In this document: positions 1 through 50,732 of the stretch, piece after piece
Layout of the letters: every line of letters begins with the position of its first letter
How positions within the stretch are numbered: position 1 is the first letter of the stretch
Sequence record: NC_049819.1
Source of the DNA: Escherichia phage atuna
DNA length: 50,732 nucleotides
Direction: 5' to 3' (one strand)
Made by a program: the position numbers and the translations under genes
Notes under the pieces: model-generated
Seen by the model: the letters and a program-made list of their open reading frames with translations, nothing else
What the model was told of the DNA's origin: nothing
Database searches by the model: none

Positions 1-279
1 TGCTGCACGCATACTATCAGGAATGTCAACCTTAACCTGCTTGTCAACTTCTTTTTTAGCAACCTGGATATGTTTAGCCAACAAAGCATCACACTCTTTT
101 TTAGTGTACGTTTTCCCCAGGATAACATCTGGTCCGGTGATTCCTGCGCAAACCGTCCATACCCCCGCAATATCTTTGTATGGCTTGTATCTTACCCCTT
201 CGATCTCTTCAAGAAGTGGAGAAGTCAAGGCAACCGCAACGCCAAAGGCCGCAGCCGCTACCCTGTTCTTTATGCTCAT
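1..279 (-). CDS. Endolysin, N-terminal 93 codons (GH24/T4-type lysozyme with hydrophobic SAR-like N-terminus); ORF runs off the window start and continues in frame at 50520-50732
   Basis: ATG at 279-277 on minus strand; translation [49 protein letters not shown] contains Glu/Asp/Thr lysozyme catalytic region; no stop before position 1. Confidence 0.8.
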
Positions 280-494
280 TACTTGCCCCTGATCTCAATA
301 GCTTTTTGAATATCACCTTTTTCGATCGCCTCATGGAATTTTTTACTATCACGCCAGCGAAGGTAAGCGCCCCATGCACCGAATGCAGCCATTAAAACAA
401 AGCTGGCAATAGCAATGGTTAACTGCCCTGTAGCGGCGCTTGCGATAGATGAACCGCCAGATCCGGCGGTAGCTGCGTTAATAAAATCTTTCAT
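279..494 (-). CDS. Holin (pinholin-like, 71 aa)
   Basis: Small protein with weakly hydrophobic Gly/Ala/Ser-rich segment then strong TM segment [21 protein letters not shown] and charged C-terminus; stop overlaps endolysin start (TAATG); position upstream of endolysin. Confidence 0.55.
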
Positions 495-562
495 TTTTAT
501 TCTCCATATTAATTAAAGTCAATATATTGACCGCATGATAAACGCACATGGTAAAAAATTAA

Positions 563-592
563 ACAAAAAAAAGAGGCGACAAACGCCGCCCC
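563..592 (-). terminator. Putative intrinsic terminator (GC dyad followed by T8 on minus strand) between phosphoesterase gene and lysis cassette
   Basis: Plus-strand A-run 563-572 followed by GC-rich dyad gaggcgacaaacgccgcccc; stem is imperfect. Confidence 0.4.
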
Positions 593-639
593 TTTGCAAG
601 TTTTTGATTTAATTTGTCATTGATTTAAATAAAAATTCA

Positions 640-1755
640 TCAATTCATCATTTCTGGATAGTGAACAAATCGCCCGACTTCTCCATGCTCTTTGTCGTAA
701 ATGATAACCGCTGCACGGCGTCGAGATCTCCAGCCACCTCGCGCGGCGTATGCGTCTTTTGCCGCCAGGGTGCTATGCACCTCCACGATGCCAAGCGACG
801 TTTCTGTCACGGTCTGGTGATGCCAGTGCCCTACGTGCGCATACATCGTTTTTGAGTTTCCGAAGTCCTCCCGCCAATCTGACGCGCACATCATTAGCAA
901 AGTCTCCGGTTTACGCACTGTGTGCCCGTGATGGTACGCAAGGAAAGTTTTTCCGTATTGCGTGTGGTGAACAACGCGAGGAGAAACATCAACGTAAACG
1001 CGCGGCTCGTTCTCATATGCTGCCGCCATTGCTGCGCGTAGCCAAATCATTCCTGATTGGTCGTGATTCCCCTCTACGATCTGGACCTCAACATGTTTAT
1101 GCTTTAACAGCATTTTATTAATTGCGCGGCGCATTGCACGTATTGCAACGTAAACCAATTTTGCATATCGGCTATCTTGATCAAGTACGTGACCGCTTGC
1201 AGGTGTCACCGCCTCCAGGCCGTCGCTATGCAGCATATCACCACCAATCAGGATAACAGCCTTTTCGCTGTCCGGTGCGCACATCAAAGCATAGTCGATA
1301 AAGTTATTCATGACGCGCTCTGCCGTCGCAGTATCCCAATTTTCGCCGCATTCGTGCTTATGGGCCATAGCGCCTAAGTGCATGTCAAAGATCGGATACA
1401 ATGAAAGCGTTTCATTATAATTACGCTCCTGCAATGGAACTGGATCTAATCGCGGCACTTCCTCGCTAAACGCCTCCATAGCTGCGCGCATCAGTGCCTC
1501 TAATTGCTCTTTATCCTTGCTGGTTTTGGTCCACTTGAGGATTATATTTCCTTCTTTGTCAGTCATTACTGACTCACCATGAACACCAAAACCAGGCGCT
1601 CCGATGGTCGATAACTGTCCTTGCTTTGCAAGACGCGCCGCGCGACGCTCAACGCTTCTCACATTCATTCCGTACTCTTGAGCGATCTGTTTATATGTCT
1701 TACCTGCCGCCCGTTCGATCTTGAATTGCTCATCTGTAATTTTTACATTTTTCAT
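640..1755 (-). CDS. HTH domain fused to calcineurin-like metallophosphoesterase (Mre11/SbcD/PP-lambda fold)
   Basis: N-terminal HTH-like KQIAQEYGMNVRSVERRAARLAKQG; phosphoesterase motifs DMHLG, GDMLHSDG, GNHD, HHGH, GHWHH; start chosen at internal Met (MKNVK) with upstream AGGT; longer ORF to 1905 possible. Confidence 0.6.
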   Translation of the reverse strand: MKNVKITDEQFKIERAAGKTYKQIAQEYGMNVRSVERRAARLAKQGQLSTIGAPGFGVHGESVMTDKEGNIILKWTKTSKDKEQLEALMRAAMEAFSEEVPRLDPVPLQERNYNETLSLYPIFDMHLGAMAHKHECGENWDTATAERVMNNFIDYALMCAPDSEKAVILIGGDMLHSDGLEAVTPASGHVLDQDSRYAKLVYVAIRAMRRAINKMLLKHKHVEVQIVEGNHDQSGMIWLRAAMAAAYENEPRVYVDVSPRVVHHTQYGKTFLAYHHGHTVRKPETLLMMCASDWREDFGNSKTMYAHVGHWHHQTVTETSLGIVEVHSTLAAKDAYAARGGWRSRRRAAVIIYDKEHGEVGRFVHYPEMMN

Positions 1756-1849
1756 TCTGCTACCTATCTCATCACTATATGGTACATAACTGTAACAGCG
1801 ATGATAACGGGTAACGGTAGAACAAACAAGCGCCACATGATAACTATCC

Positions 1850-2092
1850 TCATTTATAATATTTGCGAGGCTCTCGGATTTTAGCCATTGCCTCTTTGAA
1901 ATCAATTTTTGTTGGAACTGCTGGAACTCTTACCATTTTTCGCGGCCTTTCCTTGAGGAAAGTCATCTTGTCGCCGCTAATTATGCTCACATCTGCAATA
2001 TCAAAGTATTGCGCGATCTTCTTTATATCGTCGGCTATTCCGAATTCTTTAGCGTGATTCCATACCGCATCTCTACCTTGCTCAACCTTCAT
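1850..2092 (-). CDS. Hypothetical protein (80 aa)
   Basis: ORF; start at internal Met MKVEQ overlapping stop of upstream small ORF (ATGA-type coupling). Confidence 0.4.
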   Translation of the reverse strand: MKVEQGRDAVWNHAKEFGIADDIKKIAQYFDIADVSIISGDKMTFLKERPRKMVRVPAVPTKIDFKEAMAKIREPRKYYK

Positions 2093-2261
2093 GCTTATAA
2101 TATGCCTCCGCTTGTTCAATTGGCGCGTGACCGTATGCAACTTTCAGTAAAAACATTGCGATCTCCCAATCAAACTGGAATCCTTCCTTTGAACCGCCAT
2201 CCACTGAACCTTTTGCTACTTCTTGAGCAAGGTTAAAAGCGCGTTTATCGAATACCACCAT
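2082..2261 (-). CDS. Hypothetical small protein (59 aa), not in supplied ORF track
   Basis: ATG preceded by GAGGAAATAAAA Shine-Dalgarno; lies directly downstream of a promoter-like motif module; translation MVVFDKRAFNLAQEVAKGSVDGG... Confidence 0.35.
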   Translation of the reverse strand: MVVFDKRAFNLAQEVAKGSVDGGSKEGFQFDWEIAMFLLKVAYGHAPIEQAEAYYKHEG

Positions 2262-2318
2262 TTTTATTTCCTCATGTTTGCTTCGTTGAAATAATTATGC
2301 CCGACACTAGGCCGGGCG

Positions 2319-2338
2319 TTTTAACAAAAAGTGCTATT
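2319..2338 (-). promoter_or_regulatory. Conserved intergenic motif copy (exact AATAGCACTTTTTGTTAAAA on minus strand) + hairpin + ATAAT
   Basis: Exact 20-mer; followed on minus strand by hairpin cgcccggcctagtgtcgggc and ATAATT 23 nt after TTGTTA. Confidence 0.55.
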
Positions 2339-2594
2339 AGTGGATCATTCCGTGCTGAAAATTCCACGAATCGACAAACTCTTGCATGTCATTTCTGATT
2401 TGTTCGTGCCATTTTTCAAGCGGGAGTTTTCTTGTCTCCTCAAAGCTCATATCTAATGCGCTTGAAAATTCCCACGGATCGCAATCAATCATCTTTTTCA
2501 CGTTAGGGTTTTTATCAAGTGCATCGCACACCATAGCGCGAAATAACAACCACTCGCCAGTTTCATTTAAATAAACGCTTCTCTCTTTTTCCAT
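2337..2594 (-). CDS. Hypothetical protein (85 aa)
   Basis: ORF with stop embedded in conserved motif. Confidence 0.45.
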   Translation of the reverse strand: MEKERSVYLNETGEWLLFRAMVCDALDKNPNVKKMIDCDPWEFSSALDMSFEETRKLPLEKWHEQIRNDMQEFVDSWNFQHGMIH

Positions 2595-2598
2595 CGTG

Positions 2599-3351
2599 TT
2601 AGCTCCGTTTGCGTGCGCGACGTTCGGTTACAGAAGGGCAAATATCGCTGATCTTAACGTATCGCGTTTTCTGCTCCTCGCCTTCTTTAAGTTTGCGCAT
2701 GACAAAAATCACGCTTCCCTTGTTGTTGCCCTGCACAGGCTCGCCAGTCAATCCAGACACAAAGGCGATTCTTCCGGTGCGGGAGTATTCTACTCCACCC
2801 TCTTCGTAAACCTCGCCAGTGATCCAGATGATTTCAGCCGCGTTTTTCTGCGCCTCATAAAACCATGCTGTAGAGTTGTCTGCTGGCAACAAAACATCAA
2901 TTTGGTTGTTGTGCTCCATTTGCTCAATTGCTTTCTTGATAAATGGAGTTGGGTTGCTGTACGGCGGGTTAAGCCACACGTGCTTGTTGCTACCCCACCA
3001 ACGCTTTAAGCAGTTTGTCTCCTTGCTATAGAACTTCTCGCAAACTGCGTTTTCCTGGCTTGCTGCCGCGTCGAGATCGTATTCACCAAATTCTGATTCC
3101 ATCCACTCCACGATCTCTTGAGGTGTGCTCCACATATCGCGCACAACGTCCGGCGTAGTGCTTCCAGCGTATCGGTTTCCGCTTACCTTATAATATTGAT
3201 TTGGCTTTACTGCCTGGTAATGGCCTCCAGTTGCAAGGGCATTCCCTATAAACGTTTCTCTCTCCAACTGCTCAAAGCTAACGAATGCGTTATGGGTGTC
3301 TTTATCTAAAATATCTTTAGCCATTTTCATTTCTCCGCTATTAAAAGCCAT
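2599..3351 (-). CDS. dam: DNA N6-adenine methyltransferase (phage Dam-type)
   Basis: WLNPPYS catalytic motif (N/DPPY) in 250-aa protein; position next to helicase/VRR-NUC as in T1-like phages; GATC specificity is inferred, not seen. Confidence 0.7.
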   Translation of the reverse strand: MAFNSGEMKMAKDILDKDTHNAFVSFEQLERETFIGNALATGGHYQAVKPNQYYKVSGNRYAGSTTPDVVRDMWSTPQEIVEWMESEFGEYDLDAAASQENAVCEKFYSKETNCLKRWWGSNKHVWLNPPYSNPTPFIKKAIEQMEHNNQIDVLLPADNSTAWFYEAQKNAAEIIWITGEVYEEGGVEYSRTGRIAFVSGLTGEPVQGNNKGSVIFVMRKLKEGEEQKTRYVKISDICPSVTERRARKRS

Positions 3352-3389
3352 CTCGTGTTATTGAATTATGGCGCAATCCATCGCGCCAG

Positions 3390-3409
3390 TTTTAACAAAA
3401 AGTGCTATT
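3390..3409 (-). promoter_or_regulatory. Conserved intergenic motif copy (exact) + hairpin + ATAAT upstream of methyltransferase gene
   Basis: Exact 20-mer; minus-strand hairpin ctggcgcgatggattgcgcc then ATAATT at 23-nt spacing. Confidence 0.55.
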
Positions 3410-3824
3410 TAAGCATGTATTCAATAGCCAACTTAAACTGATTGAATCCGTAGGCTACCGCAGCGAATCCTCCTAAGCTGCGAACGCGACGCAAAAAAGC
3501 CTTTTGTTCATCGCTGACTGGTGATGCTTTCCCCTTGCCTGATTTATTCACTCGTTTGATCTCAATCGCTGCAAAGGGGTATTTTCCGTTTAAACCAATC
3601 AGGATGATGAAATCGCTTACTCCCTTAACCAAGCCGGACTGCTGATCAATCATCGCCGTTGCTTTAGACTTCTCATTCTCGTTTACCGTATGCCACGCCA
3701 GCAAATAAGGATGAGCATAAGTCAACCACTGAAAACTATCTATCTGGTGATTAACTTCCCTTCTCGTGTCGGTTGGATCCCTTTCGTAAAACTCAAGATA
3801 ATCGCCTTTATCAGTTATAGCCAT
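3405..3824 (-). CDS. VRR-NUC domain nuclease
   Basis: AIEIKRVNKSGKGKASPVSDEQKAFLRRVRSLGGFAAVAYGF resembles VRR-NUC E-x-K core; 139 aa. Confidence 0.55.
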   Translation of the reverse strand: MAITDKGDYLEFYERDPTDTRREVNHQIDSFQWLTYAHPYLLAWHTVNENEKSKATAMIDQQSGLVKGVSDFIILIGLNGKYPFAAIEIKRVNKSGKGKASPVSDEQKAFLRRVRSLGGFAAVAYGFNQFKLAIEYMLK

Positions 3825-5821
3825 TAAACAAACTCCCGTTTTGCAATGTTATCCTCACCTTTGCCGTTTTTGCGATGCGTTACGCGTACAGGAGGCATGA
3901 TGTGATGAGCGTATGACATTATTTTACGCGCATTTCTATAGCTCGCCACCATACCAGCAATCTTGCGATCCGGTATGTGCTGCAATGCTATTTTTCTCCA
4001 TATCGTCCGGCAAATGTTGCTTTCTGACTCAGGGAAAAATCTTTCGTATGCCTTGAACGTGTCGCCGTTGGCCTCAAGCTCATAGCAAAAAACAATTCCT
4101 TTCTGGTTTTTCGTCATATCAACGCGGAAAGATTTAACGTTGCACCAATCGTTTTTGGTGTAGTGCTTGCCGCTTAACTTCTCGTTAGGATCGACAAGAG
4201 AAATATCGCAACAACGGCAAACTCTCGCCACTACGTCGTTTTTTGTTCCGCAACCGCGCTTGATTATCTTTTTCGTTCTCGGATCTACCTGGTCCTCGCA
4301 AATTCTGTAAGTCCAAAAATGCTCGCATCTCTTCCCGTTATCGTCTACGTGCATACATCGGCGAGCGTAAAAGCTGTTTAGCGTTCCACATATCGGACAA
4401 GTCTTAGGCTCTTTCCCGTTTGTAAATCTCTTTTGGAATTGCGCTTGCTCAAGGATTGGATCGAAATACAAATCCCCTAACTCATCCATAGTACCAGCAA
4501 AATCCAATACAAGATGGTCTTTTTTCTTGAATCCCTGCTCAATGTGCCATTGCTTAAGCAGTCGCATACCGCGCCCCAAAAGCTGGATAAGCAATGTTAG
4601 AGATCCTATCTTTCTCAGTATTACAGAAGTATCCCAAAACGGAACGTTAACGCCAGTGGTAAGCGCCTGTACCTGGAAGATGTATTTTACTTTTCCCTCG
4701 TATGCCTCCCTCAGCCACTCTTTACGCTGATTGTCTCCAGTCTTGCCAGTTATGATCCTGTATTCAACGCCTGGCGGCAGTGCGGCGGCGGCCTCCTTGC
4801 AGTGTCTTTCCCCTGCGCATGTAACTAAAACTCCGTTCCTGTCTTTGCATATCTCATGGACTTTAGCCATGATTTTCTGTGTCATTGTTGCGTCTTGATG
4901 GATCTTTTCTTCCATCTTGCGCAATGTTTTAGCGTCAAAGTCTGAAACGCCATCCTCGCTACTGGCTTCGAACTCTGAAAGGTCATACCCCAGGTCGCCT
5001 ACGTCGCCGAAATTTGTTGGCACTACAGAACCGAATTTGATTAAGTAGTTTGTGTCTATGTTAGTCACCTGCTCACGCCAGAATCCCTTTTTGTTCTTAT
5101 CTTCAACCAGTATTGGAACCACGCCGCGAAATTCAGATCCAGTCATACCGAATATTCGCAATTCGTGCCCGTATGCCTCGCGACACCTGCGCATCATTTC
5201 CATGATTATTACCGTGTACTGTGTGCGTCCTGTTCCGAACATTGGATCGCCATTGGAATCAAATTGCTGTTCTTCTCCAATCAGTACAGGCAAATCCTTC
5301 TTAGTGGTCATCTGCTGGTAAGATTCATTATTTTCTATCGCGTCGGCGAGATCCTCCCAATCCACCTGGTGACATTCATCAATACCGATAACGTGCGGAA
5401 CATAATCACCTAACGACTTAAACAATCCGTTTACCACAGTGCCCTCAGAACCGACTACGATCGGAAAGTATGCGCTTTTTGTTTTCAGTCCGGCGCAATA
5501 GATTGAGTTTGGCACGCCAAGATTGCTGATCTCTTCTGAATCCTGATCAACAATTTCAGCCTGACGAGCAAGCACCATCATTTTCAATCCCATTTTGCGG
5601 CATTGCGCCGCAACCATCGCAAACATCAATGTTTTGCCAGCCGACACAGAAGCCTTAACAAAGAAAGGATGCTCATAGTTTTTCATGCGCTTTGCGATCT
5701 CGGCATACGCAACGCACTGATAAGGATAAGGCACTATATTGCCAACCGTGAATCGCTCTTGGATGCTTTTTATTACTGCCTCGCCTAACGCTGATATTTG
5801 TTTTTCGATATTTGGAATCAT
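3824..5821 (-). CDS. ATP-dependent SF2 helicase (DEAD/DEAH-like)
   Basis: Walker A SVSAGKT and motif II IDECHQ in 665-aa protein. Confidence 0.8.
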   Translation of the reverse strand: MIPNIEKQISALGEAVIKSIQERFTVGNIVPYPYQCVAYAEIAKRMKNYEHPFFVKASVSAGKTLMFAMVAAQCRKMGLKMMVLARQAEIVDQDSEEISNLGVPNSIYCAGLKTKSAYFPIVVGSEGTVVNGLFKSLGDYVPHVIGIDECHQVDWEDLADAIENNESYQQMTTKKDLPVLIGEEQQFDSNGDPMFGTGRTQYTVIIMEMMRRCREAYGHELRIFGMTGSEFRGVVPILVEDKNKKGFWREQVTNIDTNYLIKFGSVVPTNFGDVGDLGYDLSEFEASSEDGVSDFDAKTLRKMEEKIHQDATMTQKIMAKVHEICKDRNGVLVTCAGERHCKEAAAALPPGVEYRIITGKTGDNQRKEWLREAYEGKVKYIFQVQALTTGVNVPFWDTSVILRKIGSLTLLIQLLGRGMRLLKQWHIEQGFKKKDHLVLDFAGTMDELGDLYFDPILEQAQFQKRFTNGKEPKTCPICGTLNSFYARRCMHVDDNGKRCEHFWTYRICEDQVDPRTKKIIKRGCGTKNDVVARVCRCCDISLVDPNEKLSGKHYTKNDWCNVKSFRVDMTKNQKGIVFCYELEANGDTFKAYERFFPESESNICRTIWRKIALQHIPDRKIAGMVASYRNARKIMSYAHHIMPPVRVTHRKNGKGEDNIAKREFV

Positions 5822-5878
5822 CTTAAACCTTTAAAAAATGCCATTTGGAGTATATAATAGACTCATTACAATAAACTG

Positions 5879-5898
5879 TTTTAACAAAAAATGCTATG
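5879..5898 (-). promoter_or_regulatory. Conserved motif variant (TTTTAACAAAAAATGCTATG on plus) in divergent helicase / HTH-gene intergenic region
   Basis: Minus-strand reading gives motif then TATTAT 22 nt after TTGTTA, upstream of helicase; on plus strand the motif abuts the SD (GAGG) of gene 5909. Confidence 0.5.
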
Positions 5899-5908
5899 AG
5901 GTGACTAG

Positions 5909-6385
5909 ATGAAAGATGCACGAATTGCAGTATCTACTGGTGAGATCGACAAGCGCACTATTAACGGTAACAACGGAACGCGACGAGGTAAAGACAAAAA
6001 GCCACGAAAACACCGAACCGGATTTCTTATCCTGCGAGATGAGGTAAAAGCAAGCCTGAAATCTCGCCTTGACATTCTGATCGAGTATTACGGCGGTGTT
6101 CCTGCTATGGCCCGACGTCTGCGCGTATCTCAGCAAGTCGTTAACCAGTGGCGAAAGCGTGGTATGATTTCAGCCGCTGGAGCACAAAAGGTGCATAACG
6201 ACTACAAATATAATGGGTGCAAAGGATACCGCGCATCATTTTGTCGTCCAGATCTGCGGTTTGATTCTAACGGCAAGCCTCTTACTACCCGTTGCGACAA
6301 ATACGAAATGTTGCGCGTAGTCAAAAATTCAGACTACGAACCAGGCGGACGATTCTACAAAGGTGATAACAGCACGAATAGCTAA
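5909..6385 (+). CDS. HTH DNA-binding protein (Cro/YdaS-like motif)
   Basis: VPAMARRLRVSQQVVNQWRKRGMIS helix-turn-helix-like segment; SD gagg upstream. Confidence 0.5.
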   Translation: MKDARIAVSTGEIDKRTINGNNGTRRGKDKKPRKHRTGFLILRDEVKASLKSRLDILIEYYGGVPAMARRLRVSQQVVNQWRKRGMISAAGAQKVHNDYKYNGCKGYRASFCRPDLRFDSNGKPLTTRCDKYEMLRVVKNSDYEPGGRFYKGDNSTNS

Positions 6386-6392
6386 TGATAAG

Positions 6393-6428
6393 GCCCAGCG
6401 AAATGATAATATTTGCTGGGCTTTTTTA
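6393..6428 (+). terminator. Hairpin + T-run between HTH gene and primase-like gene
   Basis: gcccagcg...tgctgggc dyad followed by TTTTTTATT, then SD gagg and ATG 6441. Confidence 0.45.
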
Positions 6429-6440
6429 TTGAGGTTTGCC

Positions 6441-7370
6441 ATGAATACTGAAAACTTTATGACCTATCAGAAAGAAGATGTTTTACCATATATGAAGGGG
6501 TTATGGCGTGAAGCACTACAAAGCATTTGCGGACTGCATAGCGATGTTTTCAACAAAAAGCATCAGCCTTGCCCACACTGCGGCGGCAAGGATCGTTTTA
6601 GATGGACTGATAAGCTAAATGAAGAGGGCGACGGCGGCGCTATCTGCAACGTATGCGGTAACGACACGGGGATCGGTTGGTTAATGAAATTAACTGGCGA
6701 ACCTTACAGCGAGGCCATCAATATTTTGGGTCGCTTCCTCGGAAAAGTGCCGCAGGATTACAGGATCAGAGCAAACAAACGCGCTTCGCGTTCTTCTGGT
6801 TACTCGTTCGGGAAACAGGCAAGTCATGAATGCTGCGAAAAAGTGATGGCAAAAACATTAAAATTCGATCGCACACCTTTAAGCGTTTATGAGGGGATAT
6901 ATCCGACGGAAGGTTGTCATTATGATTGCGGCGTCAAGGATGGTCGATACATTCACGCGCTACCTTGTCACTTGGTGCATGATGACGGGCTTGATGATGA
7001 AATGTGTAACGTGCTTTTCATTGATGAGGATGGAAAGGATTGGTTTTTAGCTCGCGACTACACGCGCGGATCTGTTGTTAAAACAGGTAGCACAGATAAG
7101 ACGATCTATTTGTGCCTTGATTGGGTTGATTCCCAGCATGTTCATTTATCAACTGGTCAAGAGGTGTGGGCTTGCTTTACTCCTTCAAATCTTGAAATGG
7201 TTGCGCATAGATATAAAGGAGAAAGAAGAATGCGAGTAGTCTGCCGGAAAGATGATCGTGATGTGATAATCGCGGCAGAGGAAAGAGGTCTTGACATAAT
7301 GATGCCTGTTGACGATAATTTTAAACAGGGCGTAGAAAGAAAACTCTACAAGCCCGAATCACTACTATAA
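6441..7370 (+). CDS. Putative DNA primase-like protein with N-terminal zinc ribbon
   Basis: CPHCGG...CNVCG zinc-ribbon; start moved from 6363 to ATG 6441 (SD gagg; upstream region forms terminator hairpin); position between helicase and tail fibre. Confidence 0.5.
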   Translation: MNTENFMTYQKEDVLPYMKGLWREALQSICGLHSDVFNKKHQPCPHCGGKDRFRWTDKLNEEGDGGAICNVCGNDTGIGWLMKLTGEPYSEAINILGRFLGKVPQDYRIRANKRASRSSGYSFGKQASHECCEKVMAKTLKFDRTPLSVYEGIYPTEGCHYDCGVKDGRYIHALPCHLVHDDGLDDEMCNVLFIDEDGKDWFLARDYTRGSVVKTGSTDKTIYLCLDWVDSQHVHLSTGQEVWACFTPSNLEMVAHRYKGERRMRVVCRKDDRDVIIAAEERGLDIMMPVDDNFKQGVERKLYKPESLL

Positions 7371-7386
7371 AACTCCGCTAGTATTG

Positions 7387-7411
7387 CCCCGCTTATGCGG
7401 GGTTTTTTTTT
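7387..7411 (+). terminator. Rho-independent terminator after primase-like gene
   Basis: ccccgcttatgcgggg stem followed by T9. Confidence 0.75.
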
Positions 7412-7442
7412 GCATTTGAAAATGCTATTATCTGAATTGTCA

Positions 7443-7460
7443 TTAGCAAAAAGTGCTATT
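7443..7460 (-). promoter_or_regulatory. Conserved motif variant (TTAGCAAAAAGTGCTATT on plus) abutting tail-fibre SD; second partial copy at 7416-7430
   Basis: Sequence match to the 3' half of the motif, in inverted orientation relative to the downstream plus-strand gene. Confidence 0.4.
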
Positions 7461-7476
7461 TAGGAGGATTTTACAA

Positions 7477-9687
7477 ATGGCGATTTACAGACAAGGCCAA
7501 GCGTCTATGGACGCTCAAGGTTATGTAACTGGTTACGACACAAAATGGCGCGAGCAATTAACATTGATTCGCCCAGGTGCAACTATTTTCTTTCTTACTC
7601 AACCTTTGCAAGCTGCCGTGATCACAGAGGTGATTAGCGATACAAGCATTCGCGCAATTACTACTGGCGGCGCGGTAGTCCAGAAGACAAATTACCTGAT
7701 CTTGCTTCATGACTCGTTAACGGTTGACGGGCTTGCGCAGGATGTAGCGGAAACTTTGCGTTATTACCAGAGCAAGGAAACAGAAATTGCAGAAGCAATA
7801 GAGTTTTTTAAAGATTTTGATTTGGATGGCTTAAAGGATCTGGTGAATCAAGTTAAGGAATCTGCGCAACAAGTAGCAACAGATCGCGCAGCCACTGAAC
7901 AATTAAAAAATGACACTCAACAGATAAAGGATTCTGCTGTTGCTGAAACAAACCAGATTAAAGCAGACACTGACGCGATCAAAACTCAAACGCAACAGAT
8001 TAAAGATTCAGCTGTAACCGAAACTGAAGCCATTAAACAAGAGGCTTTCGGTGCTCGCGATCAGGCTGAACTGGCGCGTGATGCTGCTGGAAATCATGCC
8101 GTTGATGCAAATAATGCAAAGGCTGGCGCTGAAACTGCGCGTGATGAAGCTCGCCAGTGGGCGCAACAGGTAAATCCTGAAAATCTATTGCATAAGGATC
8201 AGAACCTTAAAGATCTTTCTGACATTGATGAAGCTCGCAGTACTCTTAGCATTGATTCATTTTTTCAGGATTACGTGCATACTATCTTGTACTCTAGAAA
8301 TAGAGAATATAGGCTCGTTATCAGAAATGATGGTCTTCTTGTTTTCCAGAGGGATGTATCAGGGTCTGGGTCATTTGAAACTGTTCCTTTAGCTATTTCT
8401 TCTGGTGGCACTGGAGCTATTGACGCAAATGGCATCAGAAACAATATAGGACTTGGCGAAAAACATGCACCAAAGTTTTTGAGTCTTAATGTTGAAAACG
8501 AAACGGAAAATGCAACTACTGCAAACGCAGGTATATACCATTCAAAACTAAAGAATACACAAGGTGAAGATATTGGATCTTCTCAGTCTTATTTTGAAAC
8601 TCAAGTAGGCGTAGGAAAGCATACAATAGGCGTATTTCATAATGGGGCATCACAGTATTATCAGTTTAATGAAAATGGTGCTTTTTCAGGAGCGAAAAGC
8701 ATTTCCTTAGCTCCTGGGGCTGGTATTTATGTAGATGGGAATGAGCGAAATGCGTCGCAATTGTTTTCAATTCCAAGTCCACCAATCAACACATGGACTG
8801 GTGTAAGTCGTTACAACTGGTATGACGATTACGCTATCGCTGGTTTAATCAGAAGAGGAGATACACACGTTGAATCTTTTGGAATAGAATTGTATCAAGC
8901 AGGGATACAGTCCTATATGCACAAGTTTTACCCTGACGGCAAAACGCATTCTGCTCAATACACCGGAAGAACTCAACAAATGGGGTGGGACGATCCAAAT
9001 TATTGGGGTAATGCTCTTGTTTGGGGTGAGGTTGTAACCAATAATGATGGCGGCTGGAGTCCTGGGTTATCTTGGGCTACACAATCAACTGGTGGATACC
9101 CGATTCGTGCAACTTGGGGTCTTATCGCACAAGGTAATAATGCATGGCCACTTTGTTCTCTAAGGCTTCGTGGTGATGGTGGTTTTTTCTGCAATTTCCA
9201 GTTTAATCCGGCATCAAACGATATAACTACATGGTCATCAAGTGGAAATTTCATTTTCCAAAAGGCAGCTAACTCTGACAGGGATTTAAAGCACGATATA
9301 ATTTATACAGATGGAAAAGAAAGCTATGATCGCGTTATGCAGTGGCTGCCTACCATGTTTAAATACAATGGAAGCAACATCCAGCGATTCGGGATGATAG
9401 CTCAGGATCTGTTAAAAATAGATCCTGAATATGTAAAGCTAATACCTGGAGGGGACATTTTTGCAGATGTTATAGGCGTTAATGATGAAGGTGAAGAATA
9501 TGTGGATCGTCAGATTGTGGTTGACAAAGCAGATGATACACTAGCTCTTGACAATAACGTTATCATGGCTGATATGGCTTGCGCTATGGTCTACATGGGA
9601 AACAAAATTGAGAAAATGGAGAAAGAGATAGAGGATCTAAAAAAAGCGGTAGCGAAATTAATAAACAATCCAACAGATACAGAATAA
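7477..9687 (+). CDS. Tail fibre protein with C-terminal intramolecular chaperone (peptidase S74-like) domain
   Basis: ATG 7477 after AGGAGG; C-terminal [30 protein letters not shown]...[13 protein letters not shown] resembles self-cleaving chaperone domain of T5-type fibres; coiled-coil ending. Confidence 0.75.
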
Positions 9688-9717
9688 AAAAATCCCCGCT
9701 TGTGCGGGGATTTTTAT
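9686..9717. terminator. Bidirectional terminator between convergent tail fibre and ssb genes
   Basis: A7-atccccgcttgtgcggggat-TTTTATT. Confidence 0.75.
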
Positions 9718-9719
9718 TA

Positions 9720-10172
9720 TTAGAAGGGTATATCGTCGTCAAAGTCAATCGGAGGCTGATTGCTTTGCTGTGGTTGCTGTTGAGTATTTTGTTGCTGTTG
9801 CTGTTGTGGTTGCCACCAGCCTCCTTGCGTTCGCTGTTGATATTGTTGCTGGCTTTCCCCACGCTGGCTAAATAGCAAGTTTGCAAATCCGCCAGGCTGC
9901 ACGGTGCTGTAAATCTTTCCGTTGTATTCTCGCGTTTCAACCCGCAAGGTGTCGCAGGAAACAGAAATAACCTTACCAACCTGGAACGCCTCAGCATACC
10001 AACCATTCAGGCCGTCTGTTTTCGCGTTAAAGAAAAATACATAGTTTGTATACTGCCAATTGCCTTCACGGTCTTTATATCGTTCGGAAAGCTCAACAAC
10101 ATATAGCGTGCTGCCGTTAGGCATTTGCTTTACTTTTGGCTCTTTTCGGATCTCACCTGTAATAACGTGCAT
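9720..10172 (-). CDS. ssb: Single-stranded DNA-binding protein
   Basis: Gln/Pro-rich tail ending DFDDDIPF (canonical SSB C-terminus); start at internal Met MHVITG preceded by AGGAG. Confidence 0.85.
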   Translation of the reverse strand: MHVITGEIRKEPKVKQMPNGSTLYVVELSERYKDREGNWQYTNYVFFFNAKTDGLNGWYAEAFQVGKVISVSCDTLRVETREYNGKIYSTVQPGGFANLLFSQRGESQQQYQQRTQGGWWQPQQQQQQNTQQQPQQSNQPPIDFDDDIPF

Positions 10173-10215
10173 TTTGTTTTCTCCTATGACAAAAGGGGCG
10201 CAAGCGCCCCGTTTA

Positions 10216-10884
<669 letters not shown>

Positions 10885-10945
10885 TTATCTGGTTGGCGAA
10901 TTATATCACCAACCATTATAAAAGTTTAGCTATTTATTTAGTTTG

Positions 10946-12001
10946 TCATAGATACTGCCTGAATTGAGCGCGGACCCAATCAGGAGTATCAAGATCAATT
11001 TCTGGTTGCCCGTTTGCATACGAAGGCCATTCATCTAACTGTTGGCAAACGTTGAACTTGTTGATCACGCTCATGTACTGGATACGCCCGATCTTCAATT
11101 GCTCAATGTTCATGCGGAATGCGAGCGGCAAGTAAGGCTCTTTCTTCTCTTGAGCAAGCAATCTCACAATTACTGGCCTTTCCTCGTCTGGATACGCCTT
11201 TTTAAATAAATCATGCTGCAAAGCCATTTTGAGATAATAGCCGTGATTGTAAGCCAGGCGCTGGAAGTCAACCGGATTTGCGCTAACCGTTGTTTTATAG
11301 TCAGTGATAATCACAGCTTCTGGATAGATGACTTCTTCATAAATCGGTCGGCCTTTTTCGTCGTAACCGTTAATGATTGTGGCCTTTACATCCTTGTTTA
11401 CGTCAACGTGATCAAGGCGCACTTTAACTTTTACGCCATTGATGATCCCGAATATTGACATTTCACGCTGCGCGGTTGGGCTATTCATGCAAGCATTATG
11501 CTCAGGTATTGCCTCAAGTACGCGCCGCATCGCTACACAGGCATCATAATCTTTCGCGTCGATTAGCTGCACGCCGTCCGCTGCGGCCTGGCATTCTGCC
11601 ATCATTTCGATAAGCCACCACACATTGAGATCCTCACCGCACTTGTACAGCATTTCCAGCAATTCAGGGTATTGCTTACCCGTCGTACCTTTCAGGCCAA
11701 AAGATTTCAGCTTTGAGGCTAACGCCGTTTGACTTGTGATCAGATCTTTAAAATCATCCTGCGACGGTGCGCGGCGATATGTTTTTTCGAATAACTCCTT
11801 GCTTTCAAAATTGGTATGCGACTGCGTACCGAAAACAAGTGCCTTAGTTTCCTGGCGAGGCTTGTACTTCCAGTACGCCGGGCAAGTGCTGTAAATCTCC
11901 GCCAAGCTGGAACCGCTGACGTATTCAGCCGTCCACGCGTTAGGATCATGATAAAGCTCATTGCTCATTTCTTCGCTAGTGTAGGCGTTAAAATCACTCA
12001 T
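10946..12001 (-). CDS. Recombination exonuclease (PD-(D/E)XK, RecE/YqaJ-like)
   Basis: 351 aa; VIITDYK-type D-x-K segment; first gene of exo/annealing/SSB cluster. Confidence 0.55.
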   Translation of the reverse strand: MSDFNAYTSEEMSNELYHDPNAWTAEYVSGSSLAEIYSTCPAYWKYKPRQETKALVFGTQSHTNFESKELFEKTYRRAPSQDDFKDLITSQTALASKLKSFGLKGTTGKQYPELLEMLYKCGEDLNVWWLIEMMAECQAAADGVQLIDAKDYDACVAMRRVLEAIPEHNACMNSPTAQREMSIFGIINGVKVKVRLDHVDVNKDVKATIINGYDEKGRPIYEEVIYPEAVIITDYKTTVSANPVDFQRLAYNHGYYLKMALQHDLFKKAYPDEERPVIVRLLAQEKKEPYLPLAFRMNIEQLKIGRIQYMSVINKFNVCQQLDEWPSYANGQPEIDLDTPDWVRAQFRQYL

Positions 12002-12140
12002 CTTTGATGCTCCTTGTTGCTTTGTGTGTGCATTGTAGCCATTTGGTTGATTTAGTCAATAGTTGTTTTGTTTTTTCTGTTTTCTAAACGTTCTTAGATT
12101 GCAAGAAAACAAATTTGAAACGTAAGTCAATGATTAATAT

Positions 12141-12350
12141 GTGTTATTTTTCTTGTTCCATTGTTCTCTCAGATACGCCGGATTATATACATACACATGA
12201 ATGATGGCACATACAGATACTCATAAAGAAAAATCACCACAAACAACCAAAACCACAAGAAACACAGATAACAAGAAAAAACAAATATACATACATAAAT
12301 AAATAAACTATTGATTTTATATGTATATATCTATTTTATTGATTGTTTAT
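12141..12350. repeat. A+C-rich strand-skewed low-complexity element, copy A (homologous to 42196-42510)
   Basis: Shared blocks tttttcttgttcc, cacatacagatac, gataacaa, acataaataaataa with copy B; plus strand almost devoid of G over ~150 bp. Confidence 0.6.
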
Positions 12351-12428
12351 TGCCCTTACGTTGGCTAAAATTTGCGCTAAATTTACGCCGTCTTAAATTC
12401 GATAACGCCGAAAAACAAAAAATAACAA

Positions 12429-12446
12429 GTAGCACTTTTTGCTAAA
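12429..12446 (+). promoter_or_regulatory. Conserved motif variant (GTAGCACTTTTTGCTAAA) + TATAGT upstream of lipoprotein gene
   Basis: Motif then TATAGT 21 nt after TTGCTA, then SD aaggag and ATG 12502. Confidence 0.5.
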
Positions 12447-12501
12447 CGCGCGCATTAAAATCGTGTATAGTTGAACCAACAACAACAAAGGAGATGAAAA
12501 G

Positions 12502-12771
12502 ATGAAAAAGTTAATTGCAGTTATCGCCACCGTAGCCGCTCTGACCGGATGCGCAGCGTCGCCTACTGGCGGCTTCAAAGAGATCGATTGCACGGCAAAA
12601 TTTAACGTTAAAACATTCCCTGTTAACGGATTCCATGAGGTCAAAATTAATGCAGTCCGCGAAAACAGATTCAGCCAAAAGCAATACAGGTTGAGCGTTG
12701 ACAATAAAGAAGTTAAGTTTATCAACCGCTGGCAAAATGAAAGTAAATTTATTGATTTGAGGTGTAATTAA
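12502..12771 (+). CDS. Outer-membrane lipoprotein, candidate superinfection-exclusion protein (Cor/Llp-like)
   Basis: Signal peptide with lipobox LTGC (MKKLIAVIATVAALTGC); small size; location beside tail-fibre genes. Confidence 0.55.
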   Translation: MKKLIAVIATVAALTGCAASPTGGFKEIDCTAKFNVKTFPVNGFHEVKINAVRENRFSQKQYRLSVDNKEVKFINRWQNESKFIDLRCN

Positions 12772-13049
12772 TGGCGCAATATGGTTATGCAATATATGAC
12801 GATCGAGGAAGGGAAGTTACAGGACTTTTAACGCCTGTTTTCTTCCTTGATAAATTCACTCAGCCATCAGGTAGCAAGACTTACCAAAACAGGCCACCAG
12901 GTAAATCATTGAAAGCAATATATGTTGGCATGAATTCCTGGCGTGGTGGCGACCCTGGCGCACCAAACTTAGGGGTAAGTGGCGACACCGTTACATGGAG
13001 TGGGCTTTCTGGATCTGATTCAAGATATATATATACTTTTTGGGGGTGA
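12771..13049 (+). CDS. Hypothetical protein (92 aa)
   Basis: ORF, start overlaps previous stop (TAATG). Confidence 0.4.
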   Translation: MAQYGYAIYDDRGREVTGLLTPVFFLDKFTQPSGSKTYQNRPPGKSLKAIYVGMNSWRGGDPGAPNLGVSGDTVTWSGLSGSDSRYIYTFWG

Positions 13050-13051
13050 TA

Positions 13052-13666
13052 ATGTACGGGATGAGTATAAAAAAATCAGACGGATCGTTATGGTTAAGTC
13101 CAGATTTCACTCCAGTTAATCTAATTGATCGGGCCGTAATATCTGCTAATACCGGAACCGTTTTTACTTCGTCAATTCCTGTTGATAGGGTATGTTTTTT
13201 CTTTGTTAGATTGACTGCTAAATCATACATATCATTTACGCAATTTAACAATGGTGGAAGGCACGCAATAAGAATTGATAGATCTGATAATCAAGGGGAG
13301 GTTATTGTTTATGCTTTTAGTAACATGGTGACTCCTCCAGGTAGTCACGGCATAGCGTTTTATAACGCTCATGGTGAAATGGTTTATCATGGAAAAATGA
13401 GGCCGCTTGATGCAAAGCAAGTTGGTGTGAGCGGGATCGCGTTTGATGTTAACCTGGGCTACCCTTGCGCAATAATGCCATCACTAACAGCGTTAAACTC
13501 TGTACCTAATCCGGCTTTAGGTGGATTTATGATTTTTGAGTCTCAAGCTGCCGCGTATGGTAACGGGATCTACTCTTTTTCTAGGCAGGTTGCACAAACC
13601 CCTGGACCTGTTGGTATTTACACCGCTTCATCTGTTTTGGTTATAAATGCATCACACTATGATTAA
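13052..13666 (+). CDS. Hypothetical protein (about 204 aa)
   Basis: ORF; ATG 13052 chosen over TTG 13040. Confidence 0.4.
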   Translation: MYGMSIKKSDGSLWLSPDFTPVNLIDRAVISANTGTVFTSSIPVDRVCFFFVRLTAKSYISFTQFNNGGRHAIRIDRSDNQGEVIVYAFSNMVTPPGSHGIAFYNAHGEMVYHGKMRPLDAKQVGVSGIAFDVNLGYPCAIMPSLTALNSVPNPALGGFMIFESQAAAYGNGIYSFSRQVAQTPGPVGIYTASSVLVINASHYD

Positions 13667-13669
13667 AAT

Positions 13670-13696
13670 TAAAGGGGGCTACGCCCCCTTTTTTTT
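13670..13696. terminator. Bidirectional terminator between convergent genes
   Basis: gggggctacgccccc stem followed by T8 on plus and T/A-rich run on minus. Confidence 0.75.
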
Positions 13697-16600
13697 ACCA
13701 GATTCCGGTAATCCTTCCGACTTCAACCCTCAATACTCCGTTTGCATCTTTTACCTTCAATCCTTCGTTGGTGAATTTAGTAGCTCCCTCTCCTGGAGTT
13801 GAACCGTAGTTTTCAAATGTTCCGTTTTTATCAAGCCTCCAACCTTGCTGATTTTGAACAAAATTGTTTGACTGAATAAAGTTTCCAATCATGGCATTAG
13901 TTATTGAACCATCTTTCACAAGTAAGCTATTGATGAAAACCTGGTTATTCTCAACCACGAAAGGAAGCGTATATGCCCCGCCGCTAGAACTTGTCATGAT
14001 CGCGAATCTGTTAGCGTCAAACAGAATCTGTGATATTAATCCTTGCGGTGATTGCGTTAACTGCATAACCATTCCGGCGCTGTACTGCTGACCGTTATAG
14101 GTTAGGCCCAGCTTCATTGAATATTGAGCACCAACGGAATCAACGCCAGCCCATGAATCAAGTTTTTCAGTAAGTGCCGACTCAAGATCACCAAACTTTG
14201 CCGTTAATGCAGTATCGGCAGAAACGCGCGCCTCTGTTTCGCTTGCAATCGCTTCCTCAACTCTCGTTAACTGCCCCTGTATATCATCACCAATCTGTGA
14301 TTTTAATTCCTCTATAGCTGTTGCTCGCGTTTCTGATTCTGTTGCGATCGCCTGATCAAGTCTTGTTACTTCGCTAGTTATCTCCTCATCAAATTCTGCT
14401 TTTAATTGCGTTAACGCTATCACCCTTGCTTCTGTTTCATCAGCAATCATCTGTATAGATTGCCTAAATTCAGCTTTCCGTTTCCCATTCTCCTTTTTCA
14501 TAACTCTAACATCAGAATCATTTGCCAAAGCGTTCTGAATGATTGATTGCGCCTGGTCTTTGATTTTGTTGGCGCTGTCTATGGCGTTCTCTTTGATTTC
14601 TTGACCAGCTTCGGTATCAAAAATCTTGTCCAGAATGTCGCCTAAAACAGAATCAACATCATCTGACGCCATGCCGCGAACAAAGTCAGTCCAGCCGGAA
14701 ACATTGCCGATCCTGTCAACGCTACGGATTCTATACCATACAACTTGCCCCGCTGGTAACGTGCCATGCCAATACTCATATTGAGGATACGGGATCAGCG
14801 TAAGCAAACTTGAGTTTTCCACCGTTCCATCTGGCGATTGGTGAAGCTCGATGTAAGCCGTATCTCCTGACCCTTCCGGCATACCCCATTTGACACGAAT
14901 GCCAAAAACTTCATTATCAGAAGCTGTAAGATTAATCGGCGCTCCTGGCTCGCCAACTTTACCTGTCAGGGTTGCGGTTGCAATCTTTGACCACGGGGAA
15001 GTGTTACCGCTTGCAGAAACAGATCTAACCCTTACTTGGTAGTTACCAGAATAAATTCCTTCTACCTCTATCTCTTTGTTAGCTGTCTGCGGCGTATTCA
15101 GCCAGTTGCCATCACCTTTTCGCCATTGCATTTCATACAGTGACGCATAAGGCACTTTATCCCACGACACAACCATAGTCTCAACGCTGACACCCTGCAC
15201 GACGCGAGAATAAGATGAGATTTGCACGTTCTCAGGAGCTGCCATTACGTCAGGCTGAACAATTGAAGTCGGCCTGTCATCAATGTTTACTCCATAATCA
15301 ATCTCGTCGTATTTGTTCGGATCGTACTCTACAGCCGTTATTGAATAGGTAAACTCATTTTCGTCATCACCCTTGCTGATAGTTGTCACAACGTATTGCT
15401 GCAACGCAAGGTCAGTACGGTCAATCGCAAAAACAGTATCAGGCTTAACATCAAAACCAAATCCAATATTTAACTCAATGGTTTTTCCGTCTGCGCTCAC
15501 CTTTGAGATCGTTCGCTTAACTGGCTTGCCGTCCGGCTTGTTGATGATAATAAAATCACCAGGACGAGCATCAACCTTAAACGGAACGAAAACCTGCAAT
15601 CCTGAAACTTCCATCACTCGGCCCGATAGGTTTAACGTTAGGTTGCTGCTCTGAAAATTATCAGCGATAGCAATCACATCACCTATTGATGGAATCATCC
15701 CCTCCAGTCCAGTAGCAAAGTTTACAGTAGTGCTTCTAAGGTTTGTTTTCAAAACCCACCGACCGCGACGATTCGCCTCGCTCCTGCGTGTACACCCGAT
15801 CGCTGTAATGCTTGTTGGATTGTATCCAAATCGTAATGCCGCCTCAGTATCAAAAACCCCCTCTACGTCCTGTTGATACATGTTTTGTTCGTCGTCAAAC
15901 GTCACGTTACACTGCGTGTACATGCTTTTTTCGCTTGCGGTTGTGTACTGAAAATCACCGTTGATGACGTTTTCATTAGTAAACACGTATGATGGATCGC
16001 GCGGCTTATCAATCACGATTGATAAGCTCTCACCATTCCAAAAGCTCATTCCGCGAAAGATTGAGCAAATGTCACGGATTAGCTGATAAGCCTCAACCTG
16101 ATTCTGGATCACCACATCGCATAGGTAGCGAGGCTCTGTACCGCCCTTACCGTCTGGAACTTTCTGATCACAGTAAACGCCTGCCTCGTATAAGCTCCAC
16201 TTGTCGATCTGTATTCCTAACTCTCGCTGGTCAAGTCCATAACGCTGATTCGTCACCAGATCATAAAGAACCCATGCAGGATTATTTGACCACGCTTTTT
16301 TAAAAGTCCCATCCCATGACCCGTGATATTCTCTTGATATTGGATCGTAGTTGCTTGGCACATTAATAATCTTCCATTTCTTTTTTATAGAAATGTTAGG
16401 GATTTGTGTAGGAAACAATTCGCTGTCAAATTCTACAAATACAAGGCCAGTCAGAGGATAACGGAATTTTGCATCCACAACCTCAGCGTAACTTTGCAGT
16501 TTGATTTTATCAGTCACCTTTGAAGATGTGCTATCTGGAGTCAGTCGCTTGACTCTGATTAAAACGCGCTCCTCAAACTTAGGAAGATCAATCCTTCTGC

Positions 16601-17120
16601 TGCGGTCATATCCTGATCTTGTCTTGCCATCAATTACATCTCTCATAACCTCGTTATAAGAACCGCCATCAACAGCCATATCTACGGCATATTGAACCCT
16701 TACACCAACAAGATCGCCGTTATCCTCCTGTTTTATGCCAACTGGCATCAGAATCTTGATTCTGATTGCAGAAAGATTTTTATTTGTTACAGAGATAATA
16801 TAGGGATTGTCTGTTGTAATATCTCGCGAAACTGTCACCTCGCTTGATGTGTCAGTAAACCCCTGGATGTAATCTTGCGTCTGTGTGCCTGGCCTATATT
16901 CAGCCGTTACCCCCTCATAGTTAACAGTGCCATCGCTGGCAATAACCGGAACATCATCAAGATAAAGATCACGCAACGTGAAATCTGGATCGCACTCGCC
17001 ATCAGATACAGCCAGCAAAACTTTAATCTTGTTTATCGAGATCAGGTTATCTTCCATCTCTTTTGGCACGTATGGCTTTTTGCTTCCGCCCTTACTGCCG
17101 CTTATCATATATTTAGCCAT
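13695..17120 (-). CDS. Central tail fibre / host-specificity protein (lambda J-like)
   Basis: 1141-aa protein downstream of I-like gene; start at Met MAKYMISG with upstream AAGG; size and position typical of J. Confidence 0.75.
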   Translation of the reverse strand: MAKYMISGSKGGSKKPYVPKEMEDNLISINKIKVLLAVSDGECDPDFTLRDLYLDDVPVIASDGTVNYEGVTAEYRPGTQTQDYIQGFTDTSSEVTVSRDITTDNPYIISVTNKNLSAIRIKILMPVGIKQEDNGDLVGVRVQYAVDMAVDGGSYNEVMRDVIDGKTRSGYDRSRRIDLPKFEERVLIRVKRLTPDSTSSKVTDKIKLQSYAEVVDAKFRYPLTGLVFVEFDSELFPTQIPNISIKKKWKIINVPSNYDPISREYHGSWDGTFKKAWSNNPAWVLYDLVTNQRYGLDQRELGIQIDKWSLYEAGVYCDQKVPDGKGGTEPRYLCDVVIQNQVEAYQLIRDICSIFRGMSFWNGESLSIVIDKPRDPSYVFTNENVINGDFQYTTASEKSMYTQCNVTFDDEQNMYQQDVEGVFDTEAALRFGYNPTSITAIGCTRRSEANRRGRWVLKTNLRSTTVNFATGLEGMIPSIGDVIAIADNFQSSNLTLNLSGRVMEVSGLQVFVPFKVDARPGDFIIINKPDGKPVKRTISKVSADGKTIELNIGFGFDVKPDTVFAIDRTDLALQQYVVTTISKGDDENEFTYSITAVEYDPNKYDEIDYGVNIDDRPTSIVQPDVMAAPENVQISSYSRVVQGVSVETMVVSWDKVPYASLYEMQWRKGDGNWLNTPQTANKEIEVEGIYSGNYQVRVRSVSASGNTSPWSKIATATLTGKVGEPGAPINLTASDNEVFGIRVKWGMPEGSGDTAYIELHQSPDGTVENSSLLTLIPYPQYEYWHGTLPAGQVVWYRIRSVDRIGNVSGWTDFVRGMASDDVDSVLGDILDKIFDTEAGQEIKENAIDSANKIKDQAQSIIQNALANDSDVRVMKKENGKRKAEFRQSIQMIADETEARVIALTQLKAEFDEEITSEVTRLDQAIATESETRATAIEELKSQIGDDIQGQLTRVEEAIASETEARVSADTALTAKFGDLESALTEKLDSWAGVDSVGAQYSMKLGLTYNGQQYSAGMVMQLTQSPQGLISQILFDANRFAIMTSSSGGAYTLPFVVENNQVFINSLLVKDGSITNAMIGNFIQSNNFVQNQQGWRLDKNGTFENYGSTPGEGATKFTNEGLKVKDANGVLRVEVGRITGIW

Positions 17121-17168
17121 GACTTTTAACCTTTTGTGCTGTTTCTTGGTTTGCACATTATAAATGCA

Positions 17169-17193
17169 CAAAAAAACCAGCGCAATGCTGGTT
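17169..17193 (-). terminator. Hairpin + T8 between HNH endonuclease gene and J-like gene
   Basis: accagcattgcgctggt followed by TTTTTTTT on minus strand. Confidence 0.5.
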
Positions 17194-17197
17194 AAAT

Positions 17198-17674
17198 CTA
17201 CTTTCCGTGGTTTATGTGGAATTTGTTTAAAACTTCAATCTCTATCCTCTTTTCTGCCGCATCCTGAAATGAATCAAAGTAAAATTCATGCCTAACACCA
17301 TCAATCTTTGCTCTTGCAATCCATTTTCCGCGACTAAAGTTTACTCCAGTAATTCCCGTCTTGCTGTTCCTGTAAAGCGACTTATTCTTGTTGTTAACAC
17401 TCATTCTAACAAGTCTTAAGTTTGAAATATTGTCGTTCATTGTGTTGTGATCTATGTGATCAACTTGCATTCCATGCGGTATTTCTCCATTATGAATTTC
17501 CCAAACTATCCTGCTCCTGTAGTATCTTTCTCCATCAATTGATATTCTAACCCTTTCTCCACTCTTCTTGCTTTTGCTTACGCTTCCTGCCTCACTTCCT
17601 TTCTTTATCCTTCTTCCTACGTCTACAGCCCAAAATAACTTACCGTCATTATAATAAAAAATATCACGCCACAT
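17198..17674 (-). CDS. HNH homing endonuclease with AP2 DNA-binding domain
   Basis: HIDHNTMNDNISNLRLV (HNH) and GITGVNFSRGKWIARAKIDGVRHEFYFDSFQDAAEKR (AP2-like); ATG 17674 after AAGGAGGTG. Confidence 0.8.
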   Translation of the reverse strand: MWRDIFYYNDGKLFWAVDVGRRIKKGSEAGSVSKSKKSGERVRISIDGERYYRSRIVWEIHNGEIPHGMQVDHIDHNTMNDNISNLRLVRMSVNNKNKSLYRNSKTGITGVNFSRGKWIARAKIDGVRHEFYFDSFQDAAEKRIEIEVLNKFHINHGK

Positions 17675-17717
17675 GATCACCTCCTTAATTAATTGTAAAG
17701 CGAAAATCCGTTTTCGC

Positions 17718-17737
17718 TTTAACATATTGTGCTATTT
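17718..17737 (-). promoter_or_regulatory. Degenerate motif copy (AATAGCACAATATGTTAAA) + hairpin immediately upstream of HNH gene
   Basis: Motif with TTTTT replaced by AATAT, followed by aaagcgaaaacggattttcgcttt hairpin and SD. Confidence 0.45.
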
Positions 17738-18332
17738 ATGCTTTGTCCTCTGCGTAGCTGCCAGCCGACCAGATCGCGCCGCCTACTGTCCTATATCCAT
17801 ATGGCAAAGGAACCGGATAGCCTGCCGCCGTGGTATTTACTGCGCCGCCGAAAGCGTAAGAAGGCTTGTTTTCTGCTGATTGGCTTTGCAGTTTCATTCC
17901 GCCCTGCTGCGGCGAAATCATTTGCATGACACCCCCAAGCGCGATAGCACCACCCATCATAAATGCGGAAGATGCAAAAGCGCCCATAGCCGCAAGGCTT
18001 GCACCACCAGTAATGAACGCAGTAGCCATAATTACAGCGCCAAAAACAACATTGAACAGGCCGCCGGACTTAGAACCAGTTGGAACGGGAATTATTCTAA
18101 CCTCTCGCGCGCACTTCCATGATTTTTCATCATGCTGACCAATGTTTTTACCGTCAACGAATATAGCATACTTCATGCGCGATCCAACTTCGCTTTGCAT
18201 GTAGTCTTTGAACCCTTCAACCTGGGAAGATAACGCGCGTATTGCTTCGGGGTATGAGTCAACCGCCATTTTGTGAAAGACGCCAAATCTACGCCCCAGG
18301 GAACCAGATAGCTTAATTACTTTCAATGTCAT
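17736..18332 (-). CDS. Tail assembly protein (lambda I-like)
   Basis: 198 aa, Gly/Ala-rich hydrophobic C-terminal half; position between K-like and J-like genes. Confidence 0.6.
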   Translation of the reverse strand: MTLKVIKLSGSLGRRFGVFHKMAVDSYPEAIRALSSQVEGFKDYMQSEVGSRMKYAIFVDGKNIGQHDEKSWKCAREVRIIPVPTGSKSGGLFNVVFGAVIMATAFITGGASLAAMGAFASSAFMMGGAIALGGVMQMISPQQGGMKLQSQSAENKPSYAFGGAVNTTAAGYPVPLPYGYRTVGGAIWSAGSYAEDKA

Positions 18333-19044
18333 ATTTCAGATCCTTATGTCGGCAAATTTTTACAGTGTGCTCCTGATACCATCCAGAATACAAGTCAATG
18401 CGAGATAGCTTTCCAAACGCATGATGTAATAGCTGGTTGTTTCCCAAATATATACCCGCATGATTCCAGACTGGCGATGATAGTTGCATGATAACCATAT
18501 CGCCAGGCTTTGGAGGCTCGTTAGTTTCAATAAATCCCTCTTTTAAATAATTATCCTGGTAAAGATTTTCACCATATTCTGACTTCCACCACTCGTAAGG
18601 CTTTCGGAAGTCATTCAATACTACTCCGTGCTGTTTATGCCACGCCATGATAAGACCCCAGCAATCGAACGACCCAAGCGACCACGGGCGACCGATAAGC
18701 GGCCTCTCCTGCGGCTCGACAATTCTCATATCACCTTCGGGCCATGACACTATAATCCACGACACACCCATTTCATCGCACATACATGAGTCGTGCGCGC
18801 TCGGTATCGTGCTAGCACCATCCCCGCAATGGGAATGCACCACCGCGATTAATTCGCCTTTGTCGAGCGATTCAGCGTATTCTACAGCGTCCATTTCAAA
18901 ATGATTTTCTGGATCGTCATGCACGTTGGTTATGCGGTGATATTTCTGTACCCGTGACTTTTGAGTTATGACGCCGCAAGCCTCTTTAGGGTATTCCTCT
19001 TTAACGTGCTGCATTATTTCAAGTTTAATTTTTGCACTAATCAT
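18313..19044 (-). CDS. Tail assembly protein (lambda K-like; JAB/MPN + NlpC/P60 domains)
   Basis: HSHCGDGAST...SAHD metal-site-like motif and Cys/His/His NlpC/P60 triad (CWGLIMAWH, HAGIYLG, HHAF); start ATG 19044 after GGAGGA overlapping L stop. Confidence 0.8.
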   Translation of the reverse strand: MISAKIKLEIMQHVKEEYPKEACGVITQKSRVQKYHRITNVHDDPENHFEMDAVEYAESLDKGELIAVVHSHCGDGASTIPSAHDSCMCDEMGVSWIIVSWPEGDMRIVEPQERPLIGRPWSLGSFDCWGLIMAWHKQHGVVLNDFRKPYEWWKSEYGENLYQDNYLKEGFIETNEPPKPGDMVIMQLSSPVWNHAGIYLGNNQLLHHAFGKLSRIDLYSGWYQEHTVKICRHKDLKYDIESN

Positions 19045-19805
19045 TATTGATTCCTCCGTAGCAGTGAAGCAACAGCGCAACCGCCGAAATCCAATTCGTT
19101 TTGCTGACCGAACCTCAATTTGCAAGCCGTTACAGTTCCGGCGCAATAGTCTTGTGATGGATCTGTTACTGGCTTATTGTCTTTATCGAACATTGCCGAT
19201 CCGTTATAAGAGCAACCCTTTCCGCTCCTGTACCACCCCCTTTGCGCCCAATAGCAAACGCTTTGAGTGATGCGCGGCGGGATCATTAATCCATCCATAT
19301 CGTAAGGCGATGTCAGATCAAATTTCGCCACCTCTCTATTATACTGGCTTGGGCGCTCAATGTAATAAACCAATTTTCTGTAAGCGCCATCTTTGATTGC
19401 TCCGCCTTCTCCTATAAATTCATTTGCCGTAATCCAGAAAGTCACCTTTGCTTGCATCATGCCATTGTAATTTCTGATCATGGCGCTAACCCTGCTGTCA
19501 AGGTTTGACACTATAAGCTGAGGCTTATCTGCCCTGCCGTTACTTGTGAAGTTAATCCCGCTCACACCGAAAGGCCGCGCTCCGTAAACCTCACCCTGGA
19601 AAATAATATCTTTCGGCGGCAAGATTCCGGTTTGCTGCGCTTGCATTAATTCTTCGGCAGTATAAGAGATATTCTCATTGTGAAATCGGTAAATATTTGC
19701 CCCGAACTTCGTCCCGTCAATCTCTACAAGCGTTATAATTTCTCCTGGGTACAAACTTTGTAGGCAGTTCTCAAATTCAACTCTACCTGATTCTTTATTA
19801 GCCAT
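19044..19805 (-). CDS. Minor tail protein (lambda L-like)
   Basis: 253 aa; synteny M-L-K-I-J. Confidence 0.65.
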   Translation of the reverse strand: MANKESGRVEFENCLQSLYPGEIITLVEIDGTKFGANIYRFHNENISYTAEELMQAQQTGILPPKDIIFQGEVYGARPFGVSGINFTSNGRADKPQLIVSNLDSRVSAMIRNYNGMMQAKVTFWITANEFIGEGGAIKDGAYRKLVYYIERPSQYNREVAKFDLTSPYDMDGLMIPPRITQSVCYWAQRGWYRSGKGCSYNGSAMFDKDNKPVTDPSQDYCAGTVTACKLRFGQQNELDFGGCAVASLLRRNQ

Positions 19806-19867
19806 TTTCTACCTCCTTTTTGCTCATTGTAACATCAAGAAAAAAGCCGCACAAAGGCGGCTTTAAA

Positions 19868-20224
19868 TTACTGCATTGATGTAAATTGCTCCGTAAAAGT
19901 GGCTTTTACTTCCTGAACGGTTGGCGACAGTGGAGTAAGGCCGACGCTGCCGCTTTTCACCCTGAACAATCCAGGGCTTCCATCAGGCATGATCCACAAG
20001 AAAGGTTTTAGCCTGTGCTCATTCAGGAAATTGACAACATCTCTGTAGTCAAGCCCAACGTAAACAATGCTAAACTCTCGCCGGATTGTGTTAAAACCTC
20101 CAGATGCTACCTGTGTGTATCCGTTACCGAATGCAATCTCTCGATCGTTATTCGATGACGTCATGGCCCCGCCGCCATTCTGAACCTGCGTACACCACTT
20201 AAACTGATCCAGCTTCATTATCAA
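19868..20224 (-). CDS. Minor tail protein (lambda M-like)
   Basis: 118 aa, start overlaps tape-measure stop (ATGA). Confidence 0.55.
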   Translation of the reverse strand: MIMKLDQFKWCTQVQNGGGAMTSSNNDREIAFGNGYTQVASGGFNTIRREFSIVYVGLDYRDVVNFLNEHRLKPFLWIMPDGSPGLFRVKSGSVGLTPLSPTVQEVKATFTEQFTSMQ

Positions 20225-22902
20225 CCTCGCTTGCTCATAACAAATTCGTAAACCTCTCCGCCCTGCATACAGGAACGTTTAATCATATCAGTAAAGATCA
20301 TCTTAACGCCAGTTTCGATGCCCTTCGGATCGCTGCCGTTATTGATGCTAACATCAATCCCACCAATGTTAAATTGAGGTGCTCCACCAGTGACAGCGCC
20401 ACCGCCAGTATATCCGGAACTACCAACCGCGCCGCCGTTAGCATAGCCTCGCATCATGCGGTACAAGTTGCCTACCCCGATACGCTGCGTCGCCTCCTTC
20501 GTCATGACAAATTCACCTTTATGGACAATTCCGGCTGGCTCATACTTCCCGCCGTCGCCAGTGTATCCACCGCCAGCAAATCCGCCAATGTTCTTAAGCA
20601 AGCTCCCCATCGTCCAGGTTTGACCACCCATCAGGCCAGATAACGCATTAAAGACAACCATTTTCGTGATCATCTGAATAATCATTTTGATGATAGCCGT
20701 CGAGAAGTCTTTAAAGTTTGCCTTGCCAGTAGCGATAAAATTCGCTAATTGGTTTGTAAGGCCGTTTAACGCCTCGCTTGCGATCTGCTGAACATTGCCA
20801 TAGGCATTGTTTGCATCTTCCGCGAATAGCTCCCATGCGTTTTTTGCTCCTGCCAACCAGTTGCCTTGAACCTCATCCTGTGTCTGATAATACTGCTTAA
20901 GTTTCGCCTCCATTTGCTGAAAAACTTCATCGCTAACGCTTCCTCCTTGCGCCTCGTAGTCGGTGCGCAGCTTGCGTAACTCTAGCTCACGCTCGATCTG
21001 CTTTTCAGTGTAGCCAAGTTGCTTAAGGCCAAGCACATCAATAGCCGCCTGCGTTTCACGGATAAACTTAATGCTATCTTGCTCCAGCTTGTTTTTGCGC
21101 TCCTGCAAAACAATCTGATCCCCTAATTCAGCCTTTTGCCTTGCCATTTCAAGAACGGCTTTTTGCTCGTTTAGTAGCGCCTGTTCCGCTCCTGTCAATT
21201 TACGCTTGCTCTGCGCACCCTCCAGGATCTCGATCTGCTTTTCGATGCTCCATAAAGATTTACGCTGGCGAGAAATAACATCGTTAACAGTGCGATGCTC
21301 TTTAAGAGTTTCCAGTTGCGCTTTTAAAACGTACAACTCTTTATCAAGCTGCTCAGTAGGGCCGCGAACTATTCCACCTTTAGCCTCTTTCTTTTTCTGC
21401 TCCTGCTTCTTGATCTCCTCAAGCTCTTTGCGTCTGAACTCCACGTTTTCAGCCGCGCGCTTTTTCAGTTCTTCATCAGCCGAACGCGCCACGCCCTTCT
21501 GATCTTCAATGGCTTTGTTTAAAGCCTCCTGTGCTGCTCTCACTCTGTTCAAGGCAAGGTTTTCTTTGTCGATTCGCTCCGCTCGTTCAGCCATGTCCTT
21601 ATTCGCATCTTTTACGACCTTTCCAATGTCTTCATAAGTGTTAAGTGCAAACTTAAGCATAGGATTAACATAGCCAAGCTCTTTACCTAACAGGCCGCCG
21701 GACGGGGAAGCGTAATCACGCTTCGCTTTCAAAACTTCATACCACGAGTCGCCCAACTCAAGGACTTTGTTTTTGTGGTTTGCAATTTCGTTATTCAAGC
21801 TGACAAAGCTAGACGCGCCTTTGTACTCGTTGACTTTCTTTTTTGCATCATCATAAGTCATGCCAACGTCAACCAGTTTTTTAATCGCCTCGCTCGCGCC
21901 GTCTTTCGTGGTGATGTAAGCCTTTGCCAGATCTTCTGCGCTTTCGCCTGTCTTGTCGGAAAGCTCCTGGATTCCGGTAGCAATCTTTTCGGCAAAATCA
22001 CCAGTCAAGCCAGTTGTTTCCTGAACGGTTTTTTTAATTGCCTCAAACTCTGTCTGTGTTTTGTAGGCATTATATGCAGCAATTGCCAGCGTGCCGGAAA
22101 GCAAGCCAAAAGCCACGTTTACCGGATTCAGGAAAGATAGCAACGCTTTTAAAGCATTGGATGCGCCACCAAAAGAATCCTTAATCTGTCCGCCCTGCTG
22201 GATTGCGACCAGCCAAACAGGCATACCAGAAGCAAGTGAAGTCACCACGTCTGTGATCTGCATTGGCAATAGCTTCATTGCTTGATTGTATTGGCCTGTA
22301 GAAATCCCAAGTTTTTGAATCTGCTTTTCCTGCTCTTTCAGTCTTGCGATGTAAGGTGCTGCCTCCTGGCTAACTCCAAGCTGTGCCGCTTTCATTTCCA
22401 GTAATTCAGACTTGCTTTTTCCGGCTGCTTCTTCCTGCTCACGCAAAGCCTGGATGAATTTTTTAGCCTCTTCCGCTGCACGCGCTTTGTTCTTTGATTC
22501 CTCAAGCGCCGCGCGGCCTTCCTCTGTCATCGCTTTTTTGGTTGCGATCAGCTTGTTTTGCTGTGTCTCAAGAATTGCCCCAAGCTCAAAAAAAGTCTCA
22601 TCAGGAACAATACCCTTTTTCCATAGCGCATCAAGCTGTGTCGCTGCCTTTCGCAGCTTATCCATCTTTGACGCGGTGGGATCAATTGACTCCTGGATTT
22701 TCTTAAATTCTGCTTTCTGGCGCGCCAATTCTTCGGCAAACTGTTTAGCTTGCTGTCGCGCCACAACCTCAGAATCAACAAATTCATTAACGCTTTTTTT
22801 TGCGTCGTCGTTTGCCTTCTTGAATTGCTGCAATGATTTAACAGCATTATTGACCTGCGACACGTCAACGCCTAGCGTTAGGCCAGCGTATTTCTCAGCC
22901 AT
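20221..22902 (-). CDS. Tail tape measure protein
   Basis: 893 aa, long coiled-coil Ala/Glu/Lys-rich N-terminal two thirds, Gly-rich C-terminus; position. Confidence 0.8.
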   Translation of the reverse strand: MAEKYAGLTLGVDVSQVNNAVKSLQQFKKANDDAKKSVNEFVDSEVVARQQAKQFAEELARQKAEFKKIQESIDPTASKMDKLRKAATQLDALWKKGIVPDETFFELGAILETQQNKLIATKKAMTEEGRAALEESKNKARAAEEAKKFIQALREQEEAAGKSKSELLEMKAAQLGVSQEAAPYIARLKEQEKQIQKLGISTGQYNQAMKLLPMQITDVVTSLASGMPVWLVAIQQGGQIKDSFGGASNALKALLSFLNPVNVAFGLLSGTLAIAAYNAYKTQTEFEAIKKTVQETTGLTGDFAEKIATGIQELSDKTGESAEDLAKAYITTKDGASEAIKKLVDVGMTYDDAKKKVNEYKGASSFVSLNNEIANHKNKVLELGDSWYEVLKAKRDYASPSGGLLGKELGYVNPMLKFALNTYEDIGKVVKDANKDMAERAERIDKENLALNRVRAAQEALNKAIEDQKGVARSADEELKKRAAENVEFRRKELEEIKKQEQKKKEAKGGIVRGPTEQLDKELYVLKAQLETLKEHRTVNDVISRQRKSLWSIEKQIEILEGAQSKRKLTGAEQALLNEQKAVLEMARQKAELGDQIVLQERKNKLEQDSIKFIRETQAAIDVLGLKQLGYTEKQIERELELRKLRTDYEAQGGSVSDEVFQQMEAKLKQYYQTQDEVQGNWLAGAKNAWELFAEDANNAYGNVQQIASEALNGLTNQLANFIATGKANFKDFSTAIIKMIIQMITKMVVFNALSGLMGGQTWTMGSLLKNIGGFAGGGYTGDGGKYEPAGIVHKGEFVMTKEATQRIGVGNLYRMMRGYANGGAVGSSGYTGGGAVTGGAPQFNIGGIDVSINNGSDPKGIETGVKMIFTDMIKRSCMQGGEVYEFVMSKRG

Positions 22903-22941
22903 TTTAAAACCTCCAGATATTAAAAAAGCGCCTTGCGGCGC

Positions 22942-23268
22942 TTATGTTTTGTTTGAATGAATCATTTCTAGCGCCTTTTGTTCCATGATGCGCAAATCAT
23001 TTAGCGCCATCTCCCGATCCTCAATCTTGTAAATGTCAAAAAGCATAGGCAAAACGTTATAGTCGAACCCATACACACTGCCGCTAGTCGATCTCCATTG
23101 CGTCTGCATAGCGCAAAACAGATCCCAAGATTGAAACATTGATTCATCAAAAATTACCTCCGGCGGCTCCTCCCCTTCGTAGTCTGAACGGGATAGGCCG
23201 ACGGCCTCTAATTGTGCGTCAGTTGGCGGCTTGAGGTAAAACAGGTAAACCGCCCGCTTTAGTTTTTT
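22942..23268 (-). CDS. Tail assembly chaperone, -1 frameshift extension (T-like part of G-T fusion)
   Basis: Frame open from slippery A_AAA_AAC (23268-23262) to stop at 22942 in the -1 frame relative to G gene; no SD/ATG of its own at the 5' end. Confidence 0.5.
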   Translation of the reverse strand, partial: KKLKRAVYLFYLKPPTDAQLEAVGLSRSDYEGEEPPEVIFDESMFQSWDLFCAMQTQWRSTSGSVYGFDYNVLPMLFDIYKIEDREMALNDLRIMEQKALEMIHSNKT

Positions 23269-23576
23269 ACCCGCTGCCCCGCAAGTGCTTTCATATAATG
23301 ACCAGTCAGCGATAATGACGCAGAAGGGTAATAATCCAGCAATTTAGCAACGTTTTCCTCGTTAAATTCATCTTCCAGATCCCAACCGGAAGCAAGGAAG
23401 GTGATCATTTCTACGTCGCTCATCGGCTTTTCTGCCGTGTATCGTTCGTGAATCTCGCTTGCCTTCTTGTGGCGCACGGTAAAAACAATAACTTGCTCAT
23501 CACCATTTGGAAGCACAAAAGAAACAGGCAGCTTAAAATCAGGCAGTGGCCCTAACGTTAGCTTCATCTTTGCCAT
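23259..23576 (-). CDS. Tail assembly chaperone (lambda G-like)
   Basis: 105 aa, acidic; directly upstream of tape measure; ends 2 codons after slippery heptamer. Confidence 0.55.
   Translation of the reverse strand: MAKMKLTLGPLPDFKLPVSFVLPNGDEQVIVFTVRHKKASEIHERYTAEKPMSDVEMITFLASGWDLEDEFNEENVAKLLDYYPSASLSLTGHYMKALAGQRVKN
23262..23268 (-). other. Programmed -1 ribosomal frameshift slippery heptamer A_AAA_AAC
   Basis: Heptamer in G frame as gtA AAA AAC immediately before stop; -1 frame continues open into downstream ORF. Confidence 0.55.
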
Positions 23577-23590
23577 CTCAAGATCTCCTT

Positions 23591-23609
23591 ATAGCACTTT
23601 TTGTTAAAA
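23591..23609 (+). promoter_or_regulatory. Conserved motif copy (ATAGCACTTTTTGTTAAAA), inverted relative to flanking minus-strand late genes; abuts SD of G-like gene
   Basis: Exact 19/20 match; plus-strand reading is followed 35-40 nt later by bidirectional hairpin aaggggcgcaacgcccctt + gtttt. Confidence 0.5.
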
Positions 23610-23675
23610 GTGGAATTGATTTATTTGATAGATTGATTTTACAGGAATGAAAAAAGGGGCGCAACGCCCCTTGTT

Positions 23676-24338
23676 TTAATTGATGTCGGAAGATAAGAAC
23701 GTAAATCTACCTTTCAGAGATACGGAAAGGGAAACAGTTTCCATTTCGTTCATAGTGGTTTGCGGAATGTCATTAAAGGACAATACGCCAGCCCAGCAAC
23801 GCATCTCTTTAGCTTTCGGAACATACATACGTAAAGCGGTTACGTCGCCGGATTCCTCAGCCTCGCGTAAGATCGGATAAATCGGATTATCATATTCATG
23901 CGCGAAAGTGTAGGTAAGAGAAACCGCGCTCTTGTAGGTCGGTAACTGCTGCTCCTGGTCATCAGCCAAACACTGATAAGTGTAATACTGTTGCTCGCCT
24001 CCGTCCTGCGCAAGATCCTGTACGCAAGGAATCTCTACCCATGATTTTACTTCTCGGAAGGTTGCTGTATTAGAACCAGCCGGAAACACGTTCTGATCGG
24101 TTGTGTCTACACCTTCAAGGGTAACACTTTCATTGTCGGTAACGGCCTTAACGCGCAACACGCGGCTAACCAACTTACCCCACGAAGACGTTTCAATCAG
24201 AACATAAGCACCCTTCTTGATATTTTTTGTGTCGGTCGCTGTAAATACAGGCTCATTAGCGTTAGTGATAGCCGTAGCCTGAATCGGATCGCCCATATTA
24301 ACGCCGATGAAAATTTGAGAACCATTAGGCAAGTGCAT
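23676..24338 (-). CDS. Major tail protein
   Basis: 220 aa, position upstream of G/T chaperones. Confidence 0.6.
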   Translation of the reverse strand: MHLPNGSQIFIGVNMGDPIQATAITNANEPVFTATDTKNIKKGAYVLIETSSWGKLVSRVLRVKAVTDNESVTLEGVDTTDQNVFPAGSNTATFREVKSWVEIPCVQDLAQDGGEQQYYTYQCLADDQEQQLPTYKSAVSLTYTFAHEYDNPIYPILREAEESGDVTALRMYVPKAKEMRCWAGVLSFNDIPQTTMNEMETVSLSVSLKGRFTFLSSDIN

Positions 24339-24340
24339 GA

Positions 24341-24742
24341 TTATTCCTCCTTTGTATCAAGCCTAACACTGAAACGGATCGGCAAGAACCAACCTGTTTC
24401 ACTTTTTAGTAATGTGTGGACGTTTGCCCCCTCGCTAATATAGCCAGTTTCAATCATTCTACCATCATAGAAAAATCTCGCAATCTCTTTAGCCAGCAAA
24501 CGCGCTTTATCAGTGCCACCGCCAGGAGGAATGACAATCCCAACCTGAACCAAACCGATATAAGAAACACATTTTCTATCAAGAGATATGCGATCCGTGT
24601 CTGCTTCCATGTAGTTAAATTTTAACCACATAGAACCATCTCCAGGCGGCACAAAATCAACGTTTTCATAGGCTATCTTAAATCGTGATTCATATTCAGC
24701 CGCCAGCGCCTTTCTTGCCGCCAACATTAAATCATAGTGCAT
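24341..24742 (-). CDS. Tail completion / tail terminator protein (positional)
   Basis: 133-aa ORF between neck genes and major tail gene. Confidence 0.35.
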   Translation of the reverse strand: MHYDLMLAARKALAAEYESRFKIAYENVDFVPPGDGSMWLKFNYMEADTDRISLDRKCVSYIGLVQVGIVIPPGGGTDKARLLAKEIARFFYDGRMIETGYISEGANVHTLLKSETGWFLPIRFSVRLDTKEE

Positions 24743-25184
24743 TTTTTGCCCTCGAATCCTTTATTGCCTTAGCCATATAAGATCGCAGCTTTACCGCCAC
24801 GATTCCAAGTACGCCGGACGGCGCTTGTTTTGAATGACCGTATTCAAGCGCGTTGGCGTAAATGAGCATGTTTGAAAAATAGATTGACCGCACCGCGCCA
24901 CCGCCACGCATGATTGCATATATTGCTCGCTTACCTTCTGCAATGGTTTTACCACCATCGCGATCGTATTGGTTGAGCGCATATAGCGGCGGCTTGTTTG
25001 CTGTTATCTGCCAGTTGGCTTTATATCGGCCCGTATCAACTGGCGAGCGATTTACAAGATCCTCGTGGACGTTTGTCGCGAACATTTCAACGCAATCAAC
25101 AAGGCCGCTGCTTACTGAATCAATCCACCTGCTTATATCACCGTGAAATTCCCTGATCTTATAATTATCAGCCATGCACAGCAA
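24732..25184 (-). CDS. Neck / tail-attachment protein (positional)
   Basis: 150-aa ORF; start uncertain (Met1 or Met4). Confidence 0.35.
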   Translation of the reverse strand: MLCMADNYKIREFHGDISRWIDSVSSGLVDCVEMFATNVHEDLVNRSPVDTGRYKANWQITANKPPLYALNQYDRDGGKTIAEGKRAIYAIMRGGGAVRSIYFSNMLIYANALEYGHSKQAPSGVLGIVAVKLRSYMAKAIKDSRAKNAL

Positions 25185-25548
25185 TCCTCCTTAATATCGG
25201 ACGATAAGCCGCTGTGATGTTAGTCTGCCTGACTGGTCTTGCTTCAACGACAACATAACGTTCGCCATCAATTTCAATCTGATAACCATTTTTGATCTCA
25301 GTTTCATTGGTGAATATCCCCAACTTGTCGGTTACTCGGATTGTTTCACCGTCAACCTCTCTAGTCCTCGGAGATCTAACAAGCCCCTTTATCATCACTG
25401 AAATCTCCGGCTTGGTAACTTCCTCTCCGCCGATAATCTCAACTCCGCCCTGCTGCGTGATGCACTTAAACATACCGTTAGCGTCGCTGAAAAAGTTAAT
25501 CCCAGCCGTAGCCATTCTTGCAATCTCATTGTAGTTCATCGGCAACAT
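25168..25548 (-). CDS. Head closure protein (positional)
   Basis: 126-aa ORF in head-tail joining cluster. Confidence 0.35.
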
Positions 25549-25955
25549 CTCCGGCGCAATCCAGTTACAAGGCCAAAACCGCCACCGTGCTTACGGTTTA
25601 ACACTTCGTACATTTTTCCCCACGGCGTTTGTCGGATCTGCTTTCCGCTTGTATCGGAAGAGATTCGATCAAACGTCTGACTAAACTCACCAGTCAGAGT
25701 GAACGAGGCGACGCGGCGGGAATAGCTTTCTACGCTTTCACCTTCCTGTTTCATTGCCCCGTCTAAGGTCATAAGGTGAAGAGTGTAAAGCGCAACCGCT
25801 TTCGGGTATGAGTTTTTAAACCTCTTTTTGCAAACAAACTCTTTAGCAAGCTCAATCCATGCCACAATTAAATCGGGATCAACTTGTTGCATTGGCGGCG
25901 CTAACTTTACGATTTGCTGCATGATTTCAGCGTCTGTGTAAAATTCATCTACCAT
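25536..25955 (-). CDS. Head-tail connector / adaptor protein (positional)
   Basis: 139-aa ORF downstream of capsid gene. Confidence 0.4.
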
Positions 25956-26001
25956 TTTGTTTTCTCCAGATGTGACAAAGGGCGCATAAGCGCCCCAATT
26001 A

Positions 26002-26316
26002 TTAATATTCGCCGCCGTCCTCTAGCTCTTTGCGGCTCTTGCCCTCGGTAGGATCTTTTTTGCGCTTCTTCTCCGCTTTCGCCTTGATTTGCTCGTTAAT
26101 TTCTGAATTGTCTTTAACTTCCACATCACCGCGAGCGATCAGGTATTCAACTGCGGAATCATTAATGCGATCGGATTCAATTTCAATTTCATCACCAGGA
26201 TGATAACGCTTACCGTCCATAATAATCATGCAAACGCCAGTTACTTTAAGTTTTAAAGTTTTGCTCATTTTGTGTACTCCATAAATAAAGAAAGGGGAAC
26301 CATTAAGGCTCCCCAT
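26002..26316 (-). CDS. Hypothetical structural protein (104 aa)
   Basis: ORF with basic C-terminus immediately downstream of capsid gene. Confidence 0.4.
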
Positions 26317-26325
26317 GTTATCTAA

Positions 26326-27297
26326 TTAATCAGCTTTTTTCAAGCCAGTAATAAGCACCATCGTAAAAGGACGATAAATCGTAAGGCCAGTACACTTGGA
26401 AGTGCAAGGAACCTTGAAATGTAGGTCTTTTGGCTGCGCCGGAAGCATGTTAAACGCTTCTGGAATCTCAATGCTCATGTTCATTGGATCTTTTTCGTAA
26501 ACCAAGCAACCTTTCGTACCTTTGCCGTCAATATCCTCAAGCTCTGCGATAGAGTCGATAGTGATACCGCCGTTTTGCTTCTGGAAGTATTCCAGATAAC
26601 TTTCAGTGGTATTTTCCATTCGAACCGTCAGGACTTTGCGCATGGACGGCGGGATCAGGATGTTAGTCGCGCGGTGCTGGCCTTTTGTTACTTCCTCGAT
26701 CGTTTCGATTGCGGCCTCCAGTTCATCGCTTGCTACCTGCGGGAACTTGGTATTGCCGTCATTGCTCATCCAGCCTTTGGATGCAATTTTCGTAAGGTTA
26801 GGATGATCGAAAACGGAAACGATCTTATGAGGCTTGGAACCTTTGAACACCAGGAAGTTAATCAACTGATCATGCGCATTTTGCGCAGCGTTAGCCTTGC
26901 GAGTTGACAGGCTCTTGCCAGTTCGCTGACCTGCTTTAATCTCATCAATGGAGATCAGATAAGCGTTACCCAGGCGGAACACTTTGCCAAACTCAGAAGT
27001 CATCAACGCGTCCACAGTCGGCAGATCATCGGTGTAGTCGGCGATAATTTTCGCGTAGCCAACCTTATCAAAAGTCTGATATTCGAAAGTCTTGTCAGTA
27101 TCAGAAAGCTCGTTTGTTACAGGGAATACGCGAAGCGCGGAACCTGCCGGATACTCTTTCTCGTATGCGGTAGAGCGGATCTTGTGTAGCTCTTGAGCGG
27201 TCCAAATACCCATATCAGAAGCGTCGGTCTTAACACCCTGAATCTGCAAATGATTCGCTACAATCGTAGCATCTAGTTCATCATATTTTTTAGCCAT
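26326..27297 (-). CDS. Major capsid protein
   Basis: 323 aa; preceded by strong SD GGAGG; position after scaffold/decoration-like genes. Confidence 0.6.
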   Translation of the reverse strand: MAKKYDELDATIVANHLQIQGVKTDASDMGIWTAQELHKIRSTAYEKEYPAGSALRVFPVTNELSDTDKTFEYQTFDKVGYAKIIADYTDDLPTVDALMTSEFGKVFRLGNAYLISIDEIKAGQRTGKSLSTRKANAAQNAHDQLINFLVFKGSKPHKIVSVFDHPNLTKIASKGWMSNDGNTKFPQVASDELEAAIETIEEVTKGQHRATNILIPPSMRKVLTVRMENTTESYLEYFQKQNGGITIDSIAELEDIDGKGTKGCLVYEKDPMNMSIEIPEAFNMLPAQPKDLHFKVPCTSKCTGLTIYRPFTMVLITGLKKAD

Positions 27298-27343
27298 TTT
27301 GTTTCCTCCATAAAAAAGGCCGTTAAATGTAACGGCCTAGATG

Positions 27344-27361
27344 ATAGCACTTTTTGTTAAA
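27344..27361 (+). promoter_or_regulatory. Conserved motif copy inverted relative to capsid gene, with partial inverted partner at 27370-27386
   Basis: ATAGCACTTTTTGTTAAA then cgtgcaatg then tttttttATGCTATTAG; located between hairpin/T-run/SD of capsid gene and preceding stop. Confidence 0.45.
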
Positions 27362-27387
27362 CGTGCAATGTTTTTTTATGCTATTAG

Positions 27388-28170
27388 TTATTCGCCAGCG
27401 GTTTTCGTAAATACAATATCAAACTGGTCAGCAACTCCAGAACCATCATTAGCAGTCCAGTTGACGTTAACTCTACCTCCTACACCAGTAGGAACAACAA
27501 GACCTGTGCGGCTAACACTGGCAACACTTGGATCTTGTGGATTTGTAATTGTCCACTGACCAGTTTTGTCATCAGCCCAAGTTGGAACAACTGTTACCTT
27601 TAATTGAACGTTATTGATCGTCTCTGTTCCCTCTATGTATCCATTTTCAGCCTCAATGATCGCACCAGTGAGAAGATATTTTCTATGATAAAGCGGCGTT
27701 ATTCTGACTCCGACTATGTTTATTGTTTCATCAAACTTGTAGAAGTCACCAGTAAAAATCCAGCCATCGACGATTTCATCGCCATCACTCTTTGCTACAA
27801 AACCATCATTGTTAACATAAACAAGATCCCCATGCTCAGGGGGAGATTCAATTGTTTGAGTTACACACCATACAACACCTCTTGTCAAAATGTTGATGGC
27901 GTCTCCTTCCTTGTAGTCGGAATACCCGTCTTCCTCGTTAACTGTCGTTGTTATGTTGCTTCTTAGCGCAACACCCGCAACCACAGCACCACCCTCTTTG
28001 TGGTCAACAAATATGTTGTAGCCGTCGATTCTCTCCTTAAAGAAAACAACCTTACCAGCAATGATCGATTCAGAACCACAAACGCCAGTACCATCAATAT
28101 TGTAGCGAGTAGAATCAACCAAACAACCAGGGCAAGAAAGACCCATAACAGATGAATAATCTTTAGCCAT
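27388..28170 (-). CDS. Capsid-associated structural protein (decoration-like), paralog of 28221-28730
   Basis: N-terminal similarity to neighbour (MAK...S..YNIDG.GVC); position before capsid gene. Confidence 0.4.
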   Translation of the reverse strand: MAKDYSSVMGLSCPGCLVDSTRYNIDGTGVCGSESIIAGKVVFFKERIDGYNIFVDHKEGGAVVAGVALRSNITTTVNEEDGYSDYKEGDAINILTRGVVWCVTQTIESPPEHGDLVYVNNDGFVAKSDGDEIVDGWIFTGDFYKFDETINIVGVRITPLYHRKYLLTGAIIEAENGYIEGTETINNVQLKVTVVPTWADDKTGQWTITNPQDPSVASVSRTGLVVPTGVGGRVNVNWTANDGSGVADQFDIVFTKTAGE

Positions 28171-28220
28171 TTCATTTCTCCTTACATAATAAAAAAGGCG
28201 CTCAAGCGAGCGCCTTGATT

Positions 28221-28730
28221 TTAGCTTGGGAAGACCTGAACTTCAAACAAAGTCAACATATTATTGCCAGTTCCAAAAGTGGTTTTATCGCCAGTGTAAA
28301 CCCAGTTTGTATTGATAGCGCCAGCACTTTTCACCTTGCCAGAGTTTTCATCAATTTTTACAGGCTCACGATATTCTGGCTTTTTGCTTTTATCGGAATC
28401 ATCGCCAATCATCCAGACACGGCCCTCAGTCATAACGTTGATTCCGCCGCCAGCCTCATAAACCATTCGACCATTATCAGCCGTAGTTTGAAAGTGCGAA
28501 CGAACGCCAACGCCATAAGGAACATCACCACCACCAGAAATAGCGTCGATCAGCTTATTACCCATTGAGTCAACGCCTTTTAGCTTAACAGCCACGCCAA
28601 CCAGGATTGGGATGCCGTCTTCCTTGTCAAGAACGCAAGCGCCGTCGATGTTATATGCTGACGTGTCGGATACCTGACCAGGAAGCGCACGCGCCATAGT
28701 GTCAAAATAACTTGCTCCAATTTTAGCCAT
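28221..28730 (-). CDS. Capsid-associated structural protein (decoration-like), paralog of 27388-28170
   Basis: Shared N-terminal motif MAKIGASYFD...SAYNIDGACV with neighbour. Confidence 0.4.
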   Translation of the reverse strand: MAKIGASYFDTMARALPGQVSDTSAYNIDGACVLDKEDGIPILVGVAVKLKGVDSMGNKLIDAISGGGDVPYGVGVRSHFQTTADNGRMVYEAGGGINVMTEGRVWMIGDDSDKSKKPEYREPVKIDENSGKVKSAGAINTNWVYTGDKTTFGTGNNMLTLFEVQVFPS

Positions 28731-28742
28731 TTTAATTACTCC

Positions 28743-29858
28743 TTATTTCAGTTTCTCAAAACGAGCGTTAGGATTCAGCTTAGAACCTGCTTCATCCTGT
28801 TTTTCATTCGCGAAAGAGTCACCCTTAATGCTCTTACGCTGCGCCGCCATTTTATCAGAGTTTTTGGCGATGTCGAAAGCTGTTTCGATATAGGCATCAG
28901 TTTTATCGGAAACGTCATTGCCCATAACTTCTTTGATGTATGCAACCTTGATTGCTTTCGCATCCAGGCTGTCGCACTTGATGCCTAACTCTTTAGCGTC
29001 TGCCACTAATTGAGCATATTGCTCGGCATCTTCTTTGGCCTTCTTGACTGCGGCATCAATCTGATCCTGAATGCCATCTACTTTGGTTTGCAGCGCATCG
29101 CGCTCAGCTTCCAGGCCATCCGCCTTTTCTTTCTGTGCTTTGGCATCAGCTTTAAGCGTTTCAATGTGATCCGCAACTGCTTTCGGCACATCAAATTCTA
29201 CAGCGCCATCCAGTTTAATTTTTACAGTCATGATTTGATCCTCTTTGTTGTTAATAACGTCGTCACTATACGGAAAATCTTGCTGGCTATCAAGGTTTAA
29301 TTTTGCAATACCGGCTCGACCTCGGAAAACTAAAGCGATGTGGTTTACCTTGATTTCAGTCTGGATTGCATCAAACTTAACCCAATCAGGAGAGTCAGGT
29401 TTCCAGTCTTCGCTAACATCCTCATCGAAAACGTACTCACCAGTTTTATTATTGCCCCAGCCTGGTTTATCAATATCAACCGATGTGTAACCAACTGAAA
29501 TTTCCGCCGTGTCTCTCTTCTTCGCGCTTTCGATTGCTCGTTTTGAGTAAATGCTTAACGGAACCTCTACGCCGATCCCGTTCGGCACACCAGCGCCAGC
29601 ACAAGAACCAACCACAACCTTTTCTGCGTTTTCTGGCGTTACCGTGACGTGACCAACCGTGACTGGCTTCCCTGCGAAGGTGGCGAGTGAGTCGGCCTTG
29701 AATACTTCGGACGCCGGACGAAATTCTCTGCGCTCACCGAAAGGAGTCTGATAGACTTGTAAACCAATTCGCGCCACGATAGGGCGATCAACTAAAAAAC
29801 CGTTATCATCAAAGTGCGCCTTTACTTTGGCGCTATCAAATCTTTGTTTTGCCTTCAT
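28743..29858 (-). CDS. Scaffolding protein, possibly fused to prohead protease
   Basis: 371 aa with long coiled-coil (KADAKAQKEKADGLEAERDALQTKVDGIQDQIDAAVKKAKEDAEQ); position between head-morphogenesis and capsid genes. Confidence 0.45.
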   Translation of the reverse strand: MKAKQRFDSAKVKAHFDDNGFLVDRPIVARIGLQVYQTPFGERREFRPASEVFKADSLATFAGKPVTVGHVTVTPENAEKVVVGSCAGAGVPNGIGVEVPLSIYSKRAIESAKKRDTAEISVGYTSVDIDKPGWGNNKTGEYVFDEDVSEDWKPDSPDWVKFDAIQTEIKVNHIALVFRGRAGIAKLNLDSQQDFPYSDDVINNKEDQIMTVKIKLDGAVEFDVPKAVADHIETLKADAKAQKEKADGLEAERDALQTKVDGIQDQIDAAVKKAKEDAEQYAQLVADAKELGIKCDSLDAKAIKVAYIKEVMGNDVSDKTDAYIETAFDIAKNSDKMAAQRKSIKGDSFANEKQDEAGSKLNPNARFEKLK

Positions 29859-29868
29859 TTAACACCTC

Positions 29869-30624
29869 TTAACTGTTCCAATCTGGTATGGCCCAACAAC
29901 GACAACCGAAAGGCTCACCAGGAAAATCATGTTCAGAATCTAGCGCAATGCGCTTACCTTCCCATTGTACATGCTGCAATCGTTCTCTGTCATCAAGCAT
30001 ACCATGCCAAAAATAATGAGTTACTTTTGCATCATAAAGACGCTGGCGCATAAGCCTACTATTCCAAGCGCCTATGATATTTTCAGCCCTTGTCTTACCC
30101 CAAGAGCTATACACTGCGAACCTCTTACCAGCCAATTCATTAACCTGACTATCTCTCATTCCGCGAAAGTTTGCCGATCTGATATTGGTTGACCAGTCAG
30201 ACACGATGTTTCCAAATAGCTTTTGAAGAGATGCGATCGTCATGTCATGCCATTGACCGTATAGCGTCCTATACCAACTCTCATTCGCATTGGCCCCAAT
30301 AGCCATAAGGATGATAACGGCGGAATTTGACTTACCTCCCGTTGATTTCGCTACGTTAATAAATTGCTTTGCGTTGAATTTATAAACAGCAAGGCCGATA
30401 GCCGGAAGTGATGCGGCGATGCCAGCTATTAGCTTTAACGCGAAGCTACTAATCTCATCCTCTGCGGCGTTGATTTCTTCGGTGTCCGCGTCAAATTTCA
30501 TTTCCTTTGTTTTGCTGCGCATCAGCACAACAAGATCCCTTATCGCCTCCTGAATTGAGCGGCGCAATTGCCGCTCGCTTGCTTCAGGAAAGCGCCATTG
30601 TTTAACGACGCCTTTCACTATCAT
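29869..30624 (-). CDS. Head morphogenesis protein (Mu F / SPP1 gp7-like, positional)
   Basis: 251-aa ORF immediately downstream of portal, start overlapping. Confidence 0.5.
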   Translation of the reverse strand: MIVKGVVKQWRFPEASERQLRRSIQEAIRDLVVLMRSKTKEMKFDADTEEINAAEDEISSFALKLIAGIAASLPAIGLAVYKFNAKQFINVAKSTGGKSNSAVIILMAIGANANESWYRTLYGQWHDMTIASLQKLFGNIVSDWSTNIRSANFRGMRDSQVNELAGKRFAVYSSWGKTRAENIIGAWNSRLMRQRLYDAKVTHYFWHGMLDDRERLQHVQWEGKRIALDSEHDFPGEPFGCRCWAIPDWNS

Positions 30625-31919
30625 TGATTGCTACCCTCGGTTGTTCCTGGCTCCGGCTCTACGTCCTGCTCAGGTAATTTAATGTTATTGCCGTCTTTTA
30701 GTTTAACGTTAGGCGCAATGGCTCGCAATGTGTCGCGCGCCTCCTCTGTATCCATGAATTGACCGTCAATAGCCTTGCTCAAAGAATCAATATTCTTGTT
30801 CAAGATCTCGGCCTGGTCCTTTTCGCTTGGAACGCTTAACGGCGCAAACTGAATACTCCATTCTTCCTCTTGAATCAGGAACGGGATCAGAAATTCAAGG
30901 ATTGGTTTGTATTCTTCCTTTCGCTTTCGGTCGATCAGCTTGTAGAAGGTTTCAAGCGCCGTGTTTTGGCTCGCGCTAACACCGCCAACGTTCTTGTTTT
31001 TGAGGATGATTTCATGGATGCCGGAAAGAGATACAATGCGATCCATCTTCTTTTCCAAGAACGAATCGACGGCAGAAATATCAGAATTTAAAACATCATA
31101 TTCCTCATCTTCCGCATCAATGCCGATCGCACGGCCTACGCCACCCTCATCATCAACTTGAGCAAGTCGCAAACGTGCGGCACTAACACCATCATCATCA
31201 TCACAAAGATCAGCAAGACCTTTAACTTTCCATACCGCCTGTTGCTTACGTCGCAACAATTGAGTTGCTAAGTTTTCGCAGTAGTTATAATCACAAATAG
31301 CCTCAACAAGTCGCTTATTCAGGATCGACTCACCCCACCCATCATTTGATTGACGCCGCTGATTCGGTAGCCGCTCACCGTCGATGATACAGACTCGCGA
31401 ATAGTGAACCTGGTATTCTGGCAAGTCGGCACCAGGTGCAATGGTGTAAATTAATGGCTCACCATATCGTACCTTGCGTGGATTAGTTTCTCGCTTTTCT
31501 ACGCGAACCTGAAAGCGATCGTAAACGCGAACATCTTCAAGGATTGCACCAGGCGCTACAGGTGACTTTAACGACCTGCCATCCTGAACGATTGCCACGA
31601 TTGCCGCGCCACCAAAAAGACGCGACCAGCAAAGCGCATCAATGATTTTATCGTTTAGTCGCTTCTCATCCCACAAAGATCTAAAACTCTCCTCATCTTC
31701 CACGCCATCAATATTAAATCCAGGTGTCACCATTTCTTCTGGAACAACGTCGATAATTCGTTTTGCTAGGCCGTCGCGAATGTAAAAATCAGCGTGCGTG
31801 GTGTATTCGAACCCTTGCATAAAGAAAGGCAACTCCACACGCCCATTGCCATTGCTACCCTTGAAAATCTCGTTGTATCCATCGGCCTTAACTAGCCTTG
31901 TTTTTTCACTCATCGTCAA
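30621..31919 (-). CDS. Portal protein
   Basis: 432 aa, acidic C-terminus, position after terminase large subunit. Confidence 0.7.
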   Translation of the reverse strand: MTMSEKTRLVKADGYNEIFKGSNGNGRVELPFFMQGFEYTTHADFYIRDGLAKRIIDVVPEEMVTPGFNIDGVEDEESFRSLWDEKRLNDKIIDALCWSRLFGGAAIVAIVQDGRSLKSPVAPGAILEDVRVYDRFQVRVEKRETNPRKVRYGEPLIYTIAPGADLPEYQVHYSRVCIIDGERLPNQRRQSNDGWGESILNKRLVEAICDYNYCENLATQLLRRKQQAVWKVKGLADLCDDDDGVSAARLRLAQVDDEGGVGRAIGIDAEDEEYDVLNSDISAVDSFLEKKMDRIVSLSGIHEIILKNKNVGGVSASQNTALETFYKLIDRKRKEEYKPILEFLIPFLIQEEEWSIQFAPLSVPSEKDQAEILNKNIDSLSKAIDGQFMDTEEARDTLRAIAPNVKLKDGNNIKLPEQDVEPEPGTTEGSNQ

Positions 31920-31970
31920 ATCTCCATAATAAAAAAAGGCTGGAAAAATCCAGCCTTGATTATATAACTT

Positions 31971-31990
31971 TTTAGCAATTAGTGCTATTT
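31971..31990 (-). promoter_or_regulatory. Motif variant (AATAGCACTAATTGCTAAAA) + TATAAT + hairpin/T-run upstream of portal gene
   Basis: Minus-strand reading: variant motif, TATATAAT, hairpin aaggctggatttttccagcctt, T7, ATTATGGAG, ATG. Confidence 0.5.
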
Positions 31991-33553
31991 ATTGCGTAGA
32001 CCTGCCAGCTTTTTCATCCTTGCCACCGGATCATCTGCCAAATTCATTTCGACGTTAACAGCATCAACTATATTATCGACAATATCATCATGGGGATGAG
32101 AATCATCAAAAGTGAATGCTGCAACCTCTGCCAGTATCTCAGGCAGCATGGGGTGATTTTCTGGCAGTGCCACACGTCCGGCCCTCATCACTGGCGCGGC
32201 GTCCATTGCTCGCGTTACCTTGTCATTGCTTCGCTGAACGGGATTTATATCAATCGGGATCTTCTTTTTGGCCCCCTGAATTAAACCCGTGCCGCTGGCC
32301 TTGTCCTCAATGTGGATACGTCGCAAGCTGCCACACTCCTTATTGCGCTTCCAGCACTGGTTAACGAAGGCAATAAAATTTAATTCAAGATCCGGCGCTT
32401 CCCACTTTCCGCGAATGCCATCAATGAAGTAAACGCGATTCTTATACATCCCCCAATAACAAAAAACTGAATAGTCGTTAAGCTCTCCGGCCTTCTGTGC
32501 GGTATCTCCAGTGATAAATGTGTATTCAAAGCGATCCGGTTTAGGAAGTGCGCATTTTTCGCCGCTGCCGTAATACTGGAACCACTCTGTTTTAAACACG
32601 TTCCCGCCCAGCGCGATTGGTTGCTGTTGGTATTGGCTGGCGAACGTGTAAGGATCTGCATTGCGCAATGCAAGCAATTCCTCCGCGCTTTCCTTTGCAG
32701 GCCAAAATGAATAATGAGCAACGCCATCTATCATCACTGGCTTACTTGATAGCACATCACGATCAAATTCAGGCTTCAACCAATCAGGAAGCGTTTCGCG
32801 GTATTCTTTCGTAACCAGCGCCGGAATGCTCACGACTTTAAACTCAATACCACCCATCCCGCCATTAAGCATGAACCAAGTGGAATCATTAACGTGTAGT
32901 CGCTGTTGCACCATAACAATTGGCGTGGTGTCTTTCATTCGACGCGATCGCACTGTGTTTTTTAACCGCATGTGAATAGCCTCGCGCTTGACCTTAGAAA
33001 GCATATCATCCGGCTTGTCTGGATCGTCAAGAACCAGCATACCAGTAAAACCATCGTCCATATAGCCGCCACGCAAACCTGTTACCTGGCCGCCAATAGA
33101 TCGTGAGTTAACTTGCAATTTAACCTTGCCGCCTTCGGTGACTATCAGATCTTTAGCGCTCGCCTTTGCCAGTTTTCCAGGCCATAGCTCTTGCCACTCA
33201 GGAGAACCAATAATCTCCTTTATCCTGTTGCTGTTTTGCTGGACAAGGCCATCACTAAACGAAAGGTTAAGGTTTCTCACCTTCCGGCTTTTCAATGACG
33301 CGTAGGGTGACATGTGGATCGAGAAAATCTCAGTCTTACCGCTACCTGGCGTAATGTTGAAAATCACATTCTGCGACTCTCCATTGATGATCTTCTCTAC
33401 CTCACTGCACAATAAGCTAAAATGCCAGTTGCTCTGGAATTTTTGCCCCTGTAATAGTTGGAACCAGATCCTGATCATCTTTTCGAATGAATGCTCACTG
33501 ATTTCTTTAATGGCTCGCTTTTGCGCCGCCGTCAAATCTTCCCATATGATCAT
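31985..33553 (-). CDS. Terminase large subunit
   Basis: 522 aa; Walker A-like PGSGKT; position after small subunit. Confidence 0.75.
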   Translation of the reverse strand: MIIWEDLTAAQKRAIKEISEHSFEKMIRIWFQLLQGQKFQSNWHFSLLCSEVEKIINGESQNVIFNITPGSGKTEIFSIHMSPYASLKSRKVRNLNLSFSDGLVQQNSNRIKEIIGSPEWQELWPGKLAKASAKDLIVTEGGKVKLQVNSRSIGGQVTGLRGGYMDDGFTGMLVLDDPDKPDDMLSKVKREAIHMRLKNTVRSRRMKDTTPIVMVQQRLHVNDSTWFMLNGGMGGIEFKVVSIPALVTKEYRETLPDWLKPEFDRDVLSSKPVMIDGVAHYSFWPAKESAEELLALRNADPYTFASQYQQQPIALGGNVFKTEWFQYYGSGEKCALPKPDRFEYTFITGDTAQKAGELNDYSVFCYWGMYKNRVYFIDGIRGKWEAPDLELNFIAFVNQCWKRNKECGSLRRIHIEDKASGTGLIQGAKKKIPIDINPVQRSNDKVTRAMDAAPVMRAGRVALPENHPMLPEILAEVAAFTFDDSHPHDDIVDNIVDAVNVEMNLADDPVARMKKLAGLRNK

Positions 33554-34122
33554 TAAAGTTGCTCCAGAATATCAATCACAGCCTCTTTCACCTCATCGGC
33601 AGTTACTGCGTCAATGCTTGCATTAGCTGCCGCGCTCGCTTCAACGCTCACTGTTGCTGGCTTCTCTACTCCGATCTCTTTACCGATAAATCCAGCGTTA
33701 ATCATGTTATTTGCCGCAAGCTGGAATTTTTGCTCGTAAATTACTTTATCAACAAACTCCATCACATCGCAGAATCCAGGCTCTTTACGCCATTTGCTTA
33801 CAGCCGCCTCAGTAACGCCGAGATACAAGCTGAATCCGTTAACCGTGAAAACGCGAGGCTTGTAAACTCTGCTCTCGTACACGTCACCCTGAAAGGAAGC
33901 AGTTTCAGCCGCCTGGATGTGATTCTCTTCGGCCCAAGTGAAATAGCGGATCGCCATATCAAAAACCTGTTCCGGCGTGTACTTGTGGCGGTTGTTTAGC
34001 GTAACAATATCTCCATAAGTTTTATTGTATAACTCTTTGAAATTTAATGCCTTTACAGCAGGCTCAACATTTTTAGCCATTGTTAATCCTCCTTTTGTTA
34101 GATGCCTGATTATACCAGACAA
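33553..34122 (-). CDS. Terminase small subunit (positional)
   Basis: 189-aa ORF overlapping TerL start (ATGA); preceded by SD AAGGAGG. Confidence 0.5.
   Translation of the reverse strand: MSGIIRHLTKGGLTMAKNVEPAVKALNFKELYNKTYGDIVTLNNRHKYTPEQVFDMAIRYFTWAEENHIQAAETASFQGDVYESRVYKPRVFTVNGFSLYLGVTEAAVSKWRKEPGFCDVMEFVDKVIYEQKFQLAANNMINAGFIGKEIGVEKPATVSVEASAAANASIDAVTADEVKEAVIDILEQL
34109..34117 (-). promoter_or_regulatory. Extended -10 promoter element TGGTATAAT upstream of terminase genes
   Basis: TGnTATAAT on minus strand about 25 nt upstream of SD; preceded by terminator hairpin. Confidence 0.5.
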
Positions 34123-34128
34123 TGGGCA

Positions 34129-34158
34129 ATAAAAAACCCGCCGTTCGGCGGGTGATTT
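34129..34158 (-). terminator. Rho-independent terminator upstream of terminase promoter
   Basis: cacccgccgaacggcgggt stem followed by TTTTTT on minus strand. Confidence 0.65.
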
Positions 34159-34383
34159 TTAAGCTGTATATTTTACTTTTCCATCTTTGGCTCGAATGGA
34201 ATTTAGGATCTTGCTGCCGATCATCAGGTATTGACCACGTACAAGCCATTTCTTTTGTTTTTCGCTCCAGATTGCAGAAGCGTACCAGCCTTTATTAATA
34301 ACGAACTTATAAGCAAAGCGCATGACAACGGAAAAGATAATGATAGCCATGATAAAACCAATGCAGAAAGATAATGCGATCAT
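34159..34383 (-). CDS. Small membrane protein (74 aa)
   Basis: N-terminal TM segment IALSFCIGFIMAIIIFSVV. Confidence 0.45.
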   Translation of the reverse strand: MIALSFCIGFIMAIIIFSVVMRFAYKFVINKGWYASAIWSEKQKKWLVRGQYLMIGSKILNSIRAKDGKVKYTA

Positions 34384-34547
34384 TGTAAAGCCCTCACAAG
34401 GTTAATTGAAAATTGATGTGTTTCAGGATTAGCGCCCGATTGCTCTTTTGCTTTTGCTACTGCTTCCAGTTCATCAAGAGCATCAACTACGCATTCATAT
34501 TCCTGTTTGCATGATTGGCAATTACGCCCCATTCGCCGGATCGTCAT
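34380..34547 (-). CDS. Small Cys-containing protein (55 aa)
   Basis: Start at internal Met (MTIRRM) overlapping upstream stop; CQSCKQEYEC motif. Confidence 0.35.
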   Translation of the reverse strand: MTIRRMGRNCQSCKQEYECVVDALDELEAVAKAKEQSGANPETHQFSINLVRALQ

Positions 34548-34755
34548 CTTCACTTTGTAATTCATCAGCGACAACCTCACGCTTAATGCTGGTAATGTTG
34601 TGAATCGGGTAAGCAACATTTCCAATAGAAATGCAAGTTTCGTCACCGTCTAGCTGATCCTCTGTAACTTCTACTGTAAAGCTGTTAACAAAGCTATTGT
34701 AGAAAGGATGAATAACGGTATCACGGAAAGAAACGGTTAATTTGTATTTGATCAT
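34522..34755 (-). CDS. Hypothetical protein (77 aa)
   Basis: ORF preceded by T-run and SD GGAG. Confidence 0.4.
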   Translation of the reverse strand: MIKYKLTVSFRDTVIHPFYNSFVNSFTVEVTEDQLDGDETCISIGNVAYPIHNITSIKREVVADELQSEDDDPANGA

Positions 34756-34917
34756 TTTGAATCTCCATTAAAAAAGGCGATACGTCTTACGGATTATTTT
34801 GCATTGCAAAAACCTCCTGCATATCGCCGTTGTTGTGTGACTATCGCGTCACGCGTTCGGACTAAGCCGCTCTTATGTAAACGACGCCATGCTAACCAAT
34901 CAGGAAAGAGTTGTCAA

Positions 34918-35148
34918 TCATTCCCTGTCGAAAGCGTTCCCCCAACGTCCACGCAAGTAACCACATAGCCAAATGAATTGAGTGATCGTCAACATTGGCG
35001 CGATTGGCTGGTAGTGTTCTGCAATGATGCCCTTCATTACTTCATCAACATACTTCCCGCGCTTTTCCACATCCGCTTTCATCGCCTCGCCGCACTTTTT
35101 AGCCTGGCGTTTAGCTGCGTTGAATTGCGCCTCATTCATGCCGAACAT
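34918..35148 (-). CDS. Hypothetical protein (76 aa)
   Basis: Start at Met MFGMNEAQ overlapping upstream stop (TGATG). Confidence 0.4.
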   Translation of the reverse strand: MFGMNEAQFNAAKRQAKKCGEAMKADVEKRGKYVDEVMKGIIAEHYQPIAPMLTITQFIWLCGYLRGRWGNAFDRE

Positions 35149-35276
35149 CAGTATCCTCTCCCCTTCCATTCTTCCGCAAGTTTGAAATAGTTCATAGCTT
35201 CTTCCACATCTCCGCGCTCCAGTGCCTCTTCTTGCTTCTCTTTGCACCACTGCGAAGGTTGTTTGTACTCATCCAT
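35148..35276 (-). CDS. Hypothetical small protein (42 aa), not in ORF track
   Basis: ATG preceded by AAGGTGA SD; translation MDEYKQPSQWCKEKQEEALERGDVEEAMNYFKLAEEWKGRGY. Confidence 0.3.
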   Translation of the reverse strand: MDEYKQPSQWCKEKQEEALERGDVEEAMNYFKLAEEWKGRGY

Positions 35277-35346
35277 TAAATCACCTTACCAGAAAAATAG
35301 CTCGTTAGAATGCGATTGAGGCGCTCTAACTGCTATGCGTTTTTAA

Positions 35347-35661
35347 TTAAAAACCGTCGAGAATCTCTCGAAAGTTGTTTAGCGTCTTAACTTTGGCCTT
35401 ATCCCACGTTACAGATCCTGCATCTTCCCACGGGGAACCAGGGCCGTGATTTGTCATATCATCAATCAAGCAAGAGATCTCATCAATAACAACATCTTTT
35501 AAATGCTCGCGGTACTCAATATCTTCCACAGGCTCAAAAGCCTGAATGACGCCGCCTAAAACCTGTTGCTGGGCCTTTGCCTTGTCCAAATCATCGTGGA
35601 TGAAACGATGCTCTTTTTTGTTCTCGTTAGTTCCTATTTGGTAGTAGTGAATGTAAATCAT
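35347..35661 (-). CDS. Hypothetical protein (104 aa)
   Basis: Start at Met overlapping upstream stop (ATGA). Confidence 0.4.
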   Translation of the reverse strand: MIYIHYYQIGTNENKKEHRFIHDDLDKAKAQQQVLGGVIQAFEPVEDIEYREHLKDVVIDEISCLIDDMTNHGPGSPWEDAGSVTWDKAKVKTLNNFREILDGF

Positions 35662-35921
35662 AAACCTGATTCCTCCATAGTCTCGTTTATGCGCTTCCAG
35701 TTTTCGACTTGCTGATCTCTGTATCCGTTCTCTCCGAACCATGCGGCAGTTTCCGCTTGCTCAGTCCCAGCAGGATCAAATGCGTGTTCTAGCTGGCTGA
35801 AAACTTCACGCGCCACTGGCTCATAAATTTTAACTGTGGCCTGTAAACCGTCATTGTCTCGCCAACCGAAGGCCGACAACATAATGCGCGCTTGCTGCTC
35901 TGACAGGTTAATCGTGATCAT
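35658..35921 (-). CDS. Hypothetical protein (87 aa)
   Basis: Start ATG overlapping upstream stop (ATGA). Confidence 0.4.
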   Translation of the reverse strand: MITINLSEQQARIMLSAFGWRDNDGLQATVKIYEPVAREVFSQLEHAFDPAGTEQAETAAWFGENGYRDQQVENWKRINETMEESGL

Positions 35922-36130
35922 TCTTCTACTACCTCGCATTCGTCATGGTTAACACTAATATTGTCGCCAGCCTTGATAAACTCGCTGTTACGCGGCGCAA
36001 TAACACAATAAGATCCGTCGCTGAAATGTCCGTCAACTTCCAGCACATCACCAACAACCAAACCGCATTGCTCAAGAGTGATTGATCCGTCTCCGTTGAT
36101 AGTGTCGATTTTGGTGATTTTGATTTTCAT
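35918..36130 (-). CDS. Small acidic protein (70 aa)
   Basis: Asp/Glu-rich; first gene downstream of a motif module. Confidence 0.45.
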   Translation of the reverse strand: MKIKITKIDTINGDGSITLEQCGLVVGDVLEVDGHFSDGSYCVIAPRNSEFIKAGDNISVNHDECEVVEE

Positions 36131-36187
36131 TGCGCTTTCCTCTGTTTCGCTTCAATAAGGGCACTTTATCAAATGCCCCTGCGGAAG

Positions 36188-36207
36188 TTTTAACAAAAAG
36201 TGCTATT
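36188..36207 (-). promoter_or_regulatory. Conserved intergenic motif copy (exact) + hairpin
   Basis: Exact 20-mer; hairpin ggggcatttgataaagtgccc follows on minus strand; leader GAAGCGAAACAGAGG. Confidence 0.5.
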
Positions 36208-36496
36208 AGCTCAGATAGTAAAGCTCATCGCGCGCGAAGTCATCAAAATCTAGCTGTGTCAGCGGTCGATCCTCTCGCGCCGCTTCCTCTATCATGTTGA
36301 TCAAAAAATCGCCCATCGCTCCTAGTCCGCCATCCGGCATATAGCAAGCTGCGAAAGCTCGCGCCCATGAACGAGCATTTTTGAATCCGGCGCGCTTCAT
36401 TGTGACTGGCGAGTGTTTAGAGTCGTTCCACTTGTTACACTGCGCGATGTTTTCAAAAGCGTTAACCAGTAGTTTGCGGTAAGTTTTGTTTGCCAT
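36206..36496 (-). CDS. Hypothetical protein (96 aa)
   Basis: ORF. Confidence 0.45.
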   Translation of the reverse strand: MANKTYRKLLVNAFENIAQCNKWNDSKHSPVTMKRAGFKNARSWARAFAACYMPDGGLGAMGDFLINMIEEAAREDRPLTQLDFDDFARDELYYLS

Positions 36497-36507
36497 TTCA
36501 GATCCCC

Positions 36508-36690
36508 TTATTTTTGTTTAAGCCCCATCAGCATCTTGCGAACGCCGTCCTTTTTCCCGTCAGAGTAGCCAGTAATTGAACCAGCGGCAAACACCATCAA
36601 GTTGCCCCAAAAGGCCATAATGCCCTCATAGTTAATGGTTAAATGGCTGCCGAAAAGGATCAGGAAAAGAACAATAATACCAGTTTTCAT
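36508..36690 (-). CDS. Small membrane protein (60 aa)
   Basis: Start at Met MKTGII preceded by GAGGTG; two hydrophobic segments. Confidence 0.4.
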   Translation of the reverse strand: MKTGIIVLFLILFGSHLTINYEGIMAFWGNLMVFAAGSITGYSDGKKDGVRKMLMGLKQK

Positions 36691-36697
36691 TTTCACC

Positions 36698-36946
36698 TCA
36701 GTAACAATCATTAACGTGAATCAGTACGGAAAAACGACACTTGCGTAAGCTGTGGCGCTTCTTGACGTACATATAAGCATCACTGTAATACTTAAATTCA
36801 GTGGCAATGATGCCGAAAAAGTCGTCTGTAACATAGTGCCAATTGCCTCCTAAGCTGCGTCGCTGCACATGATAAGTAGAACAGTCGCGGCAAAATACGA
36901 TCCGGTATTCCGGCTTAAACAGTCGTTTCAATGCGTTAAAAACCAT
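36698..36946 (-). CDS. Hypothetical protein (82 aa)
   Basis: ORF. Confidence 0.4.
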   Translation of the reverse strand: MVFNALKRLFKPEYRIVFCRDCSTYHVQRRSLGGNWHYVTDDFFGIIATEFKYYSDAYMYVKKRHSLRKCRFSVLIHVNDCY

Positions 36947-37045
36947 AGTAGCGCCCTCATGCTATAAAGAAAAAGTAGCATTGATAATACCGCAATCATT
37001 GCGGAATGAAAATCAAAAGGTGGCTTAGGATTCGTTGCGTTATTG

Positions 37046-37426
37046 TTATTTCCCAGCATTGCGCGCAATCCTCTTGTATCCATAGTAGAAATCATCGCCT
37101 ACGCCACGGAATTTTAACGCGTTACGCGCCAGGCGGCGGATTCGACGATTATCCAGTTTGCCGTAATTTATTGGCGCTTTAATCGTCTTGATTGGACAAC
37201 CGCGATGATTAGTGATTCGCTTAAGAGTGGCAACAATACCCTCAAGCGCACGGATAGCGAAGCCGTCGAATCCAAGATCTTTATTGATTAGATAGCCATT
37301 GATACCAGGGATTCCGAACCTTTTGCTATCAACCTTAACAATCTGGCCCTTCTTCATTCCGCTATCGGGAATTGCATAAGTAACTAAGAATTTAGTGCCG
37401 ACGCGGATTTTTCGGATGTTAACCAT
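37046..37426 (-). CDS. Hypothetical basic protein (126 aa)
   Basis: ORF downstream of a motif module with TATAAT. Confidence 0.45.
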   Translation of the reverse strand: MVNIRKIRVGTKFLVTYAIPDSGMKKGQIVKVDSKRFGIPGINGYLINKDLGFDGFAIRALEGIVATLKRITNHRGCPIKTIKAPINYGKLDNRRIRRLARNALKFRGVGDDFYYGYKRIARNAGK

Positions 37427-37482
37427 TGTAATTTCCTCTTGCTTGTTGATGTGCGCATTATAGCGGGGCAGATAACCCCGCG

Positions 37483-37502
37483 TTTAGCAATTCGTGCTAT
37501 TT
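37483..37502 (-). promoter_or_regulatory. Motif variant (AAATAGCACGAATTGCTAAA) + hairpin + TATAAT
   Basis: Minus strand: variant motif, hairpin cggggttatctgccccg, TATAAT 22 nt after TTGCTA, SD agagg, ATG 37426. Confidence 0.55.
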
Positions 37503-38087
37503 AATCTGTGTGTGCTTCCATTTGACCGTATTGACGATCTCGTTTACAGCCATTTCCGGCTTGCCGTCCTGCAATTGGAAGTCATAGTGATGGATTCGAT
37601 AGTGATAACCGCTCAGGTCAATGTAGTCTCTCGAATCGCCAGCAAACGTGAAGCCGTCGCGATGCAATCGGCAAATATGCACTTCATGCCCTGCCTTAAC
37701 CAGCGGTTTGATTTCTTCGGGGAACCCGCCATCACTGATCACAACCGCCAAATCTCGGTACATCTCGTGAATCTCTTCAACCATTCGACGCCCGAAATAG
37801 TGATCCCCAAAAACTGGCTTCATTACATCCTCGCTAATCCAGATCATGAATTGTCGAGGTGACTTGCCGCCTAAGATAACTTGAGGCTTTTCTTTTTGCT
37901 CTCGGTCGTTGTACAGGTCCATAAATTCATCGTATCGAGTCGGGCCAAGCATAGAAAAAGCAATGTCGAACATAGGTTGCTTGAATGATGCCTTAACCGC
38001 TGGGTAACGATGGCCTGTTAGGTAAGCTGCAATAGTGTCCTTCCCGCAACCTGGAGGCCCATTAAGGATGATAATGTCTCGTTTCAT
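37497..38087 (-). CDS. P-loop kinase, dNMP-kinase-like (GKDT-type Walker A)
   Basis: ILNGPPGCGKDT Walker A with GKDT signature recalled from phage deoxynucleoside monophosphate kinases. Confidence 0.6.
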   Translation of the reverse strand: MKRDIIILNGPPGCGKDTIAAYLTGHRYPAVKASFKQPMFDIAFSMLGPTRYDEFMDLYNDREQKEKPQVILGGKSPRQFMIWISEDVMKPVFGDHYFGRRMVEEIHEMYRDLAVVISDGGFPEEIKPLVKAGHEVHICRLHRDGFTFAGDSRDYIDLSGYHYRIHHYDFQLQDGKPEMAVNEIVNTVKWKHTQIK

Positions 38088-38089
38088 GA

Positions 38090-38281
38090 TTACTCTCCCC
38101 TTGCTTTCAAGACGGTAATTTCTGTTGTCTCGCTTAAAACCTTGAAATTTCTATTCTCGCTTTTGATCGTCATATTGACAATCATAACCTGACCGCGCTC
38201 TATCATGTCGGCAAGCTCTCGAAGGTGACATGCAGTTTTGGCAATCTCTTCGCTTTTTTTGTCAAATGGTGGCAATTGCAT
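38090..38281 (-). CDS. Hypothetical protein (63 aa)
   Basis: ORF. Confidence 0.4.
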   Translation of the reverse strand: MQLPPFDKKSEEIAKTACHLRELADMIERGQVMIVNMTIKSENRNFKVLSETTEITVLKARGE

Positions 38282-38425
38282 TTATTTTTCTCCATAGCGT
38301 GAGTTGATATTACGCAGCATTTCGCGTCTATGGCGCTTCTTGCGCTGTTTGTTCACAAACTCCACATGCTCATCGTACCCGCGACGCTTCTTTTTGGTAA
38401 TGATTTTTTCAAAGTTACGCATCAT
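38282..38425 (-). CDS. Small basic protein (47 aa), not in ORF track
   Basis: ATG preceded by AAGGGGGAAATG SD; stop abuts next start; Lys/Arg-rich. Confidence 0.3.
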   Translation of the reverse strand: MMRNFEKIITKKKRRGYDEHVEFVNKQRKKRHRREMLRNINSRYGEK

Positions 38426-38662
38426 TTCCCCCTTTATGTTTTCTCAACATGGCGCACTGCATGAATGCGCCATAGCAAGAATCACCAATCAAATTTCTGT
38501 TTGTCTCTGATAATCTCGTAAATTGCTAACCACACCCAAACAAACCAGAAAGCGAGAACGATTTTATCTTCTTTGTCTGTCGTGTCAGAATATTTCACCA
38601 ACGCGCGGAACGTAAACAAGCCTGAAATGTAAAGAAAAACAACCAAAAAGCAAGTAACCAAA

Positions 38663-38926
38663 TCATTTATTTTCTCCTTCTACTACCAGAGTGTAAAGCA
38701 GAACAGGCTCTACCATGTCGCGGCGGCGCGGCTCTCGTGGCGAATCGGGCCATGCACATTTCCCGTTTGCCACAACATGACCTACCAGGTCACTAAGTTT
38801 TGAGATTCCATCTCGACGGATAACGTTATACCCAATATCCTTGCCGTCAATAGAATGGATAGCGAAGAAGCTAGGCGCACCATCAATAATGTCTACCGCT
38901 TTAAAAAACTCGATCTTGTTAGCCAT
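38663..38926 (-). CDS. Hypothetical protein (87 aa)
   Basis: ORF downstream of a motif module. Confidence 0.45.
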   Translation of the reverse strand: MANKIEFFKAVDIIDGAPSFFAIHSIDGKDIGYNVIRRDGISKLSDLVGHVVANGKCAWPDSPREPRRRDMVEPVLLYTLVVEGENK

Positions 38927-38982
38927 GATTTAATCCTAGTTTGTTGTTGATGGGCCTACTATACCGCAGGCCGTAAAGTTGA

Positions 38983-39002
38983 TTTTAACAAAAAGTGCTA
39001 TT
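38983..39002 (-). promoter_or_regulatory. Conserved intergenic motif copy (exact) + hairpin containing ATAGTA
   Basis: Exact 20-mer; ATAGTA 23 nt after TTGTTA on minus strand; leader CCCATCAACAACAAAC. Confidence 0.55.
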
Positions 39003-39297
39003 TGCGCGCCATTTTGCGAAGCTGGCGGCTGGTTAGTTTGCGCGGATCGACTACGTGACTGGCAACAATTCGGCCTCCTGCAATCAATACTTTATTCCAA
39101 TGGTTATGGTTGCTTTGTTCTGTTGCATGCCATCTAAACATGAAGAACGCAGGAGAAATTCTGCCACGCAGAGAAGGCCTACACTTCCCGCGAGCGTCGC
39201 GATACATCGCGATTGAGGTGTTGCCTTTATGGTTTACGTGGTAAAGGTGAACCCCCATCTCGTTTGTGAATTTATAAATCGCATTGCGTACTAACAT
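38998..39297 (-). CDS. Hypothetical basic protein (99 aa)
   Basis: ORF downstream of a motif module. Confidence 0.45.
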   Translation of the reverse strand: MLVRNAIYKFTNEMGVHLYHVNHKGNTSIAMYRDARGKCRPSLRGRISPAFFMFRWHATEQSNHNHWNKVLIAGGRIVASHVVDPRKLTSRQLRKMARK

Positions 39298-39353
39298 CGC
39301 CGTTTCCTCTTTCGTTGTTGATGGGCTTACTATACCGCAAGCCCGATAATCTG

Positions 39354-39373
39354 TTTTTGCAAAAAGTGCTATT
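39354..39373 (-). promoter_or_regulatory. Motif variant (AATAGCACTTTTTGCAAAAA) + hairpin containing ATAGTA
   Basis: Near-duplicate of module at 38983, including hairpin gggcttgcggtatagtaagccc. Confidence 0.5.
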
Positions 39374-39560
39374 CTTTAATCTCAAAGCAATCCGTATCAT
39401 CTTCAAAAATCCACGGATCGCCATTATCATCAATCATAGATATGTTGCCAAAACTGGTTAAAGATGCGCTGTATGATTTCTCAATGGTGAAGCATTCGCG
39501 AACCTCTTCATCTTCACTGCCCTTAAATACAACAATCATTTGATGCATAAAGTCAGCCAT
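39369..39560 (-). CDS. Small acidic protein (63 aa)
   Basis: Asp/Glu-rich ORF. Confidence 0.4.
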   Translation of the reverse strand: MADFMHQMIVVFKGSEDEEVRECFTIEKSYSASLTSFGNISMIDDNGDPWIFEDDTDCFEIKE

Positions 39561-40097
39561 CTATAATTTCTCCACGCCGTGAGATTGTATGTGAGCGTGT
39601 GGCTTGTCGTATTCCGTGACCTGATAGGTTGTGATCCCCAAGCTGCGGAAGTGCTTAACCACGTTAGGCGAATCGTCAAAGGCGCAAACAATGTTGTCCA
39701 GGCCAATAGCGCGCAAGGCTTCTTCTTTAATAACCGTATCCTTTCGGTTGTCCTCCTGGCGGCGCATGATGATTTCGTCAAACTTCACGCCGTTCTCATT
39801 CAACCATTTGCAGGTTTCATAGCGAACCTCGTCGCTGCGTCCGGTCAAGATGACGATGGCAAATCCAGACACCCATAAACCGTTAATAACCGCGATCGTG
39901 CTTTTAATCGGTGAATCTCCGGCGGCGGCCCTGTTAAACTCGCGCCACGATTCCGTAAGGTGCAAGTTTTCAGTTGGCAGCAAATGCAAGCGATGCGATC
40001 CGTCCGATAGTGTGCCGTCCAGGTCAACGATAACAATCGGCTTACTGGTCATTAATTCGTACTTCTTGCCCCACAGTTCGAAAGTGTATTTTTTCAT
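39561..40097 (-). CDS. HAD-superfamily phosphatase (nucleotidase / polynucleotide phosphatase-like)
   Basis: Motif I VIVDLDGTLSDG (DxDGT), downstream LTGR and FDDS motifs; ATG after GAGGCG. Confidence 0.65.
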   Translation of the reverse strand: MKKYTFELWGKKYELMTSKPIVIVDLDGTLSDGSHRLHLLPTENLHLTESWREFNRAAAGDSPIKSTIAVINGLWVSGFAIVILTGRSDEVRYETCKWLNENGVKFDEIIMRRQEDNRKDTVIKEEALRAIGLDNIVCAFDDSPNVVKHFRSLGITTYQVTEYDKPHAHIQSHGVEKL

Positions 40098-40303
40098 TGC
40101 ATCGCCTCAATCTTTGCCGCCAGTTTATTTAACACGTTCGCCATGCGGCGAGCGCTCTCTGCCGAAAGTATTCCCCGAAAGTCTGGCATCCGCCCATATT
40201 CGAAAGTGCCATCTATGAAGATCTGATTTCCACGCTGATAAACGTCGATAGTGTCTCCGTAGTCGTCGGTGAATTTATATTTTGCTGTTTTGTTCTGGTC
40301 CAT
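40094..40303 (-). CDS. Hypothetical protein (69 aa)
   Basis: ORF. Confidence 0.4.
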   Translation of the reverse strand: MDQNKTAKYKFTDDYGDTIDVYQRGNQIFIDGTFEYGRMPDFRGILSAESARRMANVLNKLAAKIEAMQ

Positions 40304-40305
40304 GA

Positions 40306-40665
40306 TTAATCCTTAAACGCGTGAGCAATTTTGCTGTTAACCTTCGCTTTGATAATCGCGACGCAATAATCAGCCAGTCCGCCGCTTGCAATGCGCGATT
40401 GCTGATTATTAAATTCAATGATGGCCTCGCCAGTTTCGCCATCAATGAATCGCTCGCGTCCCCAATTGTCTGATATGCGAGCTACACGGGAAACAGCCAA
40501 GTAGGGATCGTCAATCCCGTAAAATTCCTTGACGGCCTTTTTGGTTAGCTCGTCCTTTTTCGCTACGATTTTCATCGCCACATTGTGACCAATCTGATCT
40601 ACTGACTGGTTGCGTTCGATGATATGGCTTACGCGAAAATCAACGTCTTTGTAGCTCTTGAACAT
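40306..40665 (-). CDS. Hypothetical protein (119 aa)
   Basis: ORF. Confidence 0.45.
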   Translation of the reverse strand: MFKSYKDVDFRVSHIIERNQSVDQIGHNVAMKIVAKKDELTKKAVKEFYGIDDPYLAVSRVARISDNWGRERFIDGETGEAIIEFNNQQSRIASGGLADYCVAIIKAKVNSKIAHAFKD

Positions 40666-40892
40666 TATTTGACTTCCTCAAAGGTTGCGATAAGGTCTGC
40701 GTAAGCGCAAATTGCGTTGCCGTTTTGACCGTTCAGGAACATACGGAATCCTTGATTGTTATTGACGTAAAACGATCCGGTTGATGTTCTCATTTTCTGC
40801 GCGGAGTAGATATGCCCCACTGTGAACATAAAGCCGCAACCTGGCGCTACACTGACACACTTCATTTTTTTCTGGATGATTAAACTTTCCAT
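40665..40892 (-). CDS. Hypothetical protein (75 aa)
   Basis: Start moved to ATG (MESLII) after GGGA SD; the ORF-track TTG start lies inside the promoter motif. Confidence 0.4.
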   Translation of the reverse strand: MESLIIQKKMKCVSVAPGCGFMFTVGHIYSAQKMRTSTGSFYVNNNQGFRMFLNGQNGNAICAYADLIATFEEVK

Positions 40893-40946
40893 CGCGTTTC
40901 CCATCTCGTTGAAAGTAGGGCCATTATACCTGGCCCCACATTTGAG

Positions 40947-40966
40947 TTTTAACAAAAAGTGCTATT
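40947..40966 (-). promoter_or_regulatory. Conserved intergenic motif copy (exact) + TATAAT
   Basis: Exact 20-mer; TATAAT 21 nt after TTGTTA on minus strand. Confidence 0.55.
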
Positions 40967-41151
40967 TAGAATTTTACCTCTTCCACAAGCTCAACCATCT
41001 TGTAACCAAGACGATAAGAGTCACCGAACAACAAGATCCCCATAAATTCATCGTGGCTTATTGACTCTTTGCCAACCGTTCTAAGCTCTCCGTTGTGAAT
41101 AACAGTATCGCCGATCTTGATTTCTGATTTATGGACTAATTTCGTTTTCAT
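40966..41151 (-). CDS. Hypothetical protein (61 aa)
   Basis: ORF. Confidence 0.4.
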   Translation of the reverse strand: MKTKLVHKSEIKIGDTVIHNGELRTVGKESISHDEFMGILLFGDSYRLGYKMVELVEEVKF

Positions 41152-41166
41152 TTATTCACCTGTTAA

Positions 41167-41352
41167 TTAAAAGAACGCTACATAGTTTGCAATGCCTTTG
41201 GCGTCGTCGTTTGGCATTGCTTTCACAGCCAGGTCATAACCCGCCTCTACCTTCTGCTTTGCTGTTTCTTCGTTGTAGCCCCAGATAACCAGGATTTTAA
41301 CTACGTTTTCTTTGTTCAGGACTTTAAGGTCTTTGGTGATGCGACGTGCCAT
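41167..41352 (-). CDS. Hypothetical protein (61 aa)
   Basis: ORF downstream of a motif module. Confidence 0.4.
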   Translation of the reverse strand: MARRITKDLKVLNKENVVKILVIWGYNEETAKQKVEAGYDLAVKAMPNDDAKGIANYVAFF

Positions 41353-41409
41353 TTTTGTTTCCTCAATCTCGTTTCGATGAGGCTATTATGCCAGGCTTTG
41401 CGCCTGGCG

Positions 41410-41429
41410 TTTTAACAAAAAGTGCTATT
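41410..41429 (-). promoter_or_regulatory. Conserved intergenic motif copy (exact) + hairpin + ATAAT + leader CATCGAAACGAG
   Basis: Exact 20-mer, hairpin cgccaggcgcaaagcctggc, ATAAT 23 nt after TTGTTA. Confidence 0.55.
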
Positions 41430-41685
41430 TAATATCTGTTGTGACTTGCTGGTGCATTACGTTCTTTCCGCTGTTGTACGTGCTATCCGTTGCGCCTTTG
41501 CAATTGGTGTAATAGATCGCGCGACCGTTATCATAGAATCTGTATGCTGTGCATCCGTCAACAGTGAACAGGCGGCCGACTTTGAAATCTGACTCCACGC
41601 CTACGACAACCGTTGATTCTGATGCCTTTTCGCATCCGGTCAGGAGTGTCATTGCCACCAAAACACCGATTAACGCCTTTTTCAT
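41425..41685 (-). CDS. Lipoprotein (86 aa)
   Basis: Signal peptide with lipobox LTGC (MKKALIGVLVAMTLLTGC). Confidence 0.55.
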   Translation of the reverse strand: MKKALIGVLVAMTLLTGCEKASESTVVVGVESDFKVGRLFTVDGCTAYRFYDNGRAIYYTNCKGATDSTYNSGKNVMHQQVTTDIK

Positions 41686-42146
41686 TGTTCATCCTCCAGG
41701 AAAGTTTTTTTGATCATCGCGTGAAAGTCAGCGACGGCCTTTGATAATGTTTCATACTCTTCCGGCGCATAGTTTGCCAGGTTTGGCGACATATCAATGA
41801 TCGCCTCTGCAACCTTGCGCTTAGCCTGGCGCACCGCCCTTTCCAGTGCCTCTTTGTTGTAAACCTTGCGACGGCCTTCAACAATCCGCACCTCGTAGAA
41901 AGTGCTACCGAAGTTTTCATCTTCCGGCCCGTAAACGCCACGGGTAACGGATACGCGCCCCCGCTCGGCGACTTCTGGCACTCGACTCATGATCTGGCGA
42001 ATGTAGGCCGCCGGATTGCTTGCCGACTTCTTGCCGAACATGTGGACCTGCAAATACGCGTCAGGAATCTTGATCGTCTCTTCCTCGCCATTAGCCAGCA
42101 TAATAGCGGCACGGCGCAGCGTGTCAGTGAATGATTGCTCGCTCAT
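41682..42146 (-). CDS. Hypothetical early protein (154 aa)
   Basis: Start at ATG (MSEQSF) after CAGGAGGTAG; first gene of leftward early arm. Confidence 0.5.
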   Translation of the reverse strand: MSEQSFTDTLRRAAIMLANGEEETIKIPDAYLQVHMFGKKSASNPAAYIRQIMSRVPEVAERGRVSVTRGVYGPEDENFGSTFYEVRIVEGRRKVYNKEALERAVRQAKRKVAEAIIDMSPNLANYAPEEYETLSKAVADFHAMIKKTFLEDEQ

Positions 42147-42174
42147 TTCTACCTCCTGGTTGTTAGGTGTGGGC

Positions 42175-42203
42175 ATTATCAATAATGCTATTTAATGTGT
42201 CAA
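42175..42203 (-). promoter_or_regulatory. Sigma70-type promoter (TTGACA-N17-GATAAT) for leftward early arm
   Basis: Exact TTGACA, 17-nt spacer, GATAAT on minus strand about 30 nt upstream of SD of gene 41682-42146. Confidence 0.6.
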
Positions 42204-42510
42204 CTGTTTTTTCTTGTTCCCGCGTGTTTTATCAATTTTACATGGTGGCACAATAACAATATAGGCGTTATTTTTCCTTATAAATCAATGTTATCATTGC
42301 CTGTTATCTAAGTTTTCTCGCGGAAAGTGCCATATAGATATATATACCCCTACATACCCATACACACATACAGATACACAAAAACTATATACCCCCACCA
42401 AATACCACAATAACCAAGATAACAAAAGAGAATATATAGATACATATAAATAAATAATCCTTATTTTTCAATGTATTATATAGGTATTGTTTGTTATTTT
42501 TTGTTATCGT
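42196..42510. repeat. A+C-rich strand-skewed low-complexity element, copy B (homologous to 12141-12350, with about 100-bp extra segment)
   Basis: Shared blocks with copy A; sits in the 640-bp non-coding region between divergent early arms. Confidence 0.6.
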
Positions 42511-42741
42511 ATTTTGCGGAAGGTCAACAAAAGAACAGGCGGGAACGTAACATAACAACCACTGACAGCCAGGCGGAAAAGTGAGGCAAGAGGGGAAGGT
42601 TTCACTATCTCCCATGCAACCAATGATTAAACGTGATTGCTTTTCTCATCAAATTTGCAAAGGCAATCATCATTTTGACGTGATTTGATTACGAATGATT
42701 ACTTTTGATTATTTCGATCACAATCCTGGCGCTAACCGTCA

Positions 42742-42761
42742 AATAGCACTTTTTGTTAAAA
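42742..42761 (+). promoter_or_regulatory. Conserved intergenic motif copy (exact) + leader CATCGAAACGAA for rightward early arm
   Basis: Exact 20-mer about 60 nt upstream of ATG 42821. Confidence 0.55.
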
Positions 42762-42820
42762 CTCAGGCCACCTGATCGGGTACATTACACACATCGAAAC
42801 GAACCGCTCAGGAGATAGCA

Positions 42821-43093
42821 ATGAACATCAGCAAAACCACTTTCAACTTCGCTAAGCGTCACGGTCTGGATCTGACTGTTGAAGATTTTGGCGATGTTCT
42901 GCAACTCTGCATTTGGGAAGCAGATAACGATTGCGAGTGGCTTTGCTCTTATCGTATCAACTACGATTGCTTGACCTGGCACGGCAATATCTATCTGCCG
43001 CAAGAAGTGAAAGAAGAATTGCCAGCGACTATCAACAACGAGGTTTTCTTGCGTCAGGTGCTGAAATTTATCAGTGAGGAGATCAAGAAGTAA
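42821..43093 (+). CDS. Hypothetical early protein (90 aa)
   Basis: ORF with SD caggagatag. Confidence 0.45.
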   Translation: MNISKTTFNFAKRHGLDLTVEDFGDVLQLCIWEADNDCEWLCSYRINYDCLTWHGNIYLPQEVKEELPATINNEVFLRQVLKFISEEIKK

Positions 43094-43359
43094 TGGCGGT
43101 GATTACCGAAAATGATTTGGATCTGGCGGAGGCATTTTGCAGGGCCGCCAGGGCTAACCTGGATGTGGCTACTAAATTTCTTCCGGCGCGACCACTCTTT
43201 TCGTGTGCGCCCGTGAATAAACCGACTCGCGTAATGATCGTGATTGAAGGTGATGGCCTGTACGCTGAAAAGACGTTTCACATCAGCAACATTAAGGGCC
43301 GTGCTGATTTTATCAATGATGTTTGCTTATTGCAGGAGAAGAAAAAATGTTGGATGTGA
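43093..43359 (+). CDS. Hypothetical early protein (88 aa)
   Basis: ORF, start overlaps previous stop. Confidence 0.4.
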   Translation: MAVITENDLDLAEAFCRAARANLDVATKFLPARPLFSCAPVNKPTRVMIVIEGDGLYAEKTFHISNIKGRADFINDVCLLQEKKKCWM

Positions 43360-43556
43360 TCAAGAAAGCACATGAGATGGGTATGGATGTTTCAATCTGC
43401 GACGCTTCCGCGCGCCACCCGTCAGCGCCTGAAAATATGGTTGTTGTCATCGTGCATAATCACCGCTATGAGTGCCGTGCGATGTTTGAGAAACAGGATA
43501 AAGAGTCTCAACGCTGTTTTATCAACGAAGTCTGTGATCTGTATGGGCGTATCTGA
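43347..43556 (+). CDS. Hypothetical early protein (69 aa)
   Basis: Start at ATG after GGAGAAGAAAAA. Confidence 0.35.
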   Translation: MLDVIKKAHEMGMDVSICDASARHPSAPENMVVVIVHNHRYECRAMFEKQDKESQRCFINEVCDLYGRI

Positions 43557-43557
43557 A

Positions 43558-43770
43558 ATGTTCAAGAAATTGTTATGGCTGTACCGCTCCAGGCGCAACA
43601 AGGGATATTGCAGGGGCACGGAAAGGAATCTTGACCGCGCTTATAAATACTGCCTGTTGTTGCTCGCCAGTCTGCCGGAAAACAGGAAGGAATATATTGC
43701 ACTGCGAGAAATAACAATGCGGATATATAGTTACCGCAATAAACTATACGTCTTTAAATCTTTACGATAA
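43558..43770 (+). CDS. Small basic protein (70 aa)
   Basis: Translationally coupled (TGAAATG); the longer overlapping ORF 43372-43770 is rejected. Confidence 0.35.
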   Translation: MFKKLLWLYRSRRNKGYCRGTERNLDRAYKYCLLLLASLPENRKEYIALREITMRIYSYRNKLYVFKSLR

Positions 43771-43782
43771 GGAGTAATAACC

Positions 43783-44046
43783 ATGAAAATTAATGCACCT
43801 ATTCCAGTTAAGCGCAAAGCACGTTTGCTCAATAACGGATGTTACGCCCTGCGGCCTGCATTTAAGGATCGCACATTTCCGGTTATCGTTAACGTGTCTC
43901 ACGTAAGCCGTAGCGGAAACCTGGTATTCGTTAAAGGTGAAGATCTGACGGCTCTTGGATTCTATGGCGGTGTTCACGGCGAAGCGCTCGGATTCTGGCT
44001 TGTGGATCCGTTAACTGGAGAGCGTGAAATCGAATTCCTGGACTAA
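43783..44046 (+). CDS. Hypothetical early protein (87 aa)
   Basis: SD TAAGGAG upstream. Confidence 0.45.
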   Translation: MKINAPIPVKRKARLLNNGCYALRPAFKDRTFPVIVNVSHVSRSGNLVFVKGEDLTALGFYGGVHGEALGFWLVDPLTGEREIEFLD

Positions 44047-44065
44047 ATAGCACTTTTTGTTAAAA
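44046..44065 (+). promoter_or_regulatory. Conserved intergenic motif copy (exact) + hairpin with TGGTATAGT + leader CATCGAAACGAAAC
   Basis: Exact 20-mer starting in the stop codon of upstream gene; TATAGT 22 nt after TTGTTA. Confidence 0.6.
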
Positions 44066-44123
44066 ACGATGCGCTGCTGATTGGTATAGTAAGCGCATCG
44101 AAACGAAACAGAGGATTTTCAAA

Positions 44124-44351
44124 ATGTCAGTAGTCGCCAACCAGAAAGCAATCGACCAGACAAACGACAAACGTTTTGCGATTTTCATCACTCGCAACCA
44201 TAAGCGCTACGCTGTTAAGGCTATCCCTGGCGGTTATGCTACATACATGGAATTGAGCGGCGGCTGGTATCGTTGTGAGAATCTCTCAAACTTCCTGGTA
44301 TGGAATGCGGAATTCCAGGGCTTTGATGATATTTCTTCAATCACTTACTAA
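44124..44351 (+). CDS. Hypothetical early protein (75 aa)
   Basis: ORF with SD cagagg. Confidence 0.45.
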   Translation: MSVVANQKAIDQTNDKRFAIFITRNHKRYAVKAIPGGYATYMELSGGWYRCENLSNFLVWNAEFQGFDDISSITY

Positions 44352-44365
44352 CAGGAGATCAAAAA

Positions 44366-44773
44366 ATGGTATCGCAGTCTCTTAAATTCATTGGCGAAAA
44401 CACCAGTCACGCATGGACTTTCACAAAAGGCGCTGAATACGCCGTATTGCGCGATGAAAAATATGGCGATGAGTATGTTCTTGATGATTATCGCGAACCT
44501 CTTTACATCTCGCGTGACGATGATAACCGATTCTATGGCACTGGCTTTGAAAGTTACGCTTTCCGACCAGTATTTGAAGAGGAATTACGGCCTATTTACC
44601 GCGTAATTGCAACTAATCGCGAGAATGGACGGGCCACCCTTTGTTATGCAGGCCATTTTAAAAAGAGAGCGCAAAATTGCTACAATGGCCTGAAAGATAA
44701 AGAATCAATTATTCGCGATCATCGTGTGACGCTCCAGGAGTTGCGGCCAATCACTATCGACACCACGGAATAA
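44366..44773 (+). CDS. Hypothetical early protein (135 aa)
   Basis: ORF with SD caggag. Confidence 0.5.
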   Translation: MVSQSLKFIGENTSHAWTFTKGAEYAVLRDEKYGDEYVLDDYREPLYISRDDDNRFYGTGFESYAFRPVFEEELRPIYRVIATNRENGRATLCYAGHFKKRAQNCYNGLKDKESIIRDHRVTLQELRPITIDTTE

Positions 44774-44792
44774 AAAGCACTTTTTGTTAAAA
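44773..44792 (+). promoter_or_regulatory. Motif variant (AAAAGCACTTTTTGTTAAAA) + hairpin with TGGTATATT + leader CATCGACAACAAAC
   Basis: 19/20 match, same architecture as 44046. Confidence 0.55.
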
Positions 44793-44848
44793 GTCGTATG
44801 CGGTAAGTTGGTATATTTACCGCATCGACAACAAACGAGGATTTAAAG

Positions 44849-45046
44849 ATGGAAAATCAGGTTGATGTTAAAGTTGTTAAGCGCGACAAGTCTCACGAAA
44901 AAGGTTTGTTTAAGAAAGGTGCTGAAATCACCATTGACCTTGATGATATGGAGGCGTACCACTCAGGGCTAACTTGGAACGTGCGCAAATGTGAAAACGG
45001 CCTGTTCAAGTTAAATGGCTTTGAAACATACATGGAGATCATTTAA
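44849..45046 (+). CDS. Hypothetical early protein (65 aa)
   Basis: ORF. Confidence 0.45.
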   Translation: MENQVDVKVVKRDKSHEKGLFKKGAEITIDLDDMEAYHSGLTWNVRKCENGLFKLNGFETYMEII

Positions 45047-45327
45047 TGGCATACGAAAAGAATGATTTCAATAGCGCAAGAGAAAAAATCAAGGCGGCGC
45101 GAATTAAACAGCGCGCCTTTAGATTCTGGCTTGACTATCGCGATCTAAGAAAAGAGATGGATACGCTTATTAAGACTGGTAGCGCATTCTGCTCTAATAG
45201 AACGGTTTGGCGAAATATGAATGCGCAGTACGGCCAGGGTAAAATTCGTGTATTTGGCGGCGCTGTTGATGCTTATGTATTTAGCGCAACAAAGGCTGTA
45301 AGTTTTAACGTAACTGGGATCGCATAA
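45046..45327 (+). CDS. Hypothetical early protein (93 aa)
   Basis: ORF, TAATG coupling. Confidence 0.45.
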   Translation: MAYEKNDFNSAREKIKAARIKQRAFRFWLDYRDLRKEMDTLIKTGSAFCSNRTVWRNMNAQYGQGKIRVFGGAVDAYVFSATKAVSFNVTGIA

Positions 45328-45539
45328 TGGCAAAGCAATTAAAACTTAAATGCGTAGAAACTTATAACTCAATTTGGAAATTTACGCGCGGAAAAGAATA
45401 TCCACTAATGGGAAATCTCAAAGAAGATCCTCATGTAATTTCAGATAATGGTCTTCACCTTTATTTAATGGAATACAACGATGGGTATATTGGCGCTGGT
45501 GTTACAGGTCATAAATTTAAGCTGAAAAATAAGAAATGA
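45327..45539 (+). CDS. Hypothetical early protein (70 aa)
   Basis: ORF, TAATG coupling. Confidence 0.45.
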   Translation: MAKQLKLKCVETYNSIWKFTRGKEYPLMGNLKEDPHVISDNGLHLYLMEYNDGYIGAGVTGHKFKLKNKK

Positions 45540-45647
45540 GGCTATTTATTTTCAAAAACGCTTGGATGGTGGCGGTTGCAAATGACCATTACGGCGGCGA
45601 CGGAAAAAGAGCGCCACGTCATTCATATTTCAATTGAGGATATTTAA

Positions 45648-45875
45648 ATGAAAGCAAAAGTTTTAAACATTATGGCAACTATTGACGCTCATCACCGCGT
45701 GGCTGTAAAACTTGATAAGTCCTGCGGAATTAGCCAAATCACTATCACCGAGGGCAAAGGCGGCTATCTTATTGGTATCCATCCAGGCGGTAAGGTGCGC
45801 AAATACAATAAAGATCAGGTAAAAGAATTACTGGAAGAAAACGCTTTCTATATTCAAAGTTGGCGCTCTCTTTAA
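45648..45875 (+). CDS. Hypothetical early protein (75 aa)
   Basis: ORF. Confidence 0.45.
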   Translation: MKAKVLNIMATIDAHHRVAVKLDKSCGISQITITEGKGGYLIGIHPGGKVRKYNKDQVKELLEENAFYIQSWRSL

Positions 45876-45883
45876 TTAATCTG

Positions 45884-45904
45884 GCGGCGTTTTGCCGCCT
45901 TTTA
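45884..45904 (+). terminator. Hairpin + T-run (possible attenuating terminator)
   Basis: ggcggcgttttgccgcc followed by TTTT, then SD gaggtgg. Confidence 0.45.
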
Positions 45905-45917
45905 AATGAGGTGGAAA

Positions 45918-46034
45918 ATGATAGATAAAGCTATTGATTTCTTTTTTTATTCGATTATTGGCGCGGTTGGTTTTTTGGTTACTGCTGCTGGCCTGGCTAT
46001 TATCTTGGCTGTTATTAAGGGAGTTATGCGATGA
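45918..46034 (+). CDS. Small membrane peptide (38 aa), not in ORF track
   Basis: ATG after GAGGTGG; hydrophobic FFFYSIIGAVGFLVTAAGLAIILAVI; stop overlaps next start (ATGA). Confidence 0.3.
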   Translation: MIDKAIDFFFYSIIGAVGFLVTAAGLAIILAVIKGVMR

Positions 46035-46255
46035 GTCAGGACGGTTTTTTTGAGCGCCTTCAAATGGCAGAAGATGCCGGACTAAATAAAGAGGCGGCGC
46101 TTGAAGTGGCATATAAAATTAAGACTCTTGATGAGGCTTTAGGTGATATGGATATGGATCTTGAATCAAGCGCAATATTTGCAGATCCCACTATGATTGT
46201 TAATGATTGTGGATGCGATTTCGATCCTAGTTGTCCGCGCTGTTTTCCGTTTTGA
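46031..46255 (+). CDS. Small acidic protein (74 aa)
   Basis: Asp/Glu-rich, C-terminal Cys cluster CGCDFDPSCPRC; coupled to downstream methyltransferase-like gene. Confidence 0.45.
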   Translation: MSQDGFFERLQMAEDAGLNKEAALEVAYKIKTLDEALGDMDMDLESSAIFADPTMIVNDCGCDFDPSCPRCFPF

Positions 46256-46265
46256 GGTAATGACG

Positions 46266-46976
46266 ATGTATAAAGGTTTAATATTCTCCCTATTTGATGG
46301 ATCTGGTAAAGCCGTTAAAGATTGGGCTGATAATGGATATAAGTGCATTTGCTTTAATGCTGACGGTGGCGATCACGGTGATTACCAGTCAGTGCGCATA
46401 CAGCATGAGAATATCGAATACGTTAACGTCTGGATTGATGAAAGATTTTACCACCGCGCGCGCTGGGAGGAATGGGGCATTCCTGACTTTATTATGGCAT
46501 TTCCGCCGTGCACCGACCTTGCAAATAGCGGATCTCGCCATTGGGCCAAAAAACGCCTTGAGAATCCATCGTTCCAGGATGAGGCCGCCGACACTTGCAG
46601 AATCGCGGCTGATATAGCTGATTATTTCGGTGTTCCTTACATGATCGAAAATCCGGTTGGCAAGTTGTCAACGTTATGGCGAAAGCCTGATTATACGTTC
46701 CATCCGTGCGATTACGCTGGCTATCTGCCGGAAGATGATAAACATCCCGACTTCCCTGATATTATTCCGGCACGGGATCGCTATTTTAAGAAAACGTGCC
46801 TCTGGACTGGCAACGGCTTTGTTATTCCTCCTCGCGCTTTAATCCTGCCGAAAGAGGAAGACAAAGATAATCCAGGCTGGGCCAAAACTGGCGGTAAGTC
46901 ATCGCGCACAAAGATGATCCGCTCCCTCACTCCGCGCGGCTTTGCTCGCGCCGTCTTTGAGTCAAACTCAAAATAG
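46266..46976 (+). CDS. C5-cytosine methyltransferase-like protein (compact, about 237 aa)
   Basis: Motif I IFSLFDGSG, motif IV-like FPPC (catalytic Cys), motif VI-like ENPVG; no obvious large target-recognition domain; start ATG 46266 chosen for SD spacing. Confidence 0.55.
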   Translation: MYKGLIFSLFDGSGKAVKDWADNGYKCICFNADGGDHGDYQSVRIQHENIEYVNVWIDERFYHRARWEEWGIPDFIMAFPPCTDLANSGSRHWAKKRLENPSFQDEAADTCRIAADIADYFGVPYMIENPVGKLSTLWRKPDYTFHPCDYAGYLPEDDKHPDFPDIIPARDRYFKKTCLWTGNGFVIPPRALILPKEEDKDNPGWAKTGGKSSRTKMIRSLTPRGFARAVFESNSK

Positions 46977-46991
46977 CACTTTTTGTTAAAA
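46972..46991 (+). promoter_or_regulatory. Conserved intergenic motif copy (exact) + hairpin + CATAAT + leader CACATCGAACAAAC
   Basis: Exact 20-mer overlapping stop of upstream gene; ATAAT 23 nt after TTGTTA. Confidence 0.6.
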
Positions 46992-47045
46992 GCCAGGTGT
47001 AAAAACCTGGCATAATCACATCGAACAAACAAAGGAGATCTGATC

Positions 47046-47432
47046 ATGAATGTTATCTGTAATGAAACCAACGTATTGATGAAAGGCCGTTTTAAAACGG
47101 TTTATCAGAAGATTGCAGGAAGTGATGATGTGATCGAGGTGGAAGAGTTCCAGGTTAAGACGCTTGTTAAGGGTAGCCGCTGGCTTCCAGCAAACCGAGA
47201 TGATTACCGCGCCATTAACACAAAAACCGTTCTTTGCACGTTTGTAGATCATAACATGCCGTGCAAAAAGCACTTTAAGCAGGGCAAGCGATACCAGATC
47301 GAGAAAGGGCGACCGCTTGGAAGCGTTGCGGGTTATGTTTTTGATGAGTGCGGCGACCGCTGGAACCTGTACCGTGAAGAGGTCGGATTCTCTGCTGGCG
47401 GCTGTTATCTGTTTGAGGGCAAATATCTGTGA
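47046..47432 (+). CDS. Hypothetical early protein (128 aa)
   Basis: ORF with SD aaggag. Confidence 0.45.
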   Translation: MNVICNETNVLMKGRFKTVYQKIAGSDDVIEVEEFQVKTLVKGSRWLPANRDDYRAINTKTVLCTFVDHNMPCKKHFKQGKRYQIEKGRPLGSVAGYVFDECGDRWNLYREEVGFSAGGCYLFEGKYL

Positions 47433-47650
47433 TAAACAGTGAAAACCGTTACAAAGTAACGCATTCTACCACAAAGACTTTCAAGCCTGGCGATATAGTC
47501 AGGCCCATCAAAAAAACGGCGGTAGGTTGGCTGATTGGTTTTTCATATCATAAGGCGCTTTACTTTACGTTTAAGGATGGGATTACAGGAGAATGCTACA
47601 GCGACCGCCAGCCTGATCGACTTCTGGTTGCAATAGAGCGGATCAAATAG
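47429..47650 (+). CDS. Hypothetical early protein (73 aa)
   Basis: ORF, ATGA coupling. Confidence 0.45.
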   Translation: MINSENRYKVTHSTTKTFKPGDIVRPIKKTAVGWLIGFSYHKALYFTFKDGITGECYSDRQPDRLLVAIERIK

Positions 47651-47665
47651 CACTTTTTGACAAAA
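47646..47665 (+). promoter_or_regulatory. Motif variant (AATAGCACTTTTTGACAAAA) + hairpin upstream of P-loop NTPase operon
   Basis: Variant creates exact TTGACA; hairpin tgggccgttaaaatttacggccca follows. Confidence 0.55.
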
Positions 47666-47718
47666 CGGGGTAGTATTGGGCCGTTAAAATTTACGGCCCA
47701 CAAAGGAGAAGCTAACGA

Positions 47719-49299
47719 ATGTTTTCATTAGAAACGAACAAATTAACTCCACAGCAAATAATCGCTATGGCTGAAAGCCAGAACCTTTCACCAGTTCGCG
47801 TATCAATTCAGGCTAACGGCTATCGCCAGTCGTCCAGCTTTTGGGGCGACGTGAAGGATGTAAATAGCGGTCACGATCGCTACCCCGTAATTTCTCTTGG
47901 TAATGATATTGATGTTGTCGGCAAGCTATCACGCAGTATTGCGCGATCCGTTCAATTCCCTGAATCATCGGCTTACATGCACTTTATCGGCTGCATTTCT
48001 GCCGCCATGCTTGGACGCTTTACGGTTGACTATCACGGGACCGATCAGCCGACTGCGCTTTACGTAGTTACAAGCCAGCCGCCGTCAACTGGTAAATCTG
48101 CGATCAACAGTATGGCTATTGCTCCGATGATTGCGGAAGTTGAGAAGATCAACGAGCAACGCCGCAAGGAAAGAAAGAAAATACAGGCAAAGTTGGCAGG
48201 TCTTGCAAAGGAGATGAAAAGCGAAAGATCAGGCGCTGATATGGAATCTCTATACCAGGAAAAAGAGGATCTGGAGGAGAAGCTGGAAAAGATGTGTGAT
48301 ATAACTTTCCCTGTTTCAGATACAACTCCAGAAGGCTTGGCAAAAATCAACAACAAGCAAGGTAACTTTGCCGTAATATCTGACGAAGCAACAAGTATTA
48401 ACAGTCTGTTAGGCTTGACCTATGCCAATAGCGAAAGGAAGACTAACAGTGAGCTAGTGCTTAAGGCGTGGGATAATGGTCACGTATCAATTGCCCGTGC
48501 TAATGCTGACAATAACATGAGTTTTCGCGCGCTTGGATGTATGAGCGTTATAGCCCAGGATGAAACGATAAGCGGAATCATGGATGCTGGATCTCGCGGT
48601 ATCGGTGTGAGTGAGCGCTTTTTGTTGGTCCGTGAGGAATCATTCTTAGGCCGTCGCTCATTCATTGATGAAAATGGTGATTCTACCTATGAGGCGGTGG
48701 ATCCTGAATTGAAGGCCCAATATTATCAATTGGTGCATAACATCATGAGCGAATCAAATATATCGCTGAAAATAAGCCGTTCAGCTATGCGAGTGCTCAA
48801 CATTGCTCGCCAGGATATGGAACCGCATCTTGCAGACGGCGGAAAGTATTCTCATACAATGTTACGCGGTGCGCTGGGTAAAATGGATAAACAGGTGATC
48901 AGGCTTGCTTCCGTCCTGCATGTTATCCGCAACTGGTTTAATCCTGCCGGATACCCGCAGAAGTCGAAAGAGATCGACGTGGAAACAATGCAAGAGGCGC
49001 TGATCATGTTTCAGGAATTGAGCAAAACATACATTAGCGCCGCCAATGCTTCTGGTTATGCTGGTGATGATGCTGAAATGGGTAAATTGATTGAATTGAT
49101 CACTAGACACGGCAAGGCTAATAAAGGGATTCTGAATATCCGCGCCCTGTACGAATCAGCGAGAAAGGTAAAACCTTTCGTTGGTCAGGCTGGCGTAATG
49201 AAGAGGATAGAGGGGCACTTGCTGCCAATGCTGGAAGAAAGAAATTATGTTTGCGTGATTAATGGTGTTATTTTTGTCAATCCAATACTGCTGGGATGA
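47719..49299 (+). CDS. P-loop NTPase-like protein of unknown function (526 aa)
   Basis: Degenerate Walker A PPSTGKS and Walker B-like FAVISDEAT; internal coiled-coil; largest early-arm gene. Confidence 0.55.
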   Translation: MFSLETNKLTPQQIIAMAESQNLSPVRVSIQANGYRQSSSFWGDVKDVNSGHDRYPVISLGNDIDVVGKLSRSIARSVQFPESSAYMHFIGCISAAMLGRFTVDYHGTDQPTALYVVTSQPPSTGKSAINSMAIAPMIAEVEKINEQRRKERKKIQAKLAGLAKEMKSERSGADMESLYQEKEDLEEKLEKMCDITFPVSDTTPEGLAKINNKQGNFAVISDEATSINSLLGLTYANSERKTNSELVLKAWDNGHVSIARANADNNMSFRALGCMSVIAQDETISGIMDAGSRGIGVSERFLLVREESFLGRRSFIDENGDSTYEAVDPELKAQYYQLVHNIMSESNISLKISRSAMRVLNIARQDMEPHLADGGKYSHTMLRGALGKMDKQVIRLASVLHVIRNWFNPAGYPQKSKEIDVETMQEALIMFQELSKTYISAANASGYAGDDAEMGKLIELITRHGKANKGILNIRALYESARKVKPFVGQAGVMKRIEGHLLPMLEERNYVCVINGVIFVNPILLG

Positions 49300-49691
49300 T
49301 TATGTTTTTGCTTGATCTGTATAAATGGTGTGAGTCATACGACTGGTTTAACAGGCAGCACATAGCCAAATTTATCTATCAGCATAGAGAATGTGAGCGG
49401 CTCGCACGGGCCGCCGGACTTACTCCGCGAATGTTCTCCAGCCTTACATCTAAGGAATTTTGCGCAAGAATGATGACGGCTGGCTATATAGATGGGGTCT
49501 GCGGTAAATACTGGTCCAAAGGATCGTCAAAGCGGCCTTTCGGATTCGAATTGTATAGCCTGGATGGTATGCGCAACGACTGGGTCAGGGATATGGCTAG
49601 AATAGGGGAGATGGGCGATGATGAATTGTTCCAGGCAAAAGCTAATAGACAAGATCTTGAAGCACTGCGCCGTAAATTCAATATCACATGA
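49296..49691 (+). CDS. Hypothetical protein (131 aa), coupled to P-loop NTPase gene
   Basis: Start overlaps upstream stop (ATGA). Confidence 0.45.
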   Translation: MIMFLLDLYKWCESYDWFNRQHIAKFIYQHRECERLARAAGLTPRMFSSLTSKEFCARMMTAGYIDGVCGKYWSKGSSKRPFGFELYSLDGMRNDWVRDMARIGEMGDDELFQAKANRQDLEALRRKFNIT

Positions 49692-49807
49692 GGATTTTAT
49701 TCATGCTTTACTTACGCTACTTTATTCAGATATGCGCGCTTTTAGCACCACTGAACATGTTTTATGCAATGATGATGGTGTATTACTGGTTACGGTAAAG
49801 CGTATGG

Positions 49808-49827
49808 AATAGCATTTTTTGTTAAAA
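49808..49827 (+). promoter_or_regulatory. Motif variant (AATAGCATTTTTTGTTAAAA) + hairpin + leader CATCGAAACGAAAT
   Basis: Hairpin cgcccggcctagtgtcgggt is the inverted counterpart of the hairpin at 2300-2318. Confidence 0.55.
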
Positions 49828-49888
49828 CGCCCGGCCTAGTGTCGGGTATATTTGTTTCATCGAAACGAAATAACCAAAAGGTAAAATT

Positions 49889-50113
49889 ATGTCCAGCAAG
49901 TTTTTAGTAGTTCGCGTATATAATCATGACAACGGATCTTCTGCTGAAATCCCGACAATTTATGACAGGGATTTTGGATGGAGTGAGCAATCGGCTGTTG
50001 AAAATGAGCGCAAGATTGCAGAAATGTATGGCGACACTTGCAGCATTGAAGTAAGGCAGTACGACGAATCGAACAAGCCAACAAACGAAACTCATATGTG
50101 GCCCGACGCATAA
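49889..50113 (+). CDS. Hypothetical early protein (74 aa)
   Basis: ORF with SD aaaagg; last gene of rightward arm. Confidence 0.45.
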   Translation: MSSKFLVVRVYNHDNGSSAEIPTIYDRDFGWSEQSAVENERKIAEMYGDTCSIEVRQYDESNKPTNETHMWPDA

Positions 50114-50135
50114 AAATAAAGGAGGCATTAAGCCT
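50103..50135. terminator. Bidirectional terminator between rightward early arm and spanin gene
   Basis: A-run, aaggaggcattaagcctcctt hairpin, T-run. Confidence 0.7.
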
Positions 50136-50523
50136 CCTTTTTCTTTTCTCTCCAGTAAAGACAAATCAGCACAATTAACACAACCACGCATATGATTACC
50201 GGATCGTACCATCTGCCGTTATTACCCTGCACGACCTGAATTTTGTCTGCCTTGATGGTATTGGCCTGAATGGTTGATGTTGTGAAATCCTTCTTGCTGG
50301 ACGTGTCCACCTTGTCAACCGCAGATTCCTTTATTGTGGTTTTCTGTTTTGTGCTGGCGTCCTGCTTTGCTGTAATGCCAACTGTCTGCTTCACGTTCTC
50401 CGCGCCAGCCTGTGCTGTGATTTCCGGCTTACTGCCGATTAATCCGGTCAGTGGCGTAACGCTTGAACATCCAGACAAGATCACCGCCATTGCGATTGGT
50501 GTAAGTAAAAATTTCTTCATCAT
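50128..50523 (-). CDS. Unimolecular spanin (outer-membrane lipoprotein with C-terminal transmembrane anchor)
   Basis: Signal peptide with lipobox LSGC ([19 protein letters not shown]), Ser/Thr/Lys-rich linker, C-terminal [19 protein letters not shown] then basic tail; start overlaps endolysin stop (ATGA). Confidence 0.7.
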
Positions 50524-50732
50524 TTCAGATCCATTGTGCAATATTTGTATTCGACCTTGCGCCTGTTAAGTAAGCCTTTAGACTTCTCGCGCCTTCCTGT
50601 TTTGGGGTTATGGTAATACGTCCAACGATAAAGCTGATCGCAAGCCTCGTTTAATTTCCCCTGGTTGATGAGTTTCAGCATTGTTGAATTTCTGAAAGCT
50701 CCCACGCCTGCATTATAAGTGAATGAGTACAT
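50520..50732 (-). CDS. Endolysin, C-terminal 70 codons (continuation of ORF at 1-279 across the window junction)
   Basis: Translation [36 protein letters not shown] matches C-terminal lobe of T4/P22/P21-type lysozymes; in frame with 1-279 when the window is circularised. Confidence 0.8.

Follow-up and report, generated by a model that had tools for sequence, protein, structure and literature searches.

A T1-like coliphage genome record opened within its endolysin gene

The endolysin reading frame of the 50,732-bp window (the whole stretch of DNA that was analyzed; 44.6% GC) is continuous from the end of the record to its start, to an extent far beyond chance. The window belongs to the genus Warwickvirus (Tempevirinae, Drexlerviridae), is T1-like, and probably represents Escherichia phage atuna (MN850620). 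It is almost certainly a unit-length, arbitrarily linearized record of a virulent T1-like coliphage, probably one that is packaged by a pac-headful mechanism. The point at which the record opens is an ordinary bookkeeping artefact of headful-phage assembly, not a biological feature. The significance of this observation is practical rather than scientific: gene callers that handle such a record as a linear molecule lose or truncate the endolysin.

Continuity and collinearity across the record ends

Translation of the minus strand from an ATG at 279..277 encountered no stop as far as base 1 (reverse complement of 1..279; 93 codons), and the frame entering at 50732 continues it in frame for 70 codons and a TGA at the 50520 end, with the reverse complement of 50732..50520 terminating in CTMDLK*. 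The joined frame encodes 163 aa and comprises two parts:

1..279, minus strand: 5' part of the endolysin gene, codons 1-93 (translation; positions 2-70 of the PF00959 profile when scored alone; catalytic triad and hydropathy; alignment to 3HDE)
50520..50732, minus strand: 3' part of the endolysin gene, codons 94-163 and TGA (translation; positions 71-125 of the PF00959 profile when scored alone)

The initial annotation had proposed that the frame runs on from end to start, and the profile search agrees: the joined protein yielded one uninterrupted match to PF00959 (Phage_lysozyme), with residues 25-154 covering profile positions 2-125 of 125 (E 5.3e-39). The separately scored halves are complementary and abut at 70|71; with one half fitting Phage_lysozyme positions 2-70 and the other 71-125, the join has neither lost nor repeated any sequence. 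A mechanical ORF list of the linear window holds only 50520..50732, a spurious 70-aa ORF beginning at the internal Met94, and omits the first 93 codons. The initial annotation gave the peptide of this second part without its leading M, which is of no consequence.

The same annotation had suggested a single continuous lysozyme alignment of the joined sequence as a check, and such an alignment was obtained, gapless across the join, with the endolysins of 3HDE, T1, TLS, and MikeNSara. In blastp comparisons, the MikeNSara endolysin was 98.8% identical over 163/163 aa, and T1 gp12 (65.4%) and TLS LysN (71.6%) each aligned over 162 aa. At the DNA level, window bases 50732|1 map to the adjacent bases 32943|32942 of MikeNSara (OR896827; 50,759 bp). 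When a 3-kb joined junction was used as the query, 94 phage records matched at least 80% of it, and each of the best 30 of these 94 records covered 100% of the query in a single aligned piece. In Poky (OL539445), the 3,000-nt query corresponded to exactly 3,000 nt at 99.1% identity.

A search for exact overlaps of 5-2000 nt between the window termini found none, and a search for long direct repeats in the window likewise found none, turning up only a family of intergenic elements of ~20 nt. The record is therefore exactly one unit length. These results bear on whether the window is instead an incomplete or over-long linear contig with both ends falling by chance in the same gene and a few bases missing or duplicated. 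We consider this barely credible given the abutting profile halves, the gapless protein alignments, the adjacent MikeNSara bases, the lack of terminal overlap, and the 3,000 nt in Poky, and it is already refuted at the resolution of relatives that are 98-99% identical. An exact 40-nt junction search of IMG/VR contigs returned 0 matches, but exact matching fails at 98% identity. Since warwickviruses are reported to be without matches among uncultivated viral genomes (paper on the likely source study), this result is uninformative rather than contrary.

The ICTV genus criterion is nucleotide identity of at least 70% over the genome length. Approximately 95% of the window is 97-99% identical to MikeNSara, which is classified as a Warwickvirus; genus-level identity was likewise found for tiwna, tonnikala, and mar001J1, and whole-window identity was ~98% to Warwickvirus records of 49.7-52.7 kb. 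The alignment to MikeNSara comprised ~48.4 of 50.7 kb in eight collinear blocks that cover the circle, interrupted by internal replacements in the window at 17193-17734, 39058-39266, 40309-40940, 41431-41632, and 44066-44775, none of which lies at the junction. The ends of the MikeNSara record (1|50759) fall on adjacent window bases 33553|33554, such that the two records close each other's ends. This reciprocal closure, together with collinearity around the whole circle, supports the earlier interpretation of the window as a circular or terminally redundant assembly opened in the endolysin gene. MikeNSara, Poky, and tiwna (NC_054896) are ~98% identical around the whole circle with the gene order of the window, yet the MikeNSara record opens at the terL ATG, that of Poky near terS, and the window inside the endolysin gene. 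The records of relatives in general open at varied points, including the terL ATG, terS, the dam ATG, a T1-type origin, and others.

Lysates with 2-4 phages were reported in the likely source study, and a mixed lysate might have supplied the two ends from separate, co-isolated T1-like phages. However, Poky is 99.2% identical over window positions 1-3000 and 99.1% identical over the 3-kb junction, the same relatives match with equally high identity on both sides, and single genomes run collinear with the window over the full circle. Collectively, these observations make a chimera extremely improbable. The circular map, and the flagging of the record of a relative, XY3, as ‘circular’, could also be taken to indicate a replicon that is truly circular, for example a plasmid-prophage. 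We give this scarcely any weight, since the genome is that of a member of the Drexlerviridae, the annotation of the 98%-identical MikeNSara names no integrase, partition, or plasmid-replication feature, and T1 and its relatives are described in the literature as virulent, their virion DNA being linear and terminally redundant (PMC11447400 among the sources).

Endolysin and lysis cassette

The joined protein is predicted to be a signal-anchor-release (SAR) endolysin resembling phage 21 R, with a GH24 / T4-lysozyme fold, a complete domain, and the catalytic triad. The triad (E-x8-D-x5-T; E27/D36/T42) is encoded in the 5' part of the gene and aligns to that of R21. It is preceded by an N-terminal, SAR-type hydrophobic segment (residues 7-23; 53% G/A/S/T; mean Kyte-Doolittle value of 2.0) that aligns with the SAR region of 3HDE. 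PDB entries 3HDE/3HDF carry only the label ‘Lysozyme’ in the search tool, and we take them to be phage 21 R, a structurally characterized SAR endolysin. The match of 3HDE extends over residues 2-159 of the joined protein (E 6.5e-47), including the hydrophobic segment and the triad, with no gap across the join. Two weaker PDB matches are presumably P22 lysozyme (E 2.8e-9) and T4 lysozyme (E ~5e-4, N-terminal part only). A likeness to lysozymes of the T4/P22/P21 type had been proposed initially; it is strong for phage 21 R but weak for P22 and T4. The 70-aa fragment in the linear ORF list is devoid of both the SAR segment and the triad.

The genes and putative regulatory elements on either side of the endolysin gene are as follows:

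279..494, minus strand: holin gene, 71 aa (PHROG 2877 holin, E 3.8e-32; 100% identity to the MikeNSara holin, 55% to T1 gp13)
50128..50523, minus strand: unimolecular spanin gene, 131 aa (PHROG 1804 Rz-like spanin, E 1.4e-46; 46% identity to T1 gp11, 52% to TLS RzlA)
570..595, minus strand: terminator-like hairpin separating the exonuclease and holin genes (consensus scan, 11-bp stem and T-run; a pattern match only)
50118..50140, both strands: terminator-like hairpin, bidirectional, that overlaps the spanin gene at its 3' end (consensus scan, both strands)

The TAA stop of the holin gene overlaps the ATG of the endolysin gene (TAATG), and the ATG of the spanin gene overlaps the endolysin TGA (ATGA). 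The spanin gene, directly after the endolysin gene, is predicted to encode a unimolecular spanin of the T1 gp11 type, in which one polypeptide combines an N-terminal lipoprotein signal bearing a lipobox (LSGC, residues 16-19; Cys19) with a transmembrane segment near the C-terminus (~108-124). Holin, SAR-endolysin, and u-spanin genes form a translationally coupled cassette, with the endolysin gene in the middle and the junction inside it. The hairpin at 570..595 marks the upstream edge of the cassette and that at 50118..50140 its downstream edge, and therefore the whole lysis cassette spans the record junction. Rotation of the record to terS, terL, or a T1-type origin would make both the 163-aa gene and the lysis cassette whole again and would ease comparison with relatives.

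Terminase and the likely region of packaging initiation

Two terminase genes were identified in the window:

33553..34080, minus strand: small terminase subunit of the P22 gp3 type, 175 aa, from Met15 of the mechanical ORF (PF16677 GP3_package, E 4e-11; 54% identity to T1 TerS, 46% to TLS TerS, 100% to a terS-like feature of MikeNSara)
31985..33553, minus strand: large terminase subunit, 522 aa (Pfam Terminase_6C; 65% identity to T1 TerL, 62% to TLS TerL, 100% to MikeNSara TerL)

The PF16677 match of TerS and the homology of TerL to T1 and TLS point to a headful/pac-type terminase. T1 is the prototype for headful packaging that is initiated at pac and gives limited permutation. Such packaging has been demonstrated experimentally for both T1 and TLS (PMC11447400; PMC5238451), and T1-like genomes are described as ‘circularized upon assembly’ (PMC9119101). 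From this literature and homology, we infer that the phage represented by the window uses a pac site and headful packaging and has terminally redundant, permuted DNA. The virion DNA would be a linear molecule that slightly exceeds one genome length. The terminase (P22-gp3-type TerS and TerL) would start at pac on a concatemer and cut successive headfuls, generating molecules with terminal redundancy and partial circular permutation. Shotgun reads of such a population would be expected to assemble as a circle, which the assembler or depositor then opens somewhere. Here, the opening would have fallen between endolysin codons 93 and 94, with the gene intact in the biological molecule.

The initial annotation held that physical ends, pac site, and terminal redundancy are unreadable from the sequence. 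This stands for the exact pac site and the terminal redundancy, whereas the region that should contain pac can be placed by synteny:

42147..42820, no strand assigned: gene-poor region of ~670 bp between divergent early gene blocks (synteny with the origin of the T1 and TLS records, to which the pac end has been mapped)

The flanking ORF at 41682..42182 (minus strand) is homologous to TLS gp01 (tblastn E 4e-17), and position 1 of the XY3 record corresponds to window position 42605. A MAFFT alignment of the three origin regions, albeit weak and with no convincing shared motif, placed the T1 and TLS origins opposite window positions ~42,657-42,665; GATT-type iterons occur in all three regions. 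An attempt to transfer the T1/TLS pac at nucleotide resolution, through BLAST and MAFFT of the origin regions, placed the region but no individual site and found no alignable motif. The non-coding origin region of TLS is barely alignable with that of the window, and the TLS pac assignment is therefore not transferable at nucleotide resolution; the TLS motif itself was assigned only via a 6-nt resemblance to P22 pac (PMC11447400). Packaging probably initiates within ~42.15-42.82 kb and runs toward lower coordinates.

The mapped T1/TLS origin lies ~8 kb (~8.07 kb) from the record break, and the break is therefore arbitrary. It would not be so if the record ends were fixed physical ends (cos or collapsed short direct terminal repeats) inside the endolysin gene, with the gene restored on circularization or via the repeat. 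Direct terminal repeats are indeed collapsed by assemblers, which open such genomes either arbitrarily or at a point related to the repeat (PhageTerm paper). However, experiments have mapped the T1 and TLS ends to the non-coding stretch of the early region, which corresponds to ~42.66 kb in the window and does not coincide with the window ends, the TerS belongs to the P22 gp3 headful type, and relatives with ~98% identity are opened at many other points, with all of them continuous through this site. Furthermore, successive headful ends of the T1 type would be expected to step away from the break rather than toward it. Fixed ends are thus very unlikely.

There is similarly little chance that the opening point is non-arbitrary in another way and reflects a real discontinuity, such as a secondary preferred terminase site or a coverage step in the endolysin gene; nothing in the sequence supports this. 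A real discontinuity at the break, if true, would imply a packaging series unlike the T1/TLS model. Nextera libraries, the type associated with the likely source study, do not retain DNA termini (PhageTerm paper), and for this reason mapping of ends from read starts would probably fail if such libraries were used. The ends of a T1-like phage record, in turn, carry no information on physical ends.

Comparison with T1, TLS, phage 21, and MikeNSara

T1 (NC_005833) shares the module order of the window, and in both the holin / endolysin / u-spanin cassette lies beside a DNA repair exonuclease gene. TerL, portal, and endolysin are each 65% identical between the two, and T1 has an annotated terminator at the place equivalent to the 50118..50140 hairpin. 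They also share a divergent, non-coding early region and a 20-nt intergenic element. T1 nevertheless belongs to another subfamily (Tunavirinae), its DNA is only ~64-72% identical to that of the window, in patches, and at least one early gene is on the opposite arm. The T1 record opens at the mapped pac end and has an annotated 2.8-kb terminal repeat (repeat_region 1..2800), whereas the window opens elsewhere.

TLS (NC_009540) is affiliated with the same subfamily as the window, the Tempevirinae, but with a different genus, and is 72% (endolysin), 62% (TerL), and 52% (u-spanin) identical to it. A gp01 homolog flanks the origin region in both genomes, and both have intergenic 21-nt repeats that point with transcription; the pac site and terminal redundancy of TLS were mapped by restriction analysis.

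Phage 21 R and the endolysin of the window have in common a hydrophobic segment at the N-terminus and an E-x8-D-x5-T triad. Relative to R, the window protein has a linker from the SAR segment to the catalytic Glu that is 6 residues shorter and a 6-residue insertion near the C-terminus. MikeNSara matches the window at 100% identity in its holin, TerS, and TerL and at 98.8% in its endolysin.

Endolysin gene and lysis cassette at the record ends

The initial annotation proposed that the endolysin reading frame is continuous from the start of the record into its end, and translation of both ends bears this out. On the minus strand, an ATG at 279..277 opens 93 stop-free codons that reach base 1, and the frame entering at 50732 adds a further 70 codons before ending in TGA (50522..50520). 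Both parts share one frame and yield a joined product of 163 aa. This protein gave a single match to Phage_lysozyme (PF00959), with residues 25-154 spanning profile positions 2-125 of 125 (E 5.3e-39), and matched the PHROG 7 endolysin family (E 2.9e-55). Scored apart against PF00959, the N-terminal half covered profile positions 2-70 and the C-terminal half 71-125, indicating that no residues are lost or repeated at the join.

The top solved-structure match, 3HDE (phage 21 R), aligned over residues 2-159 (E 6.5e-47), with DIPDSMRAA/MYSFTYNAG of the window (slash at the join) opposite DIPETMRGALYSFVYNVG. In blastp, the joined protein aligned without gaps to the annotated 163-aa endolysin of the Warwickvirus relative MikeNSara (98.8% identity, 163/163 residues), to TLS LysN (71.6%, 162 residues), and to T1 gp12 (65.4%, 162 residues). 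All four alignments are ungapped at the join.

The break falls within a compact minus-strand lysis cassette.

Features of the lysis cassette
595..570, minus strand: terminator-like hairpin at the cassette boundary (consensus match only)
494..279, minus strand: holin (PHROG 2877; 55% identical to T1 gp13)
279..1 and 50732..50520, minus strand: endolysin, 163 aa
50523..50128, minus strand: unimolecular spanin (lipobox LSGC, C-terminal transmembrane segment, PHROG 1804; 46% identical to T1 gp11)
50118..50140, bidirectional: terminator-like hairpin at the cassette boundary (consensus match only)

The genes overlap through TAATG and ATGA. The endolysin carries the triad E27-x8-D36-x5-T42, and its N-terminal segment, weakly hydrophobic and rich in Ala and Gly, aligns with the signal-anchor-release (SAR) region of phage 21 R. 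The cassette fits the pinholin, SAR-endolysin and unimolecular spanin architecture reported for T1 (PMC13164509). Since it is bounded by two terminator-like hairpins, an entire transcription unit would span the junction.

The sole practical consequence concerns annotation, as a linear ORF finder loses the catalytic half of the endolysin. In a mechanical ORF list, 50520-50732 (minus strand) appears as a complete, ATG-initiated 70-aa ORF because codon 94 is Met, and the 5' part of the gene is absent. An annotation pipeline run on the linear record would be likely to call a shortened, catalytically meaningless 'endolysin'. In the MikeNSara record, positions 50233-50757 (window 33553-34080) carry the misc_feature 'similar to terminase small subunit'. 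The small terminase encoded there translates intact (175 aa, 100% identical to that of the window), and the label is probably an annotation-pipeline artefact near the record end.

Closure of the junction and completeness of the genome

No exact overlap of 5-2000 nt was found between the window ends, nor any long direct repeat within the window. A 3-kb junction query (the last 1,500 plus the first 1,500 bases) had matches in 151 phage records; in 94, the match covered 80% or more of the query. In all 30 of the best records listed, 100% of the query was matched in one aligned piece, the best being Poky (99.1%; 3,000 nt against 3,000 nt). By direct blastn, window bases 50732 and 1 fall on adjacent MikeNSara bases 32943 and 32942, and the MikeNSara record ends, 1 and 50759, fall on adjacent window bases 33553 and 33554. 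Each record therefore closes the break of the other.

Both window halves are 96-98% identical to coliphages of 49.7-52.7 kb within the Drexlerviridae, Tempevirinae and Warwickvirus. The window and MikeNSara align in eight collinear blocks around the full circle (~48.4 of 50.7 kb), and the unaligned gaps are internal replacement segments, none of them at the junction. This indicates that the window is one complete genome unit, with a GC content of 44.6%. Segments 17193-17734, 39058-39266, 40309-40940, 41431-41632 and 44066-44775 had no megablast match in MikeNSara, which is 98% identical elsewhere; these five are likely small accessory-gene replacements.

Some 20-22 unannotated records of 47-50 kb (including MG065636, MG065649, MG065681 and MG065687) are labelled 'Campylobacter phage' with C. 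jejuni as host, and seven were among the matches listed, at ~78-83% identity to window 1-3000. The host label looks doubtful. PMC7718038 cites clinical-sample phages that infect E. coli, and the records may be those phages.

Predicted packaging region and early genes

The T1 and TLS origins lie within a non-coding stretch of 700-780 bp that separates divergent early gene blocks. The equivalent arrangement in the window is at 42147-42820, flanked by an ORF (41682..42182, minus strand) homologous to TLS gp01 (tblastn E 4e-17, 30% identical). When these three regions were aligned with MAFFT, the alignment was weak; it places the T1 origin opposite window 42,665 and that of TLS opposite 42,657, and no packaging initiation (pac) motif transferable from T1 or TLS was found in it. 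The earlier view that the physical ends and pac site cannot be read from the sequence holds for the exact site, but the region expected to contain pac can be placed by synteny.

The T1 record carries its repeat_region at the left end, which implies that T1 packages rightward from its origin. Packaging of this type would run toward lower coordinates in the window, so that successive headful ends, shifted by ~1 kb (as in TLS) or 2.8 kb (as in T1), would fall below ~42.7 kb. The real packaging ends would be expected in the 42147-42820 region and below. The record break lies ~8.07 kb from the predicted origin, on the side opposite the headful ends, and corresponds to no predicted physical end.

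Window 42147-42820 comprises ~670 bp without a convincing gene. GATTA/TGATT iterons occur at ~42680-42725, and a low-complexity, AT-rich run of ATATA/ACACA type lies at ~42330-42460. Analogous features occur near the mapped pac origins of T1 and TLS, and the region is a candidate pac and early-promoter region. The pac site of T1 was reportedly assayed in the 1980s by phage-mediated plasmid transduction. The ORF at 41682..42182 (minus strand) is the first early gene; over 41697-42182 it is unlike those of Kalemo, XY3 and ityhuna, which it resembles only at its 3' end. Unlike all other T1 matches, window 44046-44332 (plus strand) corresponds to its T1 counterpart (1449-1740, covering the bulk of ST75 and the 3' end of ST76) in inverted relative orientation. 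Compared with T1, the gene therefore lies in the opposite arm of the divergent early region.

With up to 3 mismatches allowed, a 20-nt element, ATAGCACTTTTTGTTAAAAC, is present in 16 copies, where 0.02 would be expected.

Copies of the 20-nt element
Minus strand: 2318-2337, 3389, 5878, 36187, 38982, 39353, 40946, 41409
Plus strand: 23591, 27344, 42743, 44047, 44774, 46973, 47647, 49809

Fourteen copies are oriented with local transcription; those at 23591 and 27344 oppose the structural-gene block. A sequence similar to TGGTATATT, reminiscent of the extended -10 element of promoters, typically lies about 20 nt downstream. Stretches of 20-21 nt containing the element have exact matches in T1 and TLS, and its counterpart in TLS is the set of '18 intergenic 21-base repeats' (PMC11447400).

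Packaging type and the opening point of the record

Pac-initiated headful packaging was established for TLS by restriction mapping, and earlier for T1, the virion DNA being terminally redundant and partly permuted (PMC11447400, PMC5238451). Restriction digests of TLS DNA contain a sub-molar pac fragment (PMC11447400). It is assumed by the authors of new T1-like genomes (PMC7718038, PMC13164509), and 22 such genomes, including Poky, were 'circularized upon assembly' (PMC9119101). The small terminase of the window is of the P22-gp3 type (PF16677, E 4e-11), and the large terminase shares 65% identity with that of T1 and 62% with that of TLS. Records of its relatives begin at many different points.

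Starting points of related records
MikeNSara: ATG of the large terminase gene (terL)
Poky and FritzSarasin: near the small terminase gene (terS)
SECphi27: dam ATG (window 3326)
Kalemo: first early gene
XY3: non-coding origin region (window 42605)
T1: mapped pac end, with a 2.8-kb repeat_region annotated at 1..2800
TLS: mapped pac end

In the Danish wastewater coliphage study, genomes were adjusted for figures 'to have similar starting points' (PMC7552041); PhageTerm analysis of its Nextera libraries would probably fail. Collectively, the collinear circle with MikeNSara, the reciprocal closure of ends and the different openings of relatives uphold the proposal of a complete genome opened inside the endolysin gene, and support the break between 50732 and 1 as an arbitrary opening point of a genome predicted to be headful-packaged. 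All of these traits are textbook features of T1-like phage records.

Follow-up and report, generated by a model that had tools for sequence, protein, structure and literature searches.

Layout of the lysis cassette across the window junction

The window, that is, the whole 50,732-nucleotide stretch of Escherichia phage atuna DNA (NC_049819.1) that was analysed, carries three overlapping minus-strand genes, for a holin, an endolysin and a spanin, which span the junction formed when the end of the window is joined to its start. These genes and the signals that flank them are the following:

494..279, minus strand: holin gene, 71 aa, T1 gp13 family
279..1 joined to 50732..50520, minus strand: endolysin gene, whole, 163 aa
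1..279, minus strand: endolysin gene, 5' part, codons 1-93, GH24/T4-lysozyme-like and R21-type; runs on across the junction
50520..50732, minus strand: endolysin gene, 3' part, codons 94-163 and TGA stop
50523..50128, minus strand: predicted unimolecular spanin gene, 131 aa, T1 gp11 family
502..505, minus strand: Shine-Dalgarno GGAG, 7 nt 5' of the holin ATG, read directly
570..595, minus strand: rho-independent terminator-like hairpin, AAAGGGGCGGCGTTTGTCGCCTCTTT followed by a T-run; 11-pair stem, 6 GC
50118..50140, no strand assigned: bidirectional terminator hairpin, AAAGGAGGC-TTAAT-GCCTCCTTT

The original prediction had placed three lysis genes here, wrapped around the junction and coupled by overlapping stop and start codons, and all these features were found, on the minus strand; the database matches of the genes are far outside what chance would give. 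Read on the sequence, the holin TAA and the endolysin ATG overlap by one base in AAGTAATGAG (TAATG), and the endolysin TGA and the spanin ATG share an ATGA overlap in AAATGATGAAG. The spanin ORF call also yields a 137-aa form starting with TTG at 50541; relatives (tonijn gp35) are annotated with the 131-aa form, whose ATG at 50523 overlaps the endolysin stop.

The wrap-around at the junction is genuine and not an artefact, because 79 phage records hold the joined 1383 nt in one piece, as a single alignment, vB_EcoD_Poky at 99.1% identity and tonijn at 98.6%. In the window, a Warwickvirus-like Drexlerviridae genome is present in circularly permuted form; since this circle was opened within the endolysin (lysozyme) gene, the record splits the cassette, and for the same reason linear gene callers will miss or truncate this gene. 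In vB_EcoD_Poky, tonijn, tiwna, MikeNSara, JLBYU19 and others, which show 98-99% nucleotide identity over the whole cassette, it is not split by the record start, and there is otherwise no substantial difference. The annotations of these near-identical phages include 'holin', 'endolysin', 'Rz-like spanin' and 'putative unimolecular spanin'.

The hairpin at 570..595 forms the upstream boundary of the cassette, after the exonuclease/phosphoesterase gene (640..1905), and its position matches that of the annotated T1 terminator after T1 gene 16. The hairpin at 50118..50140, which holds the spanin stop codon in its loop, is common to the spanin gene and to a convergent 74-aa ORF (49889..50113, plus strand); the corresponding site in T1 likewise bears an annotated terminator, which overlaps the end of gene 11. 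A promoter scan from the upstream terminator to the holin gave no convincing candidate: sigma-70-like matches were fewer than the shuffle expectation, and the only match near the holin, at 522..493, was rejected as a holin promoter on this count and because it overlaps the start codon. Scans of the window for tRNAs and Rfam families found nothing.

The T1 cassette (gp13, gp12 and gp11; NC_005833, 42878-43982) has the same gene order, overlapping stop/start coupling, exonuclease flank and terminators. Identity to T1 gp13, gp12 and gp11 is 55% (71 of 71 residues, E=4e-29), 65% and 46% (126 of 131 residues, E=1e-36), respectively, and the products are of similar length (71, 162 and 133 aa in T1; 71, 163 and 131 aa in the window). 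The two phages differ in subfamily, the window being Tempevirinae/Warwickvirus-like and T1 belonging to Tunavirinae. They also differ in the upstream part of the cassette: T1 has an HNH endonuclease gene and the small ST14 (SH3/DUF7244) gene between exonuclease and holin, whereas in the window the holin directly follows the exonuclease and an ST14 homologue is absent (tblastn of the window, nothing better than E=0.29).

Spanin and endolysin

The elements of the spanin and of the endolysin that bear on their assignment are:

50467..50523, minus strand: spanin lipoprotein signal peptide and lipobox LSGC (Cys19), with Ser at +2 (outer-membrane sorting); the lipobox itself lies at 50478..50467
50152..50202, minus strand: predicted C-terminal TMD of the spanin, residues 108-124; uncharged run, mean Kyte-Doolittle 3.04, then basic tail REKKKEA
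211..261, minus strand: candidate SAR segment, endolysin residues 7-23; 17 uncharged residues after the basic n-region MSIKNR
154..201, minus strand: catalytic triad codons, E-8aa-D-5aa-T; E27 at 201..199, D36 at 174..172, T42 at 156..154

The 131-aa protein, found in 1097 phage records, matched the PHROG Rz-like spanin family (phrog_1804, 1.2e-46). Kongari et al. (2018) cluster proteins into the T1 gp11 u-spanin family from 40% identity to a member upwards, over 40% or more of the length; by its identity to T1 gp11, the protein belongs there. There are no Cys residues between Cys19 and the TMD, and hence none in the periplasmic part. The LSGC lipobox, Ser at +2, lack of periplasmic Cys, C-terminal TMD and basic tail are common to T1 gp11, TLS RzlA, KP34 gp54 and tonijn gp35. 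T1 gp11, whose lipobox is identical to that of the window spanin, complements lambda RzRz1 and disrupts the outer membrane (PMC6139136). Among ORFs of at least 30 aa in the spanin region, no other lipobox was present that would indicate an embedded or separate i-/o-spanin pair. The lipobox, the C-terminal anchor, the T1 u-spanin architecture and the lack of a separate pair had all been proposed for this protein beforehand, and each was borne out. Every architectural feature of T1 gp11 being present, the assignment of the protein as a predicted u-spanin is solid.

The endolysin matched Pfam Phage_lysozyme (PF00959, E=5.3e-39) and the PHROG endolysin family (2.9e-55), and aligned over its full length with R21 (3hde, 6.5e-47) and with RrrD (4zpu). 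It is a true homologue of these phage 21 and DLP12 enzymes (PDB 3hde, 3hdf and 4zpu), to which it is about 50% identical; it shares with them the E-8-D-5-T triad, an N-terminal segment without Cys, and four Cys in the enzyme body. Residues 2-24 lie opposite the SAR region of R21 in the alignment, across a gap of 6 residues, the window segment being shorter by that length. The candidate SAR segment is 53% Gly/Ala/Ser/Thr and ends 4 residues before the catalytic Glu27. None of 38 endolysin homologues departs from E27, D36 and T42, and each has an n-region with 1-3 Lys/Arg followed by 14-19 uncharged residues. Residues 1-43 contain no Cys, and the segment is without Cys in 36 of the 38 homologues, unlike the P1 Lyz disulfide-isomerisation type. 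An AlphaFold model (pLDDT 87), built on P0027, which is 98% identical to the window endolysin, has a helix at 14-27 that runs into Glu27; its TM score is 0.80 against full-length R21/RrrD (3hde/4zpu) and 0.60 against truncated R21. The weakly hydrophobic, Ala/Gly-rich N-terminus that the original prediction read as SAR-type thus lies within a homology to R21 that includes the N-terminal segment, and the assignment as a putative SAR endolysin is well supported.

Both assignments were weighed against a rival reading. The endolysin might be a soluble periplasmic enzyme that is exported by a cleavable Sec signal peptide, cut after A15-V16-A17, and kept in check otherwise than by tethering. With 17 residues here and 14-15 in some homologues, the stretch is nearer in length to the h-region of a signal peptide than to the usual TMD, and it holds small-x-small motifs, among them AVA|L, which signal peptidase I could accept. 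This reading is nevertheless very unlikely: the stretch aligns with the R21 SAR region, which has an AIA-type motif as well. R21, whose structures 3hde and 3hdf come from Sun and co-workers in 2009, reportedly stays uncleaved in experiments. The predicted first helix of the fold leads straight into Glu27, so that half of this helix would be lost by a cut at 17/18; the model is also nearer to full-length than to truncated R21, and close homologues have been labelled SAR endolysins by independent annotators. For the 131-aa protein, several GenBank records say just 'lipoprotein' or 'hypothetical protein', and a weak PHROG match to Cor (1.8e-5, residues 2-60) together with weak NCBIfam lipoprotein matches could suggest another phage lipoprotein, such as a Cor-like superinfection-exclusion protein. 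We consider this extremely improbable, as the weak matches are confined to the lipoprotein signal region whereas the strong match is to the Rz-like spanin PHROG, the protein is related over 126 residues to a T1 gp11 that replaces lambda RzRz1, a C-terminal TMD is present, and the gene is the last of a lysis cassette.

The holin and its topology

The holin has two uncharged segments:

426..485, minus strand: holin residues 4-23; no charged residue and 80% Gly/Ala/Ser/Thr; candidate for a first TMD that can be released, or for an N-terminal segment in the periplasm
360..422, minus strand: holin residues 25-45; one clear TMD, then charged cytoplasmic tail RWRDSKK...

The protein matched the PHROG holin family over residues 1-71 (phrog_2877, 3.8e-32) and is present in 824 phage records, in 52 of which it is 100% identical. 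PF27028 is assigned to all 26 holin homologues in a precomputed table; our own Pfam and NCBIfam scan, run with a Pfam copy that does not contain PF27028, gave nothing above threshold (best DUF3262, 18.9 bits for a cutoff of 27). When 1.84 billion representatives were searched with a profile of the holin alignment, no more than 8 clusters came back, which leaves no distant relatives able to inform the topology. One of the eight, P0153, was left out; it has a basic, unrelated N-terminus and looks like a frameshifted call. Residues F38, G39, G42, A43, Y44, L45, R46 and W47 are invariant.

Compared with S21-68/EssD of phage 21 and DLP12, the window holin is alike in its 71 aa, small-residue-rich first segment, stronger second segment and charged C-tail. 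It is unlike S21 in that its segments are joined without a polar loop and in that homology was not detectable: hhalign of the holin family against EssD gave a probability of 0.2% (E=0.27). The holin is therefore not an S21 family member, and any likeness is a functional analogy. In the S21-68 paradigm, a pinholin makes small heptameric channels of about 2 nm, through which a cytoplasmic endolysin is not released. The window holin gene is translationally coupled to that of the adjacent R21 homologue, a genetic pairing with a SAR-type endolysin.

The number of membrane passages is where the interpretation of the cassette is weakest, residues 25-45 being the only convincing TMD. The original prediction had called the holin pinholin-like, with a Gly/Ala/Ser-rich first segment and a stronger second one. 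This composition was recovered, but two TMDs were not supported, either by AlphaFold or by the note in the TLS GenBank record, and homology to S21 is lacking as well; the hedge in 'pinholin-like' is therefore appropriate. A possible, though on balance unlikely, reading is that the holin is not a class II two-TMD pinholin and has a single TMD, N-out/C-in from insertion, residues 4-23 being a conserved periplasmic N-terminal region. Such a holin would still serve a SAR endolysin just by depolarising the membrane, whether it makes a pin or a large hole. With Hessa-scale values that serve relative comparison only, the sum was 0.45 for the 19-residue window of TMD 25-45 (mean Kyte-Doolittle 1.89) and 8.55 for segment 4-23, where large hydrophobic residues number 3 of 20; one segment alone thus attains TMD-like hydrophobicity. 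Gln24 is the sole separator of the two segments, and in homologues a Glu stands at this boundary (TLS ...TGEFLL, P0150 ...SGELIV). AlphaFold gave a continuous helix from 2 to 58 and no hairpin, at a low confidence (pLDDT 68.5, pTM 0.38; pLDDT 53-54 over residues 1-20), so that the model is read only as failing to support a hairpin. The records of two relatives agree on one passage, TLS with '1 TMD predicted using DeepTMHMM' and T1 with 'single transmembrane domain'. On the other side, the validated S21-type TMD1 is about equally weakly hydrophobic (7.72 on the same relative scale), so that the weakness of segment 4-23 does not exclude transient insertion. This segment is moreover strongly conserved and nearly always without charge across the family, which suggests more than a linker, and Young-lab annotations place the T1-type holin in class II, N-in/C-in (PMC4559738).

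A model for lysis and its place among known systems

Gene structure, homology, conserved motifs and fold are what the analysis establishes. The three genes are very probably the orthologues of T1 genes 13, 12 and 11 and make up a lysis cassette that works in three steps, in a T1-like coliphage (Drexlerviridae, Warwickvirus-type). In such a cassette, the 163-aa GH24 muramidase would be exported by the host Sec system, using its N-terminal basic region and 17-residue Ala/Gly-rich segment, and kept inactive and tethered to the inner membrane. The tether would include residues needed for the first helix of the lysozyme fold, as it ends 4 residues before Glu27. Meanwhile, the 71-aa holin would build up in the inner membrane via TMD 25-45, its segment 4-23 probably acting like S21 TMD1, as an inhibitory stretch that is found out of the bilayer once the holin is active. 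At a set time, holin lesions would collapse the proton-motive force; depolarisation would free the N-terminal segment of the endolysin, which would refold onto the enzyme body, position Glu27 and activate peptidoglycan cleavage. The spanin would carry a lipid at Cys19, with Ser at +2 directing it to the outer membrane, while its C-terminal TMD stayed in the inner membrane; it would thus bridge the periplasm, passing through the mesh of murein. Loss of the murein would let it collapse and fuse or disrupt both membranes, releasing the virions. Export, tethering, release, pore size and membrane fusion are in this scheme inferred from homologues.

T1-type (T1gp11-family) cassettes have been described as pinholin, SAR endolysin and u-spanin (PMC6139136, PMC4559738, PMC11447400, PMC13164509), and the general pinholin/SAR mechanism has been reviewed (PMC9636201). 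No direct experiment on any holin or endolysin of the T1 type came to light in the literature, where the pinholin and SAR status of these proteins is bioinformatic. Phage 21 and DLP12 have a two-component embedded spanin (rzpD/rzoD), in contrast to the predicted u-spanin of the window. The lambda Rz/Rz1 pair has the same role and the same last place in the cassette, a TMD and a lipoprotein anchor linking inner and outer membrane; here both anchors are carried by one polypeptide, and an o-spanin ORF, whether embedded or separate, is absent. The periplasmic domain of the T1 gp11 family is predicted to be beta-rich, with no periplasmic Cys, and not coiled-coil as in lambda Rz/Rz1 (PMC6139136).

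In conclusion, the cassette is already known, being the standard lysis module of T1-like phages, and dozens of deposited genomes contain it at 98-100% identity; its importance beyond correct annotation is slight. Across the T1 family, the labels 'pinholin' and 'SAR' rest on analogy and prediction, and anyone employing these proteins, for instance in lysis modules or as nanopores, does well to regard the topology of the holin as unverified. We suggest, tentatively and with rather low confidence, that the T1-type holin may be a distinct single-TMD (N-out/C-in) class, whose conserved, uncharged, Gly/Ala/Ser/Thr-rich N-terminal segment works periplasmically or at the interface, and whose partner is a SAR segment of 14-19 residues, the shortest functional one known. 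If this is true, the Drexlerviridae would possess a natural 'minimal' depolarisation-triggered lysis system, with a topology unlike that of S21/R21.

Gene organization and genomic context

When the end of the window was joined to its start, three consecutive minus-strand ORFs were found, bracketed by two hairpins:

494..279, minus strand: holin ORF, 71 aa
279..1 and 50732..50520, minus strand: endolysin ORF, 163 aa, spanning the junction
50523..50128, minus strand: spanin ORF, 131 aa
595..570, minus strand: terminator-like hairpin, 3' of the upstream exonuclease gene
50118..50140, both strands: bidirectional hairpin with the spanin stop codon in its loop

A Shine-Dalgarno GGAG lies 7 nt 5' of the holin ATG. 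The holin/endolysin boundary reads AAGTAATGAG, in which TAA and ATG have one base in common, and the endolysin/spanin boundary reads AAATGATGAAG, an ATGA overlap. The original prediction of a cassette that runs from 494 to 50128 across the junction, with genes coupled by overlapping stop and start codons, is borne out by these ORFs. A promoter scan revealed no convincing candidate in the interval from the 595..570 terminator to the holin ATG (494); the sole sigma-70-like match near the holin (TTGACT-18-AAAAAT, 493..522, minus strand) was rejected as its promoter because it overlaps the start codon. The cassette may be transcribed by read-through or from a phage-specific promoter. Outside the cassette, a 74-aa ORF (49889..50113, plus strand), the counterpart of the conserved hypothetical protein tonijn gp36, runs towards the spanin gene and has the terminator at 50118..50140 in common with it.

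The joined 1383 nt aligned as one uninterrupted stretch in 79 phage records (99.1% identity to vB_EcoD_Poky; 98.6% to tonijn, classified as Drexlerviridae; Tempevirinae; Warwickvirus), and over the window's first 25 kb the identity to Escherichia phage MikeNSara is 98%. These alignments indicate that the window is a complete, circularly permuted T1-like genome, opened within the endolysin gene. The junction (1/50732) falls at endolysin codon 93/94 and linear calling gives only a 70-aa C-terminal fragment (50520..50732); linear gene callers lose the N-terminal part, which holds both the catalytic triad and the SAR segment.

Gene order and overlapping boundaries are those of T1 genes 13 (holin), 12 (endolysin) and 11 (Rz-like spanin), and in T1, too, the end of gene 11 overlaps a terminator. 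Identities to the T1 proteins are 55% for the holin (gp13, E=4e-29), 65% for the endolysin (gp12, E=3e-80) and 46% for the spanin (gp11, E=1e-36). PHROG gives matching assignments (holin, 3.8e-32; endolysin, 2.9e-55; Rz-like spanin, 1.2e-46), and by tblastn 824 phage records contain the holin family and 1097 the spanin family. The small SH3/DUF7244 gene of T1, ST14, has lately been proposed as auxiliary in Drexlerviridae lysis modules (PMC13164509). In contrast to T1, no ST14 homologue was found in the window by tblastn (best E=0.29), and the holin gene comes after the exonuclease gene with only the terminator between them (495..640); the HNH gene ST15, neighbouring in T1, has its homologue elsewhere (17204..17671).

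T1-type holin and spanin genes were also observed, with a DNA-level match to the window, in about 21 records named 'Campylobacter phage', host C. jejuni (for example MG065665.1, Campylobacter phage A131, 31670-31882, holin 73% identical). A T1-like enterobacterial cassette is unexpected in such phages and points to wrongly labelled hosts or coliphage contaminants.

Endolysin and spanin

The endolysin belongs to the GH24 phage lysozymes (Pfam, 5.3e-39) and is homologous over its full length to phage 21 R21 (3hde, 6.5e-47) and DLP12 RrrD (4zpu); residues 2-24 align, but for a gap of 6 residues, with the SAR region of R21. E27, D36 and T42 (E-8-D-5-T pattern) are invariant in 38 homologues (54-98% identity), all of which have an n-region with 1-3 Lys/Arg and then 14-19 uncharged residues; in most of them, as in the window protein, this stretch stops 4 residues short of the catalytic Glu. 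P0027, 98% identical to the window endolysin, was modelled in its place with AlphaFold (mean pLDDT 87; <50 for residues 1-11). Residues 14-27 form a helix running into Glu27, and the fit to full-length R21 and RrrD (TM 0.80) is closer than that to truncated R21 (TM 0.60), so that the hydrophobic segment, as modelled, belongs with its C-terminal half to the lysozyme fold. In the work of Sun et al. of 2009, the source of 3hde and 3hdf, the membrane-held R21 SAR segment reportedly displaces the catalytic Glu until release and refolding; the predicted endolysin fold fits this mechanism. C44, C63, C124 and C158 (148..150, 91..93, 50640..50642 and 50538..50540) are invariant in 38/38 aligned homologues and present in R21 and RrrD; they could form disulfides in a periplasmic enzyme.

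The spanin carries the lipobox LSGC (Cys19), as does T1 gp11 (PMC6139136), with Ser at +2, an 88-residue periplasmic part without cysteine, and a very hydrophobic 17-residue C-terminal segment followed by a basic tail. T1 gp11, TLS RzlA, KP34 gp54 and tonijn gp35 all share these features. The window spanin thus has every architectural feature of the u-spanin family, whose prototype, T1 gp11, restores lysis in a lambda RzRz1 defect (PMC6139136). The lipobox and C-terminal membrane anchor had been correctly recognized from sequence, as had the absence of a separate i-/o-spanin pair: no other ORF of at least 30 aa in the region has a lipobox. Klebsiella phage KP34, a podophage (Autographiviridae), encodes a 43% identical u-spanin of the T1 gp11 family in a different gene order (spanin, holin, endolysin; 1204-2444), beside an unrelated 83-aa holin; therefore, the u-spanin travels independently of the T1-type holin.

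Two other assignments were weighed. The endolysin segment is short for a TMD and contains an AVA|L motif, as a cleavable signal might; however, its modelled role in the lysozyme fold argues against cleavage there, so that the segment would probably be retained and a cleavable signal is improbable. The 131-aa product gave weak Cor and lipoprotein profile matches, but these are confined to its signal region, and a lipoprotein other than a spanin is extremely unlikely.

Holin topology

In the holin, Gly, Ala, Ser and Thr make up 80% of residues 4-23, and a clear TMD spans residues 25-45. Across 26 close homologues and 8 clusters retrieved among 1.84 billion representatives, segment 4-23 shows strong conservation and hardly ever carries a charge. 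Its Hessa-type sum is 8.55 versus 7.72 for TMD1 of EssD, the S21-type pinholin of DLP12; on this scale, used for comparison only, both are weakly hydrophobic to about the same degree. The main alternative, which concerns topology class only, is a single TMD from the outset. Only 3/20 residues of segment 4-23 are large hydrophobics, Gln24 alone separates the segments, and the low-confidence AlphaFold model is one unbroken helix (2-58). In the re-annotated TLS record the homologue is called 'pinholin class 2', yet with the note '1 TMD predicted using DeepTMHMM', and the T1 record reads 'single transmembrane domain'. Given the conservation, lack of charge and EssD-like hydrophobicity of segment 4-23, we consider this alternative possible but rather unlikely. 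Of the predicted pinholin-like arrangement, the small-residue first segment and stronger second one stand, whereas the few large hydrophobics, the lone Gln24, the one-helix model and the record notes speak against a true two-TMD hairpin. No homology of the holin family to the S21 family was detected (hhalign probability 0.2%). The holin gene has no second in-frame start able to give an antiholin, unlike that of TLS, where one is described (PMC11447400). By either insertion route, the predicted end state is the active S21-68 topology, with a single TMD, the N-terminal segment lying outside the bilayer and the charged C-tail inside.

Proposed lysis pathway

All but two T1 gp11-family members lie in cassettes with a pinholin and a SAR endolysin (Kongari et al., 2018; PMC6139136); the TLS re-annotation (PMC11447400) and the KanT1 paper (PMC13164509) likewise report this combination, and close relatives carry the GenBank labels 'putative unimolecular spanin' and 'SAR endolysin'. 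The cassette, seen directly in its gene structure, homology, motifs and fold, is real and already known, and the original prediction, which interpreted it correctly, re-derived the published reading from sequence alone. Export, tethering, pore size and fusion would follow T1 gp11 and R21/S21 by analogy. Lysis triggered by depolarisation, a general mechanism treated in PMC9636201, is best supported: the endolysin would be exported by Sec and stay membrane-tethered and inactive; the holin would build up and collapse the proton-motive force; the endolysin N-terminal segment, once freed, would refold and murein would be degraded; and, once murein ceases to hold it apart, the u-spanin would disrupt the outer membrane.

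What the first reader, a model, noticed from the sequence alone, without database searches (positions are those of the whole stretch)
640..1755. HTH-fused calcineurin-like metallophosphoesterase
A sigma-region-4/resolvase-like helix-turn-helix (KQIAQEYGMNVRSVERRAARLAKQG) precedes a complete metallophosphoesterase motif set (DxH, GDxxD, GNHD, HH, GHxH). A DNA-binding phosphoesterase could be a targeted nuclease, a phosphatase that regulates host proteins, or an enzyme that degrades nucleotide second messengers; the last would be an anti-defence role, which is purely speculative here. The gene sits alone between the lysis cassette and the replication block.
Basis: partly seen in the sequence, partly recalled or inferred. 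Interest (0 to 1): 0.55.

Follow-up and report, generated by a model that had tools for sequence, protein, structure and literature searches.

The report
DNA-binding phage metallophosphoesterase, probable nuclease
This is a real gene for a DNA-binding domain fused to an Mre11/SbcD-like metal-dependent phosphoesterase, but it is an ordinary, already annotated gene found in T1-like and thousands of other phages, most likely a dispensable DNA nuclease rather than a signalling-nucleotide degrader.

Summary
Window 640-1755, minus strand, encodes a 371-aa protein with three parts. They are an N-terminal three-helix HTH, a beta-hairpin/helix linker, and a complete binuclear metallophosphoesterase (MPE) domain. 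Motif II is GDxxH (Mre11-type), not GDxxD.

The window is a complete, circularly permuted T1-like (Drexlerviridae) genome. The protein is 100% identical to one annotated in phage Kalemo. It belongs to PHROG 704 ("DNA repair exonuclease"). Homologues occur in 2,040 of 50,697 phage records and in at least 5,273 50%-identity clusters. Phage T1 ST16 is the orthologue.

The gene sits in replication or nucleotide-metabolism modules. In several lineages it forms a tight cassette with a Pnkp-type HAD 3'-phosphatase and a dNMP-kinase-like gene.

A 2026 preprint reports on the 60%-identical Bas1 orthologue. Frameshift mutants are viable and escape the DRT7 defence, and the protein is toxic in E. coli.

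Best reading: a dispensable, HTH-tethered DNA nuclease. The signalling-nucleotide idea has no support. Interest is low to moderate.

The parts
640..1755 (-). Complete CDS of the HTH-metallophosphoesterase (371 aa; ATG at 1755, stop at 640-642)
   Evidence: ORF list and translation. Homologue N-termini align to this ATG. Full-length PHROG 704 match, E = 7e-149. 100% protein identity to phage Kalemo.
1615..1755 (-). N-terminal helix-turn-helix domain (residues 1-47; helices 8-16, 21-27, 32-46)
   Evidence: AF2 model, pLDDT about 95 in this region. Sub-threshold Pfam hits to Sigma70_r4_2, HTH_28 and HTH_23. Relatives carry varied HTH/wHTH types at the same place. It is the most divergent part of the family: 18% mean identity against 40% for the MPE domain.
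1417..1614 (-). Linker module (residues 48-113): beta-hairpin 58-78 with near-invariant G69, W75 and K77, then helix 82-97
   Evidence: Model secondary structure. Conservation. An HTH-less Campylobacter-phage homologue still starts within this module.
643..1416 (-). Binuclear metallophosphoesterase domain (residues 114-371). Metal and catalytic residues: D124, H126, D173, H176, N230, H231, H276, H310, H312. Family-specific conserved loops at 179-199 and 328-346.
570..595 (-). Intrinsic-terminator-like hairpin (11 pairs plus T-run), 45 nt after the stop codon and before the holin promoter-like site
   Evidence: T1 has an annotated terminator at the equivalent place after ST16.
2299..2317 (-). 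Terminator-like hairpin that opens the three-gene unit ending with this gene
   Evidence: T1 has an annotated terminator at the equivalent position.
1850..2140 (-). Conserved small upstream ORF of unknown function (about 80 aa from the ATG at 2092), co-transcribed with the gene
   Evidence: Found upstream of the MPE gene in 64 of the 70 Drexlerviridae-like IMG/VR loci, plus tiwna, Bas1 and T1. Absent from the non-Drexlerviridae loci. It reflects lineage synteny and is not shown to be a partner.
39561..40097 (-). Pnkp-type HAD polynucleotide 3'-phosphatase homologue. It is unlinked in this window, but directly follows the MPE gene in other lineages.
   Evidence: Pfam HAD_PNKP 76 bits. PDB hits to Pnkp1 and the T4 Pnkp phosphatase domain. 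Adjacency in relatives.
37497..38087 (-). P-loop dNMP-kinase-like gene, the third member of the cassette seen in relatives
   Evidence: PHROG 139, E = 2e-50. Lies directly after the HAD gene in Webervirus-like, Kagunavirus and Edwardsiella-phage loci.

Best explanation
The gene encodes a two-part enzyme. A small N-terminal helix-turn-helix domain holds it on DNA. A C-terminal binuclear (Mn2+/Mg2+-type) metallophosphoesterase of the Mre11/SbcD/PolD-DP1 structural branch cuts phosphodiester bonds in DNA.

I read it as a dispensable accessory nuclease of phage DNA metabolism. It is made from the replication-region transcripts and attacks unprotected DNA, chiefly the host chromosome, producing ends and nucleotides.

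In many relatives the next two genes are a Pnkp-type 3'-phosphatase and a dNMP-kinase-like protein. These would unblock 3'-phosphate ends and re-phosphorylate released dNMPs for phage DNA synthesis. In this phage both genes exist but lie elsewhere.

Shown here or in the literature:
- domain architecture and an intact active site;
- the nuclease-like fold;
- the genomic contexts;
- the orthologue's dispensability, toxicity and link to DRT7 (from the literature).

Inferred, not shown:
- that the substrate is DNA;
- that the HTH binds DNA;
- that host DNA is the target;
- the nucleotide-salvage coupling.
For: Structure:
- The model has pLDDT 92.6 and pTM 0.82.
- The first, weaker model gave the same set of matches.

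Active site:
- All metal and catalytic residues are invariant in 149 clusters.
- Motif II carries the Mre11-type histidine (GDxxH) in 146 of 149.

N-terminal region:
- 142 of 149 representatives have at least 120 residues before motif I.
- In a 38-member sample the HTH type varies between members.

Context:
- In lambdoid prophages and phage mEp010 the gene lies between the replisome organiser and the DnaB helicase.
- It follows the primase in Jedunavirus.
- In an Edwardsiella podovirus the order is exonuclease, endonuclease VII, MPE, HAD, dNMP kinase, ligase.
- It lies next to a ligase and a Holliday-junction resolvase in a Campylobacter myovirus.

Cassette:
- MPE, HAD_PNKP and dNMP kinase are adjacent in 30 of 80 IMG/VR loci, from two unrelated lineages, and also in K1G. 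Gaps are mostly 2-45 nt; two loci have gaps of about 90 and 470 nt.

Experimental data on relatives:
- Bas01_0050 is 60% identical, full length and syntenic.
- Missense and frameshift mutants of it are viable and escape DRT7/UG10. Lambda escapers of the same defence map to gam. Expression of Bas01_0050 alone is toxic in E. coli (bioRxiv 10.64898/2026.02.16.706125).

Functional precedents:
- Mycobacteriophage MPE gp48 is toxic and degrades linear, circular and genomic DNA in vitro (PMC12287305).
- Bxb1 gp47 shows weak exonuclease activity (PMC11795197).
Against: - No member of this family (PHROG 704) has been assayed biochemically, as far as the searched literature shows.
- The protein lacks the Mre11 capping domain and has no Rad50/SbcC partner.
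- It is not detectably related in sequence to T4 gp47, Bxb1 gp47 or any PDB chain.
- Temperate lambdoid phages, which are not known to destroy host DNA, also carry it. Host-DNA breakdown therefore cannot be its universal role.
- The cassette is absent in many lineages.
- Toxicity and DRT7 escape do not identify the substrate.
Confidence: 0.5

Rival explanations
1. The same nuclease chemistry, but aimed at phage DNA. The enzyme would be an Mre11-like end-processing or resection nuclease that prepares replication and recombination intermediates for the phage Erf/RecE-SSB system (recombination-dependent replication, concatemer processing). Host damage would then be a side effect.
For: - The gene sits in replication/recombination modules in all lineages examined.
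- The lambdoid prophages that carry it encode Erf and SSB but no recognisable exonuclease nearby.
- Structural neighbours Mre11 and SbcD do exactly this job.
- T4 gp46/47 both recombines phage DNA and degrades host DNA, according to its annotation.
Against: - Bas1 frameshift mutants are viable, so the gene is not needed for replication in the laboratory.
- Drexlerviridae already encode a RecE-like exonuclease VIII.
- No ATPase partner is present.
- The protein is toxic when expressed alone.
Confidence: 0.2
2. A nucleic-acid end-healing enzyme. The MPE would act as a 2',3'-cyclic phosphodiesterase or 3'-phosphoesterase, like the MPE domain of bacterial Pnkp. Together with the HAD 3'-phosphatase, the P-loop kinase and, where present, a ligase, it would repair RNA or DNA ends broken by host nucleases.
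For: - The MPE-HAD_PNKP-P-loop cassette recurs, and a ligase follows it in an Edwardsiella phage.
- A ligase sits immediately upstream of the gene in Campylobacter phage F372.
- The HAD protein matches Pnkp1 and the T4 Pnkp phosphatase domain in the PDB.
- Bacterial Pnkp combines kinase, MPE and ligase modules (my own knowledge; not tested here).
Against: - The P-loop protein profiles as a dNMP kinase (PHROG 139), not as a polynucleotide kinase.
- It would duplicate the job of the HAD 3'-phosphatase.
- The window and T1 encode no ligase.
- A healing enzyme would not be expected to be toxic.
- An HTH suits duplex DNA better than broken tRNA.
Confidence: 0.15
3. An anti-defence phosphodiesterase that destroys cyclic or linear nucleotide second messengers.
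For: - In Guernseyvirinae the gene lies in a moron-like island next to a superinfection-immunity gene.
Against: - The family nearly always carries an N-terminal DNA-binding-type domain.
- The gene contexts are DNA metabolism, not anti-defence islands, in most lineages.
- Loss of the gene helps the phage against DRT7 rather than hurting it.
- Expression is toxic.
- No PADLOC hit.
Confidence: 0.05
4. A protein Ser/Thr/Tyr phosphatase, like lambda NinI, that reprograms host proteins.
For: Membership of the same superfamily. Lambdoid phages carry such a phosphatase, NinI.
Against: - Motif II is GDMLHSD and motif III is GNHD, not the GDxxDRG and GNHE of PPP enzymes.
- NinI is PHROG 246, with no cross-hit to this protein.
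Confidence: 0.02

Closest known systems
PHROG 704 'DNA repair exonuclease' / 'putative phosphoesterase' of T1-like phages (T1 ST16, Bas01_0050, tiwna gp55, Kalemo)
   Same: This is the same family and, within Drexlerviridae, the same gene.
- 100% protein identity to Kalemo.
- 56% to T1 ST16 and 60% to Bas01_0050.
- Same position between the helicase/Dam block and the holin.
- Same terminator-bounded unit.
   Different: Nothing of substance. RefSeq records use a GTG 27 codons upstream (398 aa). Homologue alignment does not support that start.
Mre11 / SbcD / T4 gp47 nucleases
   Same: - All catalytic motifs, including the GDxxH form of motif II.
- A DNA-metabolism context.
- In a weak hhalign alignment, the segment after motif V (TLAAKDAYAxRGGW) lines up with T4 gp47 'TLTAGDENDPRGFW'.
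   Different: - No capping domain: the chain ends with the MPE core.
- No Rad50/SbcC ATPase partner in the genome.
- T4 gp47 is PHROG 100, a different family. hhalign probability is only 4%.
- This protein has an N-terminal HTH instead.
PolD small subunit DP1 (3'-5' proofreading exonuclease, PDB 5IHE)
   Different: - No DP2 polymerase partner in the phage.
- No OB-fold domain was evident in the model.
- 15% identity.
- The orthologue is dispensable.
Mycobacteriophage MPEs (Bxb1 gp47 RDF; A10ZJ24 gp48)
   Same: - Phage MPEs whose best structural neighbours are also Mre11 and DP1 (PMC11795197).
- Located in the replication region.
- gp48 is toxic, degrades DNA in vitro and is non-essential in a permissive host (PMC12287305).
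   Different: - They belong to PHROG 221, a different family. hhalign probability is 17% over 39 columns.
- They are 255 aa and lack the HTH.
- Bxb1 gp47 is reported as essential for replication and moonlights as a recombination directionality factor.
Pseudomonas putida MPE (PdeM), the ssDNA endonuclease of the Lhr-MPE-ligase repair cluster (PDB 6NVO)
   Same: - A stand-alone MPE nuclease without a Rad50 partner, linked to a ligase.
- Weak NCBIfam hit to PdeM, E = 0.003.
   Different: It is a much more distant structural match than DP1 or Mre11. It has no HTH. It is a bacterial repair operon, not a phage gene.

Membership tests
Calcineurin-like metallophosphoesterase superfamily | Five ordered motifs supplying the binuclear metal ligands (DxH, GD, GNH[D/E], H, GHxH) | tested here: met
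   D124/H126, D173, N230/H231, H276 and H310/H312 are present. They are invariant or near-invariant in 149 clusters.
Calcineurin-like metallophosphoesterase superfamily | Four-layer alpha/beta sandwich fold | tested here: met
   [not shown]
Calcineurin-like metallophosphoesterase superfamily | Pfam PF00149 score above the gathering threshold | tested here: not met
   16.8 bits against a cut-off of 21.5. Only 10 of 38 relatives match at E <= 0.01. This is a divergent branch, assigned by motifs and structure.
PHROG 704 (phage 'DNA repair exonuclease') | Full-length profile match | tested here: met
   E = 7.3e-149; residues 5-370 match profile positions 3-389 of 390.
Mre11/SbcD nucleases | Nuclease-type MPE core with a histidine in motif II (GDxxH) | tested here: met
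   [not shown]
Mre11/SbcD nucleases | C-terminal capping / DNA-specificity domain | tested here: not met
   The chain ends at residue 371 with the last MPE strands (348-365) and a short helix. No Pfam hit beyond the MPE core.
Mre11/SbcD nucleases | Rad50/SbcC coiled-coil ATPase partner | tested here: not met
   No such ORF in the window. All ORFs of 500 aa or more correspond by synteny to helicases, terminase or tail proteins. None is annotated in T1.
Mre11/SbcD nucleases | Sequence-profile relationship to a bona fide member | tested here: not met
   T4 gp47 is PHROG 100, with no cross-hit. hhalign probability 3.9%. No PDB sequence hit.
PolD DP1 exonuclease | MPE core similarity | tested here: met
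   [not shown]
PolD DP1 exonuclease | DP2 catalytic partner | tested here: not met
   No DNA polymerase of any kind is annotated in T1. No ORF in the window is large enough to be one, beyond those accounted for by synteny.
PPP protein phosphatases (lambda NinI type) | GDxxDRG and GNHE signatures; profile match | tested here: not met
   [not shown]
Cyclic-nucleotide / signalling-nucleotide phosphodiesterases | Hydrolysis of cyclic (oligo)nucleotides | not testable with these tools
   [not shown]
Mycobacteriophage MPE / Bxb1 gp47 family (PHROG 221) | Profile match | tested here: not met
   gp47 hits PHROG 221 and 20266 only. hhalign probability 17% over 39 columns.
Helix-turn-helix DNA-binding domains | Three-helix bundle with a recognition helix; DNA binding | tested here: inconclusive
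   The fold is predicted with pLDDT about 95. Pfam HTH hits are all below threshold. In a 38-member sample of relatives, individual members hit HTH families such as Sigma70_r4_2, HTH_23 and GerE. DNA binding itself is untested, and no candidate operator repeat was found nearby.

The most novel reading that the evidence does not exclude
The HTH-MPE, the Pnkp-type HAD 3'-phosphatase and the dNMP-kinase-like protein may form a widespread but unrecognised three-enzyme phage cassette. It would convert host DNA into phage DNA precursors: cut, unblock ends, re-phosphorylate dNMPs. On this reading, the DNA damage or ends made by the MPE nuclease are the signal that exposes T1-like phages to the DRT7/UG10 reverse-transcriptase defence, in the same way that Gam does for lambda.
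Probability: 0.25. Interest if true: 0.55.

Novelty: already known. Interest (0 to 1): 0.3.

Why it matters
As a sequence feature this is routine. An identical protein is already deposited and annotated, and the family is one of the commonest phage phosphoesterases.

It still has some value:
- No member of the family has been characterised biochemically, as far as the searched literature shows.
- An orthologue has just emerged genetically as the determinant of sensitivity to the DRT7/UG10 defence.
- The recurrent linkage to a Pnkp-type phosphatase and a dNMP-kinase-like gene gives a concrete, testable pathway hypothesis for how T1-like phages handle host DNA.

It offers no support for a new anti-signalling counter-defence.

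Tried and rejected
- Sequence searches against all PDB chains, with the protein and with a 21-sequence profile, found nothing significant.
- NCBIfam gave only noise-level hits, including PdeM at E = 0.003. PADLOC gave none.
- Profile-versus-sequence hhalign to Bxb1 gp47 and T4 gp47 gave low probabilities of 17% and 4%. No homology beyond superfamily level can therefore be claimed.
- The search for related loci with the most diverse alignment failed for lack of a conserved stretch. The narrower alignment returned mostly Drexlerviridae, so the neighbourhood statistics are lineage-biased.
- A second homologous-protein search, with alignment A4, returned almost only one close cluster annotated as Salmonella/Jerseyvirus phages. 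It added little diversity.
- The first structure model, from 21 close sequences, was mediocre (pLDDT 71.9). It was superseded by the 149-sequence model.
- I looked for operator-like repeats near the gene that the HTH might bind. Only short, chance-level repeats turned up.
- I considered the conserved small upstream ORF (1850-2140) as an inhibitor or immunity partner of the toxic enzyme. It is syntenic only within Drexlerviridae, so this idea is unsupported.
- I recalled from memory that classical T1 genetics defined a non-essential 'gene 2.5' needed for host-DNA degradation. Literature searches found no accessible source. It remains an untested lead, not evidence.
- Three further papers held nothing on this gene: a phage transposon-essentiality preprint, the 'phage determinants' escaper study and the Panoptes paper.
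Full report
WHAT IS THERE

The finding's coordinates hold one ORF on the minus strand. The ATG is at 1755 and the stop at 640-642, giving 371 aa. A longer reading frame exists upstream, from a TTG at 1905 or a GTG at 1836. RefSeq uses the GTG start for phage tiwna, giving 398 aa. Homologues from many phages nevertheless begin at the position of the ATG, so 371 aa is the better call.

The window is a complete, circularly permuted T1-like genome.
- The gene is 99% identical in DNA to Escherichia phages Kalemo and tiwna (Drexlerviridae, Tempevirinae, Warwickvirus).
- The protein is 100% identical to Kalemo's.
- The endolysin gene is split across the two ends of the window.

The gene is the last of a short minus-strand unit. 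This unit holds two small ORFs and then the gene. It is bounded by terminator-like hairpins at 2317-2299 and 595-570. Upstream lie the helicase, VRR-NUC and Dam genes. Downstream lies the holin. Phage T1 has the same layout, with annotated terminators, around its orthologue ST16, which is 56% identical.

CHECK OF THE OBSERVATION

The phosphoesterase motifs are all present:
- DMH (124-126);
- GGDMLHSD (171-178);
- GNHD (229-232);
- HHGH (275-278);
- GHWH (309-312).

One correction: motif II is GDxxH, not GDxxD.

Pfam alone would not establish either domain. Metallophos scores 16.8 bits against a cut-off of 21.5, and Sigma70_r4_2 scores 18.3 against 25.7. Other evidence does establish them:
- The protein matches PHROG 704 over its full length (E = 7e-149).
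- A profile search of 1.84 billion cluster representatives found 5,273 clusters at E <= 0.001 and 1,315 at E <= 1e-30.
- In 149 of those representatives, D124, H126, D173, N230, H231, H276 and H312 never vary, and H176 is kept in 146.
- An AlphaFold model built on that alignment has mean pLDDT 92.6 and pTM 0.82.

The model shows a three-helix HTH (residues 8-46), a beta-hairpin plus helix (58-97), and an MPE sandwich (114-365).

WHICH KIND OF PHOSPHOESTERASE

- Thermotoga Mre11, 14.8;
- S. aureus SbcD, 14.6;
- the archaeal phosphodiesterase MJ0936, 14.3;
- LpxH, 13.5;
- four more Mre11 structures, 13.3-13.5;
- the cNMP phosphodiesterase Rv0805, 12.4, and GpdQ, 12.5;
- Ser/Thr phosphatase PP5, only 9.0-9.1.

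An earlier, poorer model gave the same set of neighbours. The GDxxH form of motif II is the one I know from Mre11; that comparison rests on my own knowledge. The PPP signatures GDxxDRG and GNHE are absent.

The fold therefore places the enzyme on the nuclease side of the superfamily. It clearly excludes a lambda-type protein phosphatase. The margin over small-molecule phosphodiesterases is modest.

The protein is not a member of the Mre11/SbcD family proper:
- It has no capping domain.
- It has no Rad50/SbcC partner.
- It has no sequence-profile link to T4 gp47, which is PHROG 100.

It is equally separate from lambda NinI (PHROG 246) and from Bxb1 gp47 (PHROG 221). No solved structure is related at the sequence level.

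THE N-TERMINAL DOMAIN

In 142 of 149 representatives, at least 120 residues precede motif I. In a 38-member sample, individual members hit many different Pfam HTH families, including Sigma-70 region 4, HTH_23, Fis, GerE, LysR and MarR.

The HTH is the fastest-evolving part of the protein. Mean identity to the window protein is 18%, against 40% for the MPE domain. A Campylobacter myovirus homologue lacks the HTH altogether yet is a clear PHROG 704 member.

So a DNA-binding-type head is a hallmark of the family, but its sequence is free to change. I found no nearby repeated DNA element that would suggest a specific operator.

DISTRIBUTION AND CONTEXT

A tblastn search finds homologues in 2,040 of 50,697 phage records. 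They include Drexlerviridae, Guernseyvirinae, Dhillonvirus, Jedunavirus, Vibrio, Rhizobium, Roseobacter, Flavobacterium and Campylobacter phages and an Edwardsiella podovirus. Homologues also occur in lambdoid prophages in 35 of 5,426 complete E. coli genomes.

The contexts are consistently DNA metabolism:
- In lambdoid prophages and phage mEp010 the order is cI repressor, then cro, replisome organiser, [Ant], the MPE gene, [HNH], DnaB helicase and NinB.
- In Jedunavirus the order is primase, small ORFs, MPE, HAD.
- In the Edwardsiella podovirus the order is DNA polymerase, further genes, exonuclease, endonuclease VII, MPE, HAD, dNMP kinase and ligase.
- In Campylobacter phage F372 the order is Holliday-junction resolvase, ligase, MPE.

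The most informative pattern is a cassette. The MPE gene is followed, mostly with gaps of 2-45 nt, by two genes:
- a Pnkp-type HAD phosphatase (Pfam HAD_PNKP; it hits Pnkp1 and the T4 Pnkp phosphatase domain in the PDB);
- a P-loop protein that profiles as a dNMP kinase (PHROG 139).

This trio occurs in 30 of 80 IMG/VR loci. Twenty-five are Webervirus-like Drexlerviridae and five are Kagunavirus-like. It also occurs in phage K1G.

In the window, both partner genes exist but lie in the early region, at 39561-40097 and 37497-38087. The same is true in T1. The cassette is absent from Jerseyvirus, Dhillonvirus, the Vibrio phages and the lambdoid prophages. The MPE can therefore work without these partners.

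EXPERIMENTAL INFORMATION FROM THE LITERATURE

A 2026 preprint on the DRT7/UG10 reverse-transcriptase defence selected escape mutants of the BASEL phage Bas1.
- Lambda escapers mapped to gam.
- Bas01_0050 could not be co-expressed with the defence system because it is toxic in E. coli (bioRxiv 10.64898/2026.02.16.706125).

I verified that Bas01_0050 is the syntenic, full-length orthologue, 60% identical. The gene is therefore dispensable in the laboratory. Its product harms the host, and its presence exposes the phage to a defence that otherwise responds to a RecBCD inhibitor.

Two papers on a different phage MPE family give functional precedents:
- Mycobacteriophage A10ZJ24 gp48 is toxic, non-essential in a permissive host, and degrades linear, circular and genomic DNA in vitro. 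Mutations in the MPE motifs abolish this (PMC12287305).
- Bxb1 gp47 has DP1 and Mre11 as its nearest structures and shows weak exonuclease activity (PMC11795197).

MOST LIKELY MECHANISM

I conclude that the protein is a metal-dependent DNA nuclease held on DNA by its HTH. It is an accessory, non-essential part of phage DNA metabolism that attacks unprotected DNA, chiefly host DNA.

Where the cassette exists, the Pnkp-type phosphatase would clear 3'-phosphate ends. The dNMP-kinase-like enzyme would recycle the released dNMPs.

Confidence is about 0.5.
- Shown: the architecture, the intact active site, the nuclease-like fold, the contexts, and the genetics of the orthologue.
- Inferred: that the substrate is DNA, that the HTH binds DNA, that the host chromosome is the target, and the salvage coupling.

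The main weaknesses are the absence of any enzymology for this family, the modest structural margin, and the presence of the gene in temperate lambdoid phages.

RIVALS
- The same nuclease acting on phage replication or recombination intermediates (0.2).
- An end-healing phosphoesterase working with the HAD phosphatase, the kinase and a ligase (0.15). Against it: the kinase looks like a dNMP kinase, no ligase is present here, and the protein is toxic.
- A signalling-nucleotide phosphodiesterase (0.05). It has no positive evidence. The HTH, the contexts and the direction of the DRT7 phenotype all argue against it.
- A protein phosphatase (0.02). Motifs and fold argue against it.

NOVELTY AND VERDICT

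The feature is real but ordinary. An identical protein is already in public databases under the names 'DNA repair exonuclease' and 'putative phosphoesterase'. Orthologues occur throughout the Drexlerviridae loci examined and in thousands of other phages.

What remains open is the actual substrate and role. The cassette linkage and the DRT7 connection make that question testable. Interest is 0.3.

Noticed in passing
window 39561-40097 (-) and 37497-38087 (-): A stand-alone Pnkp-type HAD 3'-phosphatase (with no kinase domain) and a dNMP-kinase-like P-loop gene lie about 1.5 kb apart in the early region, with several small ORFs between them. In T1 a single HNH gene separates the same two genes. 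In other lineages they directly follow the MPE gene.
   Followed up: partly
window 1-279 and 50526-50732 (-): The endolysin gene is split across the window ends (T1 endolysin residues 1-93 and 94-162). The window is therefore a circularly permuted complete genome, and the 'lysis cassette' wraps around the ends.
   Followed up: yes
window 1756-1836; locus L001 8920-10116: RefSeq annotates the tiwna orthologue from a GTG 27 codons upstream (398 aa). Homologue N-termini support the ATG at 1755 (371 aa). This is probably a start-codon mis-annotation that has spread through several records.
   Followed up: partly
phage records MG065657 (Campylobacter phage C4), MG065640 (A14b); protein P0050 (Streptococcus phage MBBL140): Records of about 47-50 kb, labelled as Campylobacter or Streptococcus phages, encode this protein at 77-92% identity to E. 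coli T1-like phages. Fifteen 'Campylobacter' records even match at the DNA level. They look like mislabelled or contaminating coliphage genomes.
   Followed up: no
L097 42028-42510 (T1 ST15); L091 14209-14694 (bas01_0051); L092 9070-9660 (mEp010); L009 5028-5537 (Vibrio phage): An HNH homing endonuclease gene sits immediately downstream of the MPE gene in four unrelated phages. It is absent here, where only a 145-nt spacer with a terminator lies in its place. This may be a recurrent homing site.
   Followed up: no
window 1850-2140 (-): An ORF of about 80 aa and unknown function is conserved upstream of the MPE gene in 64 of the 70 Drexlerviridae-like IMG/VR loci, and also in tiwna, Bas1 and T1. 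It is not found in other lineages.
   Followed up: partly
L004 5772-8167 (K1G); L007 3759-6143 (MA12): In Guernseyvirinae the MPE gene (with HAD and dNMP kinase in K1G) lies in a small island inside the tail-gene cluster. The island is transcribed in the opposite direction and led by a 'superinfection immunity' membrane protein. This is a moron-like placement, unlike the replication-module placement seen elsewhere.
   Followed up: no
literature (bioRxiv 10.1101/2025.11.05.686725; 10.64898/2026.01.15.699771): The host defence systems Metis and PUA-Cal-HAD also pair a calcineurin-like phosphoesterase with a HAD phosphatase. They sense m6-dAMP released when phages degrade host DNA. The phage MPE+HAD pairing seen here is a mirror image. 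A phage HAD that removes such mononucleotides could be a counter-measure. This is pure speculation.
   Followed up: no
residues 179-199 and 328-346 of the protein (window about 1159-1221 and 718-774): The two most conserved non-catalytic segments of the family are TPASGHVLDxDxRY and LAAKDAYAxRGGW. Both were disordered in the shallow-alignment model but confident in the deep one. They are likely substrate-binding loops specific to this family.
   Followed up: partly

Follow-up and report, generated by a model that had tools for sequence, protein, structure and literature searches.

The sequence and direction of a 20-bp motif repeated along the genome of Escherichia phage atuna, together with its distance to a -10 hexamer, fit the DNA box of MarA, SoxS and Rob, bacterial activators of stress and antibiotic-resistance genes, so T1-like phages probably rely on an activator of the host for about twenty of their promoters. 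The DNA analysed (hereafter referred to as the window; 50,732 nt, NC_049819.1) comes from a Warwickvirus-like member of Drexlerviridae. Motif positions 2-21 (ATAGCACnnnTTGYTAAAn) are considered, with moderate confidence, to be a marbox, a candidate site for host MarA, SoxS or Rob. The repeat itself is already known: the 2024 re-annotation of TLS reported it in TLS, T1, Rtp and Rogue1, leaving its function open (PMC11447400), and the impression in the initial annotation that it was undescribed for T1-like phages was therefore mistaken. The marbox reading is our own.

Motif copies and promoter modules

The motif, AATAGCACTTTTTGTTAAAA, has 19 copies with three mismatches or fewer in the window, where shuffled sequences predict 0.01, and two more, at 17717 (four mismatches) and 37482 (five mismatches), bring the total to 21, confirming the repeat originally noticed. 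All the copies first listed were found, but several coordinates were 1-2 nt off (corrected to 7441, 12428, 17717, 23590, 27343, 31970 and 37482). Twelve copies lie on the - strand and nine on the + strand; 18 of the 21 are aimed in the same direction as the downstream gene, and three (7441-, 23590+ and 27343+) are opposed to the local genes. The core TAGCAC-N3-TTGYTAAA is preserved and changes cluster at the central bases, at which TTT is exchangeable for GAA, TAA or AAT. As previously claimed, many copies run into the upstream gene's stop codon (e.g. TAA at 2339-2337). The genes behind the modules are small early genes, both helicase genes, Dam and an inserted HNH gene. The copies and their surroundings are as follows (all starts are predicted):

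2287-2338, - strand: module; motif 2319-2338, running into the upstream gene's TAA stop; hairpin; CATAAT 2294-2299; start about 2287; serves a small ORF starting at 2261
3358-3409, - strand: module; motif 3390-3409; hairpin GGCGC/GCGCC; CATAAT 3365-3370; start about 3358; serves the Dam methylase gene
5847-5898, - strand: module; motif 5879-5898 (CATAGCATTTTTTGTTAAAA), its position conserved in T1, TLS, Rtp, Rogue1 and KP36 and its 5' end adjoining the SD of the divergently oriented gene for the Cro-like regulator; TATTAT 5854-5859; serves the helicase gene 3824-5821
5909-6385, + strand: Cro/YdaS-like HTH "transcriptional regulator" (T1 gp23 family); context, candidate rival reader
7441-7460, - strand: orphan copy (AATAGCACTTTTTGCTAATG) without a -10 at 18-20 nt, between the primase terminator and the tail-fibre gene SD and opposed to both; conserved in T1 and Rtp
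12428-12478, + strand: module; motif 12428-12447; TATAGT 12466-12471 (18 nt spacing); start about 12478; serves a three-gene + strand block from 12502
17685-17736, - strand: module; motif 17717-17736 (AATAGCACAATATGTTAAAG); TACAAT 17692-17697; serves the HNH endonuclease gene 17198-17674, an insert among tail genes; Rtp HNH genes also bear this module
23590-23641, + strand: antisense-pointing module; motif 23590-23609; TGnTAGATT 23629-23634; start about 23641, facing a bidirectional terminator; conserved in T1
27343-27387, + strand: copy pointing antisense, upstream of the gene for the major capsid protein; motif 27343-27362; TGcTATTAG, weak, at 19 nt; conserved in both T1 and TLS
31936-31989, - strand: atypical copy between the terminase and portal genes; motif 31970-31989, then an intrinsic-terminator-like hairpin and T-run (about 31936-31957); no properly spaced -10
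36156-36207, - strand: module; motif 36188-36207; hairpin; TGaTAAAGT 36163-36168; start about 36156; ATG 36130
37450-37501, - strand: module; motif 37482-37501 (AATAGCACGAATTGCTAAAC), matching the classical marbox without mismatch; hairpin; TATAAT 37457-37462; start about 37450; ATG 37426
38951-39002, - strand: module; motif 38983-39002; hairpin GGCCT/AGGCC, its loop holding TATAGT 38958-38963; start about 38951; ATG 38926
39322-39373, - strand: module; motif 39354-39373; hairpin loop holding TATAGT 39329-39334; start about 39322; ATG 39297
40916-40966, - strand: module; motif 40947-40966; hairpin GGGCC/GGCCC enclosing TATAAT 40923-40928; start about 40916
41378-41429, - strand: module; motif 41410-41429; hairpin; TGgCATAAT 41385-41390; start about 41378, the A of CATCGAAACGA; ATG 41352
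42742-42793, + strand: module, first in the rightward early block; motif 42742-42761; TACATT 42781-42786; start about 42793, the A of CATCGAAACGA; ATG 42821
44046-44097, + strand: module; motif 44046-44065; hairpin enclosing TGgTATAGT 44085-44090; start about 44097 (CATCGAAACGA); ATG 44124
44773-44824, + strand: module; motif 44773-44792; 11-bp hairpin enclosing TGgTATATT 44812-44817; start about 44824; ATG 44849
46972-47023, + strand: module; motif 46972-46991, overlapping the Dcm gene stop; hairpin; TGgCATAAT 47011-47016; start about 47023; ATG 47046
47646-47697, + strand: module; motif 47646-47665; hairpin GGGCCGT/ACGGCCC, its loop holding TAAAAT 47685-47690; serves the DNA helicase gene 47719-49299
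49808-49859, + strand: module; motif 49808-49827; hairpin identical to that of the module at 2319; TATATT 49847-49852; start about 49859 (CATCGAAACGA); ATG 49889

In 18 of the window's 21 copies, an xAxxxT hexamer begins 18-20 nt past the motif, 22 nt past TTGTTA and thus within the 21-23 nt initially proposed. The motif is kept in five further Drexlerviridae genera, and over the six genomes such a hexamer is found at 18-20 nt in 108 of 121 copies, versus 21% by chance, the best -10-like hexamer lying exactly 19 nt past the motif in 88 of the 121. The strongest conservation downstream of the motif is at A-11 (1.3 bit), T-7 (1.0 bit), G-14 (80% of modules) and A+1 (the seventh nucleotide after the hexamer is A in 81%), which supports the earlier view that the motif copies are the upstream part of putative promoter modules. 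No -35 element was found in these modules (121 copies, six Drexlerviridae genomes). Transcription would start at the A of CATCGAAACGA, a leader that had been described as conserved; it is exact in only four window copies, with CATC(G/A)A(A/C)A variants in five more. Three to four copies (7441, 23590, 27343 and 31970) are ill-suited to a simple promoter role.

Likeness to the marbox and to class II promoters

The window copies have 0-2 mismatches over the 14 specified positions of the classical marbox consensus AYnGCACnnWnnRYYAAAYn (PMC2064960, PMC3709825), and 20 of the 21 match the ChIP-derived consensus gcannwwntgnnaaa (PMC12052159) without mismatch. The 50.7 kb of phage DNA contains 21 perfect matches, versus 7 in 183 kb of E. 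coli DNA, and micF, mar and fumC make up three of the six E. coli sites within one mismatch of the classical consensus. The conserved asymmetric positions of the motif (A2, C8, Y15, A18 and A19) are those specified by the marbox, and their conservation is not explained by a symmetric dimer site. Degenerate consensus sequences are easily matched, and partial likeness to Lrp and sigma54 sites was also found.

A position weight matrix built solely from the 121 phage copies was scanned over E. coli regions. The micF marbox scored highest both among the roughly 100,000 positions of its own region and among the 365,756 pooled positions; the mar marbox came second in its region of 50 kb, the zwf box led its 12,000 positions and the fumC box was fifth of 70,000. 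The sodA and fpr marboxes were not recovered. The phage box is conserved far more strictly than host marboxes, also at the N positions of the consensus and in the flanks, which hints at an additional or different reader.

In MG1655 micF, 18 bp separate the marbox ACAGCACTGAATGTCAAAAC from the TAGAAT downstream. The micF promoter and the phage modules have the same box orientation, the same 18-bp gap to the -10, no -35 and a centre near -41, the value of about -41 relative to the predicted start following from a box 18 bp upstream of the -10. Promoters of class II carry a forward marbox over the -35, with sites clustered near -41, no recognisable -35 and a canonical -10, and at micF sigma70 is displaced from the -35 (PMC12052159, PMC10268841, PMC8811837). 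The 22-nt spacing excludes a -35/-10 pair, as pointed out in the initial annotation, and the 20-mer resembles an activator site standing in for the -35; the geometry, there called non-canonical, is nevertheless that of canonical class II MarA/SoxS/Rob promoters.

Other possible readers of the motif

Two phage HTH proteins had been put forward as readers. ORF 640-1905 was rejected, because it encodes a phosphoesterase-type protein and its sigma70_r4 match is spurious. It is conceivable, but rather unlikely, that the Cro-like regulator 5909-6385 reads the motif, as a dimer on the imperfect palindrome TAGCA-N5-TGCTA. It would be a class II activator, like lambda cI at OR2/PRM (centre -42), or else a Cro-like repressor turning early promoters off; the likeness to the marbox would then be a coincidence, or a host activator would use the site early on, with a phage repressor sharing it later. 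This protein is the sole recognisable DNA-binding regulator in the window, and a motif copy adjoins its own SD in six of six genera, as autoregulation would predict. The motif contains a 5-bp inverted repeat, perfect palindromes (TAGCACGAATTGCTA) are common in T1, TLS, Rtp, Rogue1 and KP36, and the conservation exceeds the needs of the marbox consensus. However, the dyad is broken at high-information positions (A2 opposite A18, C8 opposite T12 and invariant G5 opposite Y15), a GCA...TGC dyad already lies within the marbox consensus, and a symmetric dimer has no need of a fixed orientation to the -10. The recognition helix differs by genus (SQQVVNQW, SNQTVQGW, NLKTVWGW, TPQAVEEW), whereas the DNA motif is constant. 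Complete modules also occur in the T4-like phages Slopekvirus pR7_1 (n = 5) and Pseudotevenvirus GAP161 (n = 2), and the complete pR7_1 genome, with its modules intact, has no homologue of the Drexlerviridae regulator. Finally, if the first promoters depended on a phage protein, the earliest genes would be unable to start.

It is improbable that RNA polymerase itself reads the motif as a factor-independent element (UP-like alpha CTD contact or displaced -35) that boosts extended -10 promoters. The 20-mer is AT-rich, with T and A tracts, the frequent G-14 makes some basal activity without a -35 plausible, T1-like phages thrive in unstressed cells and published screens give no host-factor match (for the 255-phage preprint, in its main text). 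Nevertheless, conservation is highest at G and C (GCAC, TG) rather than in the A/T tracts, the T-tract in the centre is freely swapped for GAA, TAA or AAT, the motif covers about -51 to -32 rather than the UP-type -59 to -38, and a TTGYTA at 22 bp from the -10 faces the wrong side of the helix for sigma region 4. The UP-element and MotA-box analogies of the initial annotation were not supported: the most conserved positions are G/C, with a T-tract exchangeable for GAA, TAA or AAA, and MotA boxes differ in sequence and position, no MotA or AsiA having been seen. Another host protein, such as Lrp, with a consensus (YAGHAWATTWTDCTR) fitting TAGCA-N5-TGCTA, is scarcely probable as the reader: TAGCACTTTTTGCTA agrees with 13 of 15 consensus positions (consensus from PMC5554404; compared by eye), but the commoner TGTTA form has three mismatches, the conserved A2, C8, A18 and A19 are left unexplained, and the fixed -41 geometry is foreign to known Lrp promoters. 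The phage matrix, which finds real marboxes, gave no positive score across the ilvIH regulatory region, which has a 1-mismatch Lrp site. The hairpins reported in the initial annotation are present, at -12 kcal/mol or stronger within 45 nt past the motif, in 14 of the 21 window copies. A mainly RNA-level unit, in which the AU-rich motif and GC hairpin form an intercistronic processing, termination or stability signal and the hexamer is incidental, is very improbable. The hairpins are highly significant (mean z-score -2.3 over 121 modules), that of the helicase promoter (47646) is retained in orthologous promoters by compensatory changes, with different stems, several are labelled rho-independent terminators in the T1 record, and a genuine terminator follows the motif in pR7_1 and at 31970. 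However, most lack a U-tract, A-11, T-7, G-14 and A+1 are conserved at a constant distance to the motif, both where the hairpin precedes the hexamer and where it surrounds it, the motif fits a DNA-binding consensus, and RNA roles have no need of an 18-bp rule. The GC hairpins within the promoters, lying between the motif and the predicted start, are a real, separate component. They would occupy the sole sequence-neutral stretch of the promoter and might perhaps act, as leaky terminators or end-stabilisers, on RNA that reads through from the upstream gene.

A probable borrowed host activator

A tblastn search of seven phage genomes detected no MarA homologue (best E 0.48), and for 74 window ORFs the listed Pfam families include no AraC-type domain. 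A Keio screen with the T1-like phage LL5 reported tolC, LPS genes, ppiB and secB, not rob, marA or soxS, and these three genes are unmentioned in the main text of the 255-phage screen preprint; this absence counts against the reading, although redundancy of the three activators could mask a requirement. Without stress, laboratory cells contain little MarA and SoxS, and most of their Rob is aggregated (PMC10268841). T1-like phages nevertheless multiply very rapidly in such cells.

From the DNA sequence, we infer binding of MarA/SoxS/Rob to the motif and dependence of the promoters on these proteins. Each copy would be the upstream half of a sigma70 promoter without a -35 element, a 20-bp asymmetric site taken by a monomer of the host AraC-family activator MarA, SoxS or Rob, or of RamA, the corresponding activator in Klebsiella, Salmonella and Enterobacter. 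The box is oriented forward, 18 bp before a -10 hexamer often with G or TG at -14/-15, and the bound activator would replace the -35 contact, as it does at micF, holding RNA polymerase via sigma region 4 and the C-terminal domain of alpha. A pre-existing host activator would thus fire about 18 early/middle phage promoters; Rob, constitutive and abundant, would be the obvious candidate, with MarA, SoxS and RamA contributing during oxidative stress or stress from drugs or bile.

Census of the repeat and anatomy of the module

The window contains 19 copies of the 20-mer AATAGCACTTTTTGTTAAAA with no more than three mismatches (0.01 expected from shuffled sequences), and two further copies named in the initial annotation, at 17717 and 37482, are present with four and five mismatches, respectively, confirming its claim of a repeated motif. 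Twelve of the 21 copies lie on the minus strand and nine on the plus strand; 18 are oriented toward the downstream gene, the other three (7441, minus; 23590 and 27343, plus) opposing local genes. Variation is concentrated in the central bases, leaving a retained core of ATAGCAC-N3-TTGYTAAA. Phage atuna is a Warwickvirus-like member of the Drexlerviridae, 97–99% identical to tiwna, MikeNSara and FritzSarasin. The motif was also kept in related Drexlerviridae, the conservation check proposed with the annotation, with 16–23 copies per genome in T1, TLS, Rtp, Rogue1 and Klebsiella phage KP36, which represent four subfamilies and the unassigned genus Webervirus. About 20–40 INPHARED “Campylobacter jejuni” phage records (for example MG065679.1, MG065643.1, MG065657.1 and MG065681.1; A13a, E6, C4, A139) are T1-like, 47–50 kb long and 77–80% identical to the window, with 11–12 motif copies; their host label is probably wrong and the phages enterobacterial.

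The element is not, as had been supposed, undescribed for T1-like phages. The 2024 re-annotation of TLS reported 18 intergenic 21-nt repeats with the consensus aaATAGCACnnnTTGnTAAAA, running with transcription about 76 nt 5' of start codons, and noted similar repeats for T1, Rtp and Rogue1 (PMC11447400). Stoperators, enhancer sites and UP elements were suggested as functions, the matter being listed as an open question for T1-like phages, and only three sigma70-like promoters were found in TLS in silico (PMC11447400). These direct repeats are identical to the element described here, with the same orientation rule and start-codon distance, but that paper, unlike the present analysis, tied them neither to a fixed-spacing -10 nor to a marbox, the 20-bp asymmetric site of the host AraC-family activators MarA, SoxS and Rob (RamA in Klebsiella). 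A literature search with the exact motif sequence yielded one unrelated paper and nothing else, and the literature searched gave no published transcription start sites for T1-like phages.

When 121 copies, drawn from six genomes, were aligned by their motif, 88 had the start of the best -10-like hexamer at precisely 19 nt past it and 103 at 18–20 nt. A hexamer of the form xAxxxT was present 18–20 nt past the motif in 108 of the 121 copies, versus 21% of random positions. The positions with the most information 3' of the motif were those relevant to sigma70: A-11 (1.3 bit), T-7 (1.0 bit) and G-14 (0.9 bit). G-14 was present in 80% of modules and TG in 39%, and an A was found at the seventh base past the hexamer in 81%, corresponding to the A of a CATCGAAACGA-type leader. 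This conservation of A-11, T-7, G-14 and A+1, together with the -10 at a fixed spacing in 18 of the 21 window copies, upholds the proposal of a promoter module. No -35 element was detected 16–18 bp from the -10 (mean best match 2.6/6 over the three spacings). The initial doubt about TTGTTA as a -35 was well founded: its distance of 22 bp from the -10 excludes this role, and the pairing of TTGTTA with the hexamer as -35/-10 was rejected.

Some copies are misfits. The modules at 23590–23685 (+) and 27343–27400 (+) lie in the late region and oppose structural genes, at positions kept across subfamilies (antisense-pointing counterparts at 18832(-) and 15068(-) in T1 and 15024(-) in TLS). Both may be antisense or interference promoters, and the 23590 module would give an RNA of about 45 nt stopping at a bidirectional terminator. 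The copy at 7441–7460 (-) is an orphan without a -10, between the primase terminator and the tail-fibre SD, and is conserved in T1 (34901(+)) and Rtp (33761(+)). A degenerate copy, AACAGCACAAAAGGTTAAAA, at 17124–17143 (-), directly precedes the start codon of the J-like tail-tip gene, for which its AAGG is the SD, and is also present in T1 (25020(+)) and TLS (24907(+)).

Correspondence with marboxes and class II promoters

The marbox (soxbox) consensus for E. coli MarA, SoxS and Rob, AYnGCACnnWnnRYYAAAYn (PMC2064960, PMC3709825), accommodates motif positions 2–21, with 0–2 mismatches in the window copies among its 14 specified positions. The marbox definition derived from ChIP-seq, gcannwwntgnnaaa (PMC12052159), was matched perfectly by 20 of the 21 window copies, and perfect matches were about 11 times denser in the phage (21 per 50.7 kb) than in E. 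coli K-12 (7 per 183 kb). Motif and marbox are both asymmetric and directional. The high-information positions breaking the dyad of the motif (A2, C8, C/T at 15, A18 and A19) are those that the marbox specifies, and GCA...TGC of the TAGCA/TGCTA dyad is already within the marbox consensus.

Degenerate consensuses are easily matched, as illustrated by partial fits to Lrp and sigma54 sites, and it is a weight matrix constructed from the phage copies alone, together with geometry, that sets the marbox apart. Scanned against E. coli K-12 regions, this matrix ranked the micF marbox first both among about 100,000 regional positions and among 365,756 pooled ones; the hit was in register and forward-oriented. 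The marRAB marbox ranked second within its 50-kb region, the zwf box first of 12,000 positions and the fumC box fifth of 70,000; the sodA and fpr marboxes were missed. No positive score was obtained in the ilvIH control region, which has a near-consensus Lrp site. Conservation of the phage box is far stricter than that of host marboxes, owing perhaps to very high affinity or to a second reader.

The micF marbox of MG1655, ACAGCACTGAATGTCAAAAC, precedes TAGAAT by 18 bp, and the annotated RNA 5' end lies 8 nt beyond that hexamer. The phage modules have the same 18-bp gap between box and hexamer and the same forward orientation, common to all modules having a -10, and their box centre would lie at about -40.5, with the conserved A as the inferred start. 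In class II marbox promoters, a forward box overlaps the -35 (PMC12052159) and sites cluster near -41 (PMC10268841), the position being about -41 for RamA at micF (PMC8811837). The -35 of such promoters is unrecognisable, with a normal -10 and start (PMC12052159, PMC10268841, PMC8811837), and sigma70 is displaced from the -35 at micF (PMC10268841). The geometry initially regarded as non-canonical, with its orientation, gap and predicted centre, is therefore the canonical one for class II MarA/SoxS/Rob promoters. With host promoters such as micF, the phage modules share a 20-bp asymmetric forward box with GCAC and YAAA elements, overlapping the -35, centred at about -41 and 18 bp from a canonical sigma70 -10 with no -35. 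They differ from them in their location in a virulent phage, with about 20 near-identical, near-consensus copies per 50 kb as opposed to scattered degenerate sites, in the GC hairpin between box and start and in a common A/C-rich leader. The repeat itself is already published; within the literature searched, the promoters are newly identified here as putative class II marbox promoters.

Other identities were weighed against the same features. The suggestion of an UP element was not borne out, as the pattern of conservation is wrong: UP elements are A/T tracts at -59 to -38, contacted in the minor groove and lacking conserved G/C, whereas the motif, spanning about -51 to -32, has its highest information at G5, C6, A7, C8 and G14 and a replaceable central T-tract. 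The analogy with MotA boxes holds only insofar as a protein-bound box likewise replaces the -35 upstream of a sigma70 -10 in T4 middle promoters. The centre of the MotA box, (a/t)(a/t)(a/t)TGCTTtA, is at -30, with 11–13 bp to the -10, and phage MotA and AsiA are required; the box of phage atuna differs in sequence and lies 19 nt from the -10, with neither MotA nor AsiA among the Pfam families listed for the 74 window ORFs. Lambda cI at OR2/PRM and CRP/FNR at class II promoters also act at -41.5/-42, touching sigma region 4 next to a poor -35, but as dimers on palindromes, whereas the asymmetry and directionality of the phage site suit a monomer with two HTH motifs. The stoperators of mycobacteriophage L5 are likewise numerous short asymmetric intergenic sites oriented with transcription, but they serve the repressor of a temperate phage and lack a fixed promoter geometry, whereas phage atuna is virulent and its sites lie at a fixed distance from the -10.

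A sigma54 -24/-12 promoter (TGGCAC-N5-TTGCW, with invariant GG and GC) was rejected on the basis of the phage sequence TAGCAC-N3-TTGY, with AG for GG and a spacing 2 bp shorter. The Lrp site YAGHAWATTWTDCTR is a partial fit (12–13 of 15 positions), but Lrp is an unlikely reader, as the phage matrix fails on the genuine ilvIH Lrp sites. A resemblance to boxA on the reverse strand (TTTAACAA) was dropped, being on the wrong strand relative to the genes.

Hairpins and module mobility

The 45 nt 3' of the motif were far more structured than shuffled sequences (mean z of -2.3 over 121 modules, 52% of which were below -2), and 14 of the 21 window copies had a hairpin of -12 kcal/mol or stronger. The hairpin lies between box and hexamer in some modules (e.g. 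2319, 41410 and 46972), and in others its arms flank the hexamer, leaving the -10 in the loop (e.g. 38983, 39354, 44046 and 47646). In orthologous helicase promoters, the hairpin is retained with unrelated stems: GGGCCGT/ACGGCCC, GTTGCCG/CGGCAAC, GGTTGGCC/GGCCAACC, TGCGG/CCGCA, GACGG/CCGTC and AGCGG/CCGCT. Formal covariation, based on a MAFFT alignment, detected double changes at only four of the seven pairs, because MAFFT mis-registers stems differing in offset by 1–2 nt; the sequence-by-sequence comparison of stems is clearer. Two more distant relatives, the IMG/VR contigs L038 and L039, have a helicase promoter without a marbox but with the GC hairpin (GGCGGTG taatatt CACCGCC) and a -10-like TAATAT in its loop, showing the hairpin to be conserved independently of the motif.

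Several module hairpins are annotated as rho-independent terminators in the T1 record. A U-tract follows the hairpin only at 31970 and in two copies of the Klebsiella Slopekvirus pR7_1, all of them true terminators; in the pR7_1 copies, box and -10 lie about one helical turn further apart. The remaining hairpins have an AUAAU-like tail or CAUCGAAAC. The hairpins could, with low confidence, be assigned a role in the RNA reading through from the upstream gene, as leaky terminators or for end protection; they would have been packed into the sole sequence-neutral stretch of a very compact promoter. Promoter melting is a possible alternative role.

Complete modules, with motif, hairpin, TATAGT at 19 nt, CATCGAAACGAAAC leader, SD and ATG, were also found in T4-like phages of Klebsiella, Enterobacter and Cronobacter. 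The whole genome of pR7_1 (OP684128.1; 176,880 bp) has five modules but no homologue of MarA or of the Cro-like regulator of Drexlerviridae. The modules of two of these phages are as follows.

Modules in T4-like phages (coordinates of the individual records)
L012 (pR7_1), 19646–19740: module
L012 (pR7_1), 20001–20075: module
L013 (pR7_1), 34754: module
L014 (pR7_1), 21051: module
L014 (pR7_1), 21683: module
L011 (Cronobacter phage GAP161), 401: module
L011 (Cronobacter phage GAP161), 773: module

The Straboviridae modules lie 5' of small early-region ORFs, with the -10 at 19 nt and the CATCGAAACGAAAC leader; in two copies, a true terminator lies between motif and -10, with a spacing of about 29–30 nt. 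Other phages of about 175 kb have 2–5 exact motif copies. The occurrence of modules of the Drexlerviridae type in T4-like Straboviridae suggests an exchange of cassettes between phage families.

Modules 2319 and 49808 have an identical hairpin, cgcccggcctagtgtcggg (2300–2318 and 49828–49846), which points to a recent within-genome duplication or recombination of whole modules. An HNH endonuclease gene (17198–17674, -) lies between tail genes with its own module (17685–17736) and is absent from this position in tiwna, and the Rtp HNH genes rtp20 and rtp40 each have a motif module 5' of the gene. These HNH-linked modules and the hairpin shared by 2319 and 49808 would fit a portable promoter cassette.

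Candidate activators and implications

The phages appear to encode no activator of the marbox type: tblastn detected no MarA homologue in seven genomes (best E 0.48) and no AraC-type domain is among the Pfam families listed for the 74 window ORFs, so a phage-encoded AraC/MarA homologue was rejected. The initial annotation named two phage proteins as candidate HTH readers. One of these, ORF 640–1905, is a phosphoesterase/exonuclease homologue with a sub-threshold sigma70_r4 match, and was rejected as an HTH or sigma-like protein. The other, a Cro/YdaS-like HTH protein of the T1 gp23 family (5909–6385, +), is conserved across the family and is the only recognisable regulator in the window, and a motif copy adjoins the SD of its gene in every genus compared. 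We nevertheless consider it unlikely that this protein reads the motif, as its presumed recognition helix differs among genera whereas the DNA motif does not, a symmetric dimer would leave the fixed orientation of the motif unexplained, and pR7_1 has complete modules with no homologue of the regulator. The divergent helicase and regulator genes share an intergenic stretch of 87 bp (5822–5908). Here, a possible promoter on the other strand, TTTAAA-17-TATAAT, coincides in part with the AT-rich -10 that serves the motif promoter, TATTATATA; the 5' UTR of the regulator would then include the reverse motif, making a switch possible.

The Enterobacterales hosts of module-bearing phages carry Rob, MarA, SoxS and/or RamA. 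From the marbox match, the geometry and these considerations on the reader, we regard it as most likely that host MarA/SoxS/Rob activate about 18 phage promoters in class II fashion. We infer binding, start sites and activator dependence at the phage modules. Rob, being constitutive, would be the obvious basal factor, with stress-induced paralogues adding activity, and a host activator would also account for the transcription of the very first phage genes. In unstressed cells, however, there is little MarA or SoxS and most Rob is aggregated (PMC10268841). A Keio screen with the T1-like phage LL5 reported tolC, LPS genes, ppiB and secB, with rob, marA and soxS absent, and the main text of a 255-phage screen preprint mentions none of these three genes. 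The screens may have missed the three genes through redundancy of their products and basal activity from G-14/TG, but their absence is still a real objection.

It is quite possible, although we propose it tentatively, that T1-like phages and mobile promoter-gene cassettes in some T4-like phages have nearly the whole of their early and middle transcription wired to MarA/SoxS/Rob/RamA, the host activators of stress responses and multidrug resistance. The marbox reading would supply the missing promoters of a very common phage family infecting E. coli and Klebsiella and provide a specific, cheaply testable answer to a question raised in the literature (PMC11447400). The hairpins embedded in the promoters, in which the -10 often occupies the loop, might constitute a second layer. 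If the marbox reading is true, the compact modules could be used as portable, inducible promoters, phage gene expression would be linked to the regulon driving intrinsic antibiotic resistance and tuned to whether the cell is under drug, bile or oxidative stress, and clinical MarA, RamA or SoxS overproducers would be better hosts, with a bearing on phage-antibiotic combinations and on host-range prediction in marR, ramR and soxR mutants. Relatives using TolC, such as TLS, would then exploit one regulon twice, for their receptor and for their promoters.

What the first reader, a model, noticed from the sequence alone, without database searches (positions are those of the whole stretch)
7477..9687. 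Tail fibre with C-terminal self-cleaving chaperone domain and its own inverted motif copy
The C-terminal roughly 130 residues resemble the intramolecular chaperone/peptidase S74 domain that is cleaved off trimeric fibres of T5-type phages. The N-terminal 250 residues are followed by a long heptad-rich coiled-coil. The gene is bracketed by strong terminators on both sides, i.e. a separately regulated receptor-binding module that is a likely host-range determinant.
Basis: partly seen in the sequence, partly recalled or inferred. Interest (0 to 1): 0.35.

Follow-up and report, generated by a model that had tools for sequence, protein, structure and literature searches.

The report
T1-like phage side tail fibre
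This is the already annotated side (lateral) tail fibre gene of the published T1-like coliphage atuna, carrying the well-known self-cleaving C-terminal chaperone domain, so it is a correct but ordinary finding.

Summary
The window is the complete genome of Escherichia phage atuna (MN850620, Drexlerviridae, Warwickvirus). The ORF at 7477-9687 (+) is real and encodes 736 aa. It starts at an ATG behind an AGGAGG ribosome-binding site, and GenBank already annotates it as a tail fibre protein.

The main claim holds. Residues 600-736 are a Peptidase_S74 intramolecular chaperone domain. This is supported by Pfam (33 bits against a cut-off of 22), by profile hits to solved chaperone domains, and by a predicted fold whose ten best PDB matches are all such domains. 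The Ser600/Lys605 pair sits in the canonical S-x4-K spacing and is kept in 118 of 120 homologues. Strong terminators do flank the gene.

Two details are wrong. The coiled coil lies inside the first 250 residues (about 118-235) and does not follow them. No "inverted motif copy" exceeds chance.

The receptor-binding part plus chaperone core (nt 8390-9584) is 88% identical in DNA to L-shaped tail fibre genes of some T5-like phages. It also occurs in about 60-kb siphophages and in E. coli prophages. This is classic cassette exchange. Self-cleavage, the receptor and separate regulation remain inferences. Interest is low.

The parts
7386..7412 (+). Intrinsic terminator after the primase gene: 7-bp GC stem 7387-7403 followed by T9.
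   Evidence: -14.7 kcal/mol, z -4.1. The stem's 3' arm and the T-run are invariant, and the rest nearly so, in 6 Tempevirinae phages. The equivalent site is annotated as a terminator in the phage G29-2 record.
7423..7431 (+). Candidate extended -10 promoter element TGcTATTAT between the terminator and the RBS. This is inference only.
   Evidence: It is the single occurrence in the window (not significant on its own). The core TGCTATT is invariant in the 6-phage alignment. No good -35 was found, and the consensus scan reported no promoter here.
7462..7467 (+). Ribosome-binding site AGGAGG, 9 nt before the ATG.
7477..9687 (+). Lateral tail fibre gene: 736 aa, 81.3 kDa precursor.
   Evidence: It is 100% identical to 'tail fiber protein [Escherichia phage atuna]'.
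7477..7827 (+). N-terminal virion-attachment (anchor) domain, aa 1-117, conserved across Drexlerviridae.
   Evidence: Query aa 1-182 (anchor plus start of the rod) match the N-terminus of Klebsiella phage GH-K3 depolymerase Depo32 (7VYV/7VZ3) at E 5e-52. Identity is 78-100% in Tempevirinae homologues whatever their distal domain. DNA homology to FritzSarasin stops at 7824.
7828..8181 (+). Alpha-helical coiled-coil rod, aa 118-235. It contains two 25-aa (75-nt) tandem units starting at about 7915 and 7990.
   Evidence: Composition and heptad scan. Profile hit to the 152-269 segment of T7 gp17, E 3e-6. Direct repeats spaced 75 nt apart. One unit in MikeNSara and three in BubbaBully.
8227..8451 (+). 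Small beta knob plus conserved GGTGA...RNNIGLGE hinge motif, aa 251-325. This is the 5' junction of the exchanged cassette.
   Evidence: AF2 strands. Weak hit of aa 299-328 to a chain deposited as 'Putative tail fiber', 7z47. High-identity DNA homology with a T5-like fibre gene begins at 8390.
8452..9273 (+). Distal beta-rich receptor-binding domain, aa 326-599. The receptor is unknown.
   Evidence: All-beta in the AF2 model. No solved relative by sequence profile or fold search. Identity is 76-94% to T5-like and ~60-kb phage fibres and 64-83% to E. coli prophage fibres.
9271..9276 (+). Predicted autoproteolytic site Asn599 | Ser600. Lys605 is at 9289-9291.
   Evidence: [12 protein letters not shown]. 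The S-x4-K spacing matches Ser1264/Lys1269 of T5 pb1. The motif is present in 118 of 120 homologues.
9274..9684 (+). Intramolecular chaperone / Peptidase_S74 domain, aa 600-736 (15.6 kDa). The terminal helix is about aa 693-730 (9553-9666).
9688..9715 (.). Bidirectional intrinsic terminator shared by the convergent fibre gene (+) and SSB gene (-).
   Evidence: -21.2 and -20.0 kcal/mol. A terminator is annotated just after the homologous gene in G29-2.

Best explanation
The gene encodes the lateral (side) tail fibre of a T1-like siphophage.

Proposed mechanism:
1. Three copies of the 81-kDa precursor associate, probably starting at the C-terminal helix of the chaperone domain (aa ~693-730).
2. 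The chaperone (aa 600-736) templates folding of the intertwined beta-rich receptor-binding domain (aa 326-599).
3. Once the trimer is correctly folded, Ser600, activated by Lys605, cuts the Asn599-Ser600 bond. This releases a 15.6-kDa fragment and leaves a 65.8-kDa mature fibre.
4. The conserved N-terminal domain (aa 1-117) anchors the fibre to the tail. The coiled-coil rod (aa 118-235) acts as a spacer of variable length.
5. The distal domain makes the first, reversible contact with a surface glycan, probably an O-antigen or another LPS-associated sugar.
6. Irreversible binding is made by the separate central fibre/RBP locus elsewhere in the genome.

The gene sits alone between two intrinsic terminators, in the replication/recombination region. 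The conserved 5' part on one side, and the chaperone plus 3' flank on the other, act as homology arms. These let the receptor-binding cassette be swapped between phage lineages.

Shown here: gene, domains, motifs, terminators, mosaic homology.
Inferred: trimerisation, cleavage, receptor class, own promoter.
For: - Identity: 100% match to the atuna tail fibre protein on a 50,732-bp contig. Atuna is listed as a 50,732-bp Warwickvirus, MN850620.
- Fibre nature: PHROG tail-fibre families at E 4.5e-190. The locus lies between primase and SSB, exactly as for 'lateral tail fiber protein' in BASEL phages FritzSarasin and PeterMerian and as described for the family.
- Chaperone, sequence evidence: Pfam PF13884 at 33 bits against a cut-off of 22, covering the full 58-position model. 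Profile hits to S16 gp37 (6f45, E 3.9e-9), the 'L-shaped tail fiber assembly' chain of 8hqz (E 3.8e-8) and the MyRF ICA domain (7dc3).
- Chaperone, fold evidence: AF2 model with pLDDT 83. Its 10 best PDB matches are 3GW6, 7DC3 and 4UW8 at probability 0.96-1.00, followed by a sharp drop.
- Catalytic motif: S600-DRDL-K605 is conserved in 118 of 120 homologues and matches the Ser1264/Lys1269 mechanism shown experimentally for T5 pb1.
- No separate assembly chaperone gene is adjacent.
- Terminators.
- Cassette exchange.
Against: - There are no experimental data for atuna on cleavage, trimerisation or receptor.
- The model of residues 236-736 (hinge, receptor-binding domain and chaperone) was only moderate (pLDDT 68, pTM 0.33) and found no structural relative. 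Its fold and ligand are therefore unknown.
- Foldseek E-values for the chaperone model are only about 1e-3, with TM 0.34-0.45. A monomer model of a trimeric domain is an imperfect test.
- No consensus sigma-70 promoter was found between the upstream terminator and the gene. Independent regulation is therefore unproven; expression could depend on read-through.
- The phage was isolated on K-12 MG1655, which lacks O-antigen. The fibre may be dispensable on that host.
Confidence: 0.88

Rival explanations
1. The S74 domain is present but is not cleaved. The full-length 81-kDa protein is the functional virion component, and the chaperone stays as a distal cap.
For: Cleavage was not observed here. 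One metagenomic homologue (P0040) has Cys in place of the nucleophilic Ser, which shows the position can vary.
Against: Ser and Lys sit in the canonical spacing and are kept in 118 of 120 homologues across four phage lineages. In T5 the uncleaved form does not compete for the receptor, and the authors propose that cleavage unmasks the binding site.
Confidence: 0.06
2. The protein is an enzymatic tailspike (polysaccharide depolymerase) rather than a purely binding fibre.
For: Its N-terminal 182 residues are homologous to those of the Klebsiella phage depolymerase Depo32. S74 chaperones were first described on endosialidase tailspikes.
Against: The similarity to Depo32 ends at about residue 182, so it covers only the anchor and the start of the rod. 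No Pfam, PDB-profile or fold hit to a beta-helix or any glycosidase/lyase/esterase domain was found in residues 250-599. The closest full relatives are the L-shaped fibres of T5-like phages.
Confidence: 0.05
3. It is the terminal (irreversible) receptor-binding protein that decides infection of K-12, not an accessory lateral fibre.
For: It is the only gene in the window with a recognisable distal receptor-binding architecture that I analysed in detail.
Against: The family's terminal receptor specificity maps to the locus downstream of the gpJ homologue. In this window that is a separate large minus-strand tail gene (13695-17171; 'tail protein' in MikeNSara). The lateral fibre locus is hypervariable between otherwise near-identical phages that share K-12 as host.
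Confidence: 0.02

Closest known systems
Lateral tail fibres of Drexlerviridae (e.g. BASEL phages FritzSarasin Bas04 and PeterMerian Bas05; MikeNSara; slyngel; G29-2)
   Same: Same locus between primase and SSB. Same conserved N-terminal anchor. Same flanking terminators. Same C-terminal S74 chaperone. MikeNSara is 96% identical in DNA and 92% in protein.
   Different: Only allelic differences. Atuna has two 25-aa rod repeats against one in MikeNSara. FritzSarasin carries a different receptor-binding domain between aa ~118 and ~591.
L-shaped tail fibres of T5-like phages (Tequintavirus MM-1, T5_ev212, phiLLS, OSYSP, VEc33)
   Same: The receptor-binding domain and chaperone core are 89-97% identical in protein and 88% in DNA over window 8390-9584. 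These fibres also carry the hinge/knob module, with a second copy of it.
   Different: The N-terminal attachment region is unrelated, and the rod is much longer in the T5-like proteins (922-933 aa). The last ~33 residues, the terminal chaperone helix, are only ~48% identical.
Phage T5 pb1 C-terminal domain with its intramolecular chaperone (PDB 4UW7/4UW8)
   Same: Same chaperone fold by Foldseek (probability 1.00). Same Ser...Lys catalytic spacing. Same position at the C-terminus of a fibre.
   Different: No detectable sequence similarity between the atuna receptor-binding domain and the pb1 'bullet' domain. Chaperone identity is only ~12-13%.
Endosialidase (endoNF, phage K1F) C-terminal intramolecular chaperone, PDB 3GW6; Pfam PF13884 / MEROPS S74
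   Same: This is the founding member of the domain family matched here.
   Different: In K1F the chaperone serves an enzymatic tailspike. Here it follows a non-enzymatic-looking beta domain.
Klebsiella phage GH-K3 depolymerase Depo32 (PDB 7VYV/7VZ3)
   Same: Homologous N-terminal anchor and start of the helical neck, aa 1-182, E ~5e-52.
   Different: The similarity ends at about residue 182. Nothing in Depo32 matches atuna residues 183-736, including the S74 chaperone.

Membership tests
Peptidase_S74 / intramolecular chaperone (IMC) domain (Pfam PF13884) | Profile match above the curated Pfam gathering score | tested here: met
   33.0 bits against a cut-off of 22, aa 600-654, model positions 1-58 of 58. 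PF13884 is precomputed for nearly all homologues.
Peptidase_S74 / intramolecular chaperone (IMC) domain (Pfam PF13884) | Nucleophilic Ser at the domain start with the activating Lys five residues downstream (S-x4-K) | tested here: met
   S600-D-R-D-L-K605. Conserved in 118 of 120 homologues. Same spacing as Ser1264/Lys1269 of T5 pb1.
Peptidase_S74 / intramolecular chaperone (IMC) domain (Pfam PF13884) | Fold of solved IMC domains: alpha/beta part, beta-hairpin 'tentacle', long C-terminal helix | tested here: met
   AF2 model with pLDDT 83, a long beta-hairpin (E73-81/E87-97) and helix 106-143. Foldseek top 10 are all 3GW6, 7DC3 or 4UW8 at probability 0.96-1.00. E-values are only ~1e-3 and TM 0.34-0.45, because a monomer was modelled.
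Peptidase_S74 / intramolecular chaperone (IMC) domain (Pfam PF13884) | Located at the extreme C-terminus of a trimeric fibre or spike | tested here: met
   It forms the last 137 residues of a PHROG tail-fibre protein. Trimer formation itself was not testable.
Peptidase_S74 / intramolecular chaperone (IMC) domain (Pfam PF13884) | Autoproteolytic release after folding; Arg 'folding sensor' from the neighbouring chain | not testable with these tools
   This needs a trimer structure or biochemistry. The mechanism is taken from T5 pb1 and endoNF.
Drexlerviridae lateral tail fibre | Encoded between the primase and the recombination/SSB genes, away from the main tail module | tested here: met
   Primase ORF 6363-7370 (annotated start corresponds to about 6441), fibre 7477-9687, then SSB, Erf and exonuclease on the minus strand.
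Drexlerviridae lateral tail fibre | Conserved far-N-terminal attachment domain with a hypervariable remainder | tested here: met
   The anchor is 78-100% identical across Tempevirinae homologues, while the RBD ranges from no match to 96%.
T5-type L-shaped tail fibre (pb1/LtfA) | N-terminal region that attaches to the T5 collar protein | tested here: not met
   No similarity between atuna aa 1-130 and the T5-like fibres P0033-P0039. Only the distal cassette is shared, so this is not a pb1 orthologue.
T5-type L-shaped tail fibre (pb1/LtfA) | Distal receptor-binding domain homologous to a T5-like fibre allele | tested here: met
   89-94% protein identity over aa 326-599 to Tequintavirus fibres, and 88% DNA identity. 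There is no match to the T5 pb1 bullet domain itself.

The most novel reading that the evidence does not exclude
The distal domain (aa 326-599) has no solved relative by sequence profile or by fold search. The same domain-plus-chaperone cassette circulates at about 64-97% identity among four unrelated groups: Drexlerviridae, T5-like Demerecviridae, ~60-kb siphophages with a lambda-Stf-type N-terminus, and E. coli prophages. It could therefore be a new receptor-binding fold that recognises a common, still unidentified enterobacterial glycan. Its exchange junctions may be fixed at the GGTGA hinge motif and inside the chaperone domain, so that the cleaved-off chaperone doubles as a recombination arm.
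Probability: 0.25. Interest if true: 0.3.

Novelty: already known. Interest (0 to 1): 0.1.

Why it matters
For annotation it matters little. The gene is already called a tail fibre in GenBank, and its homologues are flagged as Peptidase S74 proteins. Practically, the precise module map (anchor, rod, hinge, RBD, chaperone) and the observed junctions give ready-made splice points for engineering host range in T1-like and T5-like phages. The junctions are at nt ~7824, ~8390, ~9249 and ~9584. The receptor of this widely shared RBD allele is still unknown.

Tried and rejected
1. Fold search of an AF2 model of residues 236-736 (pLDDT 68, pTM 0.33) against the PDB gave only noise. Hits were beta-propellers, all at TM about 0.1 and E > 0.001. 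A monomer model of an intertwined trimer is not informative, so the RBD fold is left open.
2. A PDB sequence search with the single protein and with a 40-sequence profile found no relative for residues 330-599.
3. I looked for the 'inverted motif copy'. The candidate is 7449-7463 against 9868-9882 (15 nt, 87%). That and six other short inverted repeats are no more than shuffles give, so I rejected it as chance.
4. I looked for a sigma-70 promoter between the upstream terminator and the gene. The consensus scan found none. Only an extended -10-like TGcTATTAT is conserved. I kept this as a weak inference, not a finding.
5. The weak Pfam hits (GW, Spectrin, HCS_D2) are all far below their cut-offs and were ignored.
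6. The upstream GTG at 7453 as start codon was rejected. It overlaps the RBS region, and all homologues start at MAIYR.

Full report
**What the window is.** The 736-aa product of 7477-9684 is 100% identical to 'tail fiber protein [Escherichia phage atuna]', found on a contig of exactly 50,732 bp. Olsen et al. 2020 list atuna (MN850620) as a 50,732-bp Warwickvirus (Drexlerviridae) isolated on E. coli K-12 MG1655. They already point to the putative tail fibre/tail-spike gene as the most variable gene of the genus. The nearest deposited genome, MikeNSara, is 96% identical across the region. It annotates the same order: transcriptional regulator, DNA primase, tail fiber protein, then SSB, Erf and exonuclease on the opposite strand.

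**Check of the observation.**
- The ORF is real.
- The terminators are real. GCCCCGC-TTAT-GCGGGGT followed by T9 lies at 7386-7412 (-14.7 kcal/mol, z -4.1). A perfect 12-bp palindrome lies at 9688-9715, one base after the stop codon. It folds equally well on both strands (-21.2 and -20.0 kcal/mol, z about -7) and serves the convergent SSB gene as well.
- The upstream hairpin's 3' arm and T-run are invariant, and the rest nearly so, in six Tempevirinae phages. Terminators on both sides of the homologous gene are already annotated in the G29-2 record. T1-like genomes have been described as sets of terminator-flanked 'transcriptons'.
- Two details fail. The helix-rich, heptad-like region is residues ~95-235, inside the first 250 residues and not after them. 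From 250 to 599 the protein is beta-rich.
- Nothing corresponds to an 'inverted motif copy'. Apart from the terminator hairpin, the inverted repeats in the region are 12-15 nt, mostly imperfect arms, at a frequency within shuffles.

**Anatomy.**
1. Residues 1-117 are the anchor. Residues 1-182 as a whole (anchor plus start of the rod) match the N-terminus of Klebsiella phage GH-K3 depolymerase Depo32 (7VYV/7VZ3) at E ~5e-52. The anchor is 78-100% identical in Tempevirinae fibres whatever their distal part.
2. Residues 118-235 are an alpha-helical rod. It matches the 152-269 segment of T7 gp17 at E 3e-6. It contains a 25-aa (75-nt) unit present twice here, once in MikeNSara and three times in BubbaBully.
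3. Residues 251-325 are a small beta knob ending in the conserved GGTGA...RNNIGLGE hinge.
4. Residues 326-599 are an all-beta distal domain with no solved relative.
5. Residues 600-736 are the intramolecular chaperone.

**The chaperone domain.** Four independent lines agree.
- Pfam Peptidase_S74 scores 33 bits against a cut-off of 22 and covers the whole model.
- A profile of 18 diverse C-termini hits the chaperone-bearing C-termini of phage S16 gp37 (6f45, E 3.9e-9), the 1076-aa 'L-shaped tail fiber assembly' chain of 8hqz (E 3.8e-8), and the MyRF ICA domain (7dc3, E 0.0045).
- An AF2 model of residues 588-736 (pLDDT 83) shows the alpha/beta part, a long hairpin and a 38-residue terminal helix. 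Its ten best PDB matches are exclusively endoNF 3GW6, MyRF 7DC3 and T5 pb1 4UW8, at probability 0.96-1.00. The next hit falls to E 0.56.
- The motif AAN|S600-DRDL-K605 has the same Ser-x4-Lys spacing as Ser1264/Lys1269 of T5 pb1, where S1264A blocks cleavage. It is present in 118 of 120 homologues.

Predicted products are a 65.8-kDa mature fibre and a 15.6-kDa released chaperone. No separate fibre-assembly gene is adjacent. Cleavage itself is inferred, not shown.

**Mosaic structure.** Segment-wise comparison of 120 homologues shows that the anchor and the last ~36 residues follow phage lineage, while the RBD and chaperone core travel together.

| Compared with | Shared region | Identity |
|---|---|---|
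| T5-like Tequintavirus L-shaped fibres | RBD + chaperone core | 89-97% protein |
| 826-849-aa fibres with a PF08400 N-terminus on ~60-kb contigs | RBD + chaperone core | 76-98% protein |
| ~814-aa E. coli prophage fibres (580-817 aa) | RBD + chaperone core | 64-94% protein |

At DNA level:
- The T5-like phage MM-1 matches window 8390-9584 at 88%.
- FritzSarasin (same genus, different RBD) matches only 7300-7824 and 9249-10206, apart from a 37-nt rod stretch.
- G29-2 (Hanrivervirus, same RBD) matches through 9642.

In MM-1 the homologous gene sits after the collar protein 'for L-shaped tail fiber attachment'. This is the modular exchange already described for lateral fibres of these families. 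The hinge motif and the chaperone/3' flank look like the recombination arms. That last point is my inference.

**Function.** By homology and by the published view of the family, the fibre makes the first reversible contact with a surface glycan. The terminal receptor is read by the gpJ/RBP locus, which lies elsewhere in this window (13695-17171 minus strand). The fibre is therefore a host-range determinant for O-antigen-bearing hosts and is probably dispensable on K-12. The receptor of this allele is unknown.

Separate regulation is plausible from the terminator bracketing. However, I found no consensus promoter, only a conserved extended -10-like TGcTATTAT at 7423-7431.

**Verdict.** The feature is nonetheless an already annotated gene of a published phage, of a well-understood kind. 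Novelty: already known. Interest: low.

Noticed in passing
window 7915-8064 (aa 147-196): A 75-nt / 25-aa unit ([12 protein letters not shown]...AIKxQ) in the coiled-coil rod is present twice in atuna, once in MikeNSara and three times in BubbaBully. Rod length apparently varies by unequal recombination between direct repeats.
   Followed up: yes
homologue P0040 (827 aa, metagenomic contig of 6,968 bp): It carries Cys instead of the nucleophilic Ser at the chaperone cleavage site (AAN-CDRDLK). This is the only such case among 120 homologues. It could be a sequencing error or a Cys-nucleophile variant.
   Followed up: partly
window 9585-9687 (aa 704-736) and the 3' flank: The last ~33 residues of the chaperone (terminal helix and NNPTDTE tail) follow phage genus, not the RBD allele. 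They are 89-100% identical in Warwickvirus-type fibres (anchor 97-100% identical), including ones with a different RBD (89%), but only 45-50% identical in the T5-like and ~60-kb phage fibres with the same RBD (36-39% in the prophage fibres). This suggests a recombination junction inside the cleaved-off domain.
   Followed up: yes
search hits H6-H10 and H49-H52 (MG0656xx records): Nineteen unannotated 47-50-kb records named 'Campylobacter phage' (host C. jejuni) are 75-85% identical to this E. coli T1-like region. They look like Drexlerviridae coliphages and may be mislabelled or contaminants.
   Followed up: no
homologue P0046 ('Aeromonas phage SD04', 59.6-kb contig): It has a lambda-Stf-type N-terminus (PF08400) fused to the same RBD-chaperone cassette, at 81% and 98% identity respectively. 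That is surprising for an Aeromonas host and suggests an enterobacterial host or very recent transfer.
   Followed up: no
homologue P0090 (Shigella phage 2019SD1, 'UNVERIFIED_ASMBLY'): The tail-fibre protein in this record is a scrambled concatenation of duplicated anchor and rod pieces without a chaperone domain. It is most likely a misassembly.
   Followed up: no
window 9720-10223 (-): The ORF in the position of MikeNSara's annotated SSB gene, convergent with the fibre gene, has a long Gln-rich linker (QQQYQQ...QQQQQQNTQQQPQQ) before a C-terminal DFDDDIPF tail. The direct repeats seen at 9757-9804 lie in this Gln-coding stretch.
   Followed up: no
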